64,000 nt of DNA, from positions 874,149 to 938,148 of the forward strand of contig JAEHCO010000001.1 of NCBI GenBank assembly GCA_020697715.1. The letters are read 5' to 3'. This stretch comes from Methanobacteriota archaeon (lineage in GTDB: Archaea > Thermoplasmatota > Thermoplasmata > SG8-5 > JAGLSY01). Position numbers and translations under genes: made by a program. The notes beneath the pieces were generated by a model that saw only the letters and a program-made list of their open reading frames with translations, made no database searches and was not told where the DNA came from. Of the stretch, positions 1 through 64,000 are shown piece after piece (the stretch's first letter is position 1; each line of letters opens with the position of its first letter).

Positions 1-555
1 GCAGAAGATGTTTTGAGAGATGAGAATAAGGAGCCTGTCAAAGAAGAGCCCAAAGAAAAGGAAGCTGAGATCTTTGATGGTGGGGTCAAGTCGGATAAAT
101 TAAAGATATCTCGTAGCTATCTGGTGGAAGAGGATCGTCCTGAAAAATGCTTTGAGATATTCGTCGAAACACTTGATCTGGGATATGCTGGCATGTGTAT
201 CAGCAGGACCAATCCCAGGCGTCTCAGGGGTGACTATGACTTTGGGGAATCGGAATTATTATGGCTAACTGATAGGGAAAGTTCAGAGGCCACGATACAG
301 CCTGCACTTGAAAGGATCATTTACAAGATAGAGGATCTACTGAACACTGGTAAAAAGGGCATTCTTTTGATAGATGGCCTTGAATATCTCATTAGCAATA
401 GCAGCTTTGACGCTGTCCTGAGATTCCTTCGAAGATTGATAGATGATGTTTCTGAAAGTGATTCGATATTCCTGATGTCCGTGACACCTGGCACACTTGA
501 CCCTCAGGATCTGAAGATATTGGAAAGGGAAATGGAAGTTATTTCTTTTATTTAA
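1..555 (+). CDS. DUF835-domain (KaiC/RecA-like, inactive ATPase fold) protein, C-terminal part
   Basis: The frame is open from base 1. Motifs GMCISRTNP, LLWLT and ILLIDGLEYL...LRFLRRLIDDV are typical of archaeal DUF835. Confidence 0.8.
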   Translation, partial: AEDVLRDENKEPVKEEPKEKEAEIFDGGVKSDKLKISRSYLVEEDRPEKCFEIFVETLDLGYAGMCISRTNPRRLRGDYDFGESELLWLTDRESSEATIQPALERIIYKIEDLLNTGKKGILLIDGLEYLISNSSFDAVLRFLRRLIDDVSESDSIFLMSVTPGTLDPQDLKILEREMEVISFI

Positions 556-575
556 TTTGATCCTGCTGGACCAAA

Positions 576-2225
576 TTAAATCACATAATTCTCTTTGTCA
601 AGGAAATCCTTGAATTCTTTTACTGAATGAAGGGCTTCTGGATAATTCTTATCCTTCATCGCGATATTTGCCTTTTTCAAAAATTCTACTGGCTTGGCAA
701 TATCAATGTTCATCATCTTTATTTCCAATAGGCTTGTCTTGGCCTTTTTCATGGCTGTGGATATGTGAGTTGGAAGTATCTCATTAAGACTGTCCTGAGC
801 CTGTTTCGCGAATATGGAGGCTGAGTTCCAATCTTCATTCTCAGCTGCTTTCTTTGCCTCATTGTAAAAGCTTAAAGCCGTTCCCATCTCGATGTTCATG
901 GCCTTTGCATCTTCCATTGTGGCTCCCATTATTCTGAGAACGCTCTTTGCATCCAGAGCTTCTTCGCCCACGGTCTCTTTCAATAATGAATCCACTTTCT
1001 TTATCTCTAATAGAACTGTCTCAAAATCATATGAGGACATCGCATTTTGAATACTGGCCATGCTCATCTGGATAGCTGAAGAACCTTGGGTCTCCGCATC
1101 TGCCTCATTGGCCTTGAGCTTGAGAGCTTTCACCCTCTCGTTCATATGATCCATGATTATCTTTTCAATACCTGCCTTACCCTCTTCGACCAGTCTTACC
1201 GCGGTCTCAAGATCCTTATTCTTTCCTGCCGCCACGGCTTGATTTATCAGGCCTCTGCTTTTGGTTACATTTATCTCGCATCTTTTGGCCACTGCGAGAT
1301 ATTTTTTCACTTCTCCAATTAGCTTGGGAAGTTCTTTGTATTTCTCTTTTAAATTGGCCCTGCTCTGTGCGGACATCTCTGCGGAAGGTGCGGATGCTTC
1401 TGCCGGAGCCGGCTGAGGTGTGGGTGTGGGTGTGGGTGTGGGTGTAGGTTTTTGTGCCGGGCTGATCTTTTCCTCGATCTTCGCAGGCTGTGGTTGAACC
1501 ACTTTCTCGGGTTGTGGCTTAGTGACCTCTGGTTTAGGCTGTGGTTGTTCTGTCACAACGGGTTTAGCAGCTTCTGGTTCAGGCTTCGCTTCAACTGCTT
1601 TCTCTTCCTTCATCGCCTTCATCCTTTCAGCAAAGCTCAATTCCTTTGCCGGTTCTGGCTCTGGTTTTGCCTCGACTACAGGAGCAGCAGGCTCTGAGCT
1701 CTCCCCCTTCATCGCCTTCATCCTTTCAGCAAAGCTCAGTTCCTTTACTGGCTCTGGCTCAGGAGTGGGTTCTGGAGTTGGCTCTGGGATCGCTTCTTCG
1801 GCCTCCTCAACTTCCTCATCCCCAAACTCCGCCCCACAGTTGGGACAGACATCGGTATTGATATCTACCAAGGTCTGGCATAATGGACATTCGAAGACCT
1901 CTCCTTCAGCAAATTCCACACCACAATTTGGGCAAGCGGCGGCATCTTCTGGAATTAATTTATTACATTCTGGACATTCGAACATCTCTGCCTGTGGTTC
2001 TGCTGTGGTTGCTGCAAAAGGATCTCCCTCCGCGGCCTTGAGAAGGTCGCCCATATGCCCATCTACCTGACCTACTAGCTCGACATCCTCCCCCACCTCC
2101 ACTCTTTGTCCATCGACCTGGAAAAGTGTCAGGTCTGTTTTGCAGGAAGGGCATGACTTGTCATCAAGCGGTACGCTCTCATCGCATACGGGGCATATTC
2201 TCTGTTTTGTCCCTGGCTCGCTCAT
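576..2225 (-). CDS. Multi-zinc-ribbon (double zinc ribbon) protein with Pro/Glu-rich linker and helical C-terminus
   Basis: Six CxxC motifs (CPVC, CPSC, CPEC, CPNC, CPLC, CPNC), a PT/PE-rich linker and alpha-helical repeats at the C-terminus. Confidence 0.75.
   Translation of the reverse strand: MSEPGTKQRICPVCDESVPLDDKSCPSCKTDLTLFQVDGQRVEVGEDVELVGQVDGHMGDLLKAAEGDPFAATTAEPQAEMFECPECNKLIPEDAAACPNCGVEFAEGEVFECPLCQTLVDINTDVCPNCGAEFGDEEVEEAEEAIPEPTPEPTPEPEPVKELSFAERMKAMKGESSEPAAPVVEAKPEPEPAKELSFAERMKAMKEEKAVEAKPEPEAAKPVVTEQPQPKPEVTKPQPEKVVQPQPAKIEEKISPAQKPTPTPTPTPTPQPAPAEASAPSAEMSAQSRANLKEKYKELPKLIGEVKKYLAVAKRCEINVTKSRGLINQAVAAGKNKDLETAVRLVEEGKAGIEKIIMDHMNERVKALKLKANEADAETQGSSAIQMSMASIQNAMSSYDFETVLLEIKKVDSLLKETVGEEALDAKSVLRIMGATMEDAKAMNIEMGTALSFYNEAKKAAENEDWNSASIFAKQAQDSLNEILPTHISTAMKKAKTSLLEIKMMNIDIAKPVEFLKKANIAMKDKNYPEALHSVKEFKDFLDKENYVI
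1418..1446. repeat. Hexamer tandem repeat (GGTGTG)n encoding a Pro-Thr linker
   Basis: ggtgtg repeated about 5 times, giving PTPTPTPTPTP in the minus-strand ORF. Confidence 0.85.
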
Positions 2226-2392
2226 CTTTCATCCGCCTTACTGACTGAAGTTCGAAACATGACCACAGGTATGCCCACTATACCTTTCAGTACACTGATC
2301 GAACTTGATATGAATAATGCCCAGTAATACTGAACAGTATATTTATCTTTTCGTATATACTCTATATAATGCTTTGTGGCCGCTTAGATAAT

Positions 2393-3571
2393 TCAACTTT
2401 CCTTACCTTTGGTGTTCTTGTGAACGATCTCGACCAGATCCCTGACCTTGAACTTCTTGCCGGTCTCCTTTTTGAAATCAGATGCGGCATTGGAGAACAT
2501 GGATTTACATGCCGGGCAAGCGGAGACAATGAAGTCTCCCTCCAATTCATTGGCCTCGGTAAGTCTGGCTTTTGCCATGGATGATGAGATATCATAGTTG
2601 GTGGATTGCAGACCGCCCCCACCTCCACAGCAGTGACTCTTATCTCTATTGAATTTGAATTCCTTCACTTCGGCAAAATGTGAAAGTAGTTTCCTGGGCT
2701 CGTCATACATTTCCGCATGGCGACCGAGATCGCAAGGATCGTGGTAAAGGACATTTCCTTCCAGCTTCTTGGTGACTGTGAGATCGCCTTTCTCGATAAG
2801 TTCGTCGAAGAACTCCAGTATGTGCTTGGATTCCAGACCGAGATCCACTCCATTCTCTGGATAGATATGATGGAGTGTCCTGTAGCATCCGGGACAAGGT
2901 GTGACCACCATTTTCGGTCTCGGGTTCAGTGTTTCGATCTGCTCCAGCAGGCCCTTCCCAAAAGCATCCGAGTCATAACCAGCCAGGTAATTGAGGAAAC
3001 CACAGCATGGCTCCTTCTCTCCCAGGGTGGTGTAGCTCACTCCTGCTCTTTCCAGTATCTTGAAAATGGCGGATGTCACCTTCATATCCGTATTGGATGC
3101 GACGCATCCCAGGAATACCAGCACATCTCCGCCGGTCCTCAGCTTGGCCTTTGCCTCATCAGGCAGGAACTCCTCCCTGGCACTTGCTGGTTCTCCCTGT
3201 GGATTGCCGTGCTTCTCAATATTTTCCAGAGCTAGTTCCATGGTTTCTGGAACCTCATGTAAGCCTGCCAGCTCCTGCCTGGCAGCCATGAGCACATCCA
3301 CGGTCTTGACATTGGAAGGACACCTGCGCATACAATCTCCGCAAGTGGTGCATTCGAATATTGATTGGACAACTGAATCGTCCACTGGTATGTCGCCTTG
3401 CAAAAGACCGTAGGCCAGCACCATCTTCGACCTGGCCGTATTGTGATCCCACAATGTGCCCTTGAAGGCCGGGCATACGGATTTACAATATCCGCAGGAA
3501 GTACAGAGTAATGTTTGATCATACAATGCCTTCAGCTTATCGCCCTTGATGTACTTCTTATCATCACTCAT
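2393..3571 (-). CDS. Fe-S oxidoreductase subunit (GlcF/GlpC/HdrD-like: 2x[4Fe-4S] plus CCG domains)
   Basis: CTSCGYCKSVCP and CTTCGDCMRRCP ferredoxin motifs; PCCG, HDPC, CCGGGGG and ACPAC CCG-domain motifs. Overlaps the upstream GlcD-like gene. Confidence 0.9.
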   Translation of the reverse strand: MSDDKKYIKGDKLKALYDQTLLCTSCGYCKSVCPAFKGTLWDHNTARSKMVLAYGLLQGDIPVDDSVVQSIFECTTCGDCMRRCPSNVKTVDVLMAARQELAGLHEVPETMELALENIEKHGNPQGEPASAREEFLPDEAKAKLRTGGDVLVFLGCVASNTDMKVTSAIFKILERAGVSYTTLGEKEPCCGFLNYLAGYDSDAFGKGLLEQIETLNPRPKMVVTPCPGCYRTLHHIYPENGVDLGLESKHILEFFDELIEKGDLTVTKKLEGNVLYHDPCDLGRHAEMYDEPRKLLSHFAEVKEFKFNRDKSHCCGGGGGLQSTNYDISSSMAKARLTEANELEGDFIVSACPACKSMFSNAASDFKKETGKKFKVRDLVEIVHKNTKGKES

Positions 3572-5000
3572 CGAAGTTCACCTCCGCGGGGTATCTGAGG
3601 CTGAACATTATGTGCTCGCTCTCCCACTCGAACATCTTGCCCGGGTTCATGATATTATTTGGATCGAGAGCGTCCTTGATAGCTTTCATGGTCTTGATCG
3701 CAGTTGCTCTTTCCTTCTTCATGTAAGGGGCTTTGGCCATTCCCACACCGTGCTCGCCAGTCACTGTCCCATCGAGAGAAAGCACCAGGTCGTAGATCTC
3801 CTCCACTGCTTTTTCCGCGCGTTTCCAGTCATCTTCCTTGCTTGGATCGATGAGGAATTTCGTGTGAAGGTTACCATCACTGGCATGACCGTAAGTGGCG
3901 ATTATCACCTTGTTGCGGTCGGATATCTCTTTGAAACCAATGACCGCCTGAGCCACCCTGGAAATAGGAACGCCCATGTCATCGGCCAGTGATACGATCT
4001 TCAGCTCTGGGCTATAACCACCCAGAGCTGGCAGGACGGACTTTCTGGCCTCGTGCCAGAGGCCATAAACGGCTTTATCATCGGATACGATGATCTCGGT
4101 GGCTCCACTTGCCTTACAAACTTCCTCCACCTGTCGGATCTCGCGGCCAACTTCCTCGATAGGTCCGTCAACCTCGATTATCAGAATTGCTGGAACATCG
4201 GGCAAACCGGCATCGATCCCGCGGTTTGCCGCGGTGATGCAGGTATTGTCCATGATCTCCATGGAACTTGGAATAATAGGATGTGCAATTATATTCGAAA
4301 TCGCCTGGCCCGCTTTCTCCACCTTGTCAAAGCTGACTAAAGCTGCTGCAACAGCTTTAGGCAAAGCGACAATTTTTAAAGTAACTTCGGTGATGATACC
4401 CAGTGTGCCCTCAGAGCCCACGAATAACTTTTCCAATTGGTAGCCGGAGCTGTTCTTCAGAGTGTGCGTGCCAACCTTCATTATCTCCCCGGTTGGAAGT
4501 ACAACCTCCAGCCCAAGAACATAATCCCTTGTCGCGCCGTATTTGATGGCTCTCATTCCGCTGGCATTCAGTGACACCATGCCACCGATGTTAGCAGCTT
4601 CCGCGCTTCCTGGAGAGCCCGGGAACTGGTATCCCGCGCTTTTCAGCTCATTGTTCAGGTGATCGTAAATAACACCTGGCTCGACTATGCAGAACAAATT
4701 CTCGGGTGTTATGCTTTTGATCTTGTTCATGGCCTGCATGTCCAGAGTGATCCCGCCCTTGATGGGAACTGCTGCTCCACAAAGGCCAGTACCCGCGCCT
4801 CGCGGTGTTATCGGCACCTTGTACTTATTGGCCAGTTTCACTATCTTGGACACCTCTTCGGTATTCATCGGCCTAGCCACTGCATCGGGCATCGCCCGAT
4901 ATATGCTGGCATCTGATGAATAAGCATATCTGGCGGCCGTGCTGGTGGTGAAGTTCTCTCCTAAAAGCTCCTGCAATTCCTTGAACATTTCTTCGGACAT
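3564..5000 (-). CDS. FAD-linked D-2-hydroxyacid oxidoreductase (GlcD / D-lactate dehydrogenase family)
   Basis: PRGAGTGLCG, GSEGTLGIITE, GHASDGNLH, GEHGVG and LDPNNIMNPGK motifs. Confidence 0.9.
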   Translation of the reverse strand: MSEEMFKELQELLGENFTTSTAARYAYSSDASIYRAMPDAVARPMNTEEVSKIVKLANKYKVPITPRGAGTGLCGAAVPIKGGITLDMQAMNKIKSITPENLFCIVEPGVIYDHLNNELKSAGYQFPGSPGSAEAANIGGMVSLNASGMRAIKYGATRDYVLGLEVVLPTGEIMKVGTHTLKNSSGYQLEKLFVGSEGTLGIITEVTLKIVALPKAVAAALVSFDKVEKAGQAISNIIAHPIIPSSMEIMDNTCITAANRGIDAGLPDVPAILIIEVDGPIEEVGREIRQVEEVCKASGATEIIVSDDKAVYGLWHEARKSVLPALGGYSPELKIVSLADDMGVPISRVAQAVIGFKEISDRNKVIIATYGHASDGNLHTKFLIDPSKEDDWKRAEKAVEEIYDLVLSLDGTVTGEHGVGMAKAPYMKKERATAIKTMKAIKDALDPNNIMNPGKMFEWESEHIMFSLRYPAEVNFDE

Positions 5001-5162
5001 TTACATCATCCTCTGTCTGCGTGGAACACCCAGTCCCATACAGGTATCCAAAAGTTAACCCTGATAATGATATATAATTTCCGCATGAAAGCAGATATTT
5101 ATATGCGTATTATGTTTAGGTGACTTAGGTGAGAGGAGGAGTCGATCATTGTAGAAGAAGAT

Positions 5163-5408
5163 GTGAAAATCAGTAAAGGCGGATTGATCTTGATTATCTT
5201 TTGGCTGGCATTGATAAATTTCGTCATAATTTATATTAATATGACCTCCCCTTCTTTGGATAATGTTCATAATATGATCTACATGTTTGTTATCATCTTT
5301 TTATTCATCGTAATAATTGTTTTTATATTGATCTATTATCTGGATCATATTCGAAAGACCCCTAAACGAAGCCTCCCAGAGATTGATGAACCGTCGATGG
5401 AAGGATGA
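5163..5408 (+). CDS. Small two-TM membrane protein, hypothetical
   Basis: 81 aa with two long hydrophobic stretches; purine-rich RBS-like sequence upstream. Confidence 0.55.
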   Translation: MKISKGGLILIIFWLALINFVIIYINMTSPSLDNVHNMIYMFVIIFLFIVIIVFILIYYLDHIRKTPKRSLPEIDEPSMEG

Positions 5409-5505
5409 AGGGATGCCTCGCCTACAGGGCGGCATATAAATATTCGAATTGTGTTTAGGATACATATCAAACGAACATACTAAAATAAAGATAAGGTGAT
5501 GACAG

Positions 5506-5808
5506 ATGCCAGTACTTTGGTTTATGGAATATGATATTCCCAAGGATGCGGAAGCCAGTAAGAGATACATGAACTATATTTTTGATGAAGAATACAGTTG
5601 CATGGTGATGGACAAGTGCGAGAAGATAGGTGCGAAATTGAATGTCTGGTGCGATGATTCGAGCCATATTATTTTCACCATCGAGTTCGACACAATCGAG
5701 GACTATGACAGATTGTTCGAAGATCCCGAGTGGCAGAAAGGAATGGATCGCCTGAACCAGCTTGTTCTCAATGCGAATACCAGGATGATGCGACCTGCTG
5801 GGGAGTAG
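5506..5808 (+). CDS. Small hypothetical protein, possibly dimeric alpha-beta barrel / NIPSNAP-like
   Basis: AGGTGA RBS upstream; the pattern IIFTIEFDTIEDYDRLFEDPEWQ resembles small ferredoxin-like barrel proteins. Confidence 0.6.
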   Translation: MPVLWFMEYDIPKDAEASKRYMNYIFDEEYSCMVMDKCEKIGAKLNVWCDDSSHIIFTIEFDTIEDYDRLFEDPEWQKGMDRLNQLVLNANTRMMRPAGE

Positions 5809-5872
5809 TTTTTTGCCACATGCAACGAAAGTCATATAAGAGAGACTTTCGATTCACATGAGAGGGAAGTAA

Positions 5873-6655
5873 TTGACTACAAAAGAAGATGTGCCAGATT
5901 CTATTACTGATAAGGAGTTAAGAGACCTGATTAGAGAAAATTATAAGCAATCAGTAGAATCAAGAGATTTTAAAAAATTAAACTCTTTTATACGTAAGTA
6001 TTCTAAAATTATTAATGCTAAAAGATTTTTCAATGAGTTTAAAAATGCCCTATCAGATCAACGTACTGAATTAAATAATTCTATAAAATATCTAGAACCC
6101 AGATATTCAATTTTTCGAGAGGCTCTTGATGCTGTAGCTAAACAGAGCCCTGCTCTATTTATGGACAAGATCAAAAACCCTCCAAATGTGTGCCTATTGA
6201 GAAATGAAATATTTAATGCATTTATCATTATCAAAAGAGAAGGTAGAATGTTTGCAGATTTGGAAGAACAAGACAAAATTGATAAAGAAATTCATTTGAT
6301 TCAGAAATGCTGGGAGCTCTATAAATCACAAAGAAATTTAATGTGTAATATGTTAGAAGAAATTAATAATCCATCAATGAAAGAATATGTTAGAGAGAAA
6401 GCAAAATTACATGATACGAAACTGTCCAGAAACATCAGAAATGCCGACTCACATTTAAGAGTACAAAATTTCCCCGAAAGAAGGATGGTTCATCTACGTA
6501 ATTTGCGTAATGATAAAATTGACTGGGAAGATGATATCCCATATGATGATTTTGAAGATATTTTCTATGATTTATTAAATTTCAATAATGCTATGGCAAC
6601 AGCAGAAGAGGAAGTCTCAATAGGCATATTAGAACAAATGGTGAAATCTCGATAG
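5873..6655 (+). CDS. AT-rich helical protein with an RxxxxH motif (putative HEPN RNase)
   Basis: 260 aa, low GC, IRNADSH matches R-x4-H. HEPN function is inferred. Confidence 0.55.
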   Translation: MTTKEDVPDSITDKELRDLIRENYKQSVESRDFKKLNSFIRKYSKIINAKRFFNEFKNALSDQRTELNNSIKYLEPRYSIFREALDAVAKQSPALFMDKIKNPPNVCLLRNEIFNAFIIIKREGRMFADLEEQDKIDKEIHLIQKCWELYKSQRNLMCNMLEEINNPSMKEYVREKAKLHDTKLSRNIRNADSHLRVQNFPERRMVHLRNLRNDKIDWEDDIPYDDFEDIFYDLLNFNNAMATAEEEVSIGILEQMVKSR

Positions 6656-6774
6656 CAAGCGCCCTTAACAGACGGGAGACAGTACGGGGAAAATAGTACT
6701 TTCACTCACCCTAGCCTATTACTTATATACAATCTACCTAATATGGTCTTTAGAAGTAAGGGAGGATAAGTTAA

Positions 6775-7176
6775 ATGCCAGAATTAAAAAATTACAGAGT
6801 GTTTATAAGCCATGCGTGGGAATACAATGCAGATTACCATAGATTAGTAAAAATGCTTAATGAGGCAGATCTATTCAATTGGTCAAATTACAGCGTGCCA
6901 GAACATGACCCATTGGATATGAAAGGATTAATGACTGCATTAGAAAGACAAATTGATCCAACAAATATTGTAATTATCCTATCGGGAATGTATGCTGCCC
7001 ATAGTGACTGGATACAAAAAGAGATAGATATAGCTATCAAGAAAGGTAAAACTATAATCGGAATTGCACCATGGGGTCAACAAAATATTCCTGTTGTCAT
7101 TCAAGAAGCCGCTGAAGATGTAATAAGATGGAATACAACATCTATTATTGATGCTATTCGGAAGTATGCTAAATGA
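6775..7176 (+). CDS. TIR-domain protein (MTH538/DUF1863, Thoeris ThsB-like)
   Basis: YRVFISHAW, NYSVP, SDWIQKEI (catalytic Glu position), IIGIAPWG and IRWNTTSI motifs; GGAGG RBS. Confidence 0.88.
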   Translation: MPELKNYRVFISHAWEYNADYHRLVKMLNEADLFNWSNYSVPEHDPLDMKGLMTALERQIDPTNIVIILSGMYAAHSDWIQKEIDIAIKKGKTIIGIAPWGQQNIPVVIQEAAEDVIRWNTTSIIDAIRKYAK

Positions 7177-7649
7177 AAAAAACTGATTATGGAGAGCAAT
7201 ATAACGTGCATCTGCTGGAACAATATAAATTATATGTAGAAATGGCAGATCGCATAAGTATTCGAAGAGGTCAAACAAATAAATTTTATATTTCTCTCTT
7301 GTCAGGATTATTGGCTTTACTATCGATAATGATTGGAACAGAAGGCTTTGATGATATACGCTTGACCGTATTGTTTGCGATTGGATTTCTAGGAACTGTA
7401 CTATGTTTAGTATGGTTTATCAACATAAATTCATACAGACAGTTAAACACTGCTAAGTTTAAAATTATAAACAAAATGGAAGAGAGCTTACCATATCCCT
7501 GTTATGATCTTGAATGGAAACTCCTTGGCCAGGGGAAAGAAAGTAAGAAATATTTACAATTAACACGCGTAGAAAAATATATACCAATTATTCTTTCAGT
7601 TCCTTACATATTACTGCTTGGATATACAATATATATTTGGTTTATTTAA
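7173..7649 (+). CDS. Membrane protein, putative TIR-associated effector (resembles the RipA/'octameric membrane protein' family)
   Basis: LEQYKLYVEMADRISxRR..NKFY, 2-3 TM segments and SYRQLNTAKFKII. ATGA overlap with the TIR gene. Family name is from recall and unverified. Confidence 0.7.
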   Translation: MKKTDYGEQYNVHLLEQYKLYVEMADRISIRRGQTNKFYISLLSGLLALLSIMIGTEGFDDIRLTVLFAIGFLGTVLCLVWFININSYRQLNTAKFKIINKMEESLPYPCYDLEWKLLGQGKESKKYLQLTRVEKYIPIILSVPYILLLGYTIYIWFI

Positions 7650-7794
7650 TATTCAAGAACCCCTAGTAGGCAGGGCTTGATGCAGGGCACAATGTTAGGG
7701 GAGTAAGAAGCCAAGAATCCCCCTAGTCTGATCTAACCCGATGATAATTTTATTAACACAATATAACTTCAGGTTTCCCACAGGGAGCAATAAG

Positions 7795-9051
7795 ATGAAA
7801 TTCAATATTCCATATGGAAAGGAAAGTGTTGAGATCGATTTTGATTTACCGCATACGATCCTGATGCCCAATTCGGTCGAGGTCAGGGACGAGGCCAAGG
7901 TGCTGGATGAAGCTCTGGCCAACCCGATTGGGTCGGTGCCTTTTTCAGAGTTCGCTGATAAATCCGAGAGAATGCTGGTCATCGTGAATGACGCGACAAG
8001 GCCGACACCGACGAAGAAGGTGTTGGAACTTCTTCGTGACGACTTGACCGCGCATCCGGATGTGACCTATGTCGTGGCTACTGGAGTTCACAGAGCTCCG
8101 ACTGATGAGGAATACCAATTCATCTTCGGGGACATGTACGAAGATGTTAAAGATAAAATAATCGCGCACGATGCGAGAAAAGATGAGGATATGGTGTATC
8201 TGGGCGTGTCGAAGAATGGAACAGAAATGTACCTGAATAAAATAGTTCCAGAGATCAAGAATGTGGTCGTCATCGGCAGTGTGGAGCCGCATTATTTCGC
8301 TGGATACACGGGAGGTCGAAAAGCATTCCTTCCGGGTGTCGCTTCCTACAAGACAATTGAAATGAACCACAAGGCCGCGCTCAGCGATTCCGCAAGGTCA
8401 CTGGCATTGGAGGGAAATCCAGTTCATGAGGACATGATAGATGCGATGAACGTGCTGAAGGACATCAATGTCTTTTCCATTCAGACGGTACTGACTGGCG
8501 ACCACAGTATTTACGCGGTTACTGCTGGGGATCTTTTCCAGAGCTTCGATGCCGCTATCGAGAGAGCCAATGAGGTGTTCTGCGTGCCACTGGATGCGAA
8601 AGCAGATATTGTGATCTCTGTAGCTCCGTATCCGATGGACATAGACCTGTATCAGAGCCAGAAGGCACTGGATAACAGCAAGCTGGCATTGAAGGACGGC
8701 GGAGTTACGATAATAGTTTCCAAGTGCAGGATGGGAGTGGGAGAAGAAGCCTTCCTCGACCTGCTTGGAAGTGCCGCGACACCCGAAGAGATAATGAAGA
8801 AGCTGGAAGGCGAGTATAAGTTAGGATACCACAAGGCGGCGAAGATGGCGCAGATAGGGACCTGGGCCAGTATTTACGGGGTCACTGACCTTTCGGACGA
8901 GATGATGCTGAAGGCACATCTCAAGCCTTTCGCATCCGTGCAAAAGGCTTTGGATGCCGCGATCGTGGAAATGAAAGGCAAGGGCAGGGAACCTAGTCTC
9001 GTGATAATGCCAGCCGGTAGTTTGACCATACCATTAGTGAGGGGTGAATAA
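7795..9051 (+). CDS. larA: LarA-family nickel-pincer 2-hydroxyacid racemase
   Basis: VNDATRPTPT, ATGVHRAPT, PHYFAGYTGGRKAFLPG and DLYQSQK motifs. Start placed at the ATG at 7795 (MKFNIPYG). Confidence 0.88.
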   Translation: MKFNIPYGKESVEIDFDLPHTILMPNSVEVRDEAKVLDEALANPIGSVPFSEFADKSERMLVIVNDATRPTPTKKVLELLRDDLTAHPDVTYVVATGVHRAPTDEEYQFIFGDMYEDVKDKIIAHDARKDEDMVYLGVSKNGTEMYLNKIVPEIKNVVVIGSVEPHYFAGYTGGRKAFLPGVASYKTIEMNHKAALSDSARSLALEGNPVHEDMIDAMNVLKDINVFSIQTVLTGDHSIYAVTAGDLFQSFDAAIERANEVFCVPLDAKADIVISVAPYPMDIDLYQSQKALDNSKLALKDGGVTIIVSKCRMGVGEEAFLDLLGSAATPEEIMKKLEGEYKLGYHKAAKMAQIGTWASIYGVTDLSDEMMLKAHLKPFASVQKALDAAIVEMKGKGREPSLVIMPAGSLTIPLVRGE

Positions 9052-9913
9052 TTTGTTTGATGAAGAAAAAGTATTGAAGGCTCTGGTGAAGGGCATGAGG
9101 GATGGAGTTATAGAATTACCACTGGATGTGCACGAGAAGATAAAGGAAGCACATGCGAAGGAGACCAATGAGACCGCTAAGAATCAACTGGAGGCCATAC
9201 TGACGAATATCCAGCTGGCACACGATGGGCAAGCTCCAATGTGCCAGGATACTGGCGTGCAGATATTCTTCATAAAAGCGGGCTATGATTTCCCATATTT
9301 GAAGGAACTGGTAAAGCTCGTTCCAAAGGCCATAGCGAAGGCCACGACGGATGTTCCATTGAGGCCGAACACAGTGAATCCATTTGATGGCACTAATCCA
9401 AAAAATAACTTGGGCTTCAATATGCCCGCTATGACCATCGACATGGTGGAAGGCGATGGAGCAACGGTCTATGTCTTCCCCAAGGGCGGTGGAAGCGAGA
9501 ACATGTCCAAGCTCTGGATGCTTACGCCAGCACAGGGCTTCAAGGTCATGAAACAGAAGATAATCGAGCAGGTTCAATTCGCAGGAGGCAAGCCATGCCC
9601 GCCGATAGTTGTCGGAATTGGCATTGGAGGGGGAGCGGACATCGCGATGAAGCTGGCGAAAAAGGCACTTCTCCGACCACTGGATGAGCCAAATCCAAAG
9701 CCCGAGATCGCGGAGATGGAGAAGGAACTCCTGGACATGATAAACTCATTGGGTGTGGGAGCGATGGGAATGGGCGGAGATACGACATCTCTCGCGGTCC
9801 AGATCGAATACACGAACAGACATCCCGCGACCTTCCCGGTCGGGATGGTGATTCAGTGCTGGTGTGACAGACGCCAGAGCATTAAGATAAACAAAGACGG
9901 GATGGTGGTGTAA
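9044..9913 (+). CDS. Class I fumarate hydratase, alpha subunit (Fe-S hydro-lyase)
   Basis: [22 protein letters not shown] and QCWCDR motifs. Confidence 0.9.
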
Positions 9914-10510
9914 TTGGCTGAATACAGACTCACCACACCAGTTGATGAAGAGACAATTTCCAAGCTGAAAGTTAATGATGTCGTTTACCTGAGCGGTACT
10001 GTTTTCACCGCTCGCGACGAGGCCCACATGGAACTGATGGAGGACGGCGGTGTCGAGGGATTTGACATGACTGGCCTTGGTCTTTACCATGCTGGACCTG
10101 TGATGAAAAAGGAAGGAGACGAATGGCAAGTGGTATCCGCTGGCCCGACCACGAGTTATAGAATGGAAACTCTGGAGCCCAAGTTCCTGGACATGTTCCC
10201 GGTGAAGCTGATAATCGGCAAGGGCGGCATGGGTCCGCTTACACTCGCGGCCCTGAAGAAGAACAATGTCGTTTATGTATCATTCACTGGCGGAGCCGGA
10301 GCTCTGGCCGCGAAAGGTCTGGGCAAGGTCAAGACCGTTTATTACCTTGACAAGCTGGGCATGCCCGAAGCTGTCTGGGTCTTCGAGGCCAAGGAATTCG
10401 GACCACTCGTTGTGTCGATGGATTCCCACGGTGATTCCCTATACGATGTGGTCAATGCTAAGACCAAGCAGCAGATGGAGAAGATCTTCAAGGAAACGCT
10501 GGGTGTTTGA
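9914..10510 (+). CDS. Class I fumarate hydratase, beta subunit
   Basis: TARDEAH, SAGPTTSYRM, IIGKGGM and LGMPEAVW motifs. Confidence 0.9.
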   Translation: MAEYRLTTPVDEETISKLKVNDVVYLSGTVFTARDEAHMELMEDGGVEGFDMTGLGLYHAGPVMKKEGDEWQVVSAGPTTSYRMETLEPKFLDMFPVKLIIGKGGMGPLTLAALKKNNVVYVSFTGGAGALAAKGLGKVKTVYYLDKLGMPEAVWVFEAKEFGPLVVSMDSHGDSLYDVVNAKTKQQMEKIFKETLGV

Positions 10511-10529
10511 ATCTGGCCAACACTGAATG

Positions 10530-10556
10530 ATGACCGCGGAAAAACACCGCGGTCAT
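10530..10556 (+). terminator. Stem-loop after the fumarase genes
   Basis: atgaccgcgg / ccgcggtcat 10-bp inverted repeat followed by a T-rich tract. Confidence 0.6.
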
Positions 10557-10596
10557 AAACCTTTATTACTTTCTTTTCATTACCCACGGCACGAGA

Positions 10597-11781
10597 GTGA
10601 ATAAAATGAAGATCCATGAATATCAGGCCAAGGAGATATTTGCCAGGTATGGAATACCCGTGCCAGAAGGTCAAATGGTCACAGAAGTGGGCGATGTAAA
10701 AAGATTTTTCGAAGAGAAGGGCGGGCCAGTTGTTGTCAAAGCTCAGATCCATGCCGGTGGCAGGGGTAAGGGCGGCGGGGTCAAGTTCTCCCCAACTGTC
10801 GAGGTCGCGGAACAGGCGGCCAAGGACATAATGGGCATGACATTGGTCACCCACCAGACCGGGCCAGAGGGAAAATTGGTCCAGAGACTTCTTGTCGAGA
10901 AGGCGGCCAATATCGAGACCGAGATGTACCTGGGATTCGTGATGGATCGTGAAACATCACGAGTTGCGATAATCGCTTCCACCGAAGGTGGCGTGGAGAT
11001 AGAAAAGGTCGCTGCTGAGACTCCGGAGAAGATAATCAAGATCTGGATCGACCCAGCTGTTGGTCTCATGCCTTTCCAGGCAAGGGAAGTTTGCTTCAAA
11101 TTGGGCCTTGAAGGAACTGCTTTCAAGGGCGGTGTGAAGATGCTTCAGAACCTTTACAGGATGTTCACTGAAGAGGATGCTTCCATGGCGGAGATCAATC
11201 CCATGATAGTTACAAAGGAAGGAGAAGCAATGGCGCTGGATGCGAAGGTCAATTTCGATGACAATGCCGGATTCAGGCAAAAACACCATGCGGAACTCCG
11301 TGACATCAGCGAGGAAGACCCACTGGAGGTCGAGGCTTCCAAGTTCGACCTCAATTATATCAAGTTGGATGGCAAGGTCGGTTGCATGGTGAATGGCGCG
11401 GGATTGGCAATGGCCACCATGGATCTCATCAAGCAATGTGGGAGCGAGCCAGCCAATTTCCTCGATGTCGGAGGATCAGCTTCTGCGGAAGGAGTGGAGA
11501 ATGCCTTCAGGATACTAATGAGCGACAAGGATGTCAAGTGCGTGTTGATAAATATCTTTGGCGGAATTGTCCGATGTGACAAGGTGGCCAATGGTGTTGT
11601 CGAGGCCATCAGGAATATCGGAAATGTTGAAGTTCCGATAGTTGTCAGATTAGAAGGCACAAATGCCAAAGAAGGCCTGGAAATAATCAACAATTCGGGA
11701 TTGAACTTCCACACAGCCCAGGGCTTTGCGGATGCGGCCAAGAAAGCTGCAGATCTTGCAGAAGGCAGAGGAGGTGCTTGA
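10597..11781 (+). CDS. sucC: Succinyl-CoA synthetase beta subunit
   Basis: [45 protein letters not shown] and [10 protein letters not shown] motifs. Confidence 0.95.
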
Positions 11782-11782
11782 T

Positions 11783-12652
11783 ATGGCAATTTTACTAAAA
11801 GAACACACGAAAGTGATGGTTCAGGGACTTGGCAAGGAAGGCCAGTTCCATGCGGAGAAGATGTTGGAATGCGGAACAAAGGTCGTTGCAGGAATTCGAC
11901 CTGGAAAGGCAGGCCAGGACGTTCTCGGAATACCATGCTTCAATACAGTCGCGGATGCAAAAGCCGCGACTGGCGCCAATGCTTCCATCATATTCGTACC
12001 ATCGCCCTTCGCGGCAGACGCGGTCATGGAGGCCATAGATGCGGAACTCGAACTGGTCGTCTTGATAACCGAAGGAATTCCAACACTGGACATGATCAAG
12101 GTCAAGAACAAACTAAAGAACAGCAAGACGAATCTCATAGGTCCTAATTGTCCAGGTATAATCACACCAGGTATTGGCAAAATGGGTATCTTGCCAGTTA
12201 GTATCTTCATACCTGGCAAGTGCGGTGTCATATCCCGATCTGGAACTCTCACATACGAGGTCGCGGCCCAGCTAACAGCAGTTGGTATTGGCCAGAGCAC
12301 GTGCATCGGTATCGGAGGAGACCCTGTAATAGGAACCTCACACAGGGACGCTCTCGAGATGTTCAATAATGACCCGGACACGGACATGGTCGCGCTTATC
12401 GGTGAGATCGGTGGAACTGATGAGGAAATTGCAGCTGAATATATCAAGGACCACATGACGAAGCCAGTGGTCGCATTTATAGCCGGATCAACAGCCCCCA
12501 AGGGTAAGAGAATGGGTCATGCTGGTGCTATCATCGCTGGTGGAAAAGGAACCGCAGCGGAAAAGAAGGAAGCCCTTCGAGCCGCGGGTGTCGCGGTCGC
12601 AGACTCTCCGGCGGATGTGGGTATCACTGCAAAGAGGATACTGGAAGGTTAA
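11783..12652 (+). CDS. sucD: Succinyl-CoA synthetase alpha subunit
   Basis: [21 protein letters not shown] and RMGHAGA (phospho-His). Start at 11783 after GGAGGTG. Confidence 0.95.
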
Positions 12653-12662
12653 GGTGCATGAG

Positions 12663-12700
12663 ACCCTCGCCCTTTGGACGAGGGTTATCTTCTTCTTCTT
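12663..12700 (+). terminator. Stem-loop terminator after sucD
   Basis: accctcg...cgagggt followed by a pyrimidine tract. Confidence 0.55.
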
Positions 12701-12853
12701 CATCATCATCCCGCATAATTTATGCAATGCCAGTATATTATCTATAGAATGCGAAAAATAACAATTATTAATTAATAATATATCAAAAATGAGAATATAT
12801 ATATAGTACAAATGCCATTGTGTTATACATAGCCAATAAGGGAGGATTATGAT

Positions 12854-14203
12854 ATGTTAGTGTTAGTTAGATTATTTCCAAAAGGTGGATTGAGTAATTT
12901 CTGTAATGTGTTTGAGAGCGAGAAGAGAAACCTGTACTGGGACGATGTAAAGCCCCTGTATGCTCTTCGCCAGGAAGGCAAGAGATATGTCAGCATACTT
13001 CTGGATGTGAAGAAGTTCGAAGCTGTTGAGAATGTTTTCTTGAAGGACGTTATGGCCATGGCGTCAGTAAGCCAGACCCGTACCATCCCGATCATGAGCC
13101 CGATATATTTCCCACTTCCAGAGGGACATCCGGAAGATATGGATCGATACATCGCCGTGCTGAGGGTGGATCCTGAAAATTACAAATCCGTGTACGATAA
13201 TATCGCGGCAACCAAGACAGATGGCAATGCCTTCATCAATTATGTATCGTACTCATTTGGGGATGATGACATAATAGTTTCAATGTTCGCAAAGGACAGG
13301 GAAGCTGCCAATAAATTTGCCAATGATAAGATAAATTCCATCGATGGAGTGAATGCGATGGATGTCTCGAAGATAGTTCGAAGGCTACCTATGCTCCCTC
13401 AGAATGAGATGAATGCCCATACAGATAGATTTATTTATTCAGCTCCTGCGGGAGAGGGCGGATCTCTGAAAAACCCAGATCTATTCAATAAATATGCCAG
13501 CGAGAAGGATTCCTTCACGGTCATAGTGAGGATGTTTGGCAAGACTGGTATGACCAAGTTATGGGATGAGATAAAGTCAGATGTTCCCAAGTTCGAAACT
13601 GAATTTATCAAACCTCTCTATGCTTCAAGACCTGAAAAGAAGAATTATTCATCAGTGATCTTTGAAGTAAACAATTTCGAAGATCTCAAGGATTTCGTTG
13701 TGGACAATATGCAGAATATGAGCTCGGTCAGCAAAACAAGGACTATACCCATGCTCGAACCTACGTATTTCCTGATGCCTAAACAACATCCTGATGGTCT
13801 GTTCAGGTTCCTCATAACTCTGCGAGTTCTTCCAAAGCATTACCAGGCAGTACGTTCGAAGATCACGGGATATGCGTATCCTGACAATGTTTACCTCACC
13901 TATGTATCATACACTCTTGGAGAGGATGATCTATTGGTATCCGTGCTGGCAGAATCAAGGAAAGCTGTCCAGAACTTTGCCAAATTGGCCTTTGAGAATA
14001 TGGACAGTGTGACATCGTACGACATTTCCAATCAGATGGCCACAACGAGATTGACCAGCCCGGAGACTTGGAAGAAGCATCAGAACCGCTTCCTTTCGAA
14101 CTTTGACAAGCATCACAAGAAGGAGTATGATTCCAGATATGACTGGACTGATGAGTTCAAAGACGATGCCGCTATGTCTGGCGCCTTTGTCAGCGATCTA
14201 TAA
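12854..14203 (+). CDS. Internally duplicated protein of Lrp/AsnC ligand-binding-like (RAM) domains, no HTH seen
   Basis: The two ~215-aa halves align by eye (KPLYA, VSxTRTIP, YVSYxxGxDD). The GxxDxxV and V..T.T patterns are typical of AsnC C-terminal domains. Confidence 0.6.
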   Translation: MLVLVRLFPKGGLSNFCNVFESEKRNLYWDDVKPLYALRQEGKRYVSILLDVKKFEAVENVFLKDVMAMASVSQTRTIPIMSPIYFPLPEGHPEDMDRYIAVLRVDPENYKSVYDNIAATKTDGNAFINYVSYSFGDDDIIVSMFAKDREAANKFANDKINSIDGVNAMDVSKIVRRLPMLPQNEMNAHTDRFIYSAPAGEGGSLKNPDLFNKYASEKDSFTVIVRMFGKTGMTKLWDEIKSDVPKFETEFIKPLYASRPEKKNYSSVIFEVNNFEDLKDFVVDNMQNMSSVSKTRTIPMLEPTYFLMPKQHPDGLFRFLITLRVLPKHYQAVRSKITGYAYPDNVYLTYVSYTLGEDDLLVSVLAESRKAVQNFAKLAFENMDSVTSYDISNQMATTRLTSPETWKKHQNRFLSNFDKHHKKEYDSRYDWTDEFKDDAAMSGAFVSDL

Positions 14204-14213
14204 AATAGATAAA

Positions 14214-14255
14214 CGGAGGCCGTTGTAATTTCGGCCTCCGATCTTTCATTTTAAA
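14214..14255 (+). terminator. Stem-loop terminator
   Basis: cggaggccg / cggcctccg followed by a T-rich tract. Confidence 0.65.
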
Positions 14256-14278
14256 TATTTTTCTTAGAAAGTTATAGA

Positions 14279-14309
14279 TTATTAAGAGTTTAATAAAAAC
14301 TCTTAATAA
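14279..14309. promoter_or_regulatory. 13-bp inverted repeat (operator-like) upstream of aconitase
   Basis: ttattaagagttt-aataa-aaactcttaataa, a perfect inverted repeat in the AT-rich promoter region. Confidence 0.5.
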
Positions 14310-14411
14310 CCTCTTTTACTTTACCCAGTGATATCTTAGCATAGATAACCTTTAATTAACAGTTAAAGGGGGGTTTGAAAACAGTATTGAATAGATATAG
14401 GATTGATTATC

Positions 14412-16346
14412 ATGGGTAGAAGTTTGACACGTAAGATTTTAGAGGAACATTTGGTAGTGGGCGAATATGTGCCTGGGAATGAGATCGGCATCAAGATCGA
14501 TCAGACATTGACCCAGGACGCGACAGGGACCATGGCTTATTTGCAATTCGAGGCTATGGGTCTAGACAAGGTCAAGACCGAGCTTTCTGTAAGCTATGTG
14601 GATCATAATACGGTCCAGGTAGGTTTCGAGAATGCGGATGATCACAAATATTTACAATCGGTGGCCGCCAAGTTCGGCATCGTGTATTCAAAGGCTGGCA
14701 ATGGAATTTGCCACCAGGTCCACTTAGAGAGATTTGGTAAGCCAGGAAAGACAATGACTGGCTCGGACAGCCACACTCCAACAGGCGGTGGCATTGGTAT
14801 GATATCCATAGGTGCTGGTGGCTTGGATGTCGCTGTCGCCATGGGTGGCGGGCCATTTTACATAACATGCCCCAGGGTGTACAAGATAAACCTGGTGGGC
14901 GAGCTTTCAGACTGGGTCAGTGCGAAAGATGTGGTTCTGAAAATGCTGGAGATATTCAGCGTCAAGGGCAATGTTGGCGTGATAATGGAATATGCTGGCC
15001 CTGGTGTTGCCACTCTTTCCGTCCCGGAAAGAGCGACCATCACGAACATGGGAGCCGAAATGGGAGTTACCACTTCCATTTTTCCATCGGACGAGGAGAC
15101 CAGGCGATTCTTGAAAGCACAGGGTCGCGAAGACGATTGGACAGCGATGGCCGCGGATGATGATGCGGAATATGACAAGGTCATCGATCTCGATCTAAGC
15201 ACTATCGAACCAATGGCCGCAGCTCCTCACAGCCCGGGAAAGGTCATCAAGGTAAGCGAGATGACAGGTACCAAGGTGGACCAAGTTTTGGTTGGCTCTT
15301 GTACAAATTCATCCTACAAGGACATGGTGACGGTTGCCAAGATAATGAAGGGCAAGCGAGCCCACCCAGATACATCATTCGGAATAGCCCCTGGTTCAAG
15401 ACAGGTGCTTCAGATGATCGCCAAGGAAGGATACCTGGCAGATCTAATTGATAGTGGTGCCAGGGTTTTGGAATCCGCATGCGGCTTTTGCATTGGAAAT
15501 CACCAGAGCCCGAAGACCGATGCCATATCCCTCAGGACGAATAACAGGAACTTCGAAGGACGTAGTGGTACAAAGAGCGCGCAAGTTTACTTGATAAGTC
15601 CAGAAGTGGCGGCTGTTTCCGCAGTAGCTGGAACCTTCACCGATCCCCGAACTGCTGGTCTTGCTTTCCCGAATGTGGAAATGCCAGATAATTTCCTTAT
15701 CGACGATTCCATGTTCATATTCCCGCAGGATGCTCCACCCAATGTCGAGGTCTACAGGGGTCCGAATATCGGTAACCCTCCAAGCAATGACAGGATGTCT
15801 GACGATATCATTGGGGACATCATGCTCAAGGTGGGGGACAATATAACCACCGATCATATCATGCCAGCAGGAGCAAGATTGAAGTATCGATCCAATGTTC
15901 CAAAATACTCCGAGTTCGTATTTGAACCAGTGGACACCACCTTCCCAACACGTTCGATGGAGAACAAGGAGAAAGGCAGACACAATATCATCATGGCCGG
16001 AAAATCATACGGCCAAGGTAGTTCACGAGAGCATGCGGCACTTTGTCCCATGTACCTCGGTGTGAAGGCTGTTATCGCGAAGTCCGTCGAGAGGATACAT
16101 GCGGCTAACCTTGTGAACTTCGGAATAGTTTCACTGGCTTTCAAGAATGAAGCTGATTATGACAAGGTAGATCAGGGTGATGAGATCGAGATGCCCGGTA
16201 TCAAACAGAAGATCATGGCCAGTGAGCCCGTGATGCTTGTGAACAAGACCAAGGGCATGGAATTGGAGCTCACATACGATCTATCGGACAGACAGAAGGA
16301 GATCCTATGCGAGGGTGGGCTACTGGCCTACACCGTGAAGGAGTAA
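14412..16346 (+). CDS. acn: Aconitate hydratase (short single-chain type)
   Basis: TQDATGT, DHN, GNGICHQVH, GSDSHT, GSCTN, CGFCIG, NRNFEGR, ITTDHI and YGQGSSREHAA motifs. Confidence 0.92.
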   Translation: MGRSLTRKILEEHLVVGEYVPGNEIGIKIDQTLTQDATGTMAYLQFEAMGLDKVKTELSVSYVDHNTVQVGFENADDHKYLQSVAAKFGIVYSKAGNGICHQVHLERFGKPGKTMTGSDSHTPTGGGIGMISIGAGGLDVAVAMGGGPFYITCPRVYKINLVGELSDWVSAKDVVLKMLEIFSVKGNVGVIMEYAGPGVATLSVPERATITNMGAEMGVTTSIFPSDEETRRFLKAQGREDDWTAMAADDDAEYDKVIDLDLSTIEPMAAAPHSPGKVIKVSEMTGTKVDQVLVGSCTNSSYKDMVTVAKIMKGKRAHPDTSFGIAPGSRQVLQMIAKEGYLADLIDSGARVLESACGFCIGNHQSPKTDAISLRTNNRNFEGRSGTKSAQVYLISPEVAAVSAVAGTFTDPRTAGLAFPNVEMPDNFLIDDSMFIFPQDAPPNVEVYRGPNIGNPPSNDRMSDDIIGDIMLKVGDNITTDHIMPAGARLKYRSNVPKYSEFVFEPVDTTFPTRSMENKEKGRHNIIMAGKSYGQGSSREHAALCPMYLGVKAVIAKSVERIHAANLVNFGIVSLAFKNEADYDKVDQGDEIEMPGIKQKIMASEPVMLVNKTKGMELELTYDLSDRQKEILCEGGLLAYTVKE

Positions 16347-16464
16347 AATCACATTACTAAAAATAATGAATATTGAGAGAAAATGAATTAAGGAGGAGGT
16401 AAGTTGAATGTGCGAATCCAATTCGCACATTCAAATTTCCAACTTGAAAAGGAGGAAATCAAAT

Positions 16465-17742
16465 ATGGCACAAAAAGCAATAAGAGAGGCGGACGGAAAG
16501 AAGATGATGGCCCGCCTATTGAAAGATTACACTGGTGGCAAGTACCCTGTCAAGGACAGATACATCACCATTGGACCAGAGACCGATATGAAGAAATTAC
16601 CAAATAAATACAAATGGCTGACCAAGGAGAAGTTGGTCGTGAAGCCAGACCAACTTATCAAGAGACGAGGCAAGAGCAAGCTTCTTCTGCTTAACACGGA
16701 CTGGAAAGAAGCCGAGAAATGGATCAAGGCAAGGATGAGCAAGAAAGTCACAGTTGGAAAAACAACTGGCGTACTGGATCATTTCATTGTCGAGCCTTTC
16801 ATACCACATGAGCAGAAGGACGAGTATTACTTCGCCATAACATCCGTACTGGAAGGCGATCTTGTTCTATTCTACCATGAAGGAGGAGTGGATGTTGGAG
16901 ATATTGATGCGAAGGCAACAAAAATGCTCGTGCCAATAGGTGAAATGCCAACAGCCGCTGAGTTTGAGAAGAAGCTCGTGGCCAAGGCACCGAAGGACCG
17001 CAAGAAGATGTTGGCAGAGTTCTTCGAGGGCATGTACAAATTCTACGCAGACCTGAACTTCGCTTATCTGGAGATCAATCCCGTGGTTGTCGTTGGAAAA
17101 GACATCTATCCACTGGATCTGGCTGCCAAGCTGGATGACACTGCCAAATTTGTTTCAGGTAAGAAATGGGGCGATGTCGAGTTCCCATCACCATTTGGCA
17201 GGATAAGGACTCCGGAGGAGGAGTACATCGACATGCTGGATGGAAAGACCGGATCTTCTCTAAAGTTAACCGTATTGAACCCTGAAGGAAGGATATGGAC
17301 CATGGTCGCAGGTGGCGGAGCTTCTGTCATCTATGCCGATACCATTACCGATCTTGGCTTCATGGATGAGATGGCTAATTATGGTGAATACTCGGGAAAT
17401 CCCAATGAGGAGTTCACTTACCTTTATGCGAAGACCATATTGGATCTCATGACCAAGAAGCCGAACAAGAAGGGCAAATATCTGATAGTTGGCGGAGGTA
17501 TCGCCAACTTCACGGATGTTGCTAAAACTTTCACTGGCATTATTCGCGCCCTGCGCGAATACGGTGACAAACTGAAGAAACAGAAGGTCAAGATATATGT
17601 GAGAAGGGGTGGACCGAACTACGCGACTGGATTGAAGAATATCGGAGCCCTAAAAGAGGAAATTGGCCTGGACATCGAGGTCTATGGGCCGGAGACTCAC
17701 ATGACGAACATTGTTTCCATGGCTTTGAAGGGAGGTAAGTGA
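16465..17742 (+). CDS. aclB: ATP citrate lyase, ATP-grasp/citrate-binding subunit
   Basis: [48 protein letters not shown] and RRGGPNY motifs. Start at 16465 after GGAGG. Confidence 0.93.
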
Positions 17743-17743
17743 A

Positions 17744-19606
17744 ATGGCTGCTAAAAAGACAACTCAGAAAAAGACCGAAAAGAAACCATACGAGCTTTTC
17801 GATAAAACAACACAGGCCTTCATCTACAATAGGCAAGTGGCGGCGACCCAGAGGATGCTTGATTTCGATTATGTAAGCGACAGGGAAACACCATCGGTCG
17901 CGGCTATCATCAATCCGACTGGCAAGGATGGCCTGGAGAAGTTCTTCTTCGGACCAAAGGAGATATTGATCCCCGTGTTCAAGTCCATGAAGGACGCGGC
18001 AAAGAAGCACAAGAACGTGGATGTGATGATCAGCTTCGCTTCCTTCAGGTCAGCACCTAAATCCGTCGAGGAAGCCTTCGAGATAAAGCAATTGAAAACA
18101 ATTGTTGTAATTGCCGAGGGTGTTCCAGAGAGAAGGATGAAGGAGCTTATCGCCAAGGCCAAGAAACTGGACCGCGTTATAATCGGGCCAGCAACTGTGG
18201 GTGGAATTCAGGCTGGAGCTTTCAAGATAGGCAATACCGCAGGAACTATCGACAATATCATCGAGTCAAAACTCGGAAGACCTGGCTCGGTTGGTTTCGT
18301 ATCCAAATCCGGTGGTCTGAGCAATGAGGCTTACAATATCATAGCCCGAAATACTGACGGTCTCTACGAAGGGATCGCCATCGGGGGCGACATGTATCCA
18401 GGAAGCACATTGATGGATCATCTCATGAGATATGAGAAGAACCCGAAGGTGAAGATGCTGGTATGTTTGGGAGAAGTAGGCGGAGTTGATGAATACAACA
18501 TTGTCGAGGCTCTTGAAAAGAAGAAGATAAATAAGCCACTGGTAATGTGGGTCACTGGCACCTGTGCCAAGGCCTTCAAGACCGATGTCCAGTTCGGACA
18601 TGCAGGAGCGAAAGCTGACGCAGAGGCCGAGACAGCCGATGCCAAGAACAAGGCATTGAAGAAAGCAGGCGCGATCGTGCCAAACTCCTTCGACGACTAT
18701 GCCTTGAAGATCAACCAAACCTACAAGAAATTGGTCAAGGCTGGCAAGATAAAGCCAGGTCCAGAACCAGTGGCTCCGATAATGCCAGCAGATTATGCCA
18801 AGGCTATGAAAGCCGGAGAAATAAGAAAACCATCCAGCTTTATCTCCACCATCTCAGATGAGAGGGGTGAGGAGCTTTACTACGGCAATATGGCGATAAC
18901 CGATGTGTTCAAGAAAGATATCGGACTGGGCGGTGTTCTCAGTATACTGTGGTTCAAGAAATTGATGCCAAGGTACGCTTGCAAATTCATCGAGAACGTG
19001 CTCATGGTCGTAGCCGACCACGGACCTGCTGTTTCCGGTGCACATAATACGATAGTCGCGACAAGAGCTGGCAAAGATCTCATTTCTTCACTTGTGAGCG
19101 GTTTGCTATGTATCGGGCCAAGGTTCGGAGGCGCGATAGACGGAGCTGCCCAGATGTTCTCCTCTGCTTATGATAGGGGACTGACACCTCAGGAATTCAT
19201 CGATGAGATGAAAGCTAAAGGCGTGAACATCCAGGGCATCGGTCACCGTGTGAAGAGTGTGCACAATCCGGATATGAGAGTGACAGTGATGAAGAACTAC
19301 GTGAAGAAGAACTTCAAGAAATCACCATTGCTGGACTATGCTTTGGAAGTGGAGAAACTAACCACTTCCAAGCGTGACAATCTCATACTGAATGTGGATG
19401 GTGTCATTGGAATATGCTTCGCCGACATGCTGAGAAACGAGTTTCCGAAGGCTGTGGCGGATGAATACATCAACATGGGCGCATTGAACGGTCTTTTCGT
19501 TCTCGGAAGAAGCATCGGCTTCATGGGACATCATATGGACCAGAAGAGATTGAAACAACCGATGTACAGGCATCCGTGGGATGATATCCTTTACATGAAG
19601 GAGTAA
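17744..19606 (+). CDS. aclA: ATP citrate lyase, CoA-binding plus citryl-CoA lyase subunit
   Basis: [24 protein letters not shown] (phospho-His), [20 protein letters not shown] and LNVDG motifs. Confidence 0.93.
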
Positions 19607-19612
19607 TGGACC

Positions 19613-21841
19613 ATGACCAAAGGAAAGATAATATACACTATCGTGGACGAGGCTCCCGGCCTCGCCACTTACTCCTTTCTACCAGTGGTGAAGGCATTTA
19701 CAGAAGCAGCGGGTGTGTCCGTCGAAACAAGAGACATCTCTCTTGCTGGAAGGATCATAGCGAAGTTCCCCGAGAAACTCACGGAAGAACAGAGAATATC
19801 CGATGACCTGGCTGAGTTGGGTGATCTGGTAAAGAAACCAGAGGCCAATGTGATAAAACTACCATGCATCAGTGCTTCCCTGGGACAACTGAAGGCTACC
19901 GTGAAGGAACTTCAGGGAAAGGGATACAACCTGCCAGACTACCCAGAGGACCCTCATACTGATGAGGAGAAGGATATCAAGAGCAGATATGACAAGGTCA
20001 AGGGCTCGGCAGTGAATCCAGTTCTGAGAGAAGGTAATTCCGACAGAAGGGCTCCAGCCAGTGTGAAGAACTACGCACGGGCAAATCCTCATCCGATGGG
20101 TGAATGGACAGCCAATAATCCTGCCCATGTATCCACCATGTCCGAAGGAGACCTCGCGCACAATGAGATATCCACCACTATCAAGCCACAGGATATTGGA
20201 GACTGTGTAATAGAATTCCATAAAATGGACGGCTCCAAGGTCGTGCTCAAGGAAAGGACACCTCTTCTGGACGGGGAGATAATCGATGCCTCGAAGATGA
20301 GCAGGAATGCTCTAAGGGTCTTCCTGGAGGAGCAGATCAATGACTGCAAAGAGAAGGACCTGCTTTTCAGCATCCATCTGAAGGCAACTATGATGAAGGT
20401 GAGCGATCCCATATTCTTCGGGCATGCGGTCTCCGTATTCTTCAAGGAGGTCTTTGACAAGCACACCTCCACCTTTGAGGAATTGGGAGTGAATCCCAAT
20501 AATGGCCTCTCCGAGCTCTATCAGAAGCTGGACAAGCTGCCTGATGACAAGAAAGCGGAGATAATCGCTGATATCGAGGCGGTCAAGGCAAAGAGACCCA
20601 AGCTGGCAATGGTGGACTCAGACAAGGGCATCACCAACCTGCATGTGGGCAGCGACACTATCATCGACGCATCATTGCCCAGGTATGTTCGTGAATCTGG
20701 AACCATGTGGGGCCCTGACGGAAAGCAGCATCCTGCAAAGGCCATCATACCCGATTCCAGCTACGCTGGCATATACCAGGCGACAGTGGACGACTGCAAG
20801 GCCAACGGCGCATATGATCCAACCACCATGGGAACAGTTCCCAATGTAGGCCTAATGGCTCAAAAGGCAGAGGAATATGGATCCCATGACAAAACATTTG
20901 AGATATCTGGCAATGGAACTGTAAAGGTGGTCTCAGCAGTAGGCAATATTCTTTTGGAGATCTCAGTAGAGGACGGCGATGTCTTTAGGATGTGCCAGGT
21001 CAAGGACCTACCGATCCAAGATTGGGTCAAATTAGCTGTTACCAGGGCACGCGCCACTGGATGGCCAGCAATATTCTGGCTGGACAAGGACCGAGCCCAT
21101 GATGCTGAATTGATCGAGAAAGTGCACACTTACCTGCAGGACCATGACACGTCGGGCCTGAACATACAGGTCATGCCTCCTACCGAGGCCACCAAGTTCT
21201 CGGTCGAGAGGATGAGGAAGGGCGAGAACACGATCTCAGTGACTGGCAATGTCCTCAGGGACTACAATACGGACCTATTCCCAATACTTGAAGTGGGGAC
21301 CAGCGCCAAGATGCTCTCGATAGTACCGCTCATGAACGGCGGTGGATTGTTCGAGACCGGAGCTGGAGGATCAGCTCCAAAGCATGTGCAGCAGTTCCAG
21401 AAGGAGGGACATCTGAGATGGGATTCCTTGGGCGAGTTCCTTGCATTGGCAGCCAGTCTGGAGCATTTGGCCATCGTATTCGATAATCCTCGGGCGCAGA
21501 TATTGGCCGACACACTGGACAAAGCAAATGGCAAGTTCCTTCTTGAGGACAAGTCACCATCCAGGAAGGTCAATGAGCCAGACAATCGCCACAGCCATTT
21601 CTACCTGACAATGTACTGGGCTCAGGAACTGGCCGCTCAGAATGACGACCAGGAATTGCAAGCACGCTTTGCCAAGCTGGCGCAGGAATTGGAAGCCAAT
21701 GAGCAGAAGATATATGACGAGCTCATGACAGCACAGGGCCAGCCAGTTGATTACAATGGCTACTTCAAGCCCAATGACGAGCTTGCAGTTAAGGCCATGA
21801 GGCCGAGCGCGACCTTCAATGCACTAGTGGACAACCTTTGA
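19613..21841 (+). CDS. icd: Monomeric NADP-dependent isocitrate dehydrogenase
   Basis: 742 aa; [30 protein letters not shown] and [15 protein letters not shown] motifs. Confidence 0.95.
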
Positions 21842-21858
21842 TCGAGCGGAAGCAGAAA

Positions 21859-21905
21859 TGAAAGGCCGCTTCAAACGGCCTTTCACCATTTCATTTTCTT
21901 CAATT
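21859..21905 (+). terminator. Intrinsic-type terminator after icd
   Basis: tgaaaggccg / cggcctttca followed by T-rich runs. Confidence 0.7.
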
Positions 21906-21931
21906 TTTATTTATACCTCTTTCCCAATCTA

Positions 21932-22840
21932 TTGATGATGAAAAAACCCGAGCTCGCGGTCATGATAGCCGTTATCTCAGTATCCTTTTCTGCCATCTTG
22001 ATCCGGTGGGCAACAGCTCCCGCACTGGCCATTGCTTTTTGGAGGCTTTTATTCACCACCTTGCTCCTCATGCCTTTCGCCTTGTTCTACAAGCGGGATG
22101 AGATAAGATCCCTGGGCTGGAAGGGCATAGGCAAGACAGCACTCATTGGTTTAGTGCTGGCTACACATTTTTCACTATGGATACGCTCCCTGGAATTGAC
22201 CACTGTGGCCAGTTCTGTCATACTTGTAACTGCCCATCCTATCCTGGTGGCTGGATTATCATACTATCTGTGGAAGGAGCCAGTGTCCAAGACCAATGCC
22301 TTCGGTATTGGCATTGCGATAATTGGCATCATAGTGCTTTCATGGGGTGATATGGGTGCGGGGAATCTCACCGGCAATGTACTCGCCCTGATTGCCGGAA
22401 TATGTGCAGGTCTGTACATACTGGCTGGAAGAAGGATGCGCCGTGATGTATCTCTTCTTTCCTACGCATTTCTGGTCTACATATTCTGTGCCATATTCCT
22501 GGCCATCATGTGCCTGACCACGTCCACGAAATTCTACCCTTATCCAAAAGAAGATTTTTACTTGTTCATCACCATGGCCGCTATACCCGGAATACTGGGC
22601 CACACTTTGTACAACTGGGCACTCAAACATGTAAAAGCCTCGGTCGTATCTGTAAGTCTGCTGGCCGAGCCCATCGGTTCAACAGCTCTGGCCTTTCTTC
22701 TGCTAGGAGAGACACCCGGGTCCATCCTTGTGATAATTGGGGGCGCATTGACCCTGCTAGGAATTCTATTGACTGTGAGAAAGGTTCGTACCAGAGGCAA
22801 AGCCAGAAGATCCAGGTCAAAAAAGATCACTACTTCTTGA
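21932..22840 (+). CDS. DMT/EamA-family transporter
   Basis: About 10 TM segments in two EamA-like halves (SLELTTVASSVIL, GHTLYNWAL, LAEPIGS). Confidence 0.88.
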   Translation: MMMKKPELAVMIAVISVSFSAILIRWATAPALAIAFWRLLFTTLLLMPFALFYKRDEIRSLGWKGIGKTALIGLVLATHFSLWIRSLELTTVASSVILVTAHPILVAGLSYYLWKEPVSKTNAFGIGIAIIGIIVLSWGDMGAGNLTGNVLALIAGICAGLYILAGRRMRRDVSLLSYAFLVYIFCAIFLAIMCLTTSTKFYPYPKEDFYLFITMAAIPGILGHTLYNWALKHVKASVVSVSLLAEPIGSTALAFLLLGETPGSILVIIGGALTLLGILLTVRKVRTRGKARRSRSKKITTS

Positions 22841-24620
22841 CCTTATGTCGCACACGCACTGCTTCGCCTTTCACACTCTGCACCATCTCGTCCGCATTCA
22901 TCTTCGCAGTGCCAGCCCCTCTCAATGACCCATCCTGGCCAATGATGCAAATCTCGTCCCCAACCCTTATCCGGGGGTCGGCTTCCTCCACACCAACCGC
23001 GAACAGGTTGCCGATCAGGTCGAAATCATGCATCTTCACCGTGTACAAGTTCTTCTCCACCATGAGCTTCGCCAGGTCCAGCGTGGGAATTAAAAATCCA
23101 CTGGCCTCGGATACCATGGCCAGTTGTTGATTGCCCTTCCTGATCTTGAGAATAGGATAGCGGCCCTTGACATGGCAACCGTGGAAGATATCGGTCGCAT
23201 CTTCACCCCACTGGAACCTGGCCATATTGGTGACCTCCTCCAATGTTCTTCTCTTCCAGTCTGGCTTGCTGTCCAATAGCGGGATATTATCCAGTGCGTC
23301 CCGGAGATCGACGAGGGATTGCGCATCCGTTGGTCTATCTCCAGCTGTGGAGATAGCGCCATCCAGGTATTCCTGATCGTCAAAGATATCATCGTCTCCA
23401 AAATGAACGATGATGTGATCATATTTGTTTATGGCCAGGTACTCCTTGAGAAGCACATTGATCATTTTTTTCTCATCCTCATACCAATGGCCAGTTACAG
23501 GAATATCATAATGCTGGGCAGGATATGTGAGCTCCAGCTCTCTGGGAACAAGACCCAGGGGCGATGTGATGATAAGCTCATGCACCCGATGTCCAACTTT
23601 TGAATTGCTTATCACTTCTCTGAACTTCTGATGGCTCTTTGATTTGGAATAAGGTTTCCTGGCCGAGCATGGCAATATCAGAAGAATATCCTGTTCCGAT
23701 GGCTTCCAGTACCTTGTCAACACGCGCTCGCGGAACCGCTTGACATCCGGTCTTTCAAGAGATAATCTCGTAGTGGCCTGGAATTCAGGCCCAATAACTG
23801 GAGATCTCTTCTCCTCGAATTCGGGATACCTTTTGTCCATAAGCCTGAGCATGGCCACCAGCTCGGGCGAGGTTTTCGCCCGGTACTCGATGAACTGCCG
23901 CAAACCTCGTTTGGCCAGTTTACCCCTGATCTGCTGTAGTTCCGTCTGCAAGGCCAGGAAATTATGCTCCCGCAACCTATCATTGGCCGAGGCATCAAGG
24001 TCGCAGCCCCTGCATGCGCATTCTCCCTCGTCCACATCCTCGTGTGGTACAGCTCCATCAGATCTGAGGAACATTTTCTTGCGCGTTAGGAATACCACTC
24101 GGGTGGCATCCAGCAGATCCGCGCCCAGGTAAAATAAGATTCCGATATTGTGAGGCATGGCCACGCCCGGTAAATAAAGAATATTCTGATAACCAATGCC
24201 CTCTCTTATGCGAAGCATGGTCTCGACAAATCTGAAAGGATTCTGATACAGTTCGACAGCTCCCTCGAGAATGAATATATCCGCCTTCTCGCGAATACCG
24301 ATCATCTCGTCATCGGTTATACTGGCTCTGATGACCGCGATATTATCTTTAATTGTAAAATTCGGAAGCTCATAGCCTTTGAGATCATATCCATTGGGAA
24401 CACCCGAGTAGCTTGGCAAGGAGATCGAAACTCCACCGATCTCCATCAGCAGGCCATTATTTCCACCACTCTCTTTCAGCACACCACCAGCATAGCCGGG
24501 AGCGTCCATCCTGTGGCTCTCTGGGAACAGGATGTTCGGAATTGGAAGTTTCCAACCATCACCAGTATAAGTTCCAGACCTGACGGTCGCATCTCGTAAT
24601 TTTACTTCGAGCATTGGCAC
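22830..24620 (-). CDS. arcS: Archaeosine synthase (TGT-like plus C-terminal PUA domain)
   Basis: LPCSARKPYSKSKSH, TSPLGLVPRELE..YPAQHYDIPVTGHW, and PUA-like LFAVGV...IRVGDE...AVRVRH. Confidence 0.88.
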   Translation of the reverse strand: MPMLEVKLRDATVRSGTYTGDGWKLPIPNILFPESHRMDAPGYAGGVLKESGGNNGLLMEIGGVSISLPSYSGVPNGYDLKGYELPNFTIKDNIAVIRASITDDEMIGIREKADIFILEGAVELYQNPFRFVETMLRIREGIGYQNILYLPGVAMPHNIGILFYLGADLLDATRVVFLTRKKMFLRSDGAVPHEDVDEGECACRGCDLDASANDRLREHNFLALQTELQQIRGKLAKRGLRQFIEYRAKTSPELVAMLRLMDKRYPEFEEKRSPVIGPEFQATTRLSLERPDVKRFRERVLTRYWKPSEQDILLILPCSARKPYSKSKSHQKFREVISNSKVGHRVHELIITSPLGLVPRELELTYPAQHYDIPVTGHWYEDEKKMINVLLKEYLAINKYDHIIVHFGDDDIFDDQEYLDGAISTAGDRPTDAQSLVDLRDALDNIPLLDSKPDWKRRTLEEVTNMARFQWGEDATDIFHGCHVKGRYPILKIRKGNQQLAMVSEASGFLIPTLDLAKLMVEKNLYTVKMHDFDLIGNLFAVGVEEADPRIRVGDEICIIGQDGSLRGAGTAKMNADEMVQSVKGEAVRVRHKVKK

Positions 24621-24654
24621 TGGAATACTGAGGCGGAATATAAATGTGTTCAGC

Positions 24655-27600
24655 CTAAGGTATCATCCAGGGATAGAATCCATTAGAGTATATCCAGTAA
24701 GCTTGACCGATCTGGAAAGCGGCTCCATCAGGCATGGGCTCGATACCGTAAGTTGACATATCATTGAACCTCTCGATGGTCATGACCATACCTCCAGATT
24801 CCACTTTCAGATTGCCTGCTGTATAACCCTCAGTATCTGATGGGTAACCCACCATGTTCCAGCCTGGTTGCAGAGTGACGACAGTTCCTGATGGGGCGCT
24901 TCCAGTCTCGCCCATTGTAAGAAGATTATCTCCATCATTTCTAGTCACATACATCCAGACACCCATTGTATTATCCACATCGGGCATATCTTGAGGTAAG
25001 CCAGCTGCTGCCTGTGCCTTATCATAGCACTTCCAATGGTCAATTGCATCTGCAGGATCATACCACATTATCGAGCTCCAGGTAGTTCCTCCATCTCCAA
25101 AGATGGTATCATTGAATATTATGTCCACTGAATTGTCCACATTCACTGGGAATGATACAAATCTCCATCCTACATCCATCCCCATGTCATATGGAATCTC
25201 TGGAAGGAAGCCAGCTATGTAGATGGCAGTTGCATATGATCCTGCCCAATTGCCAGAAGAATCCTGCCCTCTGACCCATAGCTTATTCCATTCTCCAATG
25301 CTCCAGCCGGCTGTTACAGCCCCTGGTATGAAGACAGTGACATCCTCATTGATCTCATCCCACACTCCATCCACGACATTCATTGGAGTTCCTGGCCAGT
25401 TTGCGGTTTCTCCCAAGCACCATTCAGCTGCAGTGATGTATGACTCACCAGTCATTGAATCATCAATTATGGCATTAAGGTTCACTGAGTCTCCTGGTTC
25501 TATGGGATTGATATCGCTAACAACACTTCCCGGCACTGTGATCGGGGGCGTGTTATCCACGCCATGTTCTATTGTGAAGTCCATTGATTCTGAATAATCA
25601 CTAAGAACTGCATAAGTTGCAGTTCCAAGGCCGACTACTTTTATTCTGTAAGTGTCCGCATCTTCAAGGGCGCTTATGTCCCATACCAAGCTTGTTTGAC
25701 TACCTGGCAATGGAGCACCGTTTATCTTGATATATTCCTGACCGCTGTTCGGGCTGTAATAGACATCTACGGACGTAGCATCAGATATTGTCCAATCAAT
25801 TGTGTAAGTGGTCGTGGACGTGATGGTCTCCCCACCAATTGGATTTACTAAATCCGCGGTAGGATGGTTCCCGCCAAGTAGCCACTGAATTGTTTCATCA
25901 AGTAATTCCGCTCTCTCCAGGTCGATGGTCGGTGGAGATCCAGCTGGATCCCAGTTCCCGCCTGTATTTGTCGAATCGATCATATTGTGTGAGAAGGCAT
26001 TGAAGGCTATCCTGGCCGTACCTGCAGCTCCACCACCTGTCTGCGCAACTCCCGCGGCAGTTCCACCATATTCATGATCATTATAATCCCATATGGCAAC
26101 CCCTGGGGCTATGGCATTTATATCATCTGGCCAGAACCTGCTTGAGCCGTAAACATCCTGCTCAAGGTCCATATTGTCCAAGTTGTAAATATCATTCAGA
26201 ACATGTCCATTATCTATAACCATGAAAGGATCTGTGCCTGGTGGACCACCACCGCCTTCATCTCCACCACCGCCATCAGCATCGTCTCCGAGGTATTCGG
26301 CCTTCAGATAGTCCTCACACCAGGTGACATCGGGATCTGTTCCAACTAAACTCATATCCCATGCTATGTCCTGACCCACTATGTAGGCCATTGGAACTGT
26401 TCCTTGGCTGGTCAATGGCTGGTCGAGATAACCTGCCAGTGCCTCTCTGTCATCAGCACTCAATTGAGGGAATCCTTCAGATGGGACCCAAATGATCATG
26501 GAAGCCTGATTAAGATCCTCGGTCGATGGAGAACCCAATACATTCATATCCCAATGACTGTAGGTCCATCCAGTGTATTCCAAATTATTCATCCAGTCCA
26601 GTTCATAGGGTGAGCCATCTAATGGAGATATACTGCCTATGTCGTCATCGACCAGCATTATCAGTGGCCCTCCGGTCGTGGCACTTCTGGTGCTGAATGT
26701 GTAATATCCTCCTCCATAGTCATCATAGGTGGATCTTCCATACATATCGGCGGATTCCACCCAGAACTCGTATTTCGTATCTCCCAAGAGTCCTGTCATT
26801 GGTATCTGATGATCCATGACGAGGTGATCATCATGAATAATTGTCCATGTAGGCGAGCCAAACACTCTGTAATACACAGTGCTATTCGCATTTTCATCGG
26901 TATCCCAGGTCATTATGGTAGACACTCCAGATATCTCACTTGCAAATACATTTGATATGACTGGCTCATGAATATCAATTAATGCATATGCTATGGAGTC
27001 ATGAATAGGAGATGTATCTGAATAAGTGGTGGTTATGGTCTCACCGTCACTGACCTGTAATTTTCCATCTCCTGGCGCTGCGATCCCCATATCTGTTAAT
27101 ATAGAGCCAGTATAAACACTTGAATTGAAGTCCAGGACATTCAATGTGACGATCTCTGAATCCCCACTAACACTTCCTGTGATCGTTATATCAACTGTAG
27201 GAGGAAAGCTATTGGTATCCTCCAATCTGAAATTTATGATATCCGAATCATCATAGACAGATCGATCCATCTGAATAAGACCATGGCCATCATCGAAGTT
27301 CCCTGTCGCGACCAGGGCGAAGTTCTGAGGACCTATTGCGATGTTCGAAGCATCGATCCTGATGGTGTAAATACCTGGAGATGGAATATTCAGATATGCG
27401 CATTCCACATTGTTCAATATATCATATGAACCATTGAACATGGATTCTCCACCTGAGAAGACATTTCCCTTGTATTCCATTGCGCCAGGTGCGATCAATG
27501 TCAGATCCAGATCATTGACCAGTGCCTTTGCGGCTGCTGGATCTCCTTGATAATCGGACCAGACCAAAGATATCTTCAATGGCTCAGAGGCATCTGTAAC

Positions 27601-29421
27601 ACTGATCTCATATTCCATATAGTCTCCAGTGACCATGCCCTGGGATTGATCAATGACCATCATTTCTTTTGAATCTCCTATGAAGTAAAGGCTATTATCC
27701 AGATGGATCCTGCCCCATCCCTCGTCCATATTGGGGATATCCGGGGTTCCAATGTCAACAGCCCCGTTTATCATGGTAGCTTTGAGAAGAGCCGCGGACG
27801 GACTCCATCCATTGGCATTTACAGGATATCCTTTAGGATACCATCCTTCTCTGTAATATTGGCGGACCATGGCAGCTGCTCCACCTGCTGCGGCTGTTGC
27901 CCAGCTTGTTCCCTGCATTGTTTGATATCCGCCGCCTCCATCAACTGACTGAACTGATTCACCAGGAACCACGATGTCTGGCTTGATACGGCCATCCATC
28001 GCAGGCCCTCTACTGCTGAATGCTGATACAGTGATCCCATCACTGCTGGCCGAGCCAACTCCTATCACATTCTTTGATTCGGCCTGGCAATCTATAGTGT
28101 ATCCTGATGGTCCATCACCGCCTACTGACCAGAACATGGAGAAATCCTGACTATCATAGACGTATGAGTCGATCATGACACATTGATCCCTGTATCCTGA
28201 ACCACCACCCCAGCTATTGCTCTGTATCTTTGAATCGTAATTATCTTCTGTGAATTTGAATAGATCATTATAGTAATCCTCGGGCGGGTATACATATTGC
28301 CATTCAAGGATATCAGGTGTCGCTGCATCATCTTCTCTCATTATGTCCTGCATCACGATCTCCGCCATGAAAGCATGACCATCATATGTACCAGGATTCC
28401 AAATTCCATAAGGTGCTCCATCTCCTGCTATGACACCGGCTGCGAAGCTTCCGTGAAAGGCTGAACCTGATTCATCCCCTAATTGGCCATCTGCACCTTC
28501 GGGAACATAGTTAGCCTTGACCTTGAGATAATTGCCTGGAATGCCATATACCGCCCCATTGAAACTATCATGATCAATATCTGAAAGCCCAATTCCCTCT
28601 GCAATACCCGAATCTGCGATAGTGACGACCTCTCCGCGGCCATTAATGCCCTGTGCATGAAGTGGGCGGGTCGTACTTCCGGATTGGACCAGTGGAACAT
28701 TATCATCATTCGAAGGCTCTGCGAGTACAAATTCAGAGACCCATTTGACCTCTGGCCTTGATATTAAATAACTTATCAAGGAAGCATCAACTTCCGCATT
28801 TACAGTATTGACTTCTCTGGAATTCGCAATGCCCAGTATATTTCCACCAGAGTTTTTCGTGATCTCCCTCACGATGTCGCCATTGGACGAGCCCGGGAAT
28901 AATGTGATACTTAATTTCACGATTCCAGTCGCTGTTGCCAATGCCGGGTCCACTTTGTAAGCTGGCTCGTAGCTTCCGCACCATCTGATATCCTGAAGTG
29001 CATTGACCTTGCCTTTGGCATTCGTGTTCATCGTGACGAGAAGTGCATTGTCAGGAATATAACTGACAATGGTCGCCCCTGCCTTTATTATACCACTCTT
29101 CCACTCCTCGGTTATCTTGCCAGGAGCTTGGATGATATATGGCTGTTCCACCCAGGGAGAATTACCATAGGAATTTGCAGATGCGATGATTGGAGCATTA
29201 CCGCCAATTGGGTCGAATGATCCATATTTCAATTTGATCATACCATTCGAATTGCCAGTTGGTATGGCATCATCAATATCATTGGTAGGGACAATATCAT
29301 CATGACTATTATCTGCAAAACCAATTGTTATAGATGAGAATATAAGAGAAATAATTATAAAACCTACAAATAACCTGTTAACACTACCTAGCCCACTTTT
29401 TCTGTTCCCCATATCTTCCAT
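24655..29421 (-). CDS. Secreted S8 subtilase, 1588 aa, with FN3-like and other accessory domains and the shared C-terminal domain
   Basis: Signal peptide; triad IADSG / FHGSF / GTSWA; DGRIKPD; GWGRI; ends GWNMVGYP...AYWIY...WMIP. Confidence 0.88.
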   Translation of the reverse strand: MEDMGNRKSGLGSVNRLFVGFIIISLIFSSITIGFADNSHDDIVPTNDIDDAIPTGNSNGMIKLKYGSFDPIGGNAPIIASANSYGNSPWVEQPYIIQAPGKITEEWKSGIIKAGATIVSYIPDNALLVTMNTNAKGKVNALQDIRWCGSYEPAYKVDPALATATGIVKLSITLFPGSSNGDIVREITKNSGGNILGIANSREVNTVNAEVDASLISYLISRPEVKWVSEFVLAEPSNDDNVPLVQSGSTTRPLHAQGINGRGEVVTIADSGIAEGIGLSDIDHDSFNGAVYGIPGNYLKVKANYVPEGADGQLGDESGSAFHGSFAAGVIAGDGAPYGIWNPGTYDGHAFMAEIVMQDIMREDDAATPDILEWQYVYPPEDYYNDLFKFTEDNYDSKIQSNSWGGGSGYRDQCVMIDSYVYDSQDFSMFWSVGGDGPSGYTIDCQAESKNVIGVGSASSDGITVSAFSSRGPAMDGRIKPDIVVPGESVQSVDGGGGYQTMQGTSWATAAAGGAAAMVRQYYREGWYPKGYPVNANGWSPSAALLKATMINGAVDIGTPDIPNMDEGWGRIHLDNSLYFIGDSKEMMVIDQSQGMVTGDYMEYEISVTDASEPLKISLVWSDYQGDPAAAKALVNDLDLTLIAPGAMEYKGNVFSGGESMFNGSYDILNNVECAYLNIPSPGIYTIRIDASNIAIGPQNFALVATGNFDDGHGLIQMDRSVYDDSDIINFRLEDTNSFPPTVDITITGSVSGDSEIVTLNVLDFNSSVYTGSILTDMGIAAPGDGKLQVSDGETITTTYSDTSPIHDSIAYALIDIHEPVISNVFASEISGVSTIMTWDTDENANSTVYYRVFGSPTWTIIHDDHLVMDHQIPMTGLLGDTKYEFWVESADMYGRSTYDDYGGGYYTFSTRSATTGGPLIMLVDDDIGSISPLDGSPYELDWMNNLEYTGWTYSHWDMNVLGSPSTEDLNQASMIIWVPSEGFPQLSADDREALAGYLDQPLTSQGTVPMAYIVGQDIAWDMSLVGTDPDVTWCEDYLKAEYLGDDADGGGGDEGGGGPPGTDPFMVIDNGHVLNDIYNLDNMDLEQDVYGSSRFWPDDINAIAPGVAIWDYNDHEYGGTAAGVAQTGGGAAGTARIAFNAFSHNMIDSTNTGGNWDPAGSPPTIDLERAELLDETIQWLLGGNHPTADLVNPIGGETITSTTTYTIDWTISDATSVDVYYSPNSGQEYIKINGAPLPGSQTSLVWDISALEDADTYRIKVVGLGTATYAVLSDYSESMDFTIEHGVDNTPPITVPGSVVSDINPIEPGDSVNLNAIIDDSMTGESYITAAEWCLGETANWPGTPMNVVDGVWDEINEDVTVFIPGAVTAGWSIGEWNKLWVRGQDSSGNWAGSYATAIYIAGFLPEIPYDMGMDVGWRFVSFPVNVDNSVDIIFNDTIFGDGGTTWSSIMWYDPADAIDHWKCYDKAQAAAGLPQDMPDVDNTMGVWMYVTRNDGDNLLTMGETGSAPSGTVVTLQPGWNMVGYPSDTEGYTAGNLKVESGGMVMTIERFNDMSTYGIEPMPDGAAFQIGQAYWIYSNGFYPWMIP

Positions 29422-29625
29422 GTAATCTCCTCAGGATCATGCCTTGCCAGACATGCGTCAGGAAACAGTAATTAGCATATATTCTTTCAATGAATTGAAG
29501 AAAATATCAGCTAGCCCTCTTCCCTGATATTGTATATAATGCATTGTTTTTGACGTATTTAAGTATATTCTTTGTTATGTTTACTTATAAGTAATAGATG
29601 AAAAAGATAAAAAGAAAGTAAAAGG

Positions 29626-29648
29626 GGGGAAGGCTTGGAACCTTCCCC
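29626..29648 (-). terminator. Terminator hairpin of the 1636-aa gene
   Basis: ggggaagg / ccttcccc, followed by T runs on the minus strand. Confidence 0.7.
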
Positions 29649-29669
29649 ATTATGCTTTTCTTAGGCCGC

Positions 29670-32600
29670 CTATGGTATTATCCAGGCATATGCTCCTGTG
29701 GAGTACACCCAGTATCCTTCACCGATCTGGAATTGATCGATGTCCGGCATGACCTCTGTGTTATAGGCTGCTGCTCCATTGAAGCGCTCCACTGCTGTGA
29801 CTGAGCCACCAGAATCTGTTTTCAGATCTCCGGCTGTGTATCCCTCGACCTGTGATGGGAAACCGACCATGTTCCAGCCAGCCACCAGGTTTATCGTAGT
29901 ACCTGATGGATTGACGCCAGTTACCTTGATAAAGCCATCTCCCACAGTGTCCACGAATATCCAGGCTCCCATTTCCTCATCCATGTAATTGTGGTTGATT
30001 CCAGGGAATGCCGAGATGTAGGTCTTCCAGTTGCTGCCGGGAGCTGCACTTCCATCATAGTGGTGGAAAGTGTTCCAGGTGGTGTCACCATCTGTATCCA
30101 TCAGTGCATTTGGCAGAGATGTATCTCCAGGTAGTAATGGAAGTGAAACGAAGTTCCAGCCCGCTACTACAGGTATCAGATATTCCGGTGCTGTCACGGT
30201 GACTGTAACCGTAGTTACAGGTCCCCAACCATTTGGTCCGTTCCCACGAACACTCAAGATATGATCGCCAGCACCCCATGAGGACGTGTCAATGACCACT
30301 GTGAAGTTATCGAGTGGTCCATCCCAGAACAGATCGAATGGTGATGCTATTGCATTAGCCAGTCCTATGCCAGGATCGACAGTGTCGAACCATTCCGCAC
30401 CATATAGGAATGGGAACACATTCTCGTCAACGGTCGTATTGTCCACGATATCCGCAGTTAGGGTGATAATGCCTGTTCCTATGGTTATGCTCAGTGGTGT
30501 TACACCATCAGCCAGCACATTGAAGGCTCCGGGTAGTGTATCGAACTTGGAAACAATTCCCGAGTCTATACTATCGTATGTGCCATCTGTGGCAACCACG
30601 TAGTACCAGCAGTTCTCTGGATCCAGTATCTCATTGGTATCCACATACTGTGATGTACCAGCTCCAACGTTTCCAACCAGGCTGTATGGCCCTTCATACC
30701 ACTCGCTATTTGCCTCATCGGCCTTGTAGATGTCATAACCAGTCACATCATATGCTCCAGCACCATCATCACTTGACAATGTCCATGTCAGTATCAGATC
30801 ATCCGGACTTGTCGTGACGATAGTTTCCACATACATCTCATCAATGCTGACCACATCTGCTGTAGTGGTGTCAGCTGGGTCGGTATCTCGGACTGCAACA
30901 TAGAATGCTCCATTGAATCCAGCACCCAGGTCATATGAGAATTGATCAAGACCTGGTGTTGAGTCTGTGGCCATTAGGGTCTCCTCACCTGCGAATGCTC
31001 CTGTCTGGGAGTAGTAATACTCGAAGGTATCATCGCCAGTGAATCCCGTGGTCGCGTAGAACATGTGTGTGCTGCCTGCAGGTACACCCTGGAACTGCCA
31101 CTGATGCTCTAATGAATAAGAGGATCCTGCAGCACCATAATCGTAGGTCACCCATACGTAGTCAAAGTATACTGCATCTGCTCCGCCTGGATCATTGTTG
31201 ATGTAATGGACATCCAATGCCGCTATCTCCGCAATGGTGTCAACGCCATCTGCAAAAATATTATAGCTGGCCACTCGGTTATTATCACCATCGGTAGGCA
31301 CAATACCTGTTCCCAACCAAGCACCTCCTTCGTTGATGGAGAATTCTACATCATTTGTGGCACCGTGGCCCGCCTGAGTAGAGAACTTCATCCAAAGGGT
31401 TGCTGCACTTACTGGATCGGGGTTTCCAGATGTGTCAAAATTATCGATCCACATAATACCATTCTTGCCAATTGTGTTGGTTGTTCCGTCATCTCCATTG
31501 ATCTGCGCGACAGTTGTTCCTGCTGTATCTCCAGCCTCTATAACACTTGGCAGTGCATTGGCTGTTCCTCCGCCTGCTGAAAATAACTCAGTGATATCCT
31601 CTGTTACAGCATCTGCTGGCATCTGTGTCGCAGCATATGTGTTAACGATACCATTGTTTTCCACAGCTATATCACTGCTAGCTTGCTGGTAAAATGTTGA
31701 TCCTGCACCTCCAGGCTGACTTAGAAGATCAGTTACTGGGCCAGGTGGCATCGAGTTCACAGTGTAGATATTGATCAATGTCTCATTGTTTATAGCCACT
31801 GCATCTCCTGGAAGCATGCTCATCACGGATATCTCGTACTCTGCCTCATCATCGAAGTCATACATCCAGTTCATCTGCTCGGTCTCGAGTTGAGCCAGCG
31901 TCAGAGTGGTGTCTTTAACATTAGTGTAGAGTGAACCCAGGCCTGCTGTCTTCTTCGATATCCTTATATCGTCAACATTCCAGCCAGTTCCACCACCTGC
32001 AAAGTCATCACAACCAGCCCAGTATCTTACCCAGACTGTATTGTCACCAAGCCATGGTGTCAGGTCCACAGAATCTTCTACGAATCCTCCGCTTGCTCCG
32101 GTGAATGCATCAGCACCTCCGTCTCCATCTATTGGATTCGCATATCCAGTTCCCAAAGCAGCATCATAGCCATTGGTCGATACGACCCTTGTCCATGCGG
32201 CTCCATCGGCACTGACATCCAGAACTCCGCCGTCCCAGCCAGCTTCCCAATCGTAGTTGTGGAACCATTTCCACTCTGCACTTGTGAAAGCTCCGGTCAG
32301 ATCAAAGGGTCCGAATTCCAGTTTGTAGTCATGAGGTCCAGCCCCATAATTACCATTGCCGAAGTCCCATGATGTTGCCGGGCTATTGGCTGCATTCTCT
32401 CTCAGATCCCAACCAGGTGCGGCTGGTCCATCAGGTGTCCAGCCTGGTAGTATTCCACTTTCACAATCATCATTGAGTAGGTATGTGGTAGAGCCGAGAT
32501 GATTGATCTCGATCTTTACTGGGAAAGGCCCTTGAGTTGTTGTTCCCGCATTCCCTATGGTTGCATCGATGGTTCTTGGTCCCCATTCATATGTGTTTCC

Positions 32601-34580
32601 ATCGACCATTGAAGTGATACCGAAGCATCCGACATCCATTGGTGGTGCGATGTATATGTCCAGAGGGGCGATATTGTTGTTCTCATTGGATTCAGATATC
32701 GCATCAAGGTGATCTGGTATTATACAGAGTGCGTAATATCCCTCGTATCCTGTAGTATCCCAGTTGTAGGTGACATCGGATGTGCCTCCAGATGGTATGG
32801 TCCCTGCATTCTCCGTGCCTATTAGGGCACCGCCACTGGATGGGTCTCCATCATATACGCCTACAATGACATCTGAACCGGTAGATGAACGTCCAGCATT
32901 GCTTACTGTTATGTGAACTGGGATGACATCTCCGCTATTTGGTGATGCAGAGTAGTTCAACCATGCATGAATGTATGATGGATTGTCCCACCATCCAGTT
33001 GGATAATTCGCAGGATTCAATGTAACTTCTCCTGTGCCATAATCTAGGAAATAATCATCCCATCCGCCAGTACCAACTTCGAACATCTGCCACCAATCCC
33101 ATGGGTCTGAACCGAACTCATTCTCATCTGCGAATATGGTGCAGTCAATTATATTGGAATATCCTAGGTTGAAAGATGTCTGGAACTCCACCATTGGGCC
33201 ATATACTGTTTCATTGACCACTGCTAATGTTGGTGAATCATAGTAGACATCTGATGCCTGGATGGCAACATCTGGAGTATTGTCTGCAAAGTCATAATAG
33301 ACCGCCTGATGAACTTCCATTGTCTCTTCATCGTATATCGCGGCTATGACACCCAGCTCATCCAGGTTCCATGCGGGCATTGCCCCTCCACCAAGGTTAG
33401 CAGCTCTTACTACTGGGTTCCTGGAAAAGAATACATCCTGATAGGTTATTGTTTCTCCCCTGTTAGTAAGTGTACCTTCAAGGGCCTCATCTGTACCCAC
33501 CCACTGTTGCATGGAATATCTTATATTGTAATCCTTGACAGTGTATCCGGGACCTGTTGGTCCTAATGCATTGTTCCTCTGTACAACAGTGTTATAATCA
33601 TCAACTATGAAGAAAGTGGTAACGAACTTGTCTGAATCATAACCAAGGTCTCCCATGTTCCCAATTGATGATATGGCCAATGAGAAAGTCCCCTCCTCAA
33701 GGACATCGTCATATGAACCGTTCAATGTCATTGTCAGGTCACTTGGTGTCGCGATCCTTGCATCCAAGTCTGTTTGAATGAACTCTGGAACTGCTCCTCC
33801 ATCTCCATCCCATCTTCCTGTTGATGTTGAATCACAATCTGAGTAATAAGCACCACTGCCGTCATACTTTCCTCCAGCTCCACCATCTATGGCGAAACCA
33901 CCGGCATTCATCAGATCATTTGCATCTCCTGCTGTATCTGAATTAAGGTAAGCGGGGAATGTGTCCAGTCCATAAGGAGCTGTATAGTACTCTCTCATAG
34001 CAGCATCATCTGCTGGATCTCCTCCGAGAAGCCAATTGAACTCTCCTGGAGCGAATTCCCAATCCTGCAATCCCCAATAAGATGCGCTGACGATGTTTCC
34101 ATCCATCCAGCTGTTCAATTCCATAAGAGCGACATCATTCCTTGAGTAGGCCGCAGCCTGGTTACCTGCATATAGATACGCTGGTACAAAGGAACCATTG
34201 TCAATTCCAGATGCTATCTCAAGCAGAACGGTCCTGCCTGTGTCCACATCTGGGAACAGGGAATTTATTTGAGGAGGTTCTTCAGCTGCCAATATGACAT
34301 TATCTCCCTCACTTGCTTTATAATCCGCTCTGTACTCGGTCAATTGTCTTATCCCGGGTGCAGAATCCAGAACAGTGCTTCCAGCCTTCATAGGTATTCT
34401 GTCAGCAACTATCTGCCGTGAAAGGTCAATGGATTCAGCACTTACCAATGAATCTGAATTCGTAATACCAGATCCAATAAGTCCTGTAAGTGATGCCATT
34501 AGCATCACGATGATCAATATGCTTGCCCCAATTTTCTTATTTGTATGCATGCCCATTATATCCATTCCTACTCCCTCCAA
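29670..34580 (-). CDS. Large secreted non-peptidase protein, 1636 aa (CARDB-like, jelly-roll and FN3-like domains plus the shared C-terminal domain)
   Basis: Signal peptide; CARDB-like ISESNENNN; jelly-roll WDGGVLDVS...GWNVDDI; no S8 motifs; ends GWNMVGFP...GYWVY...WIIP. Confidence 0.8.
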   Translation of the reverse strand: MEGVGMDIMGMHTNKKIGASILIIVMLMASLTGLIGSGITNSDSLVSAESIDLSRQIVADRIPMKAGSTVLDSAPGIRQLTEYRADYKASEGDNVILAAEEPPQINSLFPDVDTGRTVLLEIASGIDNGSFVPAYLYAGNQAAAYSRNDVALMELNSWMDGNIVSASYWGLQDWEFAPGEFNWLLGGDPADDAAMREYYTAPYGLDTFPAYLNSDTAGDANDLMNAGGFAIDGGAGGKYDGSGAYYSDCDSTSTGRWDGDGGAVPEFIQTDLDARIATPSDLTMTLNGSYDDVLEEGTFSLAISSIGNMGDLGYDSDKFVTTFFIVDDYNTVVQRNNALGPTGPGYTVKDYNIRYSMQQWVGTDEALEGTLTNRGETITYQDVFFSRNPVVRAANLGGGAMPAWNLDELGVIAAIYDEETMEVHQAVYYDFADNTPDVAIQASDVYYDSPTLAVVNETVYGPMVEFQTSFNLGYSNIIDCTIFADENEFGSDPWDWWQMFEVGTGGWDDYFLDYGTGEVTLNPANYPTGWWDNPSYIHAWLNYSASPNSGDVIPVHITVSNAGRSSTGSDVIVGVYDGDPSSGGALIGTENAGTIPSGGTSDVTYNWDTTGYEGYYALCIIPDHLDAISESNENNNIAPLDIYIAPPMDVGCFGITSMVDGNTYEWGPRTIDATIGNAGTTTQGPFPVKIEINHLGSTTYLLNDDCESGILPGWTPDGPAAPGWDLRENAANSPATSWDFGNGNYGAGPHDYKLEFGPFDLTGAFTSAEWKWFHNYDWEAGWDGGVLDVSADGAAWTRVVSTNGYDAALGTGYANPIDGDGGADAFTGASGGFVEDSVDLTPWLGDNTVWVRYWAGCDDFAGGGTGWNVDDIRISKKTAGLGSLYTNVKDTTLTLAQLETEQMNWMYDFDDEAEYEISVMSMLPGDAVAINNETLINIYTVNSMPPGPVTDLLSQPGGAGSTFYQQASSDIAVENNGIVNTYAATQMPADAVTEDITELFSAGGGTANALPSVIEAGDTAGTTVAQINGDDGTTNTIGKNGIMWIDNFDTSGNPDPVSAATLWMKFSTQAGHGATNDVEFSINEGGAWLGTGIVPTDGDNNRVASYNIFADGVDTIAEIAALDVHYINNDPGGADAVYFDYVWVTYDYGAAGSSYSLEHQWQFQGVPAGSTHMFYATTGFTGDDTFEYYYSQTGAFAGEETLMATDSTPGLDQFSYDLGAGFNGAFYVAVRDTDPADTTTADVVSIDEMYVETIVTTSPDDLILTWTLSSDDGAGAYDVTGYDIYKADEANSEWYEGPYSLVGNVGAGTSQYVDTNEILDPENCWYYVVATDGTYDSIDSGIVSKFDTLPGAFNVLADGVTPLSITIGTGIITLTADIVDNTTVDENVFPFLYGAEWFDTVDPGIGLANAIASPFDLFWDGPLDNFTVVIDTSSWGAGDHILSVRGNGPNGWGPVTTVTVTVTAPEYLIPVVAGWNFVSLPLLPGDTSLPNALMDTDGDTTWNTFHHYDGSAAPGSNWKTYISAFPGINHNYMDEEMGAWIFVDTVGDGFIKVTGVNPSGTTINLVAGWNMVGFPSQVEGYTAGDLKTDSGGSVTAVERFNGAAAYNTEVMPDIDQFQIGEGYWVYSTGAYAWIIP

Positions 34581-34943
34581 GATATCACGAATAAAGATGT
34601 GATATTGTTTTTATAAATCTCATATCTTGATTTCGAAGTTGAAAATATATATTGGAAGTAGGGCTATAAATAAGTATTCACTTAAAATATCATGGGTTTT
34701 TTATAATATATATATGTTTCTATATGATATATATATATCTTTGGGTTATCAATTGTTTGGTTGATTGAATTCAATATTATGAAAATTATATATATTGTTA
34801 ATCTATTATACTATATATATTTTCCTATGGGATGTATTTATATGTTTCGCTCCGGCATTTTAACAATAGTTACTCGTCAGTTTTAAGAAAGAATCAACCC
34901 TCTATGCTGTTTGTAAAGGCTTGATAAAATAAAAAGTAAAATG

Positions 34944-34967
34944 TGAGAGAGCCCGAAAGCTCTCTCA
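34944..34967 (-). terminator. Conserved array terminator hairpin
   Basis: tgagagagc-ccgaaa-gctctctca, followed by a T tract on the minus strand. Confidence 0.75.
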
Positions 34968-34985
34968 TTTTGCTTCTTTCTCTCA

Positions 34986-35402
34986 CTTACCAGTCCACAG
35001 TCCATATTGTTCCACTGCCGACCTTCACCCAGTACGCCTCACCACGCTGTAGGACATAGTTATTCGCCAGTGTGATGATATTGTATGGCCCAGCACCGTA
35101 GCCCTCAACAGAGGTTGCTCCAGTATCTGCTTTGAGATCGCCAACATCATATGATGAATCATCCTGGGCGGGATAACCAATTAGGTTCCAACCAGTGTTC
35201 AGAGTGATGTCTGTATTTGTTGGTTCTTGACCCTCTCCGACACTCAGGAGTGCTCCGGCTGTTGTGAGCTTCACCCACATGCCCTTCGCATTGTCCACGG
35301 ATGGCATATCCTGTGCTAATCCTGCAGCGAACTGTGCCTTGTCATAGGTCTTCCAATGGTCAGAAGCATCTGCTGGATCGTACCAGCAAACAACTTCCCA
35401 TG
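34986..35402. repeat. 417-bp exact direct repeat, copy 1 (matches 51655-52071)
   Basis: Base-by-base comparison by eye shows identity up to the first mismatch at 35403/52072; similarity continues to about 35530. Confidence 0.85.
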
Positions 35403-38400
35403 TGGTGTCACCATTACCCCAGTTCGCATCATCGAGAACTGTTAGCACATCTCCAGATGCTGTTATTGGGAATGAGACAAAGATCCAGTCTCCTGGCGCG
35501 GCTGTGCTGGTGTCGATGTCATATGGCACTGGTGCCACTCCTCCAGGTTCTGGCACTGCATTGGTGTTAGTATCCTCATTGCCAACATCATCCACTGCGC
35601 GTACGACATACCACCATGTGGTGACGTCGAACTCTCCCACGCCAGGATCCGTATATGTGTCGGTGCCTGCGGGTACACTGTCTATCAATGCTCCAGCATC
35701 CCATGGGCCGGCTGCATTATCAGCTCTGTAGATATTGTACTGAGCAACATCATCGGCTCCTGCACCATCATCTCCAGAAAGTGTCCAATTAAGGCAGTTA
35801 TCATTCGTGCCGCCGGAAACAAGAGCCTCCACACGTACATCATCGATATTCCATCCACAATATTGCCAGCTTCCATCACTGCCTCCTATTTCGAATCTTA
35901 TGTAGACAGTTGCTTGGTTATCAGCCCATCCGGATATATCATAGGTTTGTAGACCCCATGCGGAATCCGCTATAGTTGCTGTATTGGCCCATATCTCATT
36001 CCATGCCACTCCGTTTGTGCTGATCTCCAGATAAGCATGGTCATATAGTGGCTGTTCCACATTCAAATACCTCTGGAAGTAGAGAGTTGTGCCAGTTGCC
36101 AGGGAACAATCGATGGCTGGCGAGTATATGTAATTGGAATCTGTTCCCAGGTTTATTTCATAATCACCAGGATATGTACCAATTCCAGTAAGATCATTTC
36201 CTATGCTGAAGGTACCGCTGAACGCACCGTTCGGGTCTGCATTTCCATAATTACCACCTAGTCCGCTAGGTGTATCTATTTCCCAGTCATTACTTCCGCC
36301 GCCAGTTGTCCATCCCAGTTCGGCAAAGGTCGGTGAGCCATCGCCCTCGAAGTCTTCAAAGTAAACATCCTGGATAGCCTGTCCCCACCATTCCACTGTC
36401 AATCCAGTGACTGGCAAGACTCCACTATCTATCGTGGCAGTATCTGTAACGGTTGCCGGGCCACTACCATCATTCAAGTCATTGTAGGTCGCGGTAATTG
36501 TGTCACCATTTGATACATGAAGAATTCCTCCGCCATCTGTGGCTGAAAGAGTGATCGTGCTCTCGAAAATACTTGTATCTGGGCCAGTTTCCGTGAGTGT
36601 CACGGTCTCACCCAATGGTTCCGTATTGCTGTTTATGTTGATATTAACAGTCTCTGAAGACCCAGGGAGTGTGTTTAGATCGGTGTCGCCAACAGTTATC
36701 GTGGCCACATCTTCTCCAGCATAAACATTCTGATCCAGATCTATCGTTCCTTGCTGGGAAACATCCACTGCATTGTAAATGACCAGTGAATAATCCTGGT
36801 CGTCAGTACCATCAAAATCACAATCTCTTAGTATGTTAGTTCCAATGACCCGAACTGTATACTGGCCAACTTCAAGGCTTCCTGATGGAATATAAACACA
36901 TTCCACATTGTTCACATTATCATATCCGTCTCCTGTGGTATCCCAAATCGCTTGCGGGTCAGTATTTGCCGGTGTCCAGCCATTTAAGAATGCATTACCA
37001 TGGTATATGTCACCCAATGGGCTCTCTATTTCAAGGTTAACTTGATTCTGAAGCGTTGGGTTCGCACCACCCGTTGCATATAGGTCTGTGTATGCCAATG
37101 TGATCTTCAATGGCTCTGATGCATCGGCATATGAGAATGTGAATTCATCTGTCACGCCTGGTGTCAGTTCACCTACTTCGTCCTTTAGGATAAATGGTGC
37201 GGGAGGATCCATAATTGTTGGCAAGAACATCCTTCCCCATCCTTCATCTCTGTTTGGTATGTCCGCTGCGCCAATATCCACTGCTGTGTTTATTGTCAAT
37301 GCCTTGGCCATGGAAGGTGTTATGATCTGACCGTATGTGGCCAGATACCATTCGTATATCACTGCAACACCGCCGGCCACTGTTGGGTTGGCCTGGGATG
37401 TTCCAGAGCACCACTCGTATCTATTATCATCATCGTAAGTTCCATATAGACAGTCTATGGAAGCATCTGTGGAGCGGGGAGAAAGTGTTCCAGAACCTGC
37501 TGCAACAACATCTGGTTTTATCCTATTATCATCGGTCCAGCCCCTTGAGCTGAAATCAATGATCTGATCTGGATTGTCAGCATCAGTGTTCGGATCAACA
37601 TCGTTTCCATAGTTAGCCATGTCTGGCCAGTAATTCTCTGTCGCTCCCACCGTTATAACATTCTTCGCATTGCCAGGACTGCCTATGGTATTGGTCCCTG
37701 ACCCATCATTGCTCGCTGCAACGGTGATTATCAATTGTTGGTTTCCAGCTGCATTGTCATCCGCATCCCTGACCGCATGGTCATATGCTTCATCACGAGC
37801 GTCATATGCCCCATATGTTGAGCCGCCCCATGAATTAGAGTGTACCATCACACCAGCTCTTTGGGCATCTTCTAAAATTGTATAATAATCTGCTGGGCCT
37901 GCCCAACCGCCAGCATCAGTGAATATTTTCTGTGCATATATCTCGGCATCATATGCCAATCCCATTCCAGCGTAGTAGTCGCCGAATCCACTGTGAGTTA
38001 CACCAGTTCCTTCGAAACCATTGGCAACTATAAGACCTGCACAATGCGTCCCATGGCCATGTCCATCTGCCCAGTCGCCTGCTCCATATTCAGTTCCACC
38101 AATCACTCGATTTTCAAAATCAACATGGTTCGCATCCCCTGTGGTCCCGTCGCCTATGCCTGTATCTGCAATACCTACGATAACTCCATCGCCCGTCCAT
38201 CCAAGGTGATTGACATATGTTCCGAATCCACCTCCTGTGTCTCTGTATGGTGTGTCTGGGTCACTATCTGGATCATCAACCCAAAGGAAGCCACCAATCT
38301 GTTGCATGCCGGATTCATCTTTAAGTTCATTCTCGATGTATGGGGAAATGTAATGGACATCTTTAAAAGATGCCACTGTGTTCACGACACTGGCATCCTT

Positions 38401-38865
38401 CAATATTCCTCTTATGACATAGCCATTTGATGTTTCTCCTTCCTGGAAGACGTCGACATAATTCGCTATATCCTGCACGGTGTCCATCATACTGGCGGAA
38501 TACATCAGAGATATGGCAACACCATTTCCATTTGCAGCTATATCTGGAGATATCTTCGCCTCGTTCGGTAACTCGCTGACCGTCTTCACATATGGAAGAG
38601 CCTCGGTGATAGTCTTTTCCGATCCCGACATCTTCACTTCATATCCCTTTCCCTGAACATAGGTGATGATATCCACACCTATGGCATCCAGGGCATCGGA
38701 CCACCCCTCCTGAACTGGTCCAGTGAAATCAACGTAATATACGTCCTCCACATCGGCATATGCTTTCTGATCATTATCCGTGGCTAGACTTACTGGCATT
38801 ATCATGCTAACAGCTATGATGATCGATATTAAAACGCCCACGATATTCAATTTTTTAAATTCCAT
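34987..38865 (-). CDS. Secreted S8 subtilase, ~1290 aa
   Basis: Triad IADTG / HGHGTH / SGTSQA and oxyanion AASNDG. Start taken at MEFKKL (38865). Ends WTVDW. Confidence 0.9.
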   Translation of the reverse strand: MEFKKLNIVGVLISIIIAVSMIMPVSLATDNDQKAYADVEDVYYVDFTGPVQEGWSDALDAIGVDIITYVQGKGYEVKMSGSEKTITEALPYVKTVSELPNEAKISPDIAANGNGVAISLMYSASMMDTVQDIANYVDVFQEGETSNGYVIRGILKDASVVNTVASFKDVHYISPYIENELKDESGMQQIGGFLWVDDPDSDPDTPYRDTGGGFGTYVNHLGWTGDGVIVGIADTGIGDGTTGDANHVDFENRVIGGTEYGAGDWADGHGHGTHCAGLIVANGFEGTGVTHSGFGDYYAGMGLAYDAEIYAQKIFTDAGGWAGPADYYTILEDAQRAGVMVHSNSWGGSTYGAYDARDEAYDHAVRDADDNAAGNQQLIITVAASNDGSGTNTIGSPGNAKNVITVGATENYWPDMANYGNDVDPNTDADNPDQIIDFSSRGWTDDNRIKPDVVAAGSGTLSPRSTDASIDCLYGTYDDDNRYEWCSGTSQANPTVAGGVAVIYEWYLATYGQIITPSMAKALTINTAVDIGAADIPNRDEGWGRMFLPTIMDPPAPFILKDEVGELTPGVTDEFTFSYADASEPLKITLAYTDLYATGGANPTLQNQVNLEIESPLGDIYHGNAFLNGWTPANTDPQAIWDTTGDGYDNVNNVECVYIPSGSLEVGQYTVRVIGTNILRDCDFDGTDDQDYSLVIYNAVDVSQQGTIDLDQNVYAGEDVATITVGDTDLNTLPGSSETVNININSNTEPLGETVTLTETGPDTSIFESTITLSATDGGGILHVSNGDTITATYNDLNDGSGPATVTDTATIDSGVLPVTGLTVEWWGQAIQDVYFEDFEGDGSPTFAELGWTTGGGSNDWEIDTPSGLGGNYGNADPNGAFSGTFSIGNDLTGIGTYPGDYEINLGTDSNYIYSPAIDCSLATGTTLYFQRYLNVEQPLYDHAYLEISTNGVAWNEIWANTATIADSAWGLQTYDISGWADNQATVYIRFEIGGSDGSWQYCGWNIDDVRVEALVSGGTNDNCLNWTLSGDDGAGADDVAQYNIYRADNAAGPWDAGALIDSVPAGTDTYTDPGVGEFDVTTWWYVVRAVDDVGNEDTNTNAVPEPGGVAPVPYDIDTSTAAPGDWIFVSFPITASGDVLTVLDDANWGNGDTTWEVVCWYDPADASDHWKTYDKAQFAAGLAQDMPSVDNAKGMWVKLTTAGALLSVGEGQEPTNTDITLNTGWNLIGYPAQDDSSYDVGDLKADTGATSVEGYGAGPYNIITLANNYVLQRGEAYWVKVGSGTIWTVDW

Positions 38866-39078
38866 TTTACCTTCTCCTTCCCTACACATCGAGAACCCTT
38901 GCCAGGTTCTCGAAAATGTAAATTCGATTTCCTTTGTTCATTAAGTATTGGATAAAAAATAAATGTATAACATGCTATAAATAATTAGTTGTATAGTTTT
39001 TTCAACTAATTTTTTACTATTAATGTTTTTTGATAGAACCATATAAAATAGTTTTGTCTATTTTTATAAATTGAAAAT

Positions 39079-39103
39079 ATGAGAGAGTCGAAAGCTCTCT
39101 CAT
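39079..39103 (-). terminator. Conserved array terminator hairpin
   Basis: atgagagagt-cgaaa-gctctctcat. Confidence 0.75.
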
Positions 39104-39118
39104 TATGCCCTCGCTCGC

Positions 39119-42100
39119 TTACCAGTCCACAGTCCAGGTAATATCCGAAGATACATAGACCCAGTACGCCTCTCCACGCTGTAGGACATAATTGTCATCC
39201 AGTGTGATGATATTGTATGGTCCAGGACCGTAGCCCTCAACTTTGGTTGCTCCAGTCGCTGTCTTCAGATCCAGAACATCGTAGATTGAATCATCCTGGG
39301 CCGGGTAACCGATGAGGTTCCAGCCAGTTTGCAGATCAAAGTTCGTCGTGCTTATTGGAATAAATCCTTCTCCAACAGTTAGTTCTGTCCCAGCTAATGA
39401 GAGTTTCACCCACATGCCCATAGTATTGTTGACATCTGGCAAGTCCTGTGCTATTCCAGCGGTTGCCTGTGCTTTGTCATAGGTCTTCCAGTGGTCTGCA
39501 TCTGTCGGATCATACCACACGATGACCTCCCATTCAGTGTCACCATTGCCCCAGTTCGCATCATCGAAAACTGTCAATACGTCGCCGGATGCAGTTATTG
39601 GGAAGGATACGAATATCCAATCACCTGGTGATGCCGCGCTGGTGTCTATGTCATAATATGGTGGTTGCGGACTAAATTCTGGAACTGAATTAGTGTTGGT
39701 ATCCTCATTTGATGAAAAATCCTCGGCTCTAACAATATACCACCAGAGTGTGGCATCTGCCATACCTGCTCCCATGTCAACCCAACTGGTTGTTCCAGAT
39801 GGAACTGTATCCATTAGGGTCCATGGACCGATAGCAGTGTCGGATCTGTAGATATTGTACTGCTCCACATCTGGTGAGACGGACTCTGTCCAGCTCACAG
39901 TATTGTGGTCTGTAGGATCACCATCCACTGTCCAGCTAAAACCAGCTATATTGGTATTTCGAGCTGCTGAGCCCCATTCCGCCATACTGCCAACCTGTGC
40001 AAGGCCTGCTACTTTTAGGTAGTAGCTGCAGGTCCATGCAGATGCATCCAGCTGAGTTGCTCCAAGCACATTTGTGGTAAATGTCTCCCTCAATGTAGTA
40101 GGTGGTGAGCTTGTGGATACATATAGCCTAACAACTATCGAGTCTCCAGCATCCAGTGGAGTTACAGGTGGTGTCCATGTCGCGGTGTTTATACCTTCAG
40201 ACTGAACAAGCCTGCTTGCAATACCAACTGCGGTTCCAGATGTTATCTCTGTTTCCACACCTGCACTGCTTCTTTGCCAAACTCTTATTCCTGCATAGAC
40301 TGGAACACGGTTACCCATGTTACCTGTGTTTGTTGCTGTAATAGACTGGGTCAGATCGAGTGAGTCAGCTGCCAATCCATTGACATTCACTGCTGTAGTT
40401 GTGAGATATCTCTGCTCAACTGTGGAAGAACCTGCTGGCCCATCATATTCCACGGTAAGTCCAGTCACCGGTACAGGTGGTGTTGTGTCAATAGTTGTGA
40501 AGGTCCATGTATCAGATTGTGTCGAGCCTGTTGCATCAGTTGCTATCGCGTACCAATTGTATGTGGTTTCTGAGAGCAGTGCTATTGCGCTGGTTGTGGC
40601 TGTGGCTCCGCTTGCAACTCCAACCACGGATGCGAATGGTGTGTCAGAAGGTGACCAGTAGAATACAATATTCATTGGATCTGATTCATAATCAGAAACA
40701 TCAACGCTGAATGCCTTGCTCACTGGTACATCGAGCTCTCCATCATATGGATCCGGGTTGGTAGGTTCATCCGGCCGTCTTGGTGCATCGATCAGTATCT
40801 CGGTCTCGGTCCAGTCTCCCCAGTTACCCTGGTCATCCTGTCCCTGGACCCATATCTTGTGCCATCCGCCTACCCAGCCAGTGGTATCAATGTGAGCTCC
40901 ACTTACAGCTGCCTCGGCTGGAGAGCTGAATAATCCATCTGCTGGTGTCATTGAGACCGGTATTGGATTGACATCTGTCTTGTACTGAACCGCGGCAATA
41001 TTATTGCCGCCGGTCTGCCAATCTTGTACATTGGCCATGACCATGACTATTTCCCCAGGCGAACAAAATACCTTGTCTGTAAAGGCTTGTTCAGTTATTG
41101 GCCCCAGAATGTCTGGTTCGGTATCCCAGCCATTATAAACATGCATGGCGACTATGTCTTGTCCGCCTTCTTTCACGAACTGGTTCTGTGCAATAAGTAC
41201 CGTATTGGAGTTCTCCCATGATGCAGATCGCTGCTTGCCCTTGGTATAACTGTCAAGCGTCAGGTACTGCACCTTTGTAGCCACGCCACCCGTGTAGTCG
41301 TCGTCATAGAACATCAATAAATTCGTCTGGCCATATGGGTCGTACCTGGCATTTCTGTGCATGAACACATACATGTAATCATCTACTGTGTAATCCATGT
41401 CCAGAAGGAACCTTGATCCATAATCATGGTCACTCGCTACAGGCCCATATGGCCCGTATCCCAAATTTGCATTGTTATCGAAACTGTCTCCGCCATCATC
41501 GGTCCACATGACAATAACACTTCTGTCACCATCTGTGTTCGCACCCTTGAGGTAGGCACCATAGTTCCTATTGCCATTAACACCCTGGTTTGCGGATACG
41601 CCTTGTGGGAACATCAGATTGTCAGGAGAATTAAGAGCTGTCTTCATTGAGCTCCATGATCCAGTGTAATACTGGAATGTCGCGTCCCTGTCCTGGGCCG
41701 CTTCTCCACTGTCCCTTTCATAGTACCAAAGTGCTATGTTGCCGAGGTGATCTGTGTATGCATGCGGGAAGAAATAGTACATGCCAACTACACCTGGATC
41801 TATTCGTGTCAATGCAGACCATGTAGCTCCTCCATCAGAGGATGATTTTCCTATTGCTGAGATAGAGACCAAGGAAGCAGTGCCTATGTCAGTACTTGAG
41901 TAACCGAAGTCCTCAACTATCAGATAGAATTGATCTCCATTTGGATACCATACTATGTTGGTCGTCCTGTATGTGTCTCTGCCAGCACTAACTACGCCTT
42001 CACCCTCAATGAAAGCATTTGACAATGTCCATGTGGTGTAAGGTGCGTCTGCGTAGTGTACCTTGACATATCCACTTCTAGTATCTGCCAGGCTACCGCC

Positions 42101-45100
42101 GTATCCATCCGGATTCCAGGCAGTGTATGCGATAGCGAGCCTGCCTTCATATACACCTGTTGTTGCCCTTGTTATTCCTACAAAACCTGGACCCCATGAA
42201 TCCTCAGATATTGGTATTGGATTACTCCATGTCACACCAGCATCATCGGATATGGTGAAGTACACCTTGTCACCGAACTGCCCGTCCTGAATGTAAGCAC
42301 ATGCGACATAATCATTGCCGCCTGATTCCCAGGAGACGAATGAAGGAGCTTCCTCGTGCATTGGTGAATCAGCTATCTTCCAGGTATTCGGTGTCTCGGC
42401 TGTGACAACATCCACCTGGAACTTGATACTGGACTGTGCGATAGGCGCTGAAACATCATTGTCTGAGATCGCTTGTATCTCTATGGTATAAGTTCCTTCT
42501 GTGACTATTCCACCCACATCGATGATCGCATATCCCCGAACTCTCTCACCTGCATTCACAGAAACAGGTGAAGATGGGATGAAGGATACTACGAAGAAGG
42601 GTGGAATTGTGGGTGTACTCATGGTGTACTGGTCATCGGTTGCTCCGCCATTGTTTATCCAATATGGCACAATGACACTCCCGCCTGGAGCTGCTTTGAA
42701 TATGCCTTCACCAAAGTCATCCCTTTCCTGAATTATCCTTGGGGTGTCCAGGGTCATACTGACCTTGTAGGTGTTGTCAGGTGCATTGACATCCGATGCA
42801 GGGTCCATGCCGCCTGTAACGGCAATATCGAATGGGTAAGCGCTGCCTGATTCCCAATACACCCGGATATCCCAGGTTCCGGCCATTGGTCTTTCTATCC
42901 TGATGACCTCGACATTGTTTATGTCATCTCCACCATTGTTATTGGTATCAAAATCATAATCATCTTCATCTATCCAGCTGGGGAAAGAGGCATTTGCCCA
43001 ATCTGCAGGTACTGAAATTGGTGTTGACCAGGCCTCTGAAAATGCATTACCTTCATACCTGGTGCCATCTGGTGCAATGGCAACAAGGTTGTAATTGGTC
43101 GAAAGCACTCCTGTCCCGACCGAATCCCAATGGGACATCGTGATCTTCAGTGGAATTGATTCATCTATCACAGTGAGGTCCATCTGTGTCGACGCATCCC
43201 AGTTACCTGATGATATTCCGTCATGATGATACCACTGGAGGGTGTTTGGAGCTGGTGGGCAGATGGAGTTCCGAACATTCACCCTGCCCCATCCCTGGGC
43301 ATAACTTGGATATCCATATCCGATATCCACTGCACCATGTATAAGTAAATTCTTAATGACATTGGCATGAGGACTGGCAAAACCTTGAACATCTTCCAGA
43401 TAGTCCCGGATAAGAGCGGCATCGCCCGCGGTCGCGGCCACAGCCACGGAGGTACCTTCCATAGTTGTGTAATCCCCTAATCCATCGCCGTCCTCATCTA
43501 TCAAACCCAAGTCATCATAAAGACCTGGAAGTTCCCATTCACTAACATCATCAGATCTGACAGAGTAAACACCTGAGCCTGTTTCTACGATATCTGGTTT
43601 CACTCTTAGATCAGTACCGGATACCGGGCCCCTGCTACTGTCCTCCCAAACCTGATTGGGGTCATCGCTGTTGTCAAATTGTGTCGGCCTAAGATTTTCA
43701 CTAGCTCCTATACCCAGAACCAATTTTCCTGTTGCCATTCCGCCGATCGAACTGGCTTTTGGCCCTTCACTGCCAGCAGGGAAGATCATCAATGCTCCAG
43801 GGTTTGCCGCCATGAACGTATCTCCTGTTGAGTCATATCCAACAAAGGGACCTGATCCCCAGCTATTGCTGAATATCCTGGCTCCATAGGTGTAACCAGC
43901 TGACCACTCTGTTGAGACCAGGCCAGCTCTGAAGTAGATTGTTGCTTCAGGTGCTCTGCCAGCGAATCCAGCTCTGTCTGGTCTTCCTCTAGGATTTGAG
44001 CTTGCTAATTCATTGTAAACTCTATCTGAAGAACTTAGTCCGAGATAATCCTCCATCGACCCGCCATTGCCAGCAGCTACTCCGGTCATGAAAGTACCGT
44101 GAAAGCCTGGGTCAGATGTCGAGTCTGGGTTCACAAGCCTGTTACCCCAAGGTCCTTGAGTGAAATCCTTGTGTGTTGCGTCAATTCCAGTATCCTGAAC
44201 ATGGATGATCTGACCTTGACCCATTATGTCCTGAGGCAGATTGGAAACATCCTGATCCCACAGGTCCCAGGCATTTGATATTCGACCGCCCACATTGCCC
44301 ATTGGTTTCATTTCAGGAACATGATCTATCGAGGATATCGAATCAAGCTTGGCCACATTGACAAGCTTGTCTGAGTCTATCCGGCAAATGACACTGCCAT
44401 ATCCGCTGTCTTCTATTTCCGAGGCTCCCAAACCTTTCAATCTATATTCAATTTCAGAGATCTCTGAATCTGGAAATGCATAGGCCTCTATTTTCACCAG
44501 GCCGGTCATATCCTTGAGAATATCCCGAACCTTGAACTCTGATTCATATGGCCCTATCCATTGGACATGGTCCAATTTTTGCACCATAGACTGTTGTTCT
44601 GGTGTCAGCCTTGCAACCACCATGTCATTGCCTATTTGCCTCAATATGCGGCCAGAAATGCTTTCGATCTCACCAAGCCAGTCATCTGAAAAAGGAATTA
44701 TGAACTTTATCATGTAAGCATTTGATACTGGGTTCTTCCATTCAGGTCTTGCATCATATCCCTCTTTGATATTGAAGGATATGCCTTGCTCCATCAGCAT
44801 GATCTGATGGTTCTCAGGAACTGGGTCAACCTGCATGATATTGGTCAGCTTTCCTTTCTGGCTTGCTGTGACCCAGGCATATGAACCAAATTCACCTTCT
44901 CTGAATATATCCGCACCCTGATCTTTTGCGATATTTTTATAATCTGCCACATCAGAGCTCAGGAACACCATCTCTCTTGCCATATCTGATGTTCTATCTG
45001 AATATCCAGTACTTGGTACTGCCATTACAGGTACCAACATCGCTATGGCTAATAAAATCGAAAAAACAATGCCCACTCTCTCTGTGTGATATTTCCCCAC
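39119..45100 (-). CDS. Secreted S8 subtilase, 1993 aa, with an Asp-box (BNR) beta-propeller-like region
   Basis: Triad VQDTG / FHGTF / EGTSVA; Asp-boxes SDDAGVTW, SSDGGATW and TDDGGDSF; ends WTVDW. Confidence 0.88.
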   Translation of the reverse strand: MGKYHTERVGIVFSILLAIAMLVPVMAVPSTGYSDRTSDMAREMVFLSSDVADYKNIAKDQGADIFREGEFGSYAWVTASQKGKLTNIMQVDPVPENHQIMLMEQGISFNIKEGYDARPEWKNPVSNAYMIKFIIPFSDDWLGEIESISGRILRQIGNDMVVARLTPEQQSMVQKLDHVQWIGPYESEFKVRDILKDMTGLVKIEAYAFPDSEISEIEYRLKGLGASEIEDSGYGSVICRIDSDKLVNVAKLDSISSIDHVPEMKPMGNVGGRISNAWDLWDQDVSNLPQDIMGQGQIIHVQDTGIDATHKDFTQGPWGNRLVNPDSTSDPGFHGTFMTGVAAGNGGSMEDYLGLSSSDRVYNELASSNPRGRPDRAGFAGRAPEATIYFRAGLVSTEWSAGYTYGARIFSNSWGSGPFVGYDSTGDTFMAANPGALMIFPAGSEGPKASSIGGMATGKLVLGIGASENLRPTQFDNSDDPNQVWEDSSRGPVSGTDLRVKPDIVETGSGVYSVRSDDVSEWELPGLYDDLGLIDEDGDGLGDYTTMEGTSVAVAATAGDAALIRDYLEDVQGFASPHANVIKNLLIHGAVDIGYGYPSYAQGWGRVNVRNSICPPAPNTLQWYHHDGISSGNWDASTQMDLTVIDESIPLKITMSHWDSVGTGVLSTNYNLVAIAPDGTRYEGNAFSEAWSTPISVPADWANASFPSWIDEDDYDFDTNNNGGDDINNVEVIRIERPMAGTWDIRVYWESGSAYPFDIAVTGGMDPASDVNAPDNTYKVSMTLDTPRIIQERDDFGEGIFKAAPGGSVIVPYWINNGGATDDQYTMSTPTIPPFFVVSFIPSSPVSVNAGERVRGYAIIDVGGIVTEGTYTIEIQAISDNDVSAPIAQSSIKFQVDVVTAETPNTWKIADSPMHEEAPSFVSWESGGNDYVACAYIQDGQFGDKVYFTISDDAGVTWSNPIPISEDSWGPGFVGITRATTGVYEGRLAIAYTAWNPDGYGGSLADTRSGYVKVHYADAPYTTWTLSNAFIEGEGVVSAGRDTYRTTNIVWYPNGDQFYLIVEDFGYSSTDIGTASLVSISAIGKSSSDGGATWSALTRIDPGVVGMYYFFPHAYTDHLGNIALWYYERDSGEAAQDRDATFQYYTGSWSSMKTALNSPDNLMFPQGVSANQGVNGNRNYGAYLKGANTDGDRSVIVMWTDDGGDSFDNNANLGYGPYGPVASDHDYGSRFLLDMDYTVDDYMYVFMHRNARYDPYGQTNLLMFYDDDYTGGVATKVQYLTLDSYTKGKQRSASWENSNTVLIAQNQFVKEGGQDIVAMHVYNGWDTEPDILGPITEQAFTDKVFCSPGEIVMVMANVQDWQTGGNNIAAVQYKTDVNPIPVSMTPADGLFSSPAEAAVSGAHIDTTGWVGGWHKIWVQGQDDQGNWGDWTETEILIDAPRRPDEPTNPDPYDGELDVPVSKAFSVDVSDYESDPMNIVFYWSPSDTPFASVVGVASGATATTSAIALLSETTYNWYAIATDATGSTQSDTWTFTTIDTTPPVPVTGLTVEYDGPAGSSTVEQRYLTTTAVNVNGLAADSLDLTQSITATNTGNMGNRVPVYAGIRVWQRSSAGVETEITSGTAVGIASRLVQSEGINTATWTPPVTPLDAGDSIVVRLYVSTSSPPTTLRETFTTNVLGATQLDASAWTCSYYLKVAGLAQVGSMAEWGSAARNTNIAGFSWTVDGDPTDHNTVSWTESVSPDVEQYNIYRSDTAIGPWTLMDTVPSGTTSWVDMGAGMADATLWWYIVRAEDFSSNEDTNTNSVPEFSPQPPYYDIDTSAASPGDWIFVSFPITASGDVLTVFDDANWGNGDTEWEVIVWYDPTDADHWKTYDKAQATAGIAQDLPDVNNTMGMWVKLSLAGTELTVGEGFIPISTTNFDLQTGWNLIGYPAQDDSIYDVLDLKTATGATKVEGYGPGPYNIITLDDNYVLQRGEAYWVYVSSDITWTVDW

Positions 45101-45200
45101 TTATCTCTCTCCTTCATTGAATTATATGTATATGGTATTCATTTCTATTTATACCTACGGTTAATGATGGTTTAGTAAAAAGATAATATAAATTGAAAAT

Positions 45201-45225
45201 ATGAGAGAGTCGAAAGTCCTCTCAT
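45201..45225 (-). terminator. Conserved array terminator hairpin (imperfect)
   Basis: atgagagagtcgaaagtcctctcat; its flank is nearly identical to 39066-39095. Confidence 0.65.
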
Positions 45226-45246
45226 TCATATTTCGCTATGGCAGTT

Positions 45247-47058
45247 CTAAGGTATTATCCAGGTATAGACTCCAGTCGAGTACACCCAGTAAGCTTGTCC
45301 TATCTGGAATTCATCTACGTCGGGCATTATCTCCATATGGTATGCCGCAGCATCATTGAACCTCTCAACAGATGTCACCAAACCACCAGAATCCGCTTTC
45401 AGGTCGCCAGCAGTGTAACCTTCTGTCTGTGATGGGAAGCCCACCATATTCCATCCAGCCTGCAGCTGGATGCTGGTTCCTGATGGTTCAAATCCTTCTC
45501 CGACTGTCAGGAATGGATCATCAGCTCCACCACCCGCATTAATAATTCGTACCCATAGCCCCATCTTATTGTCCACGTTTGGCATATCCTGGGGTATGCC
45601 AGCAGTTGCTTGGGCTATGCTATAGGATTTCCAATGGTCGATCGGATCAGTTGGATCATACCAATGGATCATGTTCCATGTGGTTCCTCCATCACCCCAT
45701 GCTGCGTCATCTATGACCGTCAGTACATCCCCTGTGATATCTGTCGGGAATGAGACAAAGACCCATTGCTTGTCAGAAGCTCCTATCAGATCGATATCAT
45801 ATACATGTGCCGTAGCATATATGATGGTCACATCTGGTGTTCCAGGTGCTGCCTCGGTCTGTGGTGAATTATCTGATGCCATGGTGTATATATCATATGT
45901 TCCTGGGCCATCCGGGAAGTCAAAGCTCCAGGAACCACTGGCCACGGTTCCCGCTATCATAGCTGGATCATTTGCATCTTCCCATGATGCATAGCCACTG
46001 CCATCGAATTGATAGAATAATTCGATCTGTGTCAGATATATATCGTCTGTTGCTGACCAGTCGATCATAACTGTATTGGCGGATGTTGGGGATGCTCCAG
46101 TGTAGGATGCTGATGAAACAGGTGCTGAATCAGGTATATATATTGGCTCTGGCACAGAATTGGTGTTCGCATCTTCGTTTCCAATAATATCCTCCGCTCT
46201 TACCACGTACCACCACTGAATTCCGTCTGGAATTCCCATGAAAAAGTCTGTGTATGTATCTGTACCTGCTGGAACACTGTCTATCAGGGAACCAGCATCC
46301 CATGGGCCGTCGGGGTCAATAGATCTGTAAATATTGTATTGAAGTATATTATCTGCTCCAGCTCCATCGTCTCCGTCCAAGGTCCAATTAAGTGTATTAT
46401 GGTCGGTTGGGACATTGGGGTTTCCACCAAGTATGTACATATGATCTATGAGTATACTGTCAGCCCAGGTCTTATCGGTCCCATCTACTACTGTATCAAT
46501 GAAGGTTACATCGACGATATCCCCTGGCGCGACTCCTGTAAGCAATGCCGATGTGTAGGCATCTGTGTCCGATGGCATGGTCACAGAACCTGCACTTTCT
46601 ATCGCTCCTCCATTAACTGAATATGATATCGCCATCTCTTCAGATGATGTGTAGGCATCCAGGTATAAAGTGTATGGTCCAGTTCCTGAAGGGTCGATGT
46701 TTATTGTATATGTGATATTAAGTCGGTATTTCCGGCCTCCACCGCCAGTACGCACTTCATCTGTCCTGTCATGTGTATCATCCTGCGTATTGGTGTTTGT
46801 GTGATTGGTAGAAGATTCGCCTGTTGTTATTAATTTTGAAACAGTTATGTCTTCTGTATTTGTCACCACACCCCACCACTCGACCGTCAGGTCACTGGCC
46901 AATATCATGTCTCCATCTATGGAACTGATATTGGTGATCGGCCCGCCTACATGATATTCTACTAGGCTCATCGAGTTTGCTGACACCAGCAAACTAATTG
47001 ATATTACAAATACGAATGTCAAGCCCACAAATTTATTGCCCATTTTCCAACTCCTCAT
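45247..47058 (-). CDS. Secreted non-catalytic array member, 603 aa (FN3-like with insert, Ig-like module, shared C-terminal domain)
   Basis: Signal peptide resembles that of 51656-55288; no S8 domain; C-terminal half closely resembles 47282-51415. Confidence 0.8.
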   Translation of the reverse strand: MRSWKMGNKFVGLTFVFVISISLLVSANSMSLVEYHVGGPITNISSIDGDMILASDLTVEWWGVVTNTEDITVSKLITTGESSTNHTNTNTQDDTHDRTDEVRTGGGGRKYRLNITYTINIDPSGTGPYTLYLDAYTSSEEMAISYSVNGGAIESAGSVTMPSDTDAYTSALLTGVAPGDIVDVTFIDTVVDGTDKTWADSILIDHMYILGGNPNVPTDHNTLNWTLDGDDGAGADNILQYNIYRSIDPDGPWDAGSLIDSVPAGTDTYTDFFMGIPDGIQWWYVVRAEDIIGNEDANTNSVPEPIYIPDSAPVSSASYTGASPTSANTVMIDWSATDDIYLTQIELFYQFDGSGYASWEDANDPAMIAGTVASGSWSFDFPDGPGTYDIYTMASDNSPQTEAAPGTPDVTIIYATAHVYDIDLIGASDKQWVFVSFPTDITGDVLTVIDDAAWGDGGTTWNMIHWYDPTDPIDHWKSYSIAQATAGIPQDMPNVDNKMGLWVRIINAGGGADDPFLTVGEGFEPSGTSIQLQAGWNMVGFPSQTEGYTAGDLKADSGGLVTSVERFNDAAAYHMEIMPDVDEFQIGQAYWVYSTGVYTWIIP

Positions 47059-47235
47059 TCATTTATCACTAAATGACGTCCTATATATTTAAAAATGTCC
47101 TATATATAAGTATTGAGCAAAACACCGACTTATACACCATCGCATTAACAATCGATGACCATCCATCTCGGTGCAGATTCACAGATATGGAAAGTTAAAT
47201 CAGTGTTGTGAAATTATGGATAAAAATTGAAAAAG

Positions 47236-47259
47236 TGAGAGAGCCCGAAAGCCCTCTCA
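47236..47259 (-). terminator. Conserved array terminator hairpin
   Basis: tgagagagc-ccgaaa-gccctctca. Confidence 0.7.
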
Positions 47260-47281
47260 TTCATATTTCGTTATGGCAGCC

Positions 47282-50200
47282 CTAAGGTATGTTCCATGCA
47301 TAAGCTCCAGTCGAGTACACCCAGTAGGCCTGTCCTATCTGGAATGCATCCCCATTGGGCATGGTCTCGATATTGTAAGCCGCGGCATCATTGAACCTCT
47401 CTATCGAGGTCACCATTCCTCCAGTTGCGGCTATCAGATCGCCCGCGGTGTACCCCTCGGTCTGTGATGGGAAGCCCACCATGTTCCAGCCAGCCACCAG
47501 GTTTATTGTGGTTCCAGATGGATCAAATCCTTCTCCAACTGTCAGGAACACATCATCTGGTGGTCCGCCTGCATTTACCAGGTGCACCCACAATCCCATT
47601 GTGTTGTCTAGATTTGGCAGGTCTTGTGTGAGACCAGCCGCTGCCTGTGCCTTGTCATATGCTTTCCAGTGGTCCGTAGGGTCTGTTGGGTCATACCACA
47701 TTGTGGCATCCCATGTTGTTCCGCCGTCACCCCATGCTGCGTCATCGATCAAGGTCAGGACATCCCCTGTTACATCTATTGGGAATGATATGAAGACCCA
47801 TGAATTATCGCTAGCTCCGGTCAGATCGATGTCGTAGACCTGGATCGGTATGTATAAGATAGTCACATCTGGAGTTCCAGGTGCGCCCTCGGTCTGTGGG
47901 AGATCATCGGTCGCCCTGGTGTAGAAGTCATATGTTCCAGCACCATCCGGGAAGTCAAAGCTCCAGGAGCCCGAGTCTGCGGTTCCTGACGCAGTTGCTG
48001 GGTTAGTGCCATCGGCCCATGAGGAATAGCCACCACTGTCGAACTGGTAATATAGTTCGACCTGTGTGAGATCAATGTCATCGGTCGCGGCCCAGTTGAT
48101 CGTAACTGGATTATTGGGTGTTGGTGATGCTCCAGCATAGGATGCTGATGAAACAGGTGCAGAATCAGGTACTGAGCCGGGTTCTGGCACTGCATTTGTG
48201 TTTGTATCTTCATTGCCAGCTCCGTCCTCTCCTCTCACGATGTACCACCACTGTGTTCCATCTGACATTCCACGGTCAATGTCTATGTAGGTGTCTGTAC
48301 CGGCTGGCACAGTGTCTATGACTGACCATGGTCCACCAGAATTATCAGCTCTATAGATATTGTAACCTACAACATCATCAGCTCCTGCGCCATCATCACC
48401 AGACAATGTCCAGTTCACTGCATTGTGATCTGTTGATGTTGACATGGCTGACCATGTGAAGCCCTCTATCCTGGTATTAGCTGTAGTAGAGCCCCAGGAC
48501 ACCCTATCCGCATTGTTCCTCTCAGATAGGTAAGAATAGAAGGTCCAAGTGGCTGCATCCAATTGTGTCGCGCCCAGTACCTCGGTTGTGAAGGTCTCCA
48601 CCAGAGTGGTGGGTGGACTGGATCCACCACAATACCATTCCACCACTATGGAATCTGTGTCTGATACTGTGGTCTGCGGACAATCCCATGTCGCGCTCAC
48701 TGTTGCAGTCGTGGATGTACTGGCTATGGCAACAGGACTACCGCCTGTTATCTCCGTCATTGCGCCTCCACTGGCCCGGGAGTATATCCTAATTCCTGAA
48801 TAGATCGTACTGGTGCTTGATAATGTCACTGTTTGAGTGGTCGCACTCTGTGATGTTCCCAGGGAATCACACGTCAATCCATTCACAGTTGCCGAGTCCG
48901 ATCTCATGAACCGAGTCTCGGTAGATCCCGCTGATGGTGCCCACCATTCGACAGTAAGTCCGCTGGTGGGAGCCACGCCCGCATCCACAGTTGCTGTATC
49001 GGTCACGGTCGCGGGTCCACTCCCATCAAATGCATCATTGTAGGTCGCGGTTATCAGGTCTCCATGTGATACCTGAAGGATACCGCCTCCATCTGTTTGG
49101 GAAAGTGTTAGTGTTCCAACAAAGACACTGGTATCTCCACCAGTCTCTGTCAAGGTCACACTCTCTCCGCCTGGCTCTGAGGTAGATGTCACGGTTATCG
49201 TGGTCGTCTGGACATTCGTATTTGTGTTGAGGTCCGTGTCGCCAACAGTTATTGTGGCTGTATCCTCTCCAGCATATACATTCTGATCCAGATCGACGGT
49301 TCCCTTCTCGGACACATCTTCGCAGTTGTACATGACCAGTGAGTAATCCTGGTCATTGGATCCGTCATTGTCACAGTCTGCTATTATGTTCGTTCCTATG
49401 ATACGGACTGTGTACTGGCCAACTTCGAGTTGGCCCGGTGAGAAGTAAACACACTCGACATTGTTCCTGTCATCGTATCCATCTTGATTGGTGTCGAAGG
49501 TGGTGCTTGGGTTGCCAGTGGTGGAATATCCACCACTGAAGGCATTACCGTGGTATATTGTTCCCAATGGGCTCTCAACTTCCAGATTCACCTGGTTCTG
49601 AAGGGTTATAGTTGCACCGCTCTCAGCGTAGGCGTCTGTGTATACCAGTGTGATCTTTACAGGCTCTGATGGGTCAACATATGAGAATGTGTAGCTATCT
49701 ATGTCAATGGGATTATCGGGTATCAGCTCACCTGGATCCTGAAATATCATGAATGGTGCTGCCTGGTCAATTATTGGCATTATGTTCATTCTTCCCCAGC
49801 CTTCATTCTGGTTTGGTATATCCGCTGTGCCGAAATCCTCTGCTGTGTTGATCATAAGTGCCTTCACGGTTGCTGGTGTGGGTGCCATTCCATATGTGTA
49901 ATCATACCATTCATAGACCACTGCACCGCCGCCTGCTGCTCCTGGGCAGGACTGGCTTGTTCCCGTGCACCAGGTATATCGGTCATCTGGTGTATAATCA
50001 CCAAACAGTCCCTCATTGACCAGGGGGCTGCTGAGCGATAAAGTGTTCTGTCCAGGTGTTAGGATATCTGGCTTGATCCTGCCATCATCTGTCCATCCTC
50101 TTGAACTGCTGGCATACATGAGATCTGGACTAGTTGCATCAATGGAGTATGTATTACCATAAGAGTCCGCATCCGGCGCATAGTTCTGTACTCCACCCAC

Positions 50201-51415
50201 TGTTATTATGTTCTTGGCATTTCCTGGGCTTCCAATAGTGTTAGTTCCTGAGCCTGAATTTCCAGCTGAAGTGAATACGACCATCTGTTGGTTACCGGCT
50301 GTGCCTGGGTCAGCATCCCTCACTGCCTGGTCAAAGGCTGTATCCGCGGCCCCATAAGCACCGCCTGATGTGGATCCCCATGAATTGGTATGGATCTGTG
50401 CTCCGCCGGTCCATCCCTGATAAATGATATCTTTGTAATCTGCAGGACCACACCAGGATGCTGAGGATCCCTCGAAGATCTGCTCTACATATATATCTGA
50501 TTGTGAAGCAAGACCCTGACCCACATAGTAGGCTCCGAATCCAGCATATGTGACACCATTGCCGTTATAGGTATCACCAGCTGCCAGGCCTATGCAGTGT
50601 GTTCCGTGACCGTGTTCGTCCTGCCAGCCACCGGTTCCGAAATCATGACCTCCGATAACACGGCCAGTTAGATCATTATGGCCGCCATTTGGGGTAGATC
50701 CGTCGCCAAGACCAGTATCTGCGATAGCGATCGTCACACCTGCACCGTACCAGCCCAGCTGGTTGACATGAGAGCCGTAATCATCTAGGGCTCTGTAAGG
50801 CGTGTTCATGTTCGCATCATCATCGTATACCCAGGCTCCGCCGCCGCCGATTTGGACAGCGATCTCGCTGTGAAGTTCCTCGGGGTAATATGGCTCAATG
50901 AAATGAACATCCATGAATGAAGCGATAGAGTTCAGATCATTCATATTGTTCATCCTGGCCTTCAGGATGTAACCCATATCTGTGTAATCCTCATCAATGA
51001 CACTAACTAGTCCGGCCAATGAGTCCAGTGTGTCCTCCATGGTGTCAGAATTGGTAAGTGTGATTATCACGTCATTCCCATTGGCTGCGATATCTGGAGA
51101 TATTTTGAGTTCCAATGGATATTCCTGTGCATATTCCACAAAGCTCAGATCCTCGATGGTCTGTAATTCTTTATAGGATAACTTTGCTTCATATCCCTGA
51201 CCTGGAAGATAGGTTATTATCTCTATCCCTGCCTGATCCAGTGCATTCTGCCATTCAATAAGAACTGGCTCTTCCATATTGATAATGAAATTCCTCTTTC
51301 CCTGAAATGCCTCTGTATCCATATCCAATGTTGCCGCTCCAGCTGGTAATAGCATAAAAGCCGCTACACATATCGATAATAACACGCCCACATAATTGTT
51401 ACTAATTTTATTCAT
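47282..51415 (-). CDS. Secreted S8 subtilase, ~1377 aa
   Basis: Triad IADTG / HGHGTH / TGTSQS and oxyanion SAGNSG. Start taken at MNKISNN (51415) after GGAGAGG. Ends WNIP. Confidence 0.9.
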   Translation of the reverse strand: MNKISNNYVGVLLSICVAAFMLLPAGAATLDMDTEAFQGKRNFIINMEEPVLIEWQNALDQAGIEIITYLPGQGYEAKLSYKELQTIEDLSFVEYAQEYPLELKISPDIAANGNDVIITLTNSDTMEDTLDSLAGLVSVIDEDYTDMGYILKARMNNMNDLNSIASFMDVHFIEPYYPEELHSEIAVQIGGGGAWVYDDDANMNTPYRALDDYGSHVNQLGWYGAGVTIAIADTGLGDGSTPNGGHNDLTGRVIGGHDFGTGGWQDEHGHGTHCIGLAAGDTYNGNGVTYAGFGAYYVGQGLASQSDIYVEQIFEGSSASWCGPADYKDIIYQGWTGGAQIHTNSWGSTSGGAYGAADTAFDQAVRDADPGTAGNQQMVVFTSAGNSGSGTNTIGSPGNAKNIITVGGVQNYAPDADSYGNTYSIDATSPDLMYASSSRGWTDDGRIKPDILTPGQNTLSLSSPLVNEGLFGDYTPDDRYTWCTGTSQSCPGAAGGGAVVYEWYDYTYGMAPTPATVKALMINTAEDFGTADIPNQNEGWGRMNIMPIIDQAAPFMIFQDPGELIPDNPIDIDSYTFSYVDPSEPVKITLVYTDAYAESGATITLQNQVNLEVESPLGTIYHGNAFSGGYSTTGNPSTTFDTNQDGYDDRNNVECVYFSPGQLEVGQYTVRIIGTNIIADCDNDGSNDQDYSLVMYNCEDVSEKGTVDLDQNVYAGEDTATITVGDTDLNTNTNVQTTTITVTSTSEPGGESVTLTETGGDTSVFVGTLTLSQTDGGGILQVSHGDLITATYNDAFDGSGPATVTDTATVDAGVAPTSGLTVEWWAPSAGSTETRFMRSDSATVNGLTCDSLGTSQSATTQTVTLSSTSTIYSGIRIYSRASGGAMTEITGGSPVAIASTSTTATVSATWDCPQTTVSDTDSIVVEWYCGGSSPPTTLVETFTTEVLGATQLDAATWTFYSYLSERNNADRVSWGSTTANTRIEGFTWSAMSTSTDHNAVNWTLSGDDGAGADDVVGYNIYRADNSGGPWSVIDTVPAGTDTYIDIDRGMSDGTQWWYIVRGEDGAGNEDTNTNAVPEPGSVPDSAPVSSASYAGASPTPNNPVTINWAATDDIDLTQVELYYQFDSGGYSSWADGTNPATASGTADSGSWSFDFPDGAGTYDFYTRATDDLPQTEGAPGTPDVTILYIPIQVYDIDLTGASDNSWVFISFPIDVTGDVLTLIDDAAWGDGGTTWDATMWYDPTDPTDHWKAYDKAQAAAGLTQDLPNLDNTMGLWVHLVNAGGPPDDVFLTVGEGFDPSGTTINLVAGWNMVGFPSQTEGYTAGDLIAATGGMVTSIERFNDAAAYNIETMPNGDAFQIGQAYWVYSTGAYAWNIP

Positions 51416-51613
51416 CTTCAAACCTCTCCATTTAACGAATAAAGTGAATGTTGCCCACATCACTCCAACGATCTTAGTACATTTCCTATATTTTCAGAAA
51501 TCCACATCGATTTATTTATAGTTAAGCTTTTTGGTATATAGTATATATAGATATGTAATTTGTATGATAAATAAGATATATTATCAGACGAATAATGTCA
51601 AAAATGTAAAAAT

Positions 51614-51637
51614 TGAGAGGGTTGTTAAGCCCTCTCA
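51614..51637 (-). terminator. Conserved array terminator hairpin
   Basis: tgagagggtt-gtta-agccctctca. Confidence 0.7.
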
Positions 51638-51654
51638 TTTTGCTTTGTCAGTCG

Positions 51655-52071
51655 CTTACCAGTCCACAGTCCATATTGTTCCACTGCCGACCTTCACCCA
51701 GTACGCCTCACCACGCTGTAGGACATAGTTATTCGCCAGTGTGATGATATTGTATGGCCCAGCACCGTAGCCCTCAACAGAGGTTGCTCCAGTATCTGCT
51801 TTGAGATCGCCAACATCATATGATGAATCATCCTGGGCGGGATAACCAATTAGGTTCCAACCAGTGTTCAGAGTGATGTCTGTATTTGTTGGTTCTTGAC
51901 CCTCTCCGACACTCAGGAGTGCTCCGGCTGTTGTGAGCTTCACCCACATGCCCTTCGCATTGTCCACGGATGGCATATCCTGTGCTAATCCTGCAGCGAA
52001 CTGTGCCTTGTCATAGGTCTTCCAATGGTCAGAAGCATCTGCTGGATCGTACCAGCAAACAACTTCCCATG
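51655..52071. repeat. 417-bp exact direct repeat, copy 2
   Basis: Identical to 34986-35402 (offset 16669). Confidence 0.85.
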
Positions 52072-55000
52072 AGGTGTCACCATTACCCCAGTTCGCATCA
52101 TCGAGAACTGTTAGGACATCTCCAGATGCTGTTATCGGGAATGAGACAAAGACCCAATCCCCTGGCGCGGCTGTGCTGGTGTCGATGCCATATGGCACTG
52201 CTGGAGTTCCACCAGGCTCCTGCACAGCATTGGTGTTGGTATCTTCATTGCCAAGGACATCCTCGCCCCTGACCACGTACCACCACAATGTTCCATCTGG
52301 TAGTCCTTTGTCCAGATCTGTGTATATGCCTGTGCCTGCTGGTACACTGGCTATGTAAGCTCCTGCATCCCATGGGCCAGCTGCATTATCAGCTCTATAA
52401 ATGTTGTATTGAACCAGATCATCTGCTCCTGCTCCATCATCGCCGGATAAGGTCCAGTTGACAGTATTGTGATCATCTGGATTGGTTATCAGGGACCAGC
52501 TAAAGCCATCTATTCTGGTGTCGCGGGCTGTCGTGCCCCATTCTATCGTACTACCACCCTGGCCTGTTCCTGCCACTACCAGGTAGTAATTGCAGGTCCA
52601 TTCACTCGCATCAAGCTGGCTGGCTCCAAGTACATTTGTTGTGAATGTCGCCCTTTCCGCGGTAGGTGGTGAGCTTGTGGATGCGTATAATCTAACGACT
52701 ATCGAGTCGCCCAGGTCCAACTGAGTTGCTGGTGGTGTCCAGGTAGCGGTGTTTATTCCTTCCGATGAAACTGTTCTTCCAGCAATACCAACTGCAGTTC
52801 CGGATGTGATCTCAGTCTCTACACCTCCACTGTCCCTCTGCCAGACCCTTATGCCTGCATAGACTGGAGCACGGTTACCCAGATTACCTCCGCTCTGCAT
52901 TGTTGCTGACTGGGTGGTACCAAGTAAATTGGCTGCCAATCCATTGACATTGACTTCACTGGATACACCTCTCATGTATCTTGTCTCTATGGTCGAGTCA
53001 CCAGGACCCCAGTACTCCACTGTTAGGTCGCTGGTCGATGCAACTCCTGCATCGACTATCGCGGTGTCTGTTACAGTAGCTGGTCCTGATCCGTCATCCG
53101 CGTCATCGTATGTCGCGGTAATGACATCATTGTGAGATACCTGGAGTATTCCTGCTCCATTGGTAGCTGATATCGTGATGGTTCCCTGGAATGTGCTGGT
53201 GTCATCTCCAGTTTCTGTGAGTGTAACAGTTTCAACACCAGTTTCTGTGTCACTGTCGATGTCCACGACAACGGTCTGAGGTGAGTTGGTGTTCGTATTG
53301 AGATCCCAGTCCATTACCTGGATCATCACTGTGTCCTCGCCAGCATATAATTCTTCATCTAGCTGAATAGAACCTTGAGAGGTGATTGGTATCATTCCAC
53401 CAGATACGACAAGAGAGAAGTCCTGGGGGCCCTGGGCTACGTCCCCAGTTCGTCCATATACTTCCACTGTCCAGATACCGCTCTGTGGGTTCTGAACGAA
53501 GACATTTTCCAGATTGTTGAGGTCATCTCTGTGATCCGAGCCCCACTGGTTCGCTCCTGTTCCAGAAGCTGAGTAAAGGCTTGTCCACAAGCCATTGTTA
53601 CCATAATATTCCACTCCACCTGGTGATATGACCTTCAGGTCTAGGTTATTGATCAATGCTCTTGCCGCATTGGTGGTTCCAAGTGCGGCAGGGTCTGTCC
53701 AGGCAAGTGAGATCTTCAATGGGTAAGTACCATCGACATAGGTCTGGCGTGAGTACATATTGCCTGAGTCCAGTGCCTGTGGGTATTCATCAATTTGATG
53801 ATACTGAGCTCCCAGATTATACATGTATTCCATGTCTGGTGTTCCCCAGCCCTGCTCATTTCTTGTTGCATCTCCCAGATCATACTGGTATGCATCTGCC
53901 ACCAAGAGGGCCTTGATAGTGCTTGAATAAGGAAGTTCTCCCAATGGGTTTGTATCGAAGTAATTCTCCTGCCACATATCATAGGCGATAACAGCTGAAC
54001 CAGCTACGATGGGCGTCGCGCCACTTGTTCCACCAAAGTCATCATAATAATCACCACTAGCATAGCCGCCAACTCTGTTGTCCACCGTGTATATCCAGTC
54101 AAATGGCGCGCACATCTCCGGCTTCTGTCTGCCATCTGCGGCTGGTCCTCTTGAAGGTGTATTTCCCTGTGATTGCAAAAGCCACTCATCATCCGCCATG
54201 TTCGCGGTGTTCTTGTGGAATATGGCTCCTATTGCCATGACGTTCTTTGCACAGGCATCTTCGCTGAGATCTCCCTCGGCGGTTCCATCATTACCATTGC
54301 CGTTTGCCCAGAGAGATAGGACCTTTGGATAATCCACTGCTGCCTGATCATCAGCTGCAGCATTTATCTGATATAGTCCATCCTGTGTTCCGGAGCTCCA
54401 TGAATTTGATTGGACGATGCCGTTCATCCCGGCACTTCCTTCATTGAAATTTCCATTCCAGAGATTTTCAATGGAAGTGTATCTTCCAGTTCCCCAGTCG
54501 GAGAAAACACCCACTGCTTCATAAGCAATTCCAAGTGCGTCGATGTCACCAGCTCCATTTCCGAAGACGATACCTGATGTGCAGGTGCCGTGATCATCAT
54601 TTGATACTGATCCATCTGTGTATATGACATTAGCGAGATCCGGATGGCCAATGTCTATTCCATTGTCCTGAACTTCGGCCAGCATACCAGCGCCAGTGAA
54701 TCCCACTGCTTCGGTGGTATCATGACCCATGAATGTATTGGATGTGATAAGATTCATATATGCTTCTGGCTCCGCATCATGGCCGACAGATCTGACCTCT
54801 TGGATCTCAGCGATGGAATTGATCTTGGATGCGTCTATCGTGCATCTTAGGTATGTGAAACCTGTATTGACCTTGATATCACTGGCTCCCAGTTCCTCCA
54901 GGGATGCCATTGTTCTGAGTATTCCAGCATCTTCATGCAGGACCACTATGACATCGGTCATGCCGGACTTTCCATCCAGGTCTGGATTGATCTTCATTGA

Positions 55001-55288
55001 GGAGATATATGGTTGAATATTATTCGAATATGTCATAAGAAGTCCATTTGATGATATGTCTCCCTTGACCAGGTAGGTTCCATCGTTCATGTAGTTCAGG
55101 AATTCAATACCTGTACTTTCGATGAAGCTCCTCTGCTCGCCATTCGGTAGTTCCGAAAAGCTAACCAGGAAGTACCCATCATCCGTGTCCACATCTGCTA
55201 AAGTGATCGAGCTTGCTGGTATCAGTAAACTAATTGATATCACAGCTACAAATATCAAGCCCACAAATCTATTGCCCATTTTTTCCAT
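51656..55288 (-). CDS. Secreted S8 subtilase, 1210 aa
   Basis: Triad VQDNG / DHGTC / GGTSGATP, oxyanion ANGNG, DGRQKPE; ends WTVDW. Confidence 0.9.
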   Translation of the reverse strand: MEKMGNRFVGLIFVAVISISLLIPASSITLADVDTDDGYFLVSFSELPNGEQRSFIESTGIEFLNYMNDGTYLVKGDISSNGLLMTYSNNIQPYISSMKINPDLDGKSGMTDVIVVLHEDAGILRTMASLEELGASDIKVNTGFTYLRCTIDASKINSIAEIQEVRSVGHDAEPEAYMNLITSNTFMGHDTTEAVGFTGAGMLAEVQDNGIDIGHPDLANVIYTDGSVSNDDHGTCTSGIVFGNGAGDIDALGIAYEAVGVFSDWGTGRYTSIENLWNGNFNEGSAGMNGIVQSNSWSSGTQDGLYQINAAADDQAAVDYPKVLSLWANGNGNDGTAEGDLSEDACAKNVMAIGAIFHKNTANMADDEWLLQSQGNTPSRGPAADGRQKPEMCAPFDWIYTVDNRVGGYASGDYYDDFGGTSGATPIVAGSAVIAYDMWQENYFDTNPLGELPYSSTIKALLVADAYQYDLGDATRNEQGWGTPDMEYMYNLGAQYHQIDEYPQALDSGNMYSRQTYVDGTYPLKISLAWTDPAALGTTNAARALINNLDLKVISPGGVEYYGNNGLWTSLYSASGTGANQWGSDHRDDLNNLENVFVQNPQSGIWTVEVYGRTGDVAQGPQDFSLVVSGGMIPITSQGSIQLDEELYAGEDTVMIQVMDWDLNTNTNSPQTVVVDIDSDTETGVETVTLTETGDDTSTFQGTITISATNGAGILQVSHNDVITATYDDADDGSGPATVTDTAIVDAGVASTSDLTVEYWGPGDSTIETRYMRGVSSEVNVNGLAANLLGTTQSATMQSGGNLGNRAPVYAGIRVWQRDSGGVETEITSGTAVGIAGRTVSSEGINTATWTPPATQLDLGDSIVVRLYASTSSPPTAERATFTTNVLGASQLDASEWTCNYYLVVAGTGQGGSTIEWGTTARDTRIDGFSWSLITNPDDHNTVNWTLSGDDGAGADDLVQYNIYRADNAAGPWDAGAYIASVPAGTGIYTDLDKGLPDGTLWWYVVRGEDVLGNEDTNTNAVQEPGGTPAVPYGIDTSTAAPGDWVFVSFPITASGDVLTVLDDANWGNGDTSWEVVCWYDPADASDHWKTYDKAQFAAGLAQDMPSVDNAKGMWVKLTTAGALLSVGEGQEPTNTDITLNTGWNLIGYPAQDDSSYDVGDLKADTGATSVEGYGAGPYNIITLANNYVLQRGEAYWVKVGSGTIWTVDW

Positions 55289-55503
55289 TCAATCCATCTC
55301 CACTAATTACCATAACTTAACGATTGCAGAATATATAATACTAATCCCCAATATTGATACATACTATTGTGACATAGATGCATATTGGTACAATTTATGT
55401 AGCTATTTCGTAGACAATTTATCTGATCATAAATTAAACATATAATAATTCAATAACTCTAATATCAAACTCTAATAACAAATTAATAATTTAAAATAAA
55501 AGA

Positions 55504-55529
55504 GTTGAAGGGCGGTTAGGCCCTTCAAT
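55504..55529 (-). terminator. Terminator hairpin
   Basis: gttgaagggc-ggttag-gcccttcaat. Confidence 0.7.
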
Positions 55530-55559
55530 TGTTCGATGGCTAATCTTAATTTGTTGCTC

Positions 55560-58500
55560 CTACATCACAAAGAGCATTACCCAGTCCCAATCATCCATCC
55601 ATCCAGGTATGGTTCCAGCTGGATCAATGTAGAACTCTCCCCAAGGAGTCAGGTATTGATTGCCGGGTATTCCTCCTTCAAATACACCCAGATCCTGCAT
55701 TCCCATGGAATTGAGGGTCAGCATCTCAGATCCCATTCCGGGAGTTATGCTGAAGGTTCCATCAAAGGGCATTCCAGGTGGAGGTGGGAAGAACATTACG
55801 TCACTGGACCACCAATCCATTGGCCCATCTGCATGTTCGAAATATCCCTGTGCCAGCATACCATCCCTGTCAAGGAATACATATTCTGCCAGGAAGGGAA
55901 CTCCTATTGGAACCGGACTTCCGTCTGGAGGACTGGTCATCATGACCTCATAAGGCACACCACAAACAACATCCTGTATTGACATGCCAGCTCCAACATT
56001 GACATAGGTGTAATTGTAGCCATTGTTGCCGTATGGCATCTCGAAGGTGGCATTGACGAATATAACATCTCCATCCGTGTAGTTCATGATGTCCACGGAG
56101 TACTGTCCTGTTGGTATTGTCACTGTGTTTCTGGTATTCCATGCTCCCAAATTCCTGTCGAACCATGTCACTGCCACATCCGCGCCTGTTGATTGCAGTG
56201 GATTGTAGAAACCACCGCTGAACCCATCATATAGATACACTGTTCCAAATACTGGGTATGGGTCAGAGATCACGGCTGGAGCATTCAATTGCCACAGTAC
56301 ATTGGATGAGGAATACACCCAGTATGCATTTCCGTGTGTCATCAGCACTGTGTCGAGCATCACTGTATCGGTAATCTTATAGGGCTGGCCAGTATCGTAA
56401 TATGATATCATGGTCACCTGTGGGGGTAATGTATCGGATGCCATCTGCGAGATCATATCTGGATATCCAATAAGATTCCAGCCAGCATACAGCATGAACT
56501 CCGCATCCGCTGGGTCGTCGCCGCCAATACCAGTTGTCAGATATTGATCGCCAGTATTGCCTGTTATGTGTATCCATAATCCCATCGTATTGTCAAGGTC
56601 TGGCATGGTCTGAACACCCGGGAAGTCCTTGTCGTAGAACTTCCAGTGATCATTGAAATCTGTTGGGTCATACCATTTCAAATGGTCCCAAGTTATGCCT
56701 CCATCACCCCATGCATGCAGTGAGTCATCCAGCACCGTGGTGGCCGGCCCGTTCATCTCAGATGGGAAGGATATGAACCTCCATGCCGGCCATGGTCCTG
56801 CTGGATCGGATATCGTTATATTGTATGGGTCTGGCCCTGGTATGATGATGCCAGGAGCCTCAGGTATTATCAATCTTGATGGTGTCGAATCATTATCATA
56901 TCCAAGAATGAACTCTGGAGCTGGTTTATCATAATGGATGGTCGCGGCAAGGTAGTTGACACTCACCTGCATTCTGGATGTTGTCTCGTACACACCCCAT
57001 CTAATTCTATTTCCTGAGACATAGTTTCCTGGGTCAACGGTTATGCTCCTGGTCATCGTGATATCAACGCCAGTGGCTCCATACATCGTGGTCCCGATGG
57101 GCTCCCAGTATGATCCGGTGGATTGGTCCTCGACCCATATTTGATAGTCGCTGTCATCATCGCCCTGACCGACGAATGTCAGGTCTATTTGGGTGATATA
57201 AGCTGGATCCTCCAGCACCTCCATCGAGTTCCATATGAATATCTCATCCTGGTTGCCAGGGTCTACCGATACGGCCCAGTCACTGTCCGTAACAGATGCG
57301 GAAACATACTGAGCATCCGTGAACTCAGGGGCTGAATTGTAATCAGGTCCTGTTCCCACAGAGCATGAGTTGGTGTCCATGAAGTAGCAATAATCCGGCG
57401 GTGTTGCCTCGGTATCTCCAACATAATCATATGTCGTGGAACCTGCTCCGCCACCGCCAGCCGTTGCATCAAGCCAGATCTCAACAAATACGCGATCACC
57501 TGCTGATATGGTGGTCGCAGGTATGGTATCTGTCCAGCTGAATTCCGTGTATGAATATCTGGCATACACGTCTGTCGGGCATTGTGCTGGAGTTGGGTTC
57601 AGAAGTGTCATTGAGGGGTACTCGTAGATCTTGGCATACAGTGTGCCGGAGACATCCTCCGTGGTAACTCTCCCTTCAATGAAGAAATGCCAGTCACCAT
57701 CAACATCCGTATCCTGTGCATATGGATCAGTCATCCATCCTACATCCCCTACATGATATTGACCTGCAGCAGGTATCGGGCCTGTTGTGTTCGTCATGAT
57801 ACTTGCTTGATCTGGATCTGCTGGTAACAGGGACATATCTATCCCGAAGGAGTTCTCCACATGCAGATAATATTGCTCACCAACATAGATCGTTATCGAG
57901 TAAATATTTCCCCAGTTGGCATCCGAGTCAAGTGCATGCACAAATATAGTATGCACTTCTCCAGCCAGCCAGCCCTCAGCAGATATGTCAATTGTGGCAT
58001 ATCCATCCTCATTGGGGCTGTCATATGTACCATCAGATGGTGTGACCAATGTGCCAGTTCCATCTACTCCTACAGTATCAATGAAATATTCAGCATCAAC
58101 TATATTTTGGATATCGGAGAAAGATGTGTAAACTGTTGTCGTGGCCGCTCCACCTGTTGGATTCGGGTCAGCGTATCCTGAAGCAACTGGCCCGCCACCT
58201 ATATCGAAGCTGCCGCTTACCACCAGGGCGAAGTCCTGATCGGTAGCTGGTGTAGCTGAGACAGAGTCCTGCTGTATGTCCGTTCCATTGACATAGATAC
58301 TCCACTGGCCGATCTCTGGTGTCTGGACATTGACACATTCCACATTGTTTAGTGTATCTGCAACTGGGACTGGAGAGGGAAATGCCCATCCTCCTACGAA
58401 CAAGTTGCCATTATACACTAATCCACTTGGAGAAATAACTGTAAGATCTATATCATTTATCAGTGCTTTTCCAGTACCTGTGTTCGAAGGTGCGGCCACA

Positions 58501-59741
58501 TCTGTCCAGGCCGTAGTTATCTTCAATGGCTGTGAGACACTGTTTATGAAGATAGTATCATATAACTGACTGATTCCAGTTTCAAGAAGGATATTCTGAT
58601 CATCATAATAAATATCGAATCCAGGCTCTATCATATTGGTCAAATTCACTCTGCCCCATCCCTCATCGTTGTTAGGGATATCGGATGTTGCCATATCGGT
58701 CGCACCATTGATCATCGCGGCTCTTGATATTGCGGGACTGGGCATAGCTCCGTTCACATCATTGTAATACTGTGCAAAGACCGCTACAGCACCAGTTCCG
58801 ATGGCTGCTGATCCTCCTGTTCCTGTTGTATATTGATAATCTGCATTGATCGCCTCATTCCCTGTAACAGCCCCTGGATAGTGGGATGTCACTCCAGAGC
58901 CCCAAGACGCTGGAGCTACAAGATCAGGCTTTATTCTACCATCAGCAGTGGGCCCAGTCGGGGATACAGAATATATCTCTTCAATATTGTCTGCATCTAA
59001 ACTCTTGTGAGGTTTGTATCCCTCGCTCACAGCTATTGCCAGGCTGTTCTTTCCGCAGGCACTTTCCATCACATCTGCATTTCCGGGGGCCATAATGTTC
59101 AGTAATGGCTGGTCTCCTGGTGTTGTAGAATCTGCATCTCTGGCCGCCGTATCTATCTTATTGGCATTCAAACCATATTCACCAATTGCCCCGCCTCCCC
59201 ATGAATTGGATAGAGCAAAGGTTCCTCTTTGACTGGCATCAGTGAATACATCGGCGATATCTCCGTTGAACCATGCAGCGCCATCGCCAAAGACCCGCTC
59301 GGTTATTATGCTAGCTCCTGGAGCCACACCAAGGCCGTAGAGCTTTCCATCCACTGGGTCAAATTGACCACTGGATCCATCTCCAGCCATCCAACTGACG
59401 AAAGGAGTGCTCATTCCATAGGAATCCTCGGCGACACCATCTGAGGCATCGACCTCGCACCAGTCAACCCAATGGTCAACTCTTCCTGCAAAGTCAGTGA
59501 AAAGGGCGGGTGTACCACCATCTCCAGTGTCCAGGCCAGTACCCACCTCTCCTATGAGGATACCCGTACCATCGTATCCTAATCCTTGTGCCCTGGTCGC
59601 TCCTGTTATATCTGTTAGAACTTCCCCCGCACTGACATTCTCCGTTGTATCGAAGGTGGTAAAAGGAACCACCATCATCAAACTCAAAATTATTACTATC
59701 AACTTACCCACATTTGCTGCTCTATCTTCCATTAATGTCAT
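55560..59741 (-). CDS. Secreted S8-fold pseudo-peptidase, 1393 aa; the shared domain is internal and followed by an extra C-terminal module
   Basis: S8 scaffold motifs are kept (SNSWG, GPTADGRIKPDLVAP, AAMINGA, EGWGRVN), but the triad positions read EVGTG, YGMST and TGTGG. Confidence 0.82.
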   Translation of the reverse strand: MTLMEDRAANVGKLIVIILSLMMVVPFTTFDTTENVSAGEVLTDITGATRAQGLGYDGTGILIGEVGTGLDTGDGGTPALFTDFAGRVDHWVDWCEVDASDGVAEDSYGMSTPFVSWMAGDGSSGQFDPVDGKLYGLGVAPGASIITERVFGDGAAWFNGDIADVFTDASQRGTFALSNSWGGGAIGEYGLNANKIDTAARDADSTTPGDQPLLNIMAPGNADVMESACGKNSLAIAVSEGYKPHKSLDADNIEEIYSVSPTGPTADGRIKPDLVAPASWGSGVTSHYPGAVTGNEAINADYQYTTGTGGSAAIGTGAVAVFAQYYNDVNGAMPSPAISRAAMINGATDMATSDIPNNDEGWGRVNLTNMIEPGFDIYYDDQNILLETGISQLYDTIFINSVSQPLKITTAWTDVAAPSNTGTGKALINDIDLTVISPSGLVYNGNLFVGGWAFPSPVPVADTLNNVECVNVQTPEIGQWSIYVNGTDIQQDSVSATPATDQDFALVVSGSFDIGGGPVASGYADPNPTGGAATTTVYTSFSDIQNIVDAEYFIDTVGVDGTGTLVTPSDGTYDSPNEDGYATIDISAEGWLAGEVHTIFVHALDSDANWGNIYSITIYVGEQYYLHVENSFGIDMSLLPADPDQASIMTNTTGPIPAAGQYHVGDVGWMTDPYAQDTDVDGDWHFFIEGRVTTEDVSGTLYAKIYEYPSMTLLNPTPAQCPTDVYARYSYTEFSWTDTIPATTISAGDRVFVEIWLDATAGGGGAGSTTYDYVGDTEATPPDYCYFMDTNSCSVGTGPDYNSAPEFTDAQYVSASVTDSDWAVSVDPGNQDEIFIWNSMEVLEDPAYITQIDLTFVGQGDDDSDYQIWVEDQSTGSYWEPIGTTMYGATGVDITMTRSITVDPGNYVSGNRIRWGVYETTSRMQVSVNYLAATIHYDKPAPEFILGYDNDSTPSRLIIPEAPGIIIPGPDPYNITISDPAGPWPAWRFISFPSEMNGPATTVLDDSLHAWGDGGITWDHLKWYDPTDFNDHWKFYDKDFPGVQTMPDLDNTMGLWIHITGNTGDQYLTTGIGGDDPADAEFMLYAGWNLIGYPDMISQMASDTLPPQVTMISYYDTGQPYKITDTVMLDTVLMTHGNAYWVYSSSNVLWQLNAPAVISDPYPVFGTVYLYDGFSGGFYNPLQSTGADVAVTWFDRNLGAWNTRNTVTIPTGQYSVDIMNYTDGDVIFVNATFEMPYGNNGYNYTYVNVGAGMSIQDVVCGVPYEVMMTSPPDGSPVPIGVPFLAEYVFLDRDGMLAQGYFEHADGPMDWWSSDVMFFPPPPGMPFDGTFSITPGMGSEMLTLNSMGMQDLGVFEGGIPGNQYLTPWGEFYIDPAGTIPGWMDDWDWVMLFVM

Positions 59742-59932
59742 CTCCTCTAAACTAAATTTCTGATATTATCTATCAAATCTATTTTCGCTTATATATAACT
59801 AATCTGTAGATAACCTACTTATACACCATAACGATAGAAAAGTATCCGATAGCGTCTGAGCTAAGTGGGAAAGGTATAAATAGCCCAAATCCGATTATTC
59901 GGGTAGTACATAGATCGACATTGGTGCTGTTC

Positions 59933-60097
59933 ATGGAGAAAGAGATACACCTCAAAATAGACAAGAACGACCCGGACATGACCCTGAGGGCTGTCATGGA
60001 GAAGATCCAGGAGCTTCAAGCAGATAATCCTGGTCTAGAGGTATTCTTCGATGGCGATGAATATGCCATATGCAGTCGACCAAAAAGAGAAATATAA
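59933..60097 (+). CDS. Small hypothetical protein, 54 aa (absent from the ORF track)
   Basis: ATG at 59933 after GGTG; translates to MEKEIHLKIDKNDPDMTLRAVMEKIQELQADNPGLEVFFDGDEYAICSRPKREI; directly upstream of hypB. Confidence 0.7.
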   Translation: MEKEIHLKIDKNDPDMTLRAVMEKIQELQADNPGLEVFFDGDEYAICSRPKREI

Positions 60098-60115
60098 TAT
60101 TTTTAGAGGGATATC

Positions 60116-60766
60116 GTGCATAAAGTTGTTGATGTGGAGCTGGGCGCAGATCTTCTGGAAGCAAATGATCGAATAGCCAGAGATAATCACAAACTTATGG
60201 AAACGAACAATGTGAGGTCCTTTGATCTCATTGGCTCAATTGGCTCTGGGAAGACAATGCTCATCGAGACCATTGTGGATATTCTCAATAAGCGCGGGAT
60301 AAAAGCCGGGGTCATATGCGGCGATGTGGCTGGTGATGATGATTTCAAAAGAGTTGCTGGCCATGATGTGGATGTCAAGAATCTCAATACTGGAAAAGAA
60401 TGCCATCTCGATGCTCATCTGGTCGATCATACATTGGAAAAGTTCAACCTCGAGGAATTGGATGTCATGCTCATTGAGAATGTGGGAAACCTCGTATGCC
60501 CTGGAGACTTCTGGCTCGGCACTGATAAGAGAGTGGCGGTCGTATCGGTCACGGAGGGCGATGACATGATAAGAAAACACCCGATAATCTTCGGACTGGC
60601 TGATATAATTGTCATAAACAAGGTAGACCTTGCGGAGGTCATAGAGGTGGATCCACAAGTCTTGGTGTCCGATGCTGCTCGAATAGCTCCCGGGAAACCA
60701 GTCATACTCACGGATGCGAAAAGAGGTGCCGGCGTGGAAGAATTGATGGCCGCAATGGGAATTTGA
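60116..60766 (+). CDS. hypB: Hydrogenase nickel incorporation GTPase
   Basis: GSIGSGKT, NTGKECHLDA, IENVGNLVCP, SVTEGDD and NKVD motifs. Confidence 0.93.
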   Translation: MHKVVDVELGADLLEANDRIARDNHKLMETNNVRSFDLIGSIGSGKTMLIETIVDILNKRGIKAGVICGDVAGDDDFKRVAGHDVDVKNLNTGKECHLDAHLVDHTLEKFNLEELDVMLIENVGNLVCPGDFWLGTDKRVAVVSVTEGDDMIRKHPIIFGLADIIVINKVDLAEVIEVDPQVLVSDAARIAPGKPVILTDAKRGAGVEELMAAMGI

Positions 60767-60846
60767 GGCCAAAAACACCCATTTTATGCCTGAAATAAAG
60801 AATAGTTTAATAAACCCCTTCCGTGATTAGCCTCCAGGTGAATTAT

Positions 60847-60987
60847 ATGGTAGAAGCATATTGTGTAAAATGTAGAAAGAAGGTAGAAATGAAAGGCGCA
60901 AAGAAGATCACGATGAAGAACGGAAAGCCAGCACAGAAGGGTTCATGCCCAGACTGTGGCACCGGTGTCTTCAGAATCGGCGCATAA
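60847..60987 (+). CDS. Small basic zinc-ribbon protein, 46 aa (DUF5679-like; absent from the ORF track)
   Basis: AGGTGA RBS; MVEAYCVKCRKKVEMKGAKKITMKNGKPAQKGSCPDCGTGVFRIGA; own terminator hairpin at 61007-61033. Confidence 0.85.
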   Translation: MVEAYCVKCRKKVEMKGAKKITMKNGKPAQKGSCPDCGTGVFRIGA

Positions 60988-61006
60988 CCGTTTTCTACCT
61001 ATCATA

Positions 61007-61040
61007 ATGGCGCTGCATTTTGTGTAGCGCCATCCTTTTC
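61007..61040 (+). terminator. Terminator hairpin
   Basis: atggcgctgca / tgtagcgccat followed by ccttttc. Confidence 0.7.
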
Positions 61041-61104
61041 CCCATCCTTTTCTAATACAATTGTCACGAAACTAATATATATGCTGAGCATTTCCCTGGA
61101 CTTA

Positions 61105-61241
61105 CAATACAGTCAATTCAATGACCGTATTGGTGGAGAACGATACACGTTCTCCAGTCACAAGGCGGAACGATGTTCCGATGGGGATGTGCCCGGAATG
61201 GTTGCCACCGATGCAGCCAGTTTCTAGATGGGTGAACCCAA
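61105..61241 (+). promoter_or_regulatory. Structured 5' leader of rpl15e (candidate eL15 ribosomal-protein leader)
   Basis: Successive hairpins caatac..gtattg, tggagaacg..cgttctcca, cggaac..gttccg and tggg-tgaa-ccca between a TATA-like element (~61075) and the RBS. Confidence 0.55.
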
Positions 61242-61265
61242 ATACTCCAAAAGGAGGGTGATACT

Positions 61266-61967
61266 ATCGCAGATGAAAAAGCAAAAGAAGTTGAAGAGCA
61301 GAGCGAAGAAGCTCCAGTCGAGACAGTAGAGGAGCCAGAATTCGTAGAGATAGGCCAGGAAGTGAAAGAACCAAAGCATCATGCCAGTTTGTATTCTCAC
61401 ATTGGTGAGGCCTGGAAAGTTCCAGCAAATTCATATGTCAAGGAACTCCAGTGGAGCAGGATGCAGGAATGGAGGCGTGAGAACACCTTCACAAGGGTCG
61501 ATCACCCAACAAGACTGGACAGGGCACGAAACTTGGGATACAAGGCAAAACAAGGATATGTCATTGTAAGAGCCAAGGTAAGGCGCGGATCTATGAGAAA
61601 GCCCAGGATAAACAAAGGTAGAAGGGCCAAGAGAAAGGGAGAGAAGAAGATCACAGCTGCCAAGAGCATACAGAGGATGGCCGAGGAAAGGACATCCAGG
61701 CACTATCCAAATCTCGAAGTTCTGAACTCATACTGGGTTGGAGAAGATGGTAAGCACAAGTATTACGAGATCATAATGGTCGATCCTCATCATCCTGTCA
61801 TCAAGGCAGATAAGAAGATCAATTGGATATGCGAACCACAGCACACACGCAGAGTTCAGCGCGGCCTGACATCAGCTGGAAAGCGCGGTAGAGCTCTTCA
61901 CAAGAAGGGTAAGGGCGTGGAGAAGGCCAGGCCATCCCGACGTGCGCACGACAAGAAGATTAAATGA
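61266..61967 (+). CDS. rpl15e: 50S ribosomal protein L15e with an acidic N-terminal extension
   Basis: [31 protein letters not shown] and RGLTSAG motifs. The frame is open upstream of the GTG at 61362 to an ATC at 61266, just after GGAGGGTGA. The start position is less certain than the product. Confidence 0.9.
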
Positions 61968-62048
61968 TCAATGCACCAGCATGATCCCAACAAACATGCC
62001 CCGTCTGATTGACCCAATAGGGCCAAGGAGGGCGGGGTACTCTTATTA

Positions 62049-62180
62049 TTTTGTTAGCGAGTGACAGCGATGTCTCTGCAAAAAAGATGAACTTCTCGCG
62101 TTCAGAGCGAGAAGGAAAATTAAGCCCCGTCCCGAGAGACGCAGGGTCGGGGGTCCTTATCCACACCCAGCCTAACAAAA
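62049..62180. other. Structured 132-bp intergenic element with 9-bp terminal inverted repeats (ncRNA or MITE candidate)
   Basis: ttttgttag...ctaacaaaa ends; inner stems cttctcgc/gcgagaag and ccccgtccc/gggtcgggg; gtctct/agagac complementarity. Confidence 0.4.
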
Positions 62181-62182
62181 AT

Positions 62183-62218
62183 GTAGAAAGGTTCGCTAGC
62201 GATACCGAACCTTTCTAC
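62183..62218 (-). terminator. Terminator hairpin of the ThiI-like gene
   Basis: gtagaaaggttcg / cgaacctttctac 13-bp stem, followed by a T run on the minus strand. Confidence 0.75.
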
Positions 62219-62252
62219 CTTATCTGATATAAAATTTATCTTGCCAAATACT

Positions 62253-63146
62253 CTACGCTTTCTCAATCATTTCCAGCATATCCAAGACCTCTTGATCCGA
62301 CAGTCCGATCCTTGGATGGAATATCGGCAATGGAATATCCAACTTATTTTCATCCAGGTCTTTCAGGTCCCAGCCCAGTACCAATCCTTCGGCCTTCTTT
62401 CTCCTTGCCCATGTCATGATCAATTCCGGATTCTGGCTGATCGGAATGTCCGGTGTATGATTCTCGAAGTCCAGTAATTTCATATCTGGATCCCATGCCC
62501 ACAGGCTGTCGATGATACTCTCATCCTTTGGAAGAACGAATACACGGCATCCTCTTTTCATCATGAGCCAGATGGAAACAATATCCCTCCTGTTCTCCGC
62601 AATGCCGATCACCCTGCCCTGGCTGCCAAGAGGCATGCCGCCTGGCCCAGGTGTTTTGCCAATGAATAAGTAAGTTTTGTTCTGCCTGGTTTCTACAAAG
62701 ACCTCGACCTCGGGCTTGGTGAGGTTCACCTTCAGCTCAAGTTCTTCATTTGCTAGATAAATGGCAGATCCCACATCCCGTCCCAGGTCCACACTGGTAA
62801 AATCATGCTCGCCAGTTCTTCTGGCCCTGACCGCGAAATGCGTTCCCTTGCTGAGAAGGCCTTTTGATATGCCGATAGCTACTTTTTTGATATCCTCCAT
62901 GTCTGAGGTCGTTTCCACGACTTCAGAAAAGGAGACGATCCCAAAGACCCTTCTCAAAATGGTTCTGGCATCTTCCGCATTCTCCGTCCACAGATACACC
63001 CGTCCATAATCCGAGGTGGTTCTGCATTCCAATCCCATCTTCATGAAATGGTTTTGTATATTGTTGACGAGTATTCTCTGGAACCTCTCACGAACTGCCT
63101 TGCTCTTGAGACCTATCTCGCCATACCTTATCAGGAATTGTACCAT
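62253..63146 (-). CDS. THUMP-domain ThiI-like tRNA-binding protein with a degenerate PP-loop
   Basis: LIRYGEIGLKS, VFGIVSFS, FAVRARRTG, VNLTKP, GPGGMPLGSQG and LMMKRG motifs; the SGGxDS motif is absent. Confidence 0.8.
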   Translation of the reverse strand: MVQFLIRYGEIGLKSKAVRERFQRILVNNIQNHFMKMGLECRTTSDYGRVYLWTENAEDARTILRRVFGIVSFSEVVETTSDMEDIKKVAIGISKGLLSKGTHFAVRARRTGEHDFTSVDLGRDVGSAIYLANEELELKVNLTKPEVEVFVETRQNKTYLFIGKTPGPGGMPLGSQGRVIGIAENRRDIVSIWLMMKRGCRVFVLPKDESIIDSLWAWDPDMKLLDFENHTPDIPISQNPELIMTWARRKKAEGLVLGWDLKDLDENKLDIPLPIFHPRIGLSDQEVLDMLEMIEKA

Positions 63147-63359
63147 TCGAGGGCGAATAAGAGTGGATGTCAATAAGGTTTCGCCTGATGTTCGACCTAA
63201 TATTAGGCGTGGTCTTCTATGCCACACACACGATATTTTCAGTTTTAATAAATCAATCTAAAAATATATATGTATATTAACCAATACTATGCCAATAATT
63301 ATCTAAAAAGATCATTGGTTCATATCGAGTTCGATGGTCTTCAGGTTGGTGGAGGTTGC

Positions 63360-64000
63360 ATGGCTCGTAAAGGACATACACAAGAAGGCACTGTTCATTG
63401 TTCAGAATGTGGTTCTGGCATAGAGGGCAGTTCCACGACCTGCGAGCATTGTGGAGAGTCCCTGGATGGTGAATTCCAGGCAATGATATGTCCTTATTGC
63501 GGAACTGTTCTGGAAGGTGGTGCGAAGGATTGTTTTAACTGTGGGTTAAAATTCCAGGCCACAAGAGATGTCACCGCCCTTCGTAGTGAAGAGGATGAGG
63601 AATTCCTGTCAAGATTGCTTCAATGGGGCAAGACCCAGAAAGTGCCAGAGGCTCCTTCCCATGAGGATAAGAAAGAAGAAGAAGATGCTACAAAGATATT
63701 CTCCACTGTCCTTGGATCACAGCAACCCACTCCTGTTGTGGAAGAGAGCATCAAGGAGATCCAGAAGACCGCTGAAGAAGTTACTGAATTTGAAAAGCGA
63801 GAGCAGAGCATATTGAAGCTAGCCTCTCCATTACAGACTGCTCTGAAGGCAAGACGAGAATCACTCGACAAGGCCGAAGCAGAGACCAAGAGCATAAAAG
63901 ATGAGCTTAGCCAGATGTCCGATATGGATGATCCCGAGGCCATACAGAAACGTGCGGAATTGGAAAGACGTATGTCCAATATCTCCATCGAGAGGGATGA
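63360..64000 (+). CDS. Double-zinc-ribbon plus coiled-coil protein, runs off the window end
   Basis: ATG at 63360 after GGAGG; CSEC, CEHC, CPYC and CFNC motifs followed by a charged coiled coil; no stop codon before 64000. Confidence 0.8.
   Translation, partial: MARKGHTQEGTVHCSECGSGIEGSSTTCEHCGESLDGEFQAMICPYCGTVLEGGAKDCFNCGLKFQATRDVTALRSEEDEEFLSRLLQWGKTQKVPEAPSHEDKKEEEDATKIFSTVLGSQQPTPVVEESIKEIQKTAEEVTEFEKREQSILKLASPLQTALKARRESLDKAEAETKSIKDELSQMSDMDDPEAIQKRAELERRMSNISIERD

Follow-up and report, generated by a model that had tools for sequence, protein, structure and literature searches.

The eight large, predicted secreted proteins encoded side by side in this DNA share a C-terminal domain (CTD) of ~175 amino acids, which is a previously undescribed, almost all-beta domain and which, in Thermoplasmata-type archaea, generally tags large secreted proteins at the C-terminus. 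Docking or surface attachment is the most economical reading of the CTD. Specifically, we propose, at a probability of roughly 45%, that this module lies close to the membrane and keeps or docks proteins on the cell surface by non-covalent binding.

The window, i.e., the whole stretch of 64,000 nucleotides that was analysed, contains on its minus strand eight co-oriented open reading frames (ORFs) which, according to ORF calling, fill the whole span of positions 24655–59741, as described in an earlier note on this DNA. Their products are very long (603–1993 aa), multi-domain and highly acidic, and the intergenic gaps measure 146–406 bp. The first gene of the array is g8; the flanks carry genes for ribosomal protein L15e and an archaeosine-type TGT/DUF5591/PUA protein of an archaeal host, which is of the Thermoplasmata type. 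The features of the array are as follows:

24655..29421, minus strand: g1, secreted S8 subtilase, 1588 aa, triad intact; CTD at 24658-25203
29670..34580, minus strand: g2, non-enzymatic secreted protein, 1636 aa; CTD at 29673-30194
34987..38889, minus strand: g3, secreted S8 subtilase, 1300 aa, triad intact; CTD at 34990-35523
34990..35524, minus strand: near-identical DNA tract shared with 51659-52193 (CTDs of g3 and g7)
39119..45100, minus strand: g4, secreted divergent S8 subtilase, 1993 aa, triad motifs; CTD at 39122-39655
45247..47058, minus strand: g5, short non-enzymatic secreted protein, 603 aa; CTD at 45250-45801
47282..51463, minus strand: g6, secreted S8 subtilase, at most 1393 aa, triad intact; CTD at 47285-47836
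51656..55288, minus strand: g7, secreted divergent S8 subtilase, 1210 aa, triad motifs; CTD at 51659-52192
55560..59741, minus strand: g8, S8 pseudo-protease, 1393 aa; CTD at 56262-56819, penultimate, followed by the T module
55563..56261, minus strand: T module (233 aa) at the C-terminus of g8

The cargo of the array is predicted to comprise five active subtilases of peptidase family S8, one pseudo-subtilase and two non-enzymatic proteins, a division that had been proposed before and that an alignment of the S8 regions confirms. Pfam recognises Peptidase_S8 over its full length in g1 (E 2.1e-30, next to a weak fn3 match), g3 (2.3e-41) and g6 (1.7e-32) and in part in g8 (6e-13); g4, g5 and g7 are devoid of Pfam matches at E≤0.01. 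Within the S8-region alignment, Asp, His and Ser plus the oxyanion Asn are kept in g1, g3, g4, g6 and g7. With these residues in place, g4 and g7 rank as divergent paralogues within the family, g4 having weak NCBIfam S8-type matches and being paralogous to g1, g3 and g6, and g7 being 40.7% identical to g3 over the full length. In g8, the triad is altered (Asp to Gly, His to Met, Ser to Gly) and the oxyanion Asn is retained. From family S8 at large, the array members differ in their great length, multi-domain build and acidity, and g8 additionally in the loss of the triad. As for the non-enzymatic proteins, g2 contains CARDB (Pfam, 8.9e-9) and a stretch similar to part of an accessory region of M36 peptidases; its exact start is in doubt by a few residues, P0011, its form in the database, having 1631 aa. 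The C-terminal 386 aa of g5 share 71% identity with g6, which in its database form has 1377 aa. Judged from these sequence relationships, the eight genes constitute a tandem cluster of mosaic paralogues.

In a hydropathy scan, each of the eight proteins shows exactly one hydrophobic segment, located N-terminally, in line with the export segments noticed earlier; small residues following Pro or Gly suggest that this segment is cleaved. The scan detects no hydrophobic segment in the last 60 residues of any of the eight proteins and NCBIfam gives no match on the C-termini, which confirms the reported absence of a C-terminal transmembrane (TM) anchor and rules out a PGF-CTERM signal.

Each array protein contains a single CTD copy, marked by exactly one occurrence each of W.F[VI]S[FL]P and GWN[LM][VI]G[YF]P in 8/8 proteins and by HWK in seven of them (NWK in g2). 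The aligned domains are 29–98% identical in pairs. A profile built from 76 domains retrieves the eight copies at E-values from 1.6e-44 to 2.2e-65 (g1, 2.1e-58; g2, 1.6e-44; g3, 3e-61; g4, 1.1e-58; g5, 1.4e-64; g6, 2.2e-65; g7, 1.2e-60; g8, 9.4e-56) and no further copy in the window. As already noticed by the earlier reader, the domain is C-terminal in seven genes and penultimate in one: it ends 1–2 residues before the stop in g1–g7, whereas the domain envelope of g8 is 241 aa away from the stop. The claim that the CTD is made of two related halves found modest support; hhalign pairs half 1 with half 2 at a probability of 55.9% (E 1.1e-4, 63 columns), aligning W.FVS.P with GWN.VG.P and MG.W(V/I) with G.AYWV, so that the domain may be internally duplicated. 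Across the 76 CTDs, conservation is complete or reaches at least 90% at W13, W42, W57, W83, W117, Y60, Y154, Y171 and W172.

The CTD of g6 served as the reference for alignments and for the structure model, which was obtained with AlphaFold2 from the 76-sequence alignment (pLDDT 95.7, pTM 0.90) and is nearly all beta, the helices being short (4–7 residues). A match to a characterised family would count against the tag proposed earlier; none was found in Pfam (76 CTDs, E≤1), NCBIfam or PDB sequences. Foldseek returned nothing from the PDB at E≤0.001, and the sole BFVD match (E 3.3e-3) has no clear functional meaning. A dockerin is ruled out by the all-beta model and by the lack of a dockerin match in the eight proteins (E≤0.01) and the 76 CTDs (E≤1). 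[quoted passage not shown] Wall-binding modules of the SLH, CWB2 and LysM type are without a Pfam match in the eight proteins and the 76 CTDs, and the pre-peptidase C-terminal domain (PPC) is likewise unmatched; its restriction to secreted peptidases is not shared by the CTD, most of whose cargo is not peptidase.

A search with the CTD profile yielded 4782 cluster representatives at E≤1e-3, and tblastn confirmed 542 genomic stretches with a CTD. Position and cargo were read from the best 150 of the 4782 representatives; 75 loci of ~20 kb each were drawn from the best 80 of the 542 stretches. The domain lies at most 5 residues from the protein end in 143 of the 150 representatives and at most 3 residues from the stop codon in 92 of the 98 complete locus ORFs, and this survey upholds the idea of a C-terminal tag on diverse secreted cargo. 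All 75 loci belong to Thermoplasmata-type assemblies; as far as sampled, the CTD is confined to this lineage. Pfam matches were obtained for 28 of the first 50 representatives (22 had none) and include S8, M14, C11, metallophosphatase, NosD/beta-helix, FG-GAP, PKD, PQQ, CARDB and Laminin_G, with C1, C13, GH32, GH130, BNR, a solute-binding protein, amidase_3 and transglutaminase as additional cargo. The cargo hence spans peptidases, phosphatases, glycosidases, beta-helices and propellers, and one tag on many cargoes is what anchoring or sorting modules typically show, but is rarely seen with modules that bind substrates.

Two or more CTD copies are present in 21/75 loci, 20 of which are tandem co-oriented arrays; the window array of eight is the largest seen, the other loci covering ~20 kb each. 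The loci retrieved from a single assembly contain at least 19 different CTD genes; the family has tens of members per genome. The suggestion that the 35-kb array is a dedicated protease display system does not hold, given that its genes are mosaic paralogues of a large family and that arrays recur in related loci.

The CTD is under constraint, dN/dS within the domain being 0.13–0.22. Between g3 and g7, a near-identical tract of ~535 nt has limits that coincide with those of the CTD: dS is 0.033 in the CTD and 1.6 in the preceding 100 codons. In 30-nt windows, identity within the tract is 87–100% (100% from ~35434 to 35015); outside, it is 40–90% upstream and falls from 77% to 43% downstream. 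Together, the low dN/dS and the match between tract and domain limits speak for constraint combined with modular exchange.

According to the reading that we prefer, the array proteins would be exported by the Sec route with cleavage of the signal peptide, and the CTD would be kept on the mature protein as a membrane-proximal foot. This foot would bind a component of the envelope—possibly a surface glycan or lipoglycan, a membrane-anchored CTD or T-module protein, or other CTDs—and thereby hold the protein non-covalently at the cell surface, so that proteases and other enzymes could work as a cell-bound coat instead of diffusing away. Cleavage of the signal peptide, CTD retention in the mature protein, attachment to the surface and ligand identity are all inferred. 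Export is supported by the single N-terminal hydrophobic segment of the eight array proteins, which is also seen in 75 of 105 CTD representatives with a Met start and >350 aa. Membrane-proximal placement is indicated by rare TM-anchored variants, most members being without a C-terminal membrane anchor: in four of the six locus ORFs with a non-terminal CTD (L029, L039, L063 and L067), a linker of ~50 aa connects cargo and CTD to a TM helix with a basic tail behind it, and P0046 and P0119 have the same build, with the CTD just before linker and anchor. Counting against a surface foot, the 75 loci yielded no conserved partner gene in the 10 kb on either side of CTD genes, and the fold points to no particular function. 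Moreover, if the N-terminal hydrophobic segments were uncleaved signal anchors, the CTD would form the distal tip of every protein.

By a second reading, a lectin- or carbohydrate-binding-module (CBM)-like CTD would stick the enzymes to detrital polymers, mineral surfaces or other cells rather than to the envelope of the producing cell. It is rather unlikely in our estimation. Such adhesion would suit the many invariant aromatic residues of the domain and the polymer hydrolases that make up much of its cargo. N-terminal CTDs (P0082, P0097, L071) are membrane-distal, and, far from an anchor, fit distal ligand or substrate binding at least as well. Among these, P0082 carries the CTD at the N-terminal, extracellular end of a membrane-anchored protein. 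In the transmembrane regulator P0013, two tandem extracellular CTDs precede PKD, the TM helix and HTH domains on the cytoplasmic side, suggesting ligand sensing. However, substrate-binding modules normally vary with the substrate, and here one module is found on peptidases, phosphatases, glycosidases, solute-binding and adhesin-like repeat proteins; its position is fixed within 1–3 residues of the C-terminus, the TM-anchored variants place it beside the membrane, and neither a CBM or lectin family in Pfam nor, at the Foldseek threshold, any PDB structure matched.

A third reading, a sharpened version of the earlier proposal, centres on the T module. If the CTD were a dockerin-like tag, it would bind a receptor module, with T as the candidate, and T proteins such as g8 would act as scaffolds or adaptors of multi-enzyme complexes. 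The T module, the extra module of the earlier note, is not peculiar to the array: it recurs in 21 proteins, and in 21/21 it adjoins a CTD or a divergent CTD-like domain, which makes it a candidate partner of the CTD. In nine of them, the order is cargo, CTD, T; in four, among them P0239 with two T–CTD-like units, a signal is followed by T and a CTD-like domain and the opposite end bears a canonical CTD; in eight, T precedes a divergent CTD-like domain. By hhalign, the divergent domains match the CTD profile at 95.0% (E 3.6e-8) and 95.7% (E 9.5e-9). T is also rarer than the CTD (3 T-bearing versus 111 CTD ORFs in the window and the 75 loci), as a scaffold-and-cargo arrangement would predict; g8, catalytically dead judging by its triad residues, heads the array, and in L001, too, a CTD–T gene is the immediate upstream neighbour of a g6-like protease gene. 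For T itself, a weak lead points to a CarboxypepD_reg-like beta-sandwich (score 0.88, below the tool's line of 0.9). As in dockerin–cohesin systems, different enzymes have one module in common, mostly at the C-terminus; T would be a conceivable partner module and the inactive g8 a conceivable scaffold. Yet, dockerins are ~70-aa helical modules with two calcium-binding loop-helix repeats, in contrast to the ~175-aa, nearly all-beta CTD; T, like the CTD, matches neither dockerin nor cohesin, and no cohesin match was found in the window proteins or the sampled neighbours of related loci (flanks ≤10 kb). The label "cellulosome-like" is, in the strict sense, not supported. Furthermore, neighbouring domains of one chain may form a single structural unit in cis, T-bearing proteins possess no membrane anchor themselves, none of the 21 shows many T repeats, and no multi-receptor scaffold was found in the window or the sampled loci. 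We regard this reading as distinctly unlikely.

Sorting or secretion would imply dedicated machinery, T9SS- or sortase-like, that recognises the CTD and removes or modifies it while the protein is transported or covalently attached. In being strictly C-terminal and present on nearly all large secreted proteins, the CTD resembles the T9SS CTD, LPXTG and PGF-CTERM. Like the T9SS CTD of Bacteroidota, the archaeal domain is folded, beta-rich and placed at the extreme C-terminus of diverse cargo including proteases, and it is likewise restricted to one phylum, in which each genome encodes tens of tagged proteins; it differs in being about twice as long and internally duplicated and in occurring before TM anchors and at N-termini. 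PGF-CTERM, the mark recognised by archaeosortase in Euryarchaeota, likewise marks the C-termini of archaeal S-layer and other surface proteins, which become anchored at the surface as a result; however, this tripartite signal is short, includes a TM helix and is removed by cleavage, whereas the CTD is a folded domain and the eight proteins lack a C-terminal hydrophobic segment. Sec-type N-termini are already present, the CTD is large and well folded in the model, and its internal and N-terminal positions are at odds with a transport signal, the placements in P0082 and P0013 arguing for a binding module rather than an export signal. No conserved candidate machinery gene lies near the arrays in the 75 loci. 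Neither a T9SS nor an outer membrane is known for the Thermoplasmata-type host lineage, and the latter point also counts against sorting, which we hold to be highly unlikely. A role solely in structure or maturation, as folding or stabilising cap or intramolecular chaperone without targeting or binding, has very little probability: the CTD is compact and highly conserved and many secreted subtilases possess C-terminal beta-sandwich extensions, but most CTD cargo is not protease, the PPC family gives no match, and the domain also occurs in tandem pairs and at N-termini.

The closest match in logic to the array and its family is offered by cell-wall-binding paralogue families of Firmicutes, such as the CWB2 proteins of Clostridioides difficile and the SLH-domain proteins. 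These comprise dozens of paralogues per genome, many in tandem clusters, in which one non-covalent anchor module is combined with varied domains, including proteases, and the ligand is a secondary cell-wall polymer. The CTD differs from them in its unrelated sequence and fold, in the lack of a Pfam match and in its archaeal host.

Going one step further, the CTD might be the handle of a so far undescribed surface display specific to Thermoplasmata-type archaea, either as a CTD base layer (a modular, enzyme-bearing S-layer that includes the rare TM-anchored CTD proteins) or as a CTD–T tag–receptor pair that gathers proteases and other hydrolases in cell-bound complexes; in this extended form, the proposal is unlikely. 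If true, such surface display would explain how sediment archaea keep many exo-enzymes at the cell.

The C-terminal domain common to the proteins of the eight-gene array (CTD, ~175 amino acids) is a large undescribed family and not a feature of this array alone. In the window, it is encoded by the eight genes g1 to g8, listed here together with the T module, i.e., the stretch that follows the CTD of g8.

24655-29421, minus strand, open reading frame g1
29670-34580, minus strand, open reading frame g2
34987-38889, minus strand, open reading frame g3
39119-45100, minus strand, open reading frame g4
45247-47058, minus strand, open reading frame g5
47282-51463, minus strand, open reading frame g6
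51656-55288, minus strand, open reading frame g7
55560-59741, minus strand, open reading frame g8
55563-56261, within g8, T module (tail of 233 amino acids, recurring in 21 proteins)

AT-rich spacers of 146-406 bp lie between the genes, and comparison of their upstream regions revealed no common motif; for g2, g6, and g8, the position of the start codon is uncertain, by 3-16 residues compared with the database forms. Each protein carries one occurrence of the CTD motifs described in the earlier note, the aligned domains share 29-98% pairwise identity, and a 76-domain profile recovers these eight copies (E 1.6e-44 to 2.2e-65) and no further copy in the window. Reading frames, motifs, and profile agree on eight co-oriented genes with one CTD each, as originally described. 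The domain ends one to two residues before the stop codon in g1 to g7, and 233 further residues follow it in g8. Its proposed build of two related halves is detectable but modest (hhalign probability 55.9%, E 1.1e-4).

A hydropathy scan found exactly one hydrophobic segment in each of the eight proteins, always N-terminal, with small residues after Pro or Gly coming next, and no C-terminal one, in line with the claimed lack of a C-terminal transmembrane anchor. The signal peptides claimed for all eight are, thus, seen as far as the N-terminal hydrophobic segment is concerned, and their cleavage is predicted from this pattern. The proteins are strongly acidic (net charge -0.08 to -0.12 per residue) and, by all-against-all BLAST, are mosaic paralogues with modules common in differing combinations. 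Pfam matches comprise Peptidase_S8 in g1, g3, g6, and, partially, g8, as well as CARDB in g2, with no match in g4, g5, and g7; NCBIfam adds weak S8-type matches only, in g4 and g7. When the S8 regions are aligned, Asp, His, Ser, and the oxyanion Asn are kept in g1, g3, g4, g6, and g7, and the triad positions of g8 are occupied by Gly, Met, and Gly. This alignment, together with Pfam, bears out the cargo count of the array: five proteases predicted to be active, one that is dead, and two non-enzymatic proteins.

The CTD is without match to a characterised family, as judged by sequence and fold searches. Pfam gave no match on the CTDs of g1 to g8 at E<=0.01 and nothing consistent on 76 CTDs at E<=1 (13 families, each in one of the 76 members); NCBIfam gave none at E<=0.1, a PDB sequence-profile search none at E<=10, and PHROGs none for either the CTD or the T module, and the ESM Atlas returned unnamed archaeal clusters only. 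The AlphaFold2 model built from a 76-sequence alignment (pLDDT 95.7, pTM 0.90) has about fourteen strands plus three or four short helices; it supersedes an earlier model from the eight window copies alone (pLDDT 72.9), for which the PDB search was uninformative. The invariant CTD residues comprise W13, S17, P19, W57, W83, G116-W117-N118, G121, P123, and Y171-W172. Foldseek with the newer model yielded no match at E<=0.001 in either PDB or BFVD. The best PDB match, peptidylglycine hydroxylating monooxygenase (E 0.015, TM 0.22), was rejected, as the likeness amounts to no more than "two beta-sandwich lobes". The single BFVD match at E 3.3e-3 (TM 0.53, 18% identity) is A0A8D9C8P8, a 587-amino-acid "putative hemin binding protein" recorded for an uncultured marine phage; it may stem from mis-binning of a cellular protein or represent a viral receptor-binding protein. 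Complex prediction of a CTD homodimer scored 0.15 against a mark of 0.42, which leaves self-association neither supported nor contradicted. Searches of PMC and bioRxiv full texts yielded no description of the domain, and passages of PMC9123169 and of bioRxiv 10.1101/2020.03.09.984617 make no mention of it.

A profile of the eight window copies, searched against 1.84 billion proteins, matched 4782 cluster representatives at E<=1e-3; of these, 2092 remain at E<=1e-10 and 211 at E<=1e-30. In 143 of the best 150 of the 4782 representatives, no more than five residues separate the end of the CTD from that of the protein, and 92 of 98 complete CTD reading frames in the related genomic loci end within three residues after the domain; its position is C-terminal and not random. 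The cargo is secreted and diverse, as Pfam scans of representatives attest: 28 of the first 50 carry recognisable families—S8, M14, and C11 peptidases, metallophosphatase, NosD/beta-helix, FG-GAP, PKD, PQQ propellers, CARDB, Big_5, and Laminin_G—and 22 have no match, with no Pfam family having its best stretch on the CTD itself. A second search adds, among the 120 of 217 matches listed, C1 and C13 peptidases, GH32, GH130, BNR, solute-binding proteins, amidase_3, and transglutaminase; these matches have no single Pfam accession in common, and every organism name given among them is that of a Thermoplasmata archaeon. Short representatives (<=320 amino acids) were considered as proteins made of signal peptide and CTD only and were discarded; all are without an N-terminal hydrophobic segment and resemble gene fragments.

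In contigs of one genome per species, 542 CTD stretches were confirmed, of which the best 80 were inspected and 75 loci kept, originating from 21 assemblies labelled as Thermoplasmata, Thermoplasmatota, Methanomassiliicoccales, Ca. Proteinoplasmatales, or "Methanobacteriota" archaeon. Of the 75 loci, 21 contain more than one CTD gene, and in 20 of these 21 all copies are co-oriented; as many as five are packed into 11 kb. A single assembly contributes at least 19 distinct CTD genes to the loci retrieved, and the window array of eight is the largest observed, the loci spanning ~20 kb at most each. No conserved partner gene was found near the CTD genes of these loci. Their largest cluster of neighbours, a heterogeneous group formed by single linkage, includes AAA_16 plus TPR STAND NTPases (three of four members scanned) and one DUF11 protein with a membrane segment recognised by eye. 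Such STAND-type NTPase genes (encoding ~1000 amino acids) directly adjoin CTD genes in several related genomes, e.g., at L068:30-3131, L034:5353-8322, and L070:10502-13477 (L numbers denoting related loci), and none is present in the window. In four to six genomes (L058, L065, L069, L072), CTD gene pairs are followed downstream by two large Fe-S/flavin oxidoreductase genes of HdrA/MvhD-like type (Pyr_redox_2, Fer4, FlpD), an arrangement that probably reflects conserved synteny and not a functional link.

On the basis of its fixed C-terminal position on nearly all kinds of large secreted proteins, its tens of copies per genome, its frequent tandem clusters, and its occasional direct tether to a membrane anchor, we favour the CTD as a non-covalent surface-retention or docking module, at a probability of roughly 0.45. 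Anchoring modules of like logic are CWB2 or SLH domains, the T9SS C-terminal domain, and dockerins, from all of which the CTD differs in sequence and fold. Of the "cellulosome-like protease display system" proposed in the earlier note, the idea of a tag is, thus, retained; a special status of the array as a system and the likeness to cellulosomes are given up. That the CTD of these diverse secreted proteins would rather serve in adhesion to substrates or particles is deemed rather unlikely.

A specific receptor pair formed by CTD and T module is a still more doubtful explanation. Among the 21 T-bearing proteins, nine are built as cargo, CTD, and T; four as signal segment, T, a weak CTD-like domain, and, at the other terminus, a canonical CTD (with two T units in one of the four); and eight as T followed by a ~220-amino-acid C-terminal domain missed by the CTD HMM. 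The weak and the missed domains align with the CTD in hhalign (95.0%, E 3.6e-8; 95.7%, E 9.5e-9), which, at the level of profiles, shows them to be divergent CTD relatives; T thus always adjoins a CTD-family domain, in either order, and may possibly be a partner or co-module of the tag. It is rare, being present in three reading frames (g8, L001:1-912, and L053:1438-5913) versus 111 with a CTD in the window and the 75 loci, and it gave a sub-threshold CarboxypepD_reg lead only in the ESM Atlas. The CTDs of g8 and L053 form one group in a rapidly computed tree that carries no support values, and the other window CTDs fall into two further deep clades common to other genomes.

The C-terminal position would also suit a cleaved sorting signal, a quite improbable reading given unusual architectures, which argue against a pure export signal. 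Six locus reading frames have a non-terminal CTD, and four of them (L029, L039, L063, L067), like the protein representatives P0046 and P0119, continue with a ~50-amino-acid disordered linker, a transmembrane helix, and a short basic tail, making the CTD a membrane-proximal domain. It is located at the extracellular N-terminus of membrane-anchored P0082 and at the N-terminus of P0097, which is without membrane anchor. P0013 (862 amino acids) combines a signal segment, two tandem CTDs, PKD, a transmembrane helix, and cytoplasmic HTH domains of HVO_0163 and MarR type, and looks like a transmembrane transcription regulator with the CTD as extracellular sensor. As predicted architectures, these proteins show a CTD that would work outside the cell, need not be terminal, and may serve as a binding or sensing module. 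A purely structural cap is very improbable.

Exchange of the module between array genes is suggested by the CTD DNA of g3 and g7 (34990-35524 and 51659-52193, 16.7 kb apart), which is nearly identical (dS 0.033), with the preceding 100 codons saturated (dS 1.6). The near-identical tract starts and stops where the CTD does, with 87-100% identity per 30-nt window. This looks like gene conversion of the CTD module, as far as the nucleotide pattern tells; an assembly artefact at the repeat is less likely. Other CTD pairs have dN/dS values of 0.13-0.18.

Ribosomal protein L15e and a DUF5591/PUA/TGT archaeosine-type enzyme, both archaeal markers, are encoded in the array flanks, and GC content is similar in array and flanks, thus giving no mark of a foreign island. 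Elsewhere in the window, a plus-strand citric-acid-cycle block (9044-21841) encodes class I fumarase alpha and beta, succinyl-CoA ligase beta and alpha, aconitase, two ATP-citrate-lyase-type subunits, monomeric isocitrate dehydrogenase, and, inside the block, an AsnC-type regulator; it suggests that the TCA cycle of this archaeon is reductive or reversible. A further group of reading frames lies around a low-GC stretch (6001-8000, GC 0.349). There, a ThsB-like TIR-domain reading frame (6775-7176; Pfam 6e-18, PADLOC ThsB 1.9e-13) overlaps by four bases with one of the 8xMP octameric membrane protein family (7173-7649, 7.5e-40), and the preceding frame at 5873-6655 has no match to any family; together (5873-7649), they may constitute a small TIR-based defence island. 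Near opposite window ends, two proteins (576-2225, minus; 63270-63998, plus) have double zinc-ribbon N-terminal domains and long unannotated remainders.

Uncultured Thermoplasmata-type archaea, including Ca. Proteinoplasmatales, are regarded as protein degraders of marine sediments, owing to their many predicted extracellular peptidases (PMC9123169). One undescribed domain, absent from Pfam, NCBIfam, and PDB, tags peptidases, phosphatases, glycosidases, and adhesin-like proteins, and constitutes a concrete, testable handle on how exo-enzymes stay near the cell and a simple metagenome marker for the "surfaceome" of these archaea. For structural work, the confidently modelled CTD would offer a compact new fold, and, if it truly binds the envelope, it could be used as a display tag for archaeal biotechnology.

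Follow-up and report, generated by a model that had tools for sequence, protein, structure and literature searches.

Six adjacent secreted archaeal proteins, A to F, are encoded on the minus strand between positions 29670 and 55288 of the window (the whole 64,000-nucleotide stretch of DNA that was analysed). Each carries one split FN3 socket, a fibronectin-type domain interrupted after its first strand by an inserted passenger, and the most convincing explanation, in which we have good confidence, is that of a split FN3 with swappable passengers. The chain would make FN3 strand A (P-x-T-G-L-T-V-E-W-W-G), leave the sandwich in the A-B loop, build one complete and independently folding beta domain, or two in protein A, and come back to build strands B to G. 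The FN3 domain would thus serve in the stalk as a pedestal from which the passenger is held out sideways. Because the ends of the passenger would meet at a single point, an unrelated domain could take its place while the rest of the protein stays unchanged; close relatives carrying unrelated domains at exactly the same site suggest that it is used as a plug-in socket in nature.

The socket forms part of the stalk, with an enzyme head on one side and a conserved tail domain at the C terminus on the other (Table 1). The S8 subtilase heads of proteins B and E are homologous, relatives also feature clostripain C11 or phosphoesterase heads, and protein D has no enzyme head. The tail domain is of the ...YAWIIP type in protein A and of the ...TWTVDW type in protein B. 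All six paralogues listed in the first-pass annotation do have the socket, but the list was incomplete, as four further sockets are found in the same genome.

Table 1. Positions of the six proteins, their socket elements and one free-standing passenger in the window.
Feature	Position	Strand	Remarks
Protein A, 1636 aa	29670..34580	-	secreted multidomain; CARDB, non-socket MAM-like domain, socket, tail
A FN3 strands B-G	30543..30815	-	124 bits to profile A1
A insert, 297 aa	30816..31706	-	'FDY.W' (k5-like) domain + 'SLEH.W..IDEMY' domain
A strand A, degenerate (PVTDLLSQPGG)	31707..31736	-	like degenerate PATDVATEVGG in same-genus orthologue g2_4
Protein B, 1300 aa	34987..38889	-	S8 subtilase head, beta-sandwich 'up' domain, socket, tail
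B FN3 strands B-G	35545..35817	-	profile A1 and model
B insert, 188 aa, MAM/CBM-like jelly-roll (FEDFEG...GWNIDDV)	35818..36381	-	fold match on model, Pfam score
B strand A (VTGLTVEWWG)	36382..36411	-	strand E117-123 in model m776def7ca15e
Protein C, 1993 aa	39119..45100	-	socket with class-2 insert
C FN3 strands B-G	39650..39922	-	without DDGAG loop
C insert, 172 aa, class-2 ('VNGL...GIRVW...LGATQLDA..WT')	39923..40438	-	71% identical to F insert
C strand A (VTGLTVEYDG)	40439..40468	-	motif
Protein D, 603 aa	45247..47058	-	signal peptide, socket, one more beta domain, tail
D FN3 strands B-G	46144..46416	-	154 bits
D insert, 151 aa, ends ILIDHMYIL	46417..46869	-	45% to P0168 insert
D strand A (ASDLTVEWWG)	46870..46899	-	motif
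Protein E, 1393 aa	47282..51463	-	S8 head, socket with class-2 insert, additional beta domain, tail
E FN3 strands B-G	48170..48442	-	model
E insert, 165 aa, class-2, all-beta	48443..48937	-	pLDDT mostly above 90
E strand A (TSGLTVEWWA)	48938..48967	-	strand E13-20 in model m50571493d37f
Protein F, 1210 aa	51656..55288	-	socket with class-2 insert
F FN3 strands B-G	52214..52486	-	152 bits
F insert, 173 aa, class-2	52487..53005	-	sequence
F strand A (TSDLTVEYWG)	53006..53035	-	motif
Protein H residues 771-937, free-standing k4-class passenger	56931..57431	-	40% to P0004 insert, E 1e-30

The same order of elements is found in the six proteins: a P-x-(T/S)-(G/D)-L-T-V-E-(W/Y) strand, an insert of 151-297 aa, and the B-to-G remainder of FN3 with the consensus ..D(H/D)N..NWTLSGDDGAGADD..YNIYR..GPW..VPAGT..Y.D..WWY.VRA (in abbreviated form ..DHNTVNWTLSGDDGAGADD..YNIYR..WWYVVRA). 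The initial description of an FN3-like domain broken after its first strand by roughly 150-300 aa is borne out in 6/6 proteins, with boundaries that agree to about 10 nt. Strict matches to the strand motif lie 140-215 aa upstream of a socket-type FN3 in 87 of 93 cases (73 proteins with 107 such domains), while 185 control proteins (307,238 residues) contain 18 matches; this spacing is not due to chance. The motif is constant regardless of which of 15 unrelated classes of insert follows it.

The domain that is interrupted is a divergent FN3 subfamily. It has the FN3 core signature of a tryptophan in strand B, a tyrosine in strand C and the tyrosine corner of strand F; the invariant positions of alignment A1 are W11, Y27/I29/Y30 and W65/Y67/V69, which we take to belong to strands B, C and F, respectively. 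Profile A1 also picks up ordinary FN3 arrays with a period of about 100-105, and FN3 relatives that have the DDGxG signature and no interruption display an aP.PT.L.A strand 10-12 aa ahead of strand B. A profile search of the PDB with the socket FN3 gave weak matches (2yux, E 0.014; 3mpc, E 0.045). The socket FN3 occurs in 19 of the 22 genomes of the archaeal order and in none of the 300 genomes sampled elsewhere in the phylum.

As autonomous domains, the inserts are also found outside sockets. BLAST groups those of 88 sockets in at least 15 classes, and sockets are seen empty, with single passengers or with two or three in tandem. The first-pass annotation had distinguished three types, of which the MAM-like and the class-2 ('VNGL') types stand, the latter being common to C, E and F as it had proposed. 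Its third type, ending in ID(H/E)MY and assigned to D and A, is upheld in part. The A insert is not a single passenger but two domains. Its first half is a separate FDY.W domain (residues 1014-1144, 37% identical to the k5 insert of the 837-aa protein of the same genome, BLAST E 9e-24), while its second half has the SLEH.W...IDEMY pattern. The D and A inserts give no BLAST match at E 1e-3, but the D-like family is related at profile level to the second half of the A insert (hhalign probability 77%, E 2e-5, 102 columns).

The jelly-roll proposed for the B insert is supported by its predicted fold: MAM, reelin and CBM chains align to residues 125-316 of the model with Z 11-14.3, among them the MAM domains of Spodoptera SR-C (8yt7, Z 13.3) and neuropilin-1 (5l73, 11.9), InhA2 (4yu5, 12.1), and reelin repeats and CBMs (12-14). 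A GWNIDDV C-terminal strand is common to the insert and to MAM and InhA-like MAM domains. The score of the insert against Pfam InhA-like_MAM (19.6 bits, E 7e-4) is below the cut-off of 26.9; its homologues are annotated in precomputed Pfam data as PF20773 and PF00629, and the related k9-class insert of the P0047 socket passes with 30.3 bits. In bacterial proteins the MAM-like part by itself is common in ordinary tandem arrangements (52-60% query cover), in contrast to its nested position in B. Inside the P0213 socket an LTD domain is recognised (46.1 bits, cut-off 34.3). Of the 20 proteins matched by the class-2 domain (E itself among them), at least 7 have it outside a socket, while 2 more matches run off the protein end; no solved structure matched the fold of this insert in E. 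Protein H has a free-standing passenger and no socket FN3 (no A1 profile match). MAM/CBM-like, LTD and LamG-type folds or families among the inserts suggest a putative binding role, and the passengers may be modules that determine which substrates a secreted enzyme or the cell surface is directed to.

That passengers are interchangeable, as first suggested, is supported by close relatives and orthologues. In P0048 the same socket is empty and contiguous (..PVTDLTVRYWPAVDNYLFWTLSVDDGAG..). P0033 and P0037 have 90% identity as far as ..PTGLTVEH(W/Y)GT and once more from SGGGG(T/L)DDNAVNWT, with unrelated inserts between; in 30-column windows identity is 73-100% on either side and 20-30% across the insert, and the breakpoints lie a few residues from the conserved junctions. 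Together with P0004, P0057 and P0015 these proteins have upstream domains that are 78-92% identical and FN3 domains that are 77-88% identical, yet they house four unrelated insert classes. The FN3 domains of P0004_1405 and of the 837-aa protein are sisters (96% SH-aLRT, 90% identical) with inserts of differing class. Two genomes of the same genus have syntenic clusters whose inserts differ: protein B and its orthologue g2_3 are 90.5% identical in the head and 90% in the tail and have inserts of different classes, while F and g2_1 share 87% of the head and the orthologue carries a D-like insert (43% to that of D). E and its orthologue keep the same insert (83%).

The socket might nevertheless be real without being a site of active exchange. 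Each class would have entered once in ancient times, followed by duplication, descent and an occasional replacement of whole units between paralogues, and conservation of the flanks would reflect a folding constraint. Accordingly, FN3 domains with the same class of insert cluster strongly in the tree: 32 changes are counted (minimum 14) against a shuffled mean of 58, with 0 of 200 shuffles that low, so that much of the diversity was inherited together with its FN3, and the starred branches of the tree force additional changes for two classes only. Flanks within the window are conserved as protein only, with diverged synonymous sites and common exact DNA words of at most 18 nt. In the pairs B/g2_3 and F/g2_1 the tract of low identity extends over the upstream domain (50-77%) and FN3 (63-80%), so that replacement of a whole module fits these two cases as well as exchange of the insert only. 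The tail of protein F was recently converted from or to that of protein B (about 510 nt at 98-100%), and this tract, the sole recent conversion detected within the window, begins directly after FN3 without involving the socket. Descent without active exchange is unlikely overall, in view of the unrelated inserts between the matching flanks of P0033 and P0037, the four classes in five proteins with near-identical flanks and the sister FN3 domains that differ in class.

Comparison of sequences favours a split FN3 whose passengers appear to have been replaced repeatedly within this archaeal order, and recombination in or close to the conserved junctions is the putative source of the swaps. A stronger proposal sees in the socket a site dedicated to cassette exchange. 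The split FN3 would be a universal adaptor of this archaeal order, and recombination at the two junctions would bring autonomous binding domains in, take them out or transfer them from one copy to another; this is possible, and we put it forward tentatively.

Closure of FN3 around the insert is seen in two AlphaFold2 models, one of B residues 712-1131 with its MAM-like (class 1) insert (17-row alignment, pLDDT 73) and one of E residues 821-1112 with its class-2 insert (14-row alignment, pLDDT 82.4). In the B model 19 of the 50 listed VIA matches are single FN3 domains that span model residues 103-114 to 404-415 over 84-113 residues (7jgu_A, 88/90 residues, rmsd 2.1, Z 11.1; 8c7m_B, 94 residues, rmsd 2.1). 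Another 24 of the 50 are jelly-roll, MAM or CBM chains, whose alignments stay within the insert (residues 125-316). For E, all 50 listed matches are FN3 and span residues 1-11 to 274-285, with 83-110 aligned (1k85, 88/88 residues, rmsd 2.1). Over both models FN3 matches have Z 10-12.8, rmsd 2.0-5.6 (mostly 2.0-3.3) and 83-113 aligned residues. The predicted seven-strand fold (A, B, E / C, C', F, G) superposes full-length on solved domains, which align from just ahead of the LTVE strand through the remainder and skip the insert; in both models this places the LTVE strand as FN3 strand A, strand pairing being deduced from alignment ranges and aligned lengths.

An arrangement of ordinary tandem domains, in which LTVE is a linker or the first strand of the insert and the FN3-like part has six strands or borrows the last strand of the insert, is very unlikely. 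The last insert strand (IDDVRVE, IDHMYIL, IEGFTWS) does lie about 6-10 residues before strand B, where pairing is possible. Pfam fn3 (PF00041) leaves the socket unmatched in all six proteins at E 0.01, and the uninterrupted copy in P0048 even at E 1. Tandem domains are contradicted by FN3 chains that align from residues preceding the insert in both models and by jelly-roll matches that begin past the LTVE strand, at 125-130. Structure prediction had been set beforehand as the check, and it places this strand in neither the insert nor the preceding domain. The motif is also contiguous with strand B in P0048, and class-2 domains outside sockets have no LTVE motif ahead of them. Confidence at strand A is intermediate (pLDDT blocks of 79 and 68 in the B model, 77 and 68 in the E model), and AlphaFold2 may be biased to closing a familiar fold.

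It is extremely unlikely that the closure is a modelling artefact of shallow alignments and the swaps are assembly chimeras, even if most relatives come from metagenome-assembled contigs and the flanks recur several times per genome, which could mislead assemblers: the architecture is spread through the order and present on a 956-kb contig of the same genome, the syntenic clusters of two genomes differ in inserts, the two models agree even though each was built separately for a different paralogue and the inserts are unrelated, and flanks conserved as protein and not as DNA are poor substrates for mis-assembly.

Among known kinds of structure the closest is the split Ig-like domain found in bacterial RTX adhesins, as described in the sections of PMC10865825 and PMC12077191 devoted to it, where Graham et al. 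2024 (Proteins 92:933) is also cited. There the sandwich starts with just one N-terminal beta-strand, about 12 residues long, which is followed by a whole ligand-binding domain (CBM, PA14, peptide-binding or RTX roll), whose N and C termini lie side by side, and the sandwich is then completed. The archaeal topology is the same: the split beta-sandwich with projected passenger that the corresponding section of PMC10865825 defines is found here as one N-terminal strand, an entire inserted domain and then the rest, according to the models, P0048 and the motif spacing. In both cases, going by those sections, homology tools miss the split domains because they are discontinuous. The host is a BIg-like extender in the adhesins while here it is an FN3-type domain whose sequences form a single conserved family (DDGAG..YNIYR..WWYVVRA); the organisms are bacteria with RTX adhesins and archaea of one order; the carriers are T1SS RTX fibres and secreted S8, C11 or phosphoesterase enzymes plus head-less proteins. 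Unlike the adhesin domains covered in those sections, a single archaeal socket family accommodates inserts of at least 15 classes. The archaeal family also provides an example of an empty socket and swaps between orthologues that are precise to the junctions, and those parts of PMC10865825 and PMC12077191 describe no junction-precise swaps. Pfam finds S8, CARDB and similar domains in the window proteins and no RTX or BIg extender arrays. The archaeal socket works like the RTX-adhesin split-domain family and is not a member of it.

FN3 domains are interrupted in one loop elsewhere too. The second FnIII domain of the insulin and IGF-1 receptors has a long insertion (about 120 aa) in its C-C' loop, which is largely disordered, contains a furin site, and is not known to form an autonomous fold or to be exchanged. 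The archaeal socket is interrupted in the A-B loop instead, by folded domains of many families.

The principle of a split domain that projects a binding domain, previously a matter of bacterial RTX adhesins, is extended here to archaea, to an FN3 host and to secreted enzymes. A host domain that is found without a passenger, with single passengers of at least 15 unrelated kinds and with several in tandem is a clean natural experiment, relevant to how multidomain surface proteins diversify their specificity without disturbing their architecture. It also bears on annotation, since discontinuous domains escape Pfam-type scans, and on engineering, since the FN3 A-B loop appears permissive for insertion of whole domains. 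In these uncultured archaea, extracellular proteases may bear exchangeable targeting modules. If the socket is a dedicated cassette-exchange site, the secreted proteases and surface proteins of each genome would carry a combinatorial, fast-turning set of targeting modules. This specificity switching would resemble, at the protein level, that of shufflons or tail fibres, and it would offer engineers a natural model for inserting domains into FN3 scaffolds.

Eight minus-strand genes in a row, coding for products of 603-1993 aa, occupy positions 24655-59741 of the window. All eight large proteins carry an N-terminal hydrophobic signal-like segment, and Pfam identifies the heads of B, E, G and H as S8 subtilases and detects a CARDB domain in A. 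In six of them (A-F) the first-pass annotation had located an FN3-like domain whose first strand is separated from the remainder by an insert; motif, insert and remainder are indeed present there in all six. The strand motif reads VTGLTVEWWG in B and differs little from this in C-F, whereas A has a degenerate form, PVTDLLSQPGG. After it come an insert (the passenger), 151-297 aa long, and a block of ~90 aa (..DHNTVNWTLSGDDGAGADD..YNIYR..GPW..VPAGT..Y.D..WWYVVRA..NED) whose pairwise identity among the six proteins is 38-72%. This split domain is termed here the socket.

The spacing between motif and block recurs in relatives encoded elsewhere. A strict strand-motif search gave 93 matches in 73 proteins with 107 socket-type FN3 domains, and 87 of these precede a socket FN3 by 140-215 aa. 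The six others comprise one at 8 aa upstream (relative P0048), two at 234 and 379 aa (longer inserts), two where a partial protein is truncated and one elsewhere. The pattern also matched 18 times in a control set, 307,238 residues in 185 proteins that lack this domain. An order-wide sample, 41 socket domains drawn from stretches of 14 further genomes, overlaps partly with the 107-domain set because some contigs are identical. Here the motif lies 157-200 aa upstream in 35 domains and at 234 aa in one; the nearest strict match is that of the previous socket in two, and the pattern finds none in three.

Whether the block is an FN3 domain deprived of its first strand was addressed by profile and structure comparisons. 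Pfam finds no fn3 at the socket of the six proteins, nor on the contiguous version in P0048. A profile of the six post-insert blocks matches PDB entries weakly, the hits being FN3 domains that are aligned from their strand B onward (2yux, E 0.014; 3mpc, E 0.045). Searched against 1.8 billion representative proteins, the same profile retrieved 3823 at E <= 1e-3, many of which are ordinary tandem FN3 arrays repeating every ~100-105 aa. Uninterrupted relatives bearing the DDGxG..Y.IYR signature (P0163, P0167, P0171 and P0151) place an aP.PT.L.A strand 10-12 residues ahead of strand B, showing that the family normally possesses a strand A like the pre-insert motif.

Structures were predicted for two insert classes from shallow alignments, and strand placement was read from the alignment ranges. 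The first model covers B 712-1131 (preceding domain, strand, MAM-like jelly-roll insert and FN3; 16 homologous modules). It has a pLDDT of 73, with the strand at model residues 117-123 (LTVEWWG; block pLDDT 79 and 68). VIA alignment to 48,161 solved chains listed 50 matches. Among them, 24 are jelly-roll chains (reelin repeats, MAM, CBMs, InhA2; Z 11-14.3), all within model residues 125-316, and 19 are single FN3s running from 103-114 to 404-415. As the latter align just 84-113 residues across that span, the insert is skipped (for instance 7jgu_A, 88/90 residues, rmsd 2.1; 3mpc_B, 95/96). Five further matches are two-FN3 chains that also reach the preceding domain, and two cover insert and FN3. 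The second model, E 821-1112 (13 homologues), carries the unrelated class-2 ('VNGL') insert and has a pLDDT of 82.4, with the insert mostly above 90 and the strand SGLTVEWW at 13-20. All 50 VIA matches listed are FN3 domains, from 1-11 to 274-285 with 83-110 residues aligned (1k85, 88/88, rmsd 2.1; 5x83_C, 95/95). The split FN3 thus closes around the insert in both predictions. Since whole FN3 chains align sequentially from before the insert in both models, the pre-insert strand occupies the position of strand A. The models therefore argue for assigning the LTVE strand to the FN3, as its strand A, and against its being part of the insert or the preceding domain, the alternative under which the modules would be ordinary tandem domains.

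The site can also be empty. In P0048, a relative of 1870 aa, the same context is found with nothing inserted (..TDTAIVDSNAVPVTDLTVRYWPAVDNYLFWTLSVDDGAGDNDIVQYNIYR..). It is the only empty socket among the 107 domains and the 41 order-wide domains. P0048 has a second socket-type FN3 at residues ~1313-1690, preceded by DUF2341 and Laminin_G_3, with no strand-A motif by the pattern within 550 aa; its insert may be very large or differently built.

Relatives with nearly identical flanks carry different passengers. In P0004, P0037, P0057, P0033 and P0015 the upstream domains are 78-92% and the FN3 parts 77-88% identical, and the inserts fall into four unrelated classes with 18-27% apparent identity. 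In 30-column windows, P0033 and P0037 are 77-100% identical along most of 1500 aa. The value is 90% just before the socket, as far as ..PASPTGLTVEH(W/Y)GT, falls to 20-30% across P0033 1052-1215 and recovers to 73-90% from SGGGG(T/L)DDNAVNWT. Judged from the two sequences, one insert has been replaced by another, with both ends of the exchange falling at the socket junctions. Together with the empty site of P0048, these comparisons bear out the earlier proposal of interchangeable passengers at one site.

A syntenic cluster in a same-genus genome (G002:C11:275194-299725) has four socket genes against six in the window. It comprises an H-like gene, orthologues of F, E, B and A and the neighbouring 596-aa gene, and has no counterpart of C, D and G, so that cluster copy number varies within the genus. 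At 83% identity, the insert is retained in the E orthologue. That of the B orthologue (90.5% identity in the head and 90% in the tail) belongs to a different jelly-roll class without BLAST match to the insert of B, and the F orthologue (head 87%) has a D-like insert in place of class 2. For both B and F, the domain preceding the socket (50-77%) and the FN3 (63-80%) are less conserved than head and tail, and the replaced tract may therefore be the whole module.

In an FN3 tree of 88 rows and 93 columns, in which many forks are unresolved, insert class needs 32 changes, compared to a minimum of 14 and a shuffled mean of 58. By this measure inserts mostly travel with their FN3, but not always: one starred sister pair of FN3s bears different classes.

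Clustering of inserts (BLAST E 1e-10 and 50% cover) and the tree used those 88 of the 107 sockets in which strand A matches cleanly and the insert is <= 230 aa; the other 19, D and A among them, were dropped for want of one or the other. The clustering yields 15 classes, with 23, 19, 7, 6, 6, 6, 5, 4, 4 and 3 members plus five singletons. Single-linkage clustering at E 1e-4 was rejected, as it fused most jelly-roll inserts into one class. Inside sockets, Pfam recognizes LTD (P0213, a protein with a phosphoesterase head) and InhA-like_MAM (P0047). The socket of A holds two domains and that of its same-genus orthologue ~450 aa, or three domains; the insert of D is related to the second domain of A at profile level only. 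A second MAM-like domain of A, outside the socket (residues ~697-880, window ~32000-32500, ending ...GWNVDDIRIS), shares 37% identity with the insert that the B orthologue of the same-genus genome carries in its socket.

Several passengers also occur on their own. The whole module of B has full-length homologues (93-100% cover) in proteins from MAGs named Thermoplasmata or Thermoplasmatota, behind S8, clostripain (PF03415) and other heads; its MAM-like part alone (52-60% cover) is present in many bacterial proteins. A class-2 search returned 20 proteins, including E itself, and at least 7 have the domain outside a socket. It lies C-terminally in P0265 and P0268, directly behind the signal peptide in P0270, and ahead of other domains in P0258, P0266, P0267 and P0272. 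P0271 and P0269 end at or inside the domain, a setting that is uninformative. The k4 class, found in sockets of other proteins, is in ordinary tandem context in H. The class-2 insert matches no Pfam family and, by Foldseek, no PDB entry at E 1e-3; BFVD gave only low-TM FN3 or tail-protein hits (TM ~0.2). The VIA list for the E model was filled by FN3, with no clear solved-structure match for the insert. An Atlas feature search pointed to unnamed, mostly viral clusters (0.92-0.94, recognition under the usual level), a weak lead. Fold or family suggests that the passengers may have a binding role.

Coordinates of features in the cluster (window positions unless stated)
Feature	Position	Strand	Description
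Shared C-terminal domain	~150-175 aa, C-terminal in A-G, internal in H	minus	W.F.SFP...GD..T.L.D...G.G.T.W....WYDP.D..DHWK.Y...
B/F identical tract	34990-35500 (B), 51660-52170 (F)	minus	~510 nt, 98-100% identity
Free k4-class domain ('WG.YQTT...VDYLEA')	H residues 771-937, window 56931-57431	minus	40% to P0004 insert, E 1e-30
Class-2 inserts	48443-48937 (E), 39923-40438 (C), 52487-53005 (F)	minus	~165 aa, all-beta, confidently modelled (E)

The C-terminal tail domain conserved in all eight cluster proteins has no Pfam match, and Pfam searches with the domain preceding the socket and the extra domain likewise gave nothing meaningful. The tail is of two types, ending ...TWTVDW in B, C and F and ...YAWIIP in A, D, E and G; in H ~250 more residues follow it. 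A role in anchoring or sorting is possible. A 596-aa ORF (window 22830-24620) adjoins the cluster, and a 605-aa counterpart does so in the same-genus genome.

Among the window paralogues there is no DNA-level sign of flank-mediated recombination, the longest shared exact words being <= 18 nt. Their socket flanks are conserved as protein only and differ at synonymous sites. The one recent recombination found joins B and F, paralogues 17 kb apart: the identical tract runs from just downstream of the FN3, whose B and F copies are 72% identical, to the stop codon. This suggests that the tail domain recently underwent gene conversion. Paralogues do recombine, therefore, though this event bypassed the socket. 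Swaps may take place by recombination at or near the conserved flanks.

Socket-type FN3 domains are found (E <= 1e-25) at 10 places in this genome and in 19 of 22 genomes of the order, this one counted, with 1-12 matches each. None was found in the 300 other genomes searched, sampled evenly from the phylum.

The 'split Ig-like domains' of RTX adhesins have the same topology, which their authors see as projecting the binding site off the fibre axis (PMC10865825, PMC12077191). The archaeal socket works likewise but stands outside that family, from which it is set apart by its FN3 host of one conserved sequence family, its archaeal lineage, its enzyme-bearing carriers, the lack of RTX or BIg context, and the emptiness and exchange documented here. 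Literature searches of main texts found no description of the archaeal architecture; Graham et al. 2024 may treat swaps or FN3 hosts. Both the structural and the comparative evidence support the socket reading; recombination as the means of exchanging passengers, and binding as their role, are inferred.
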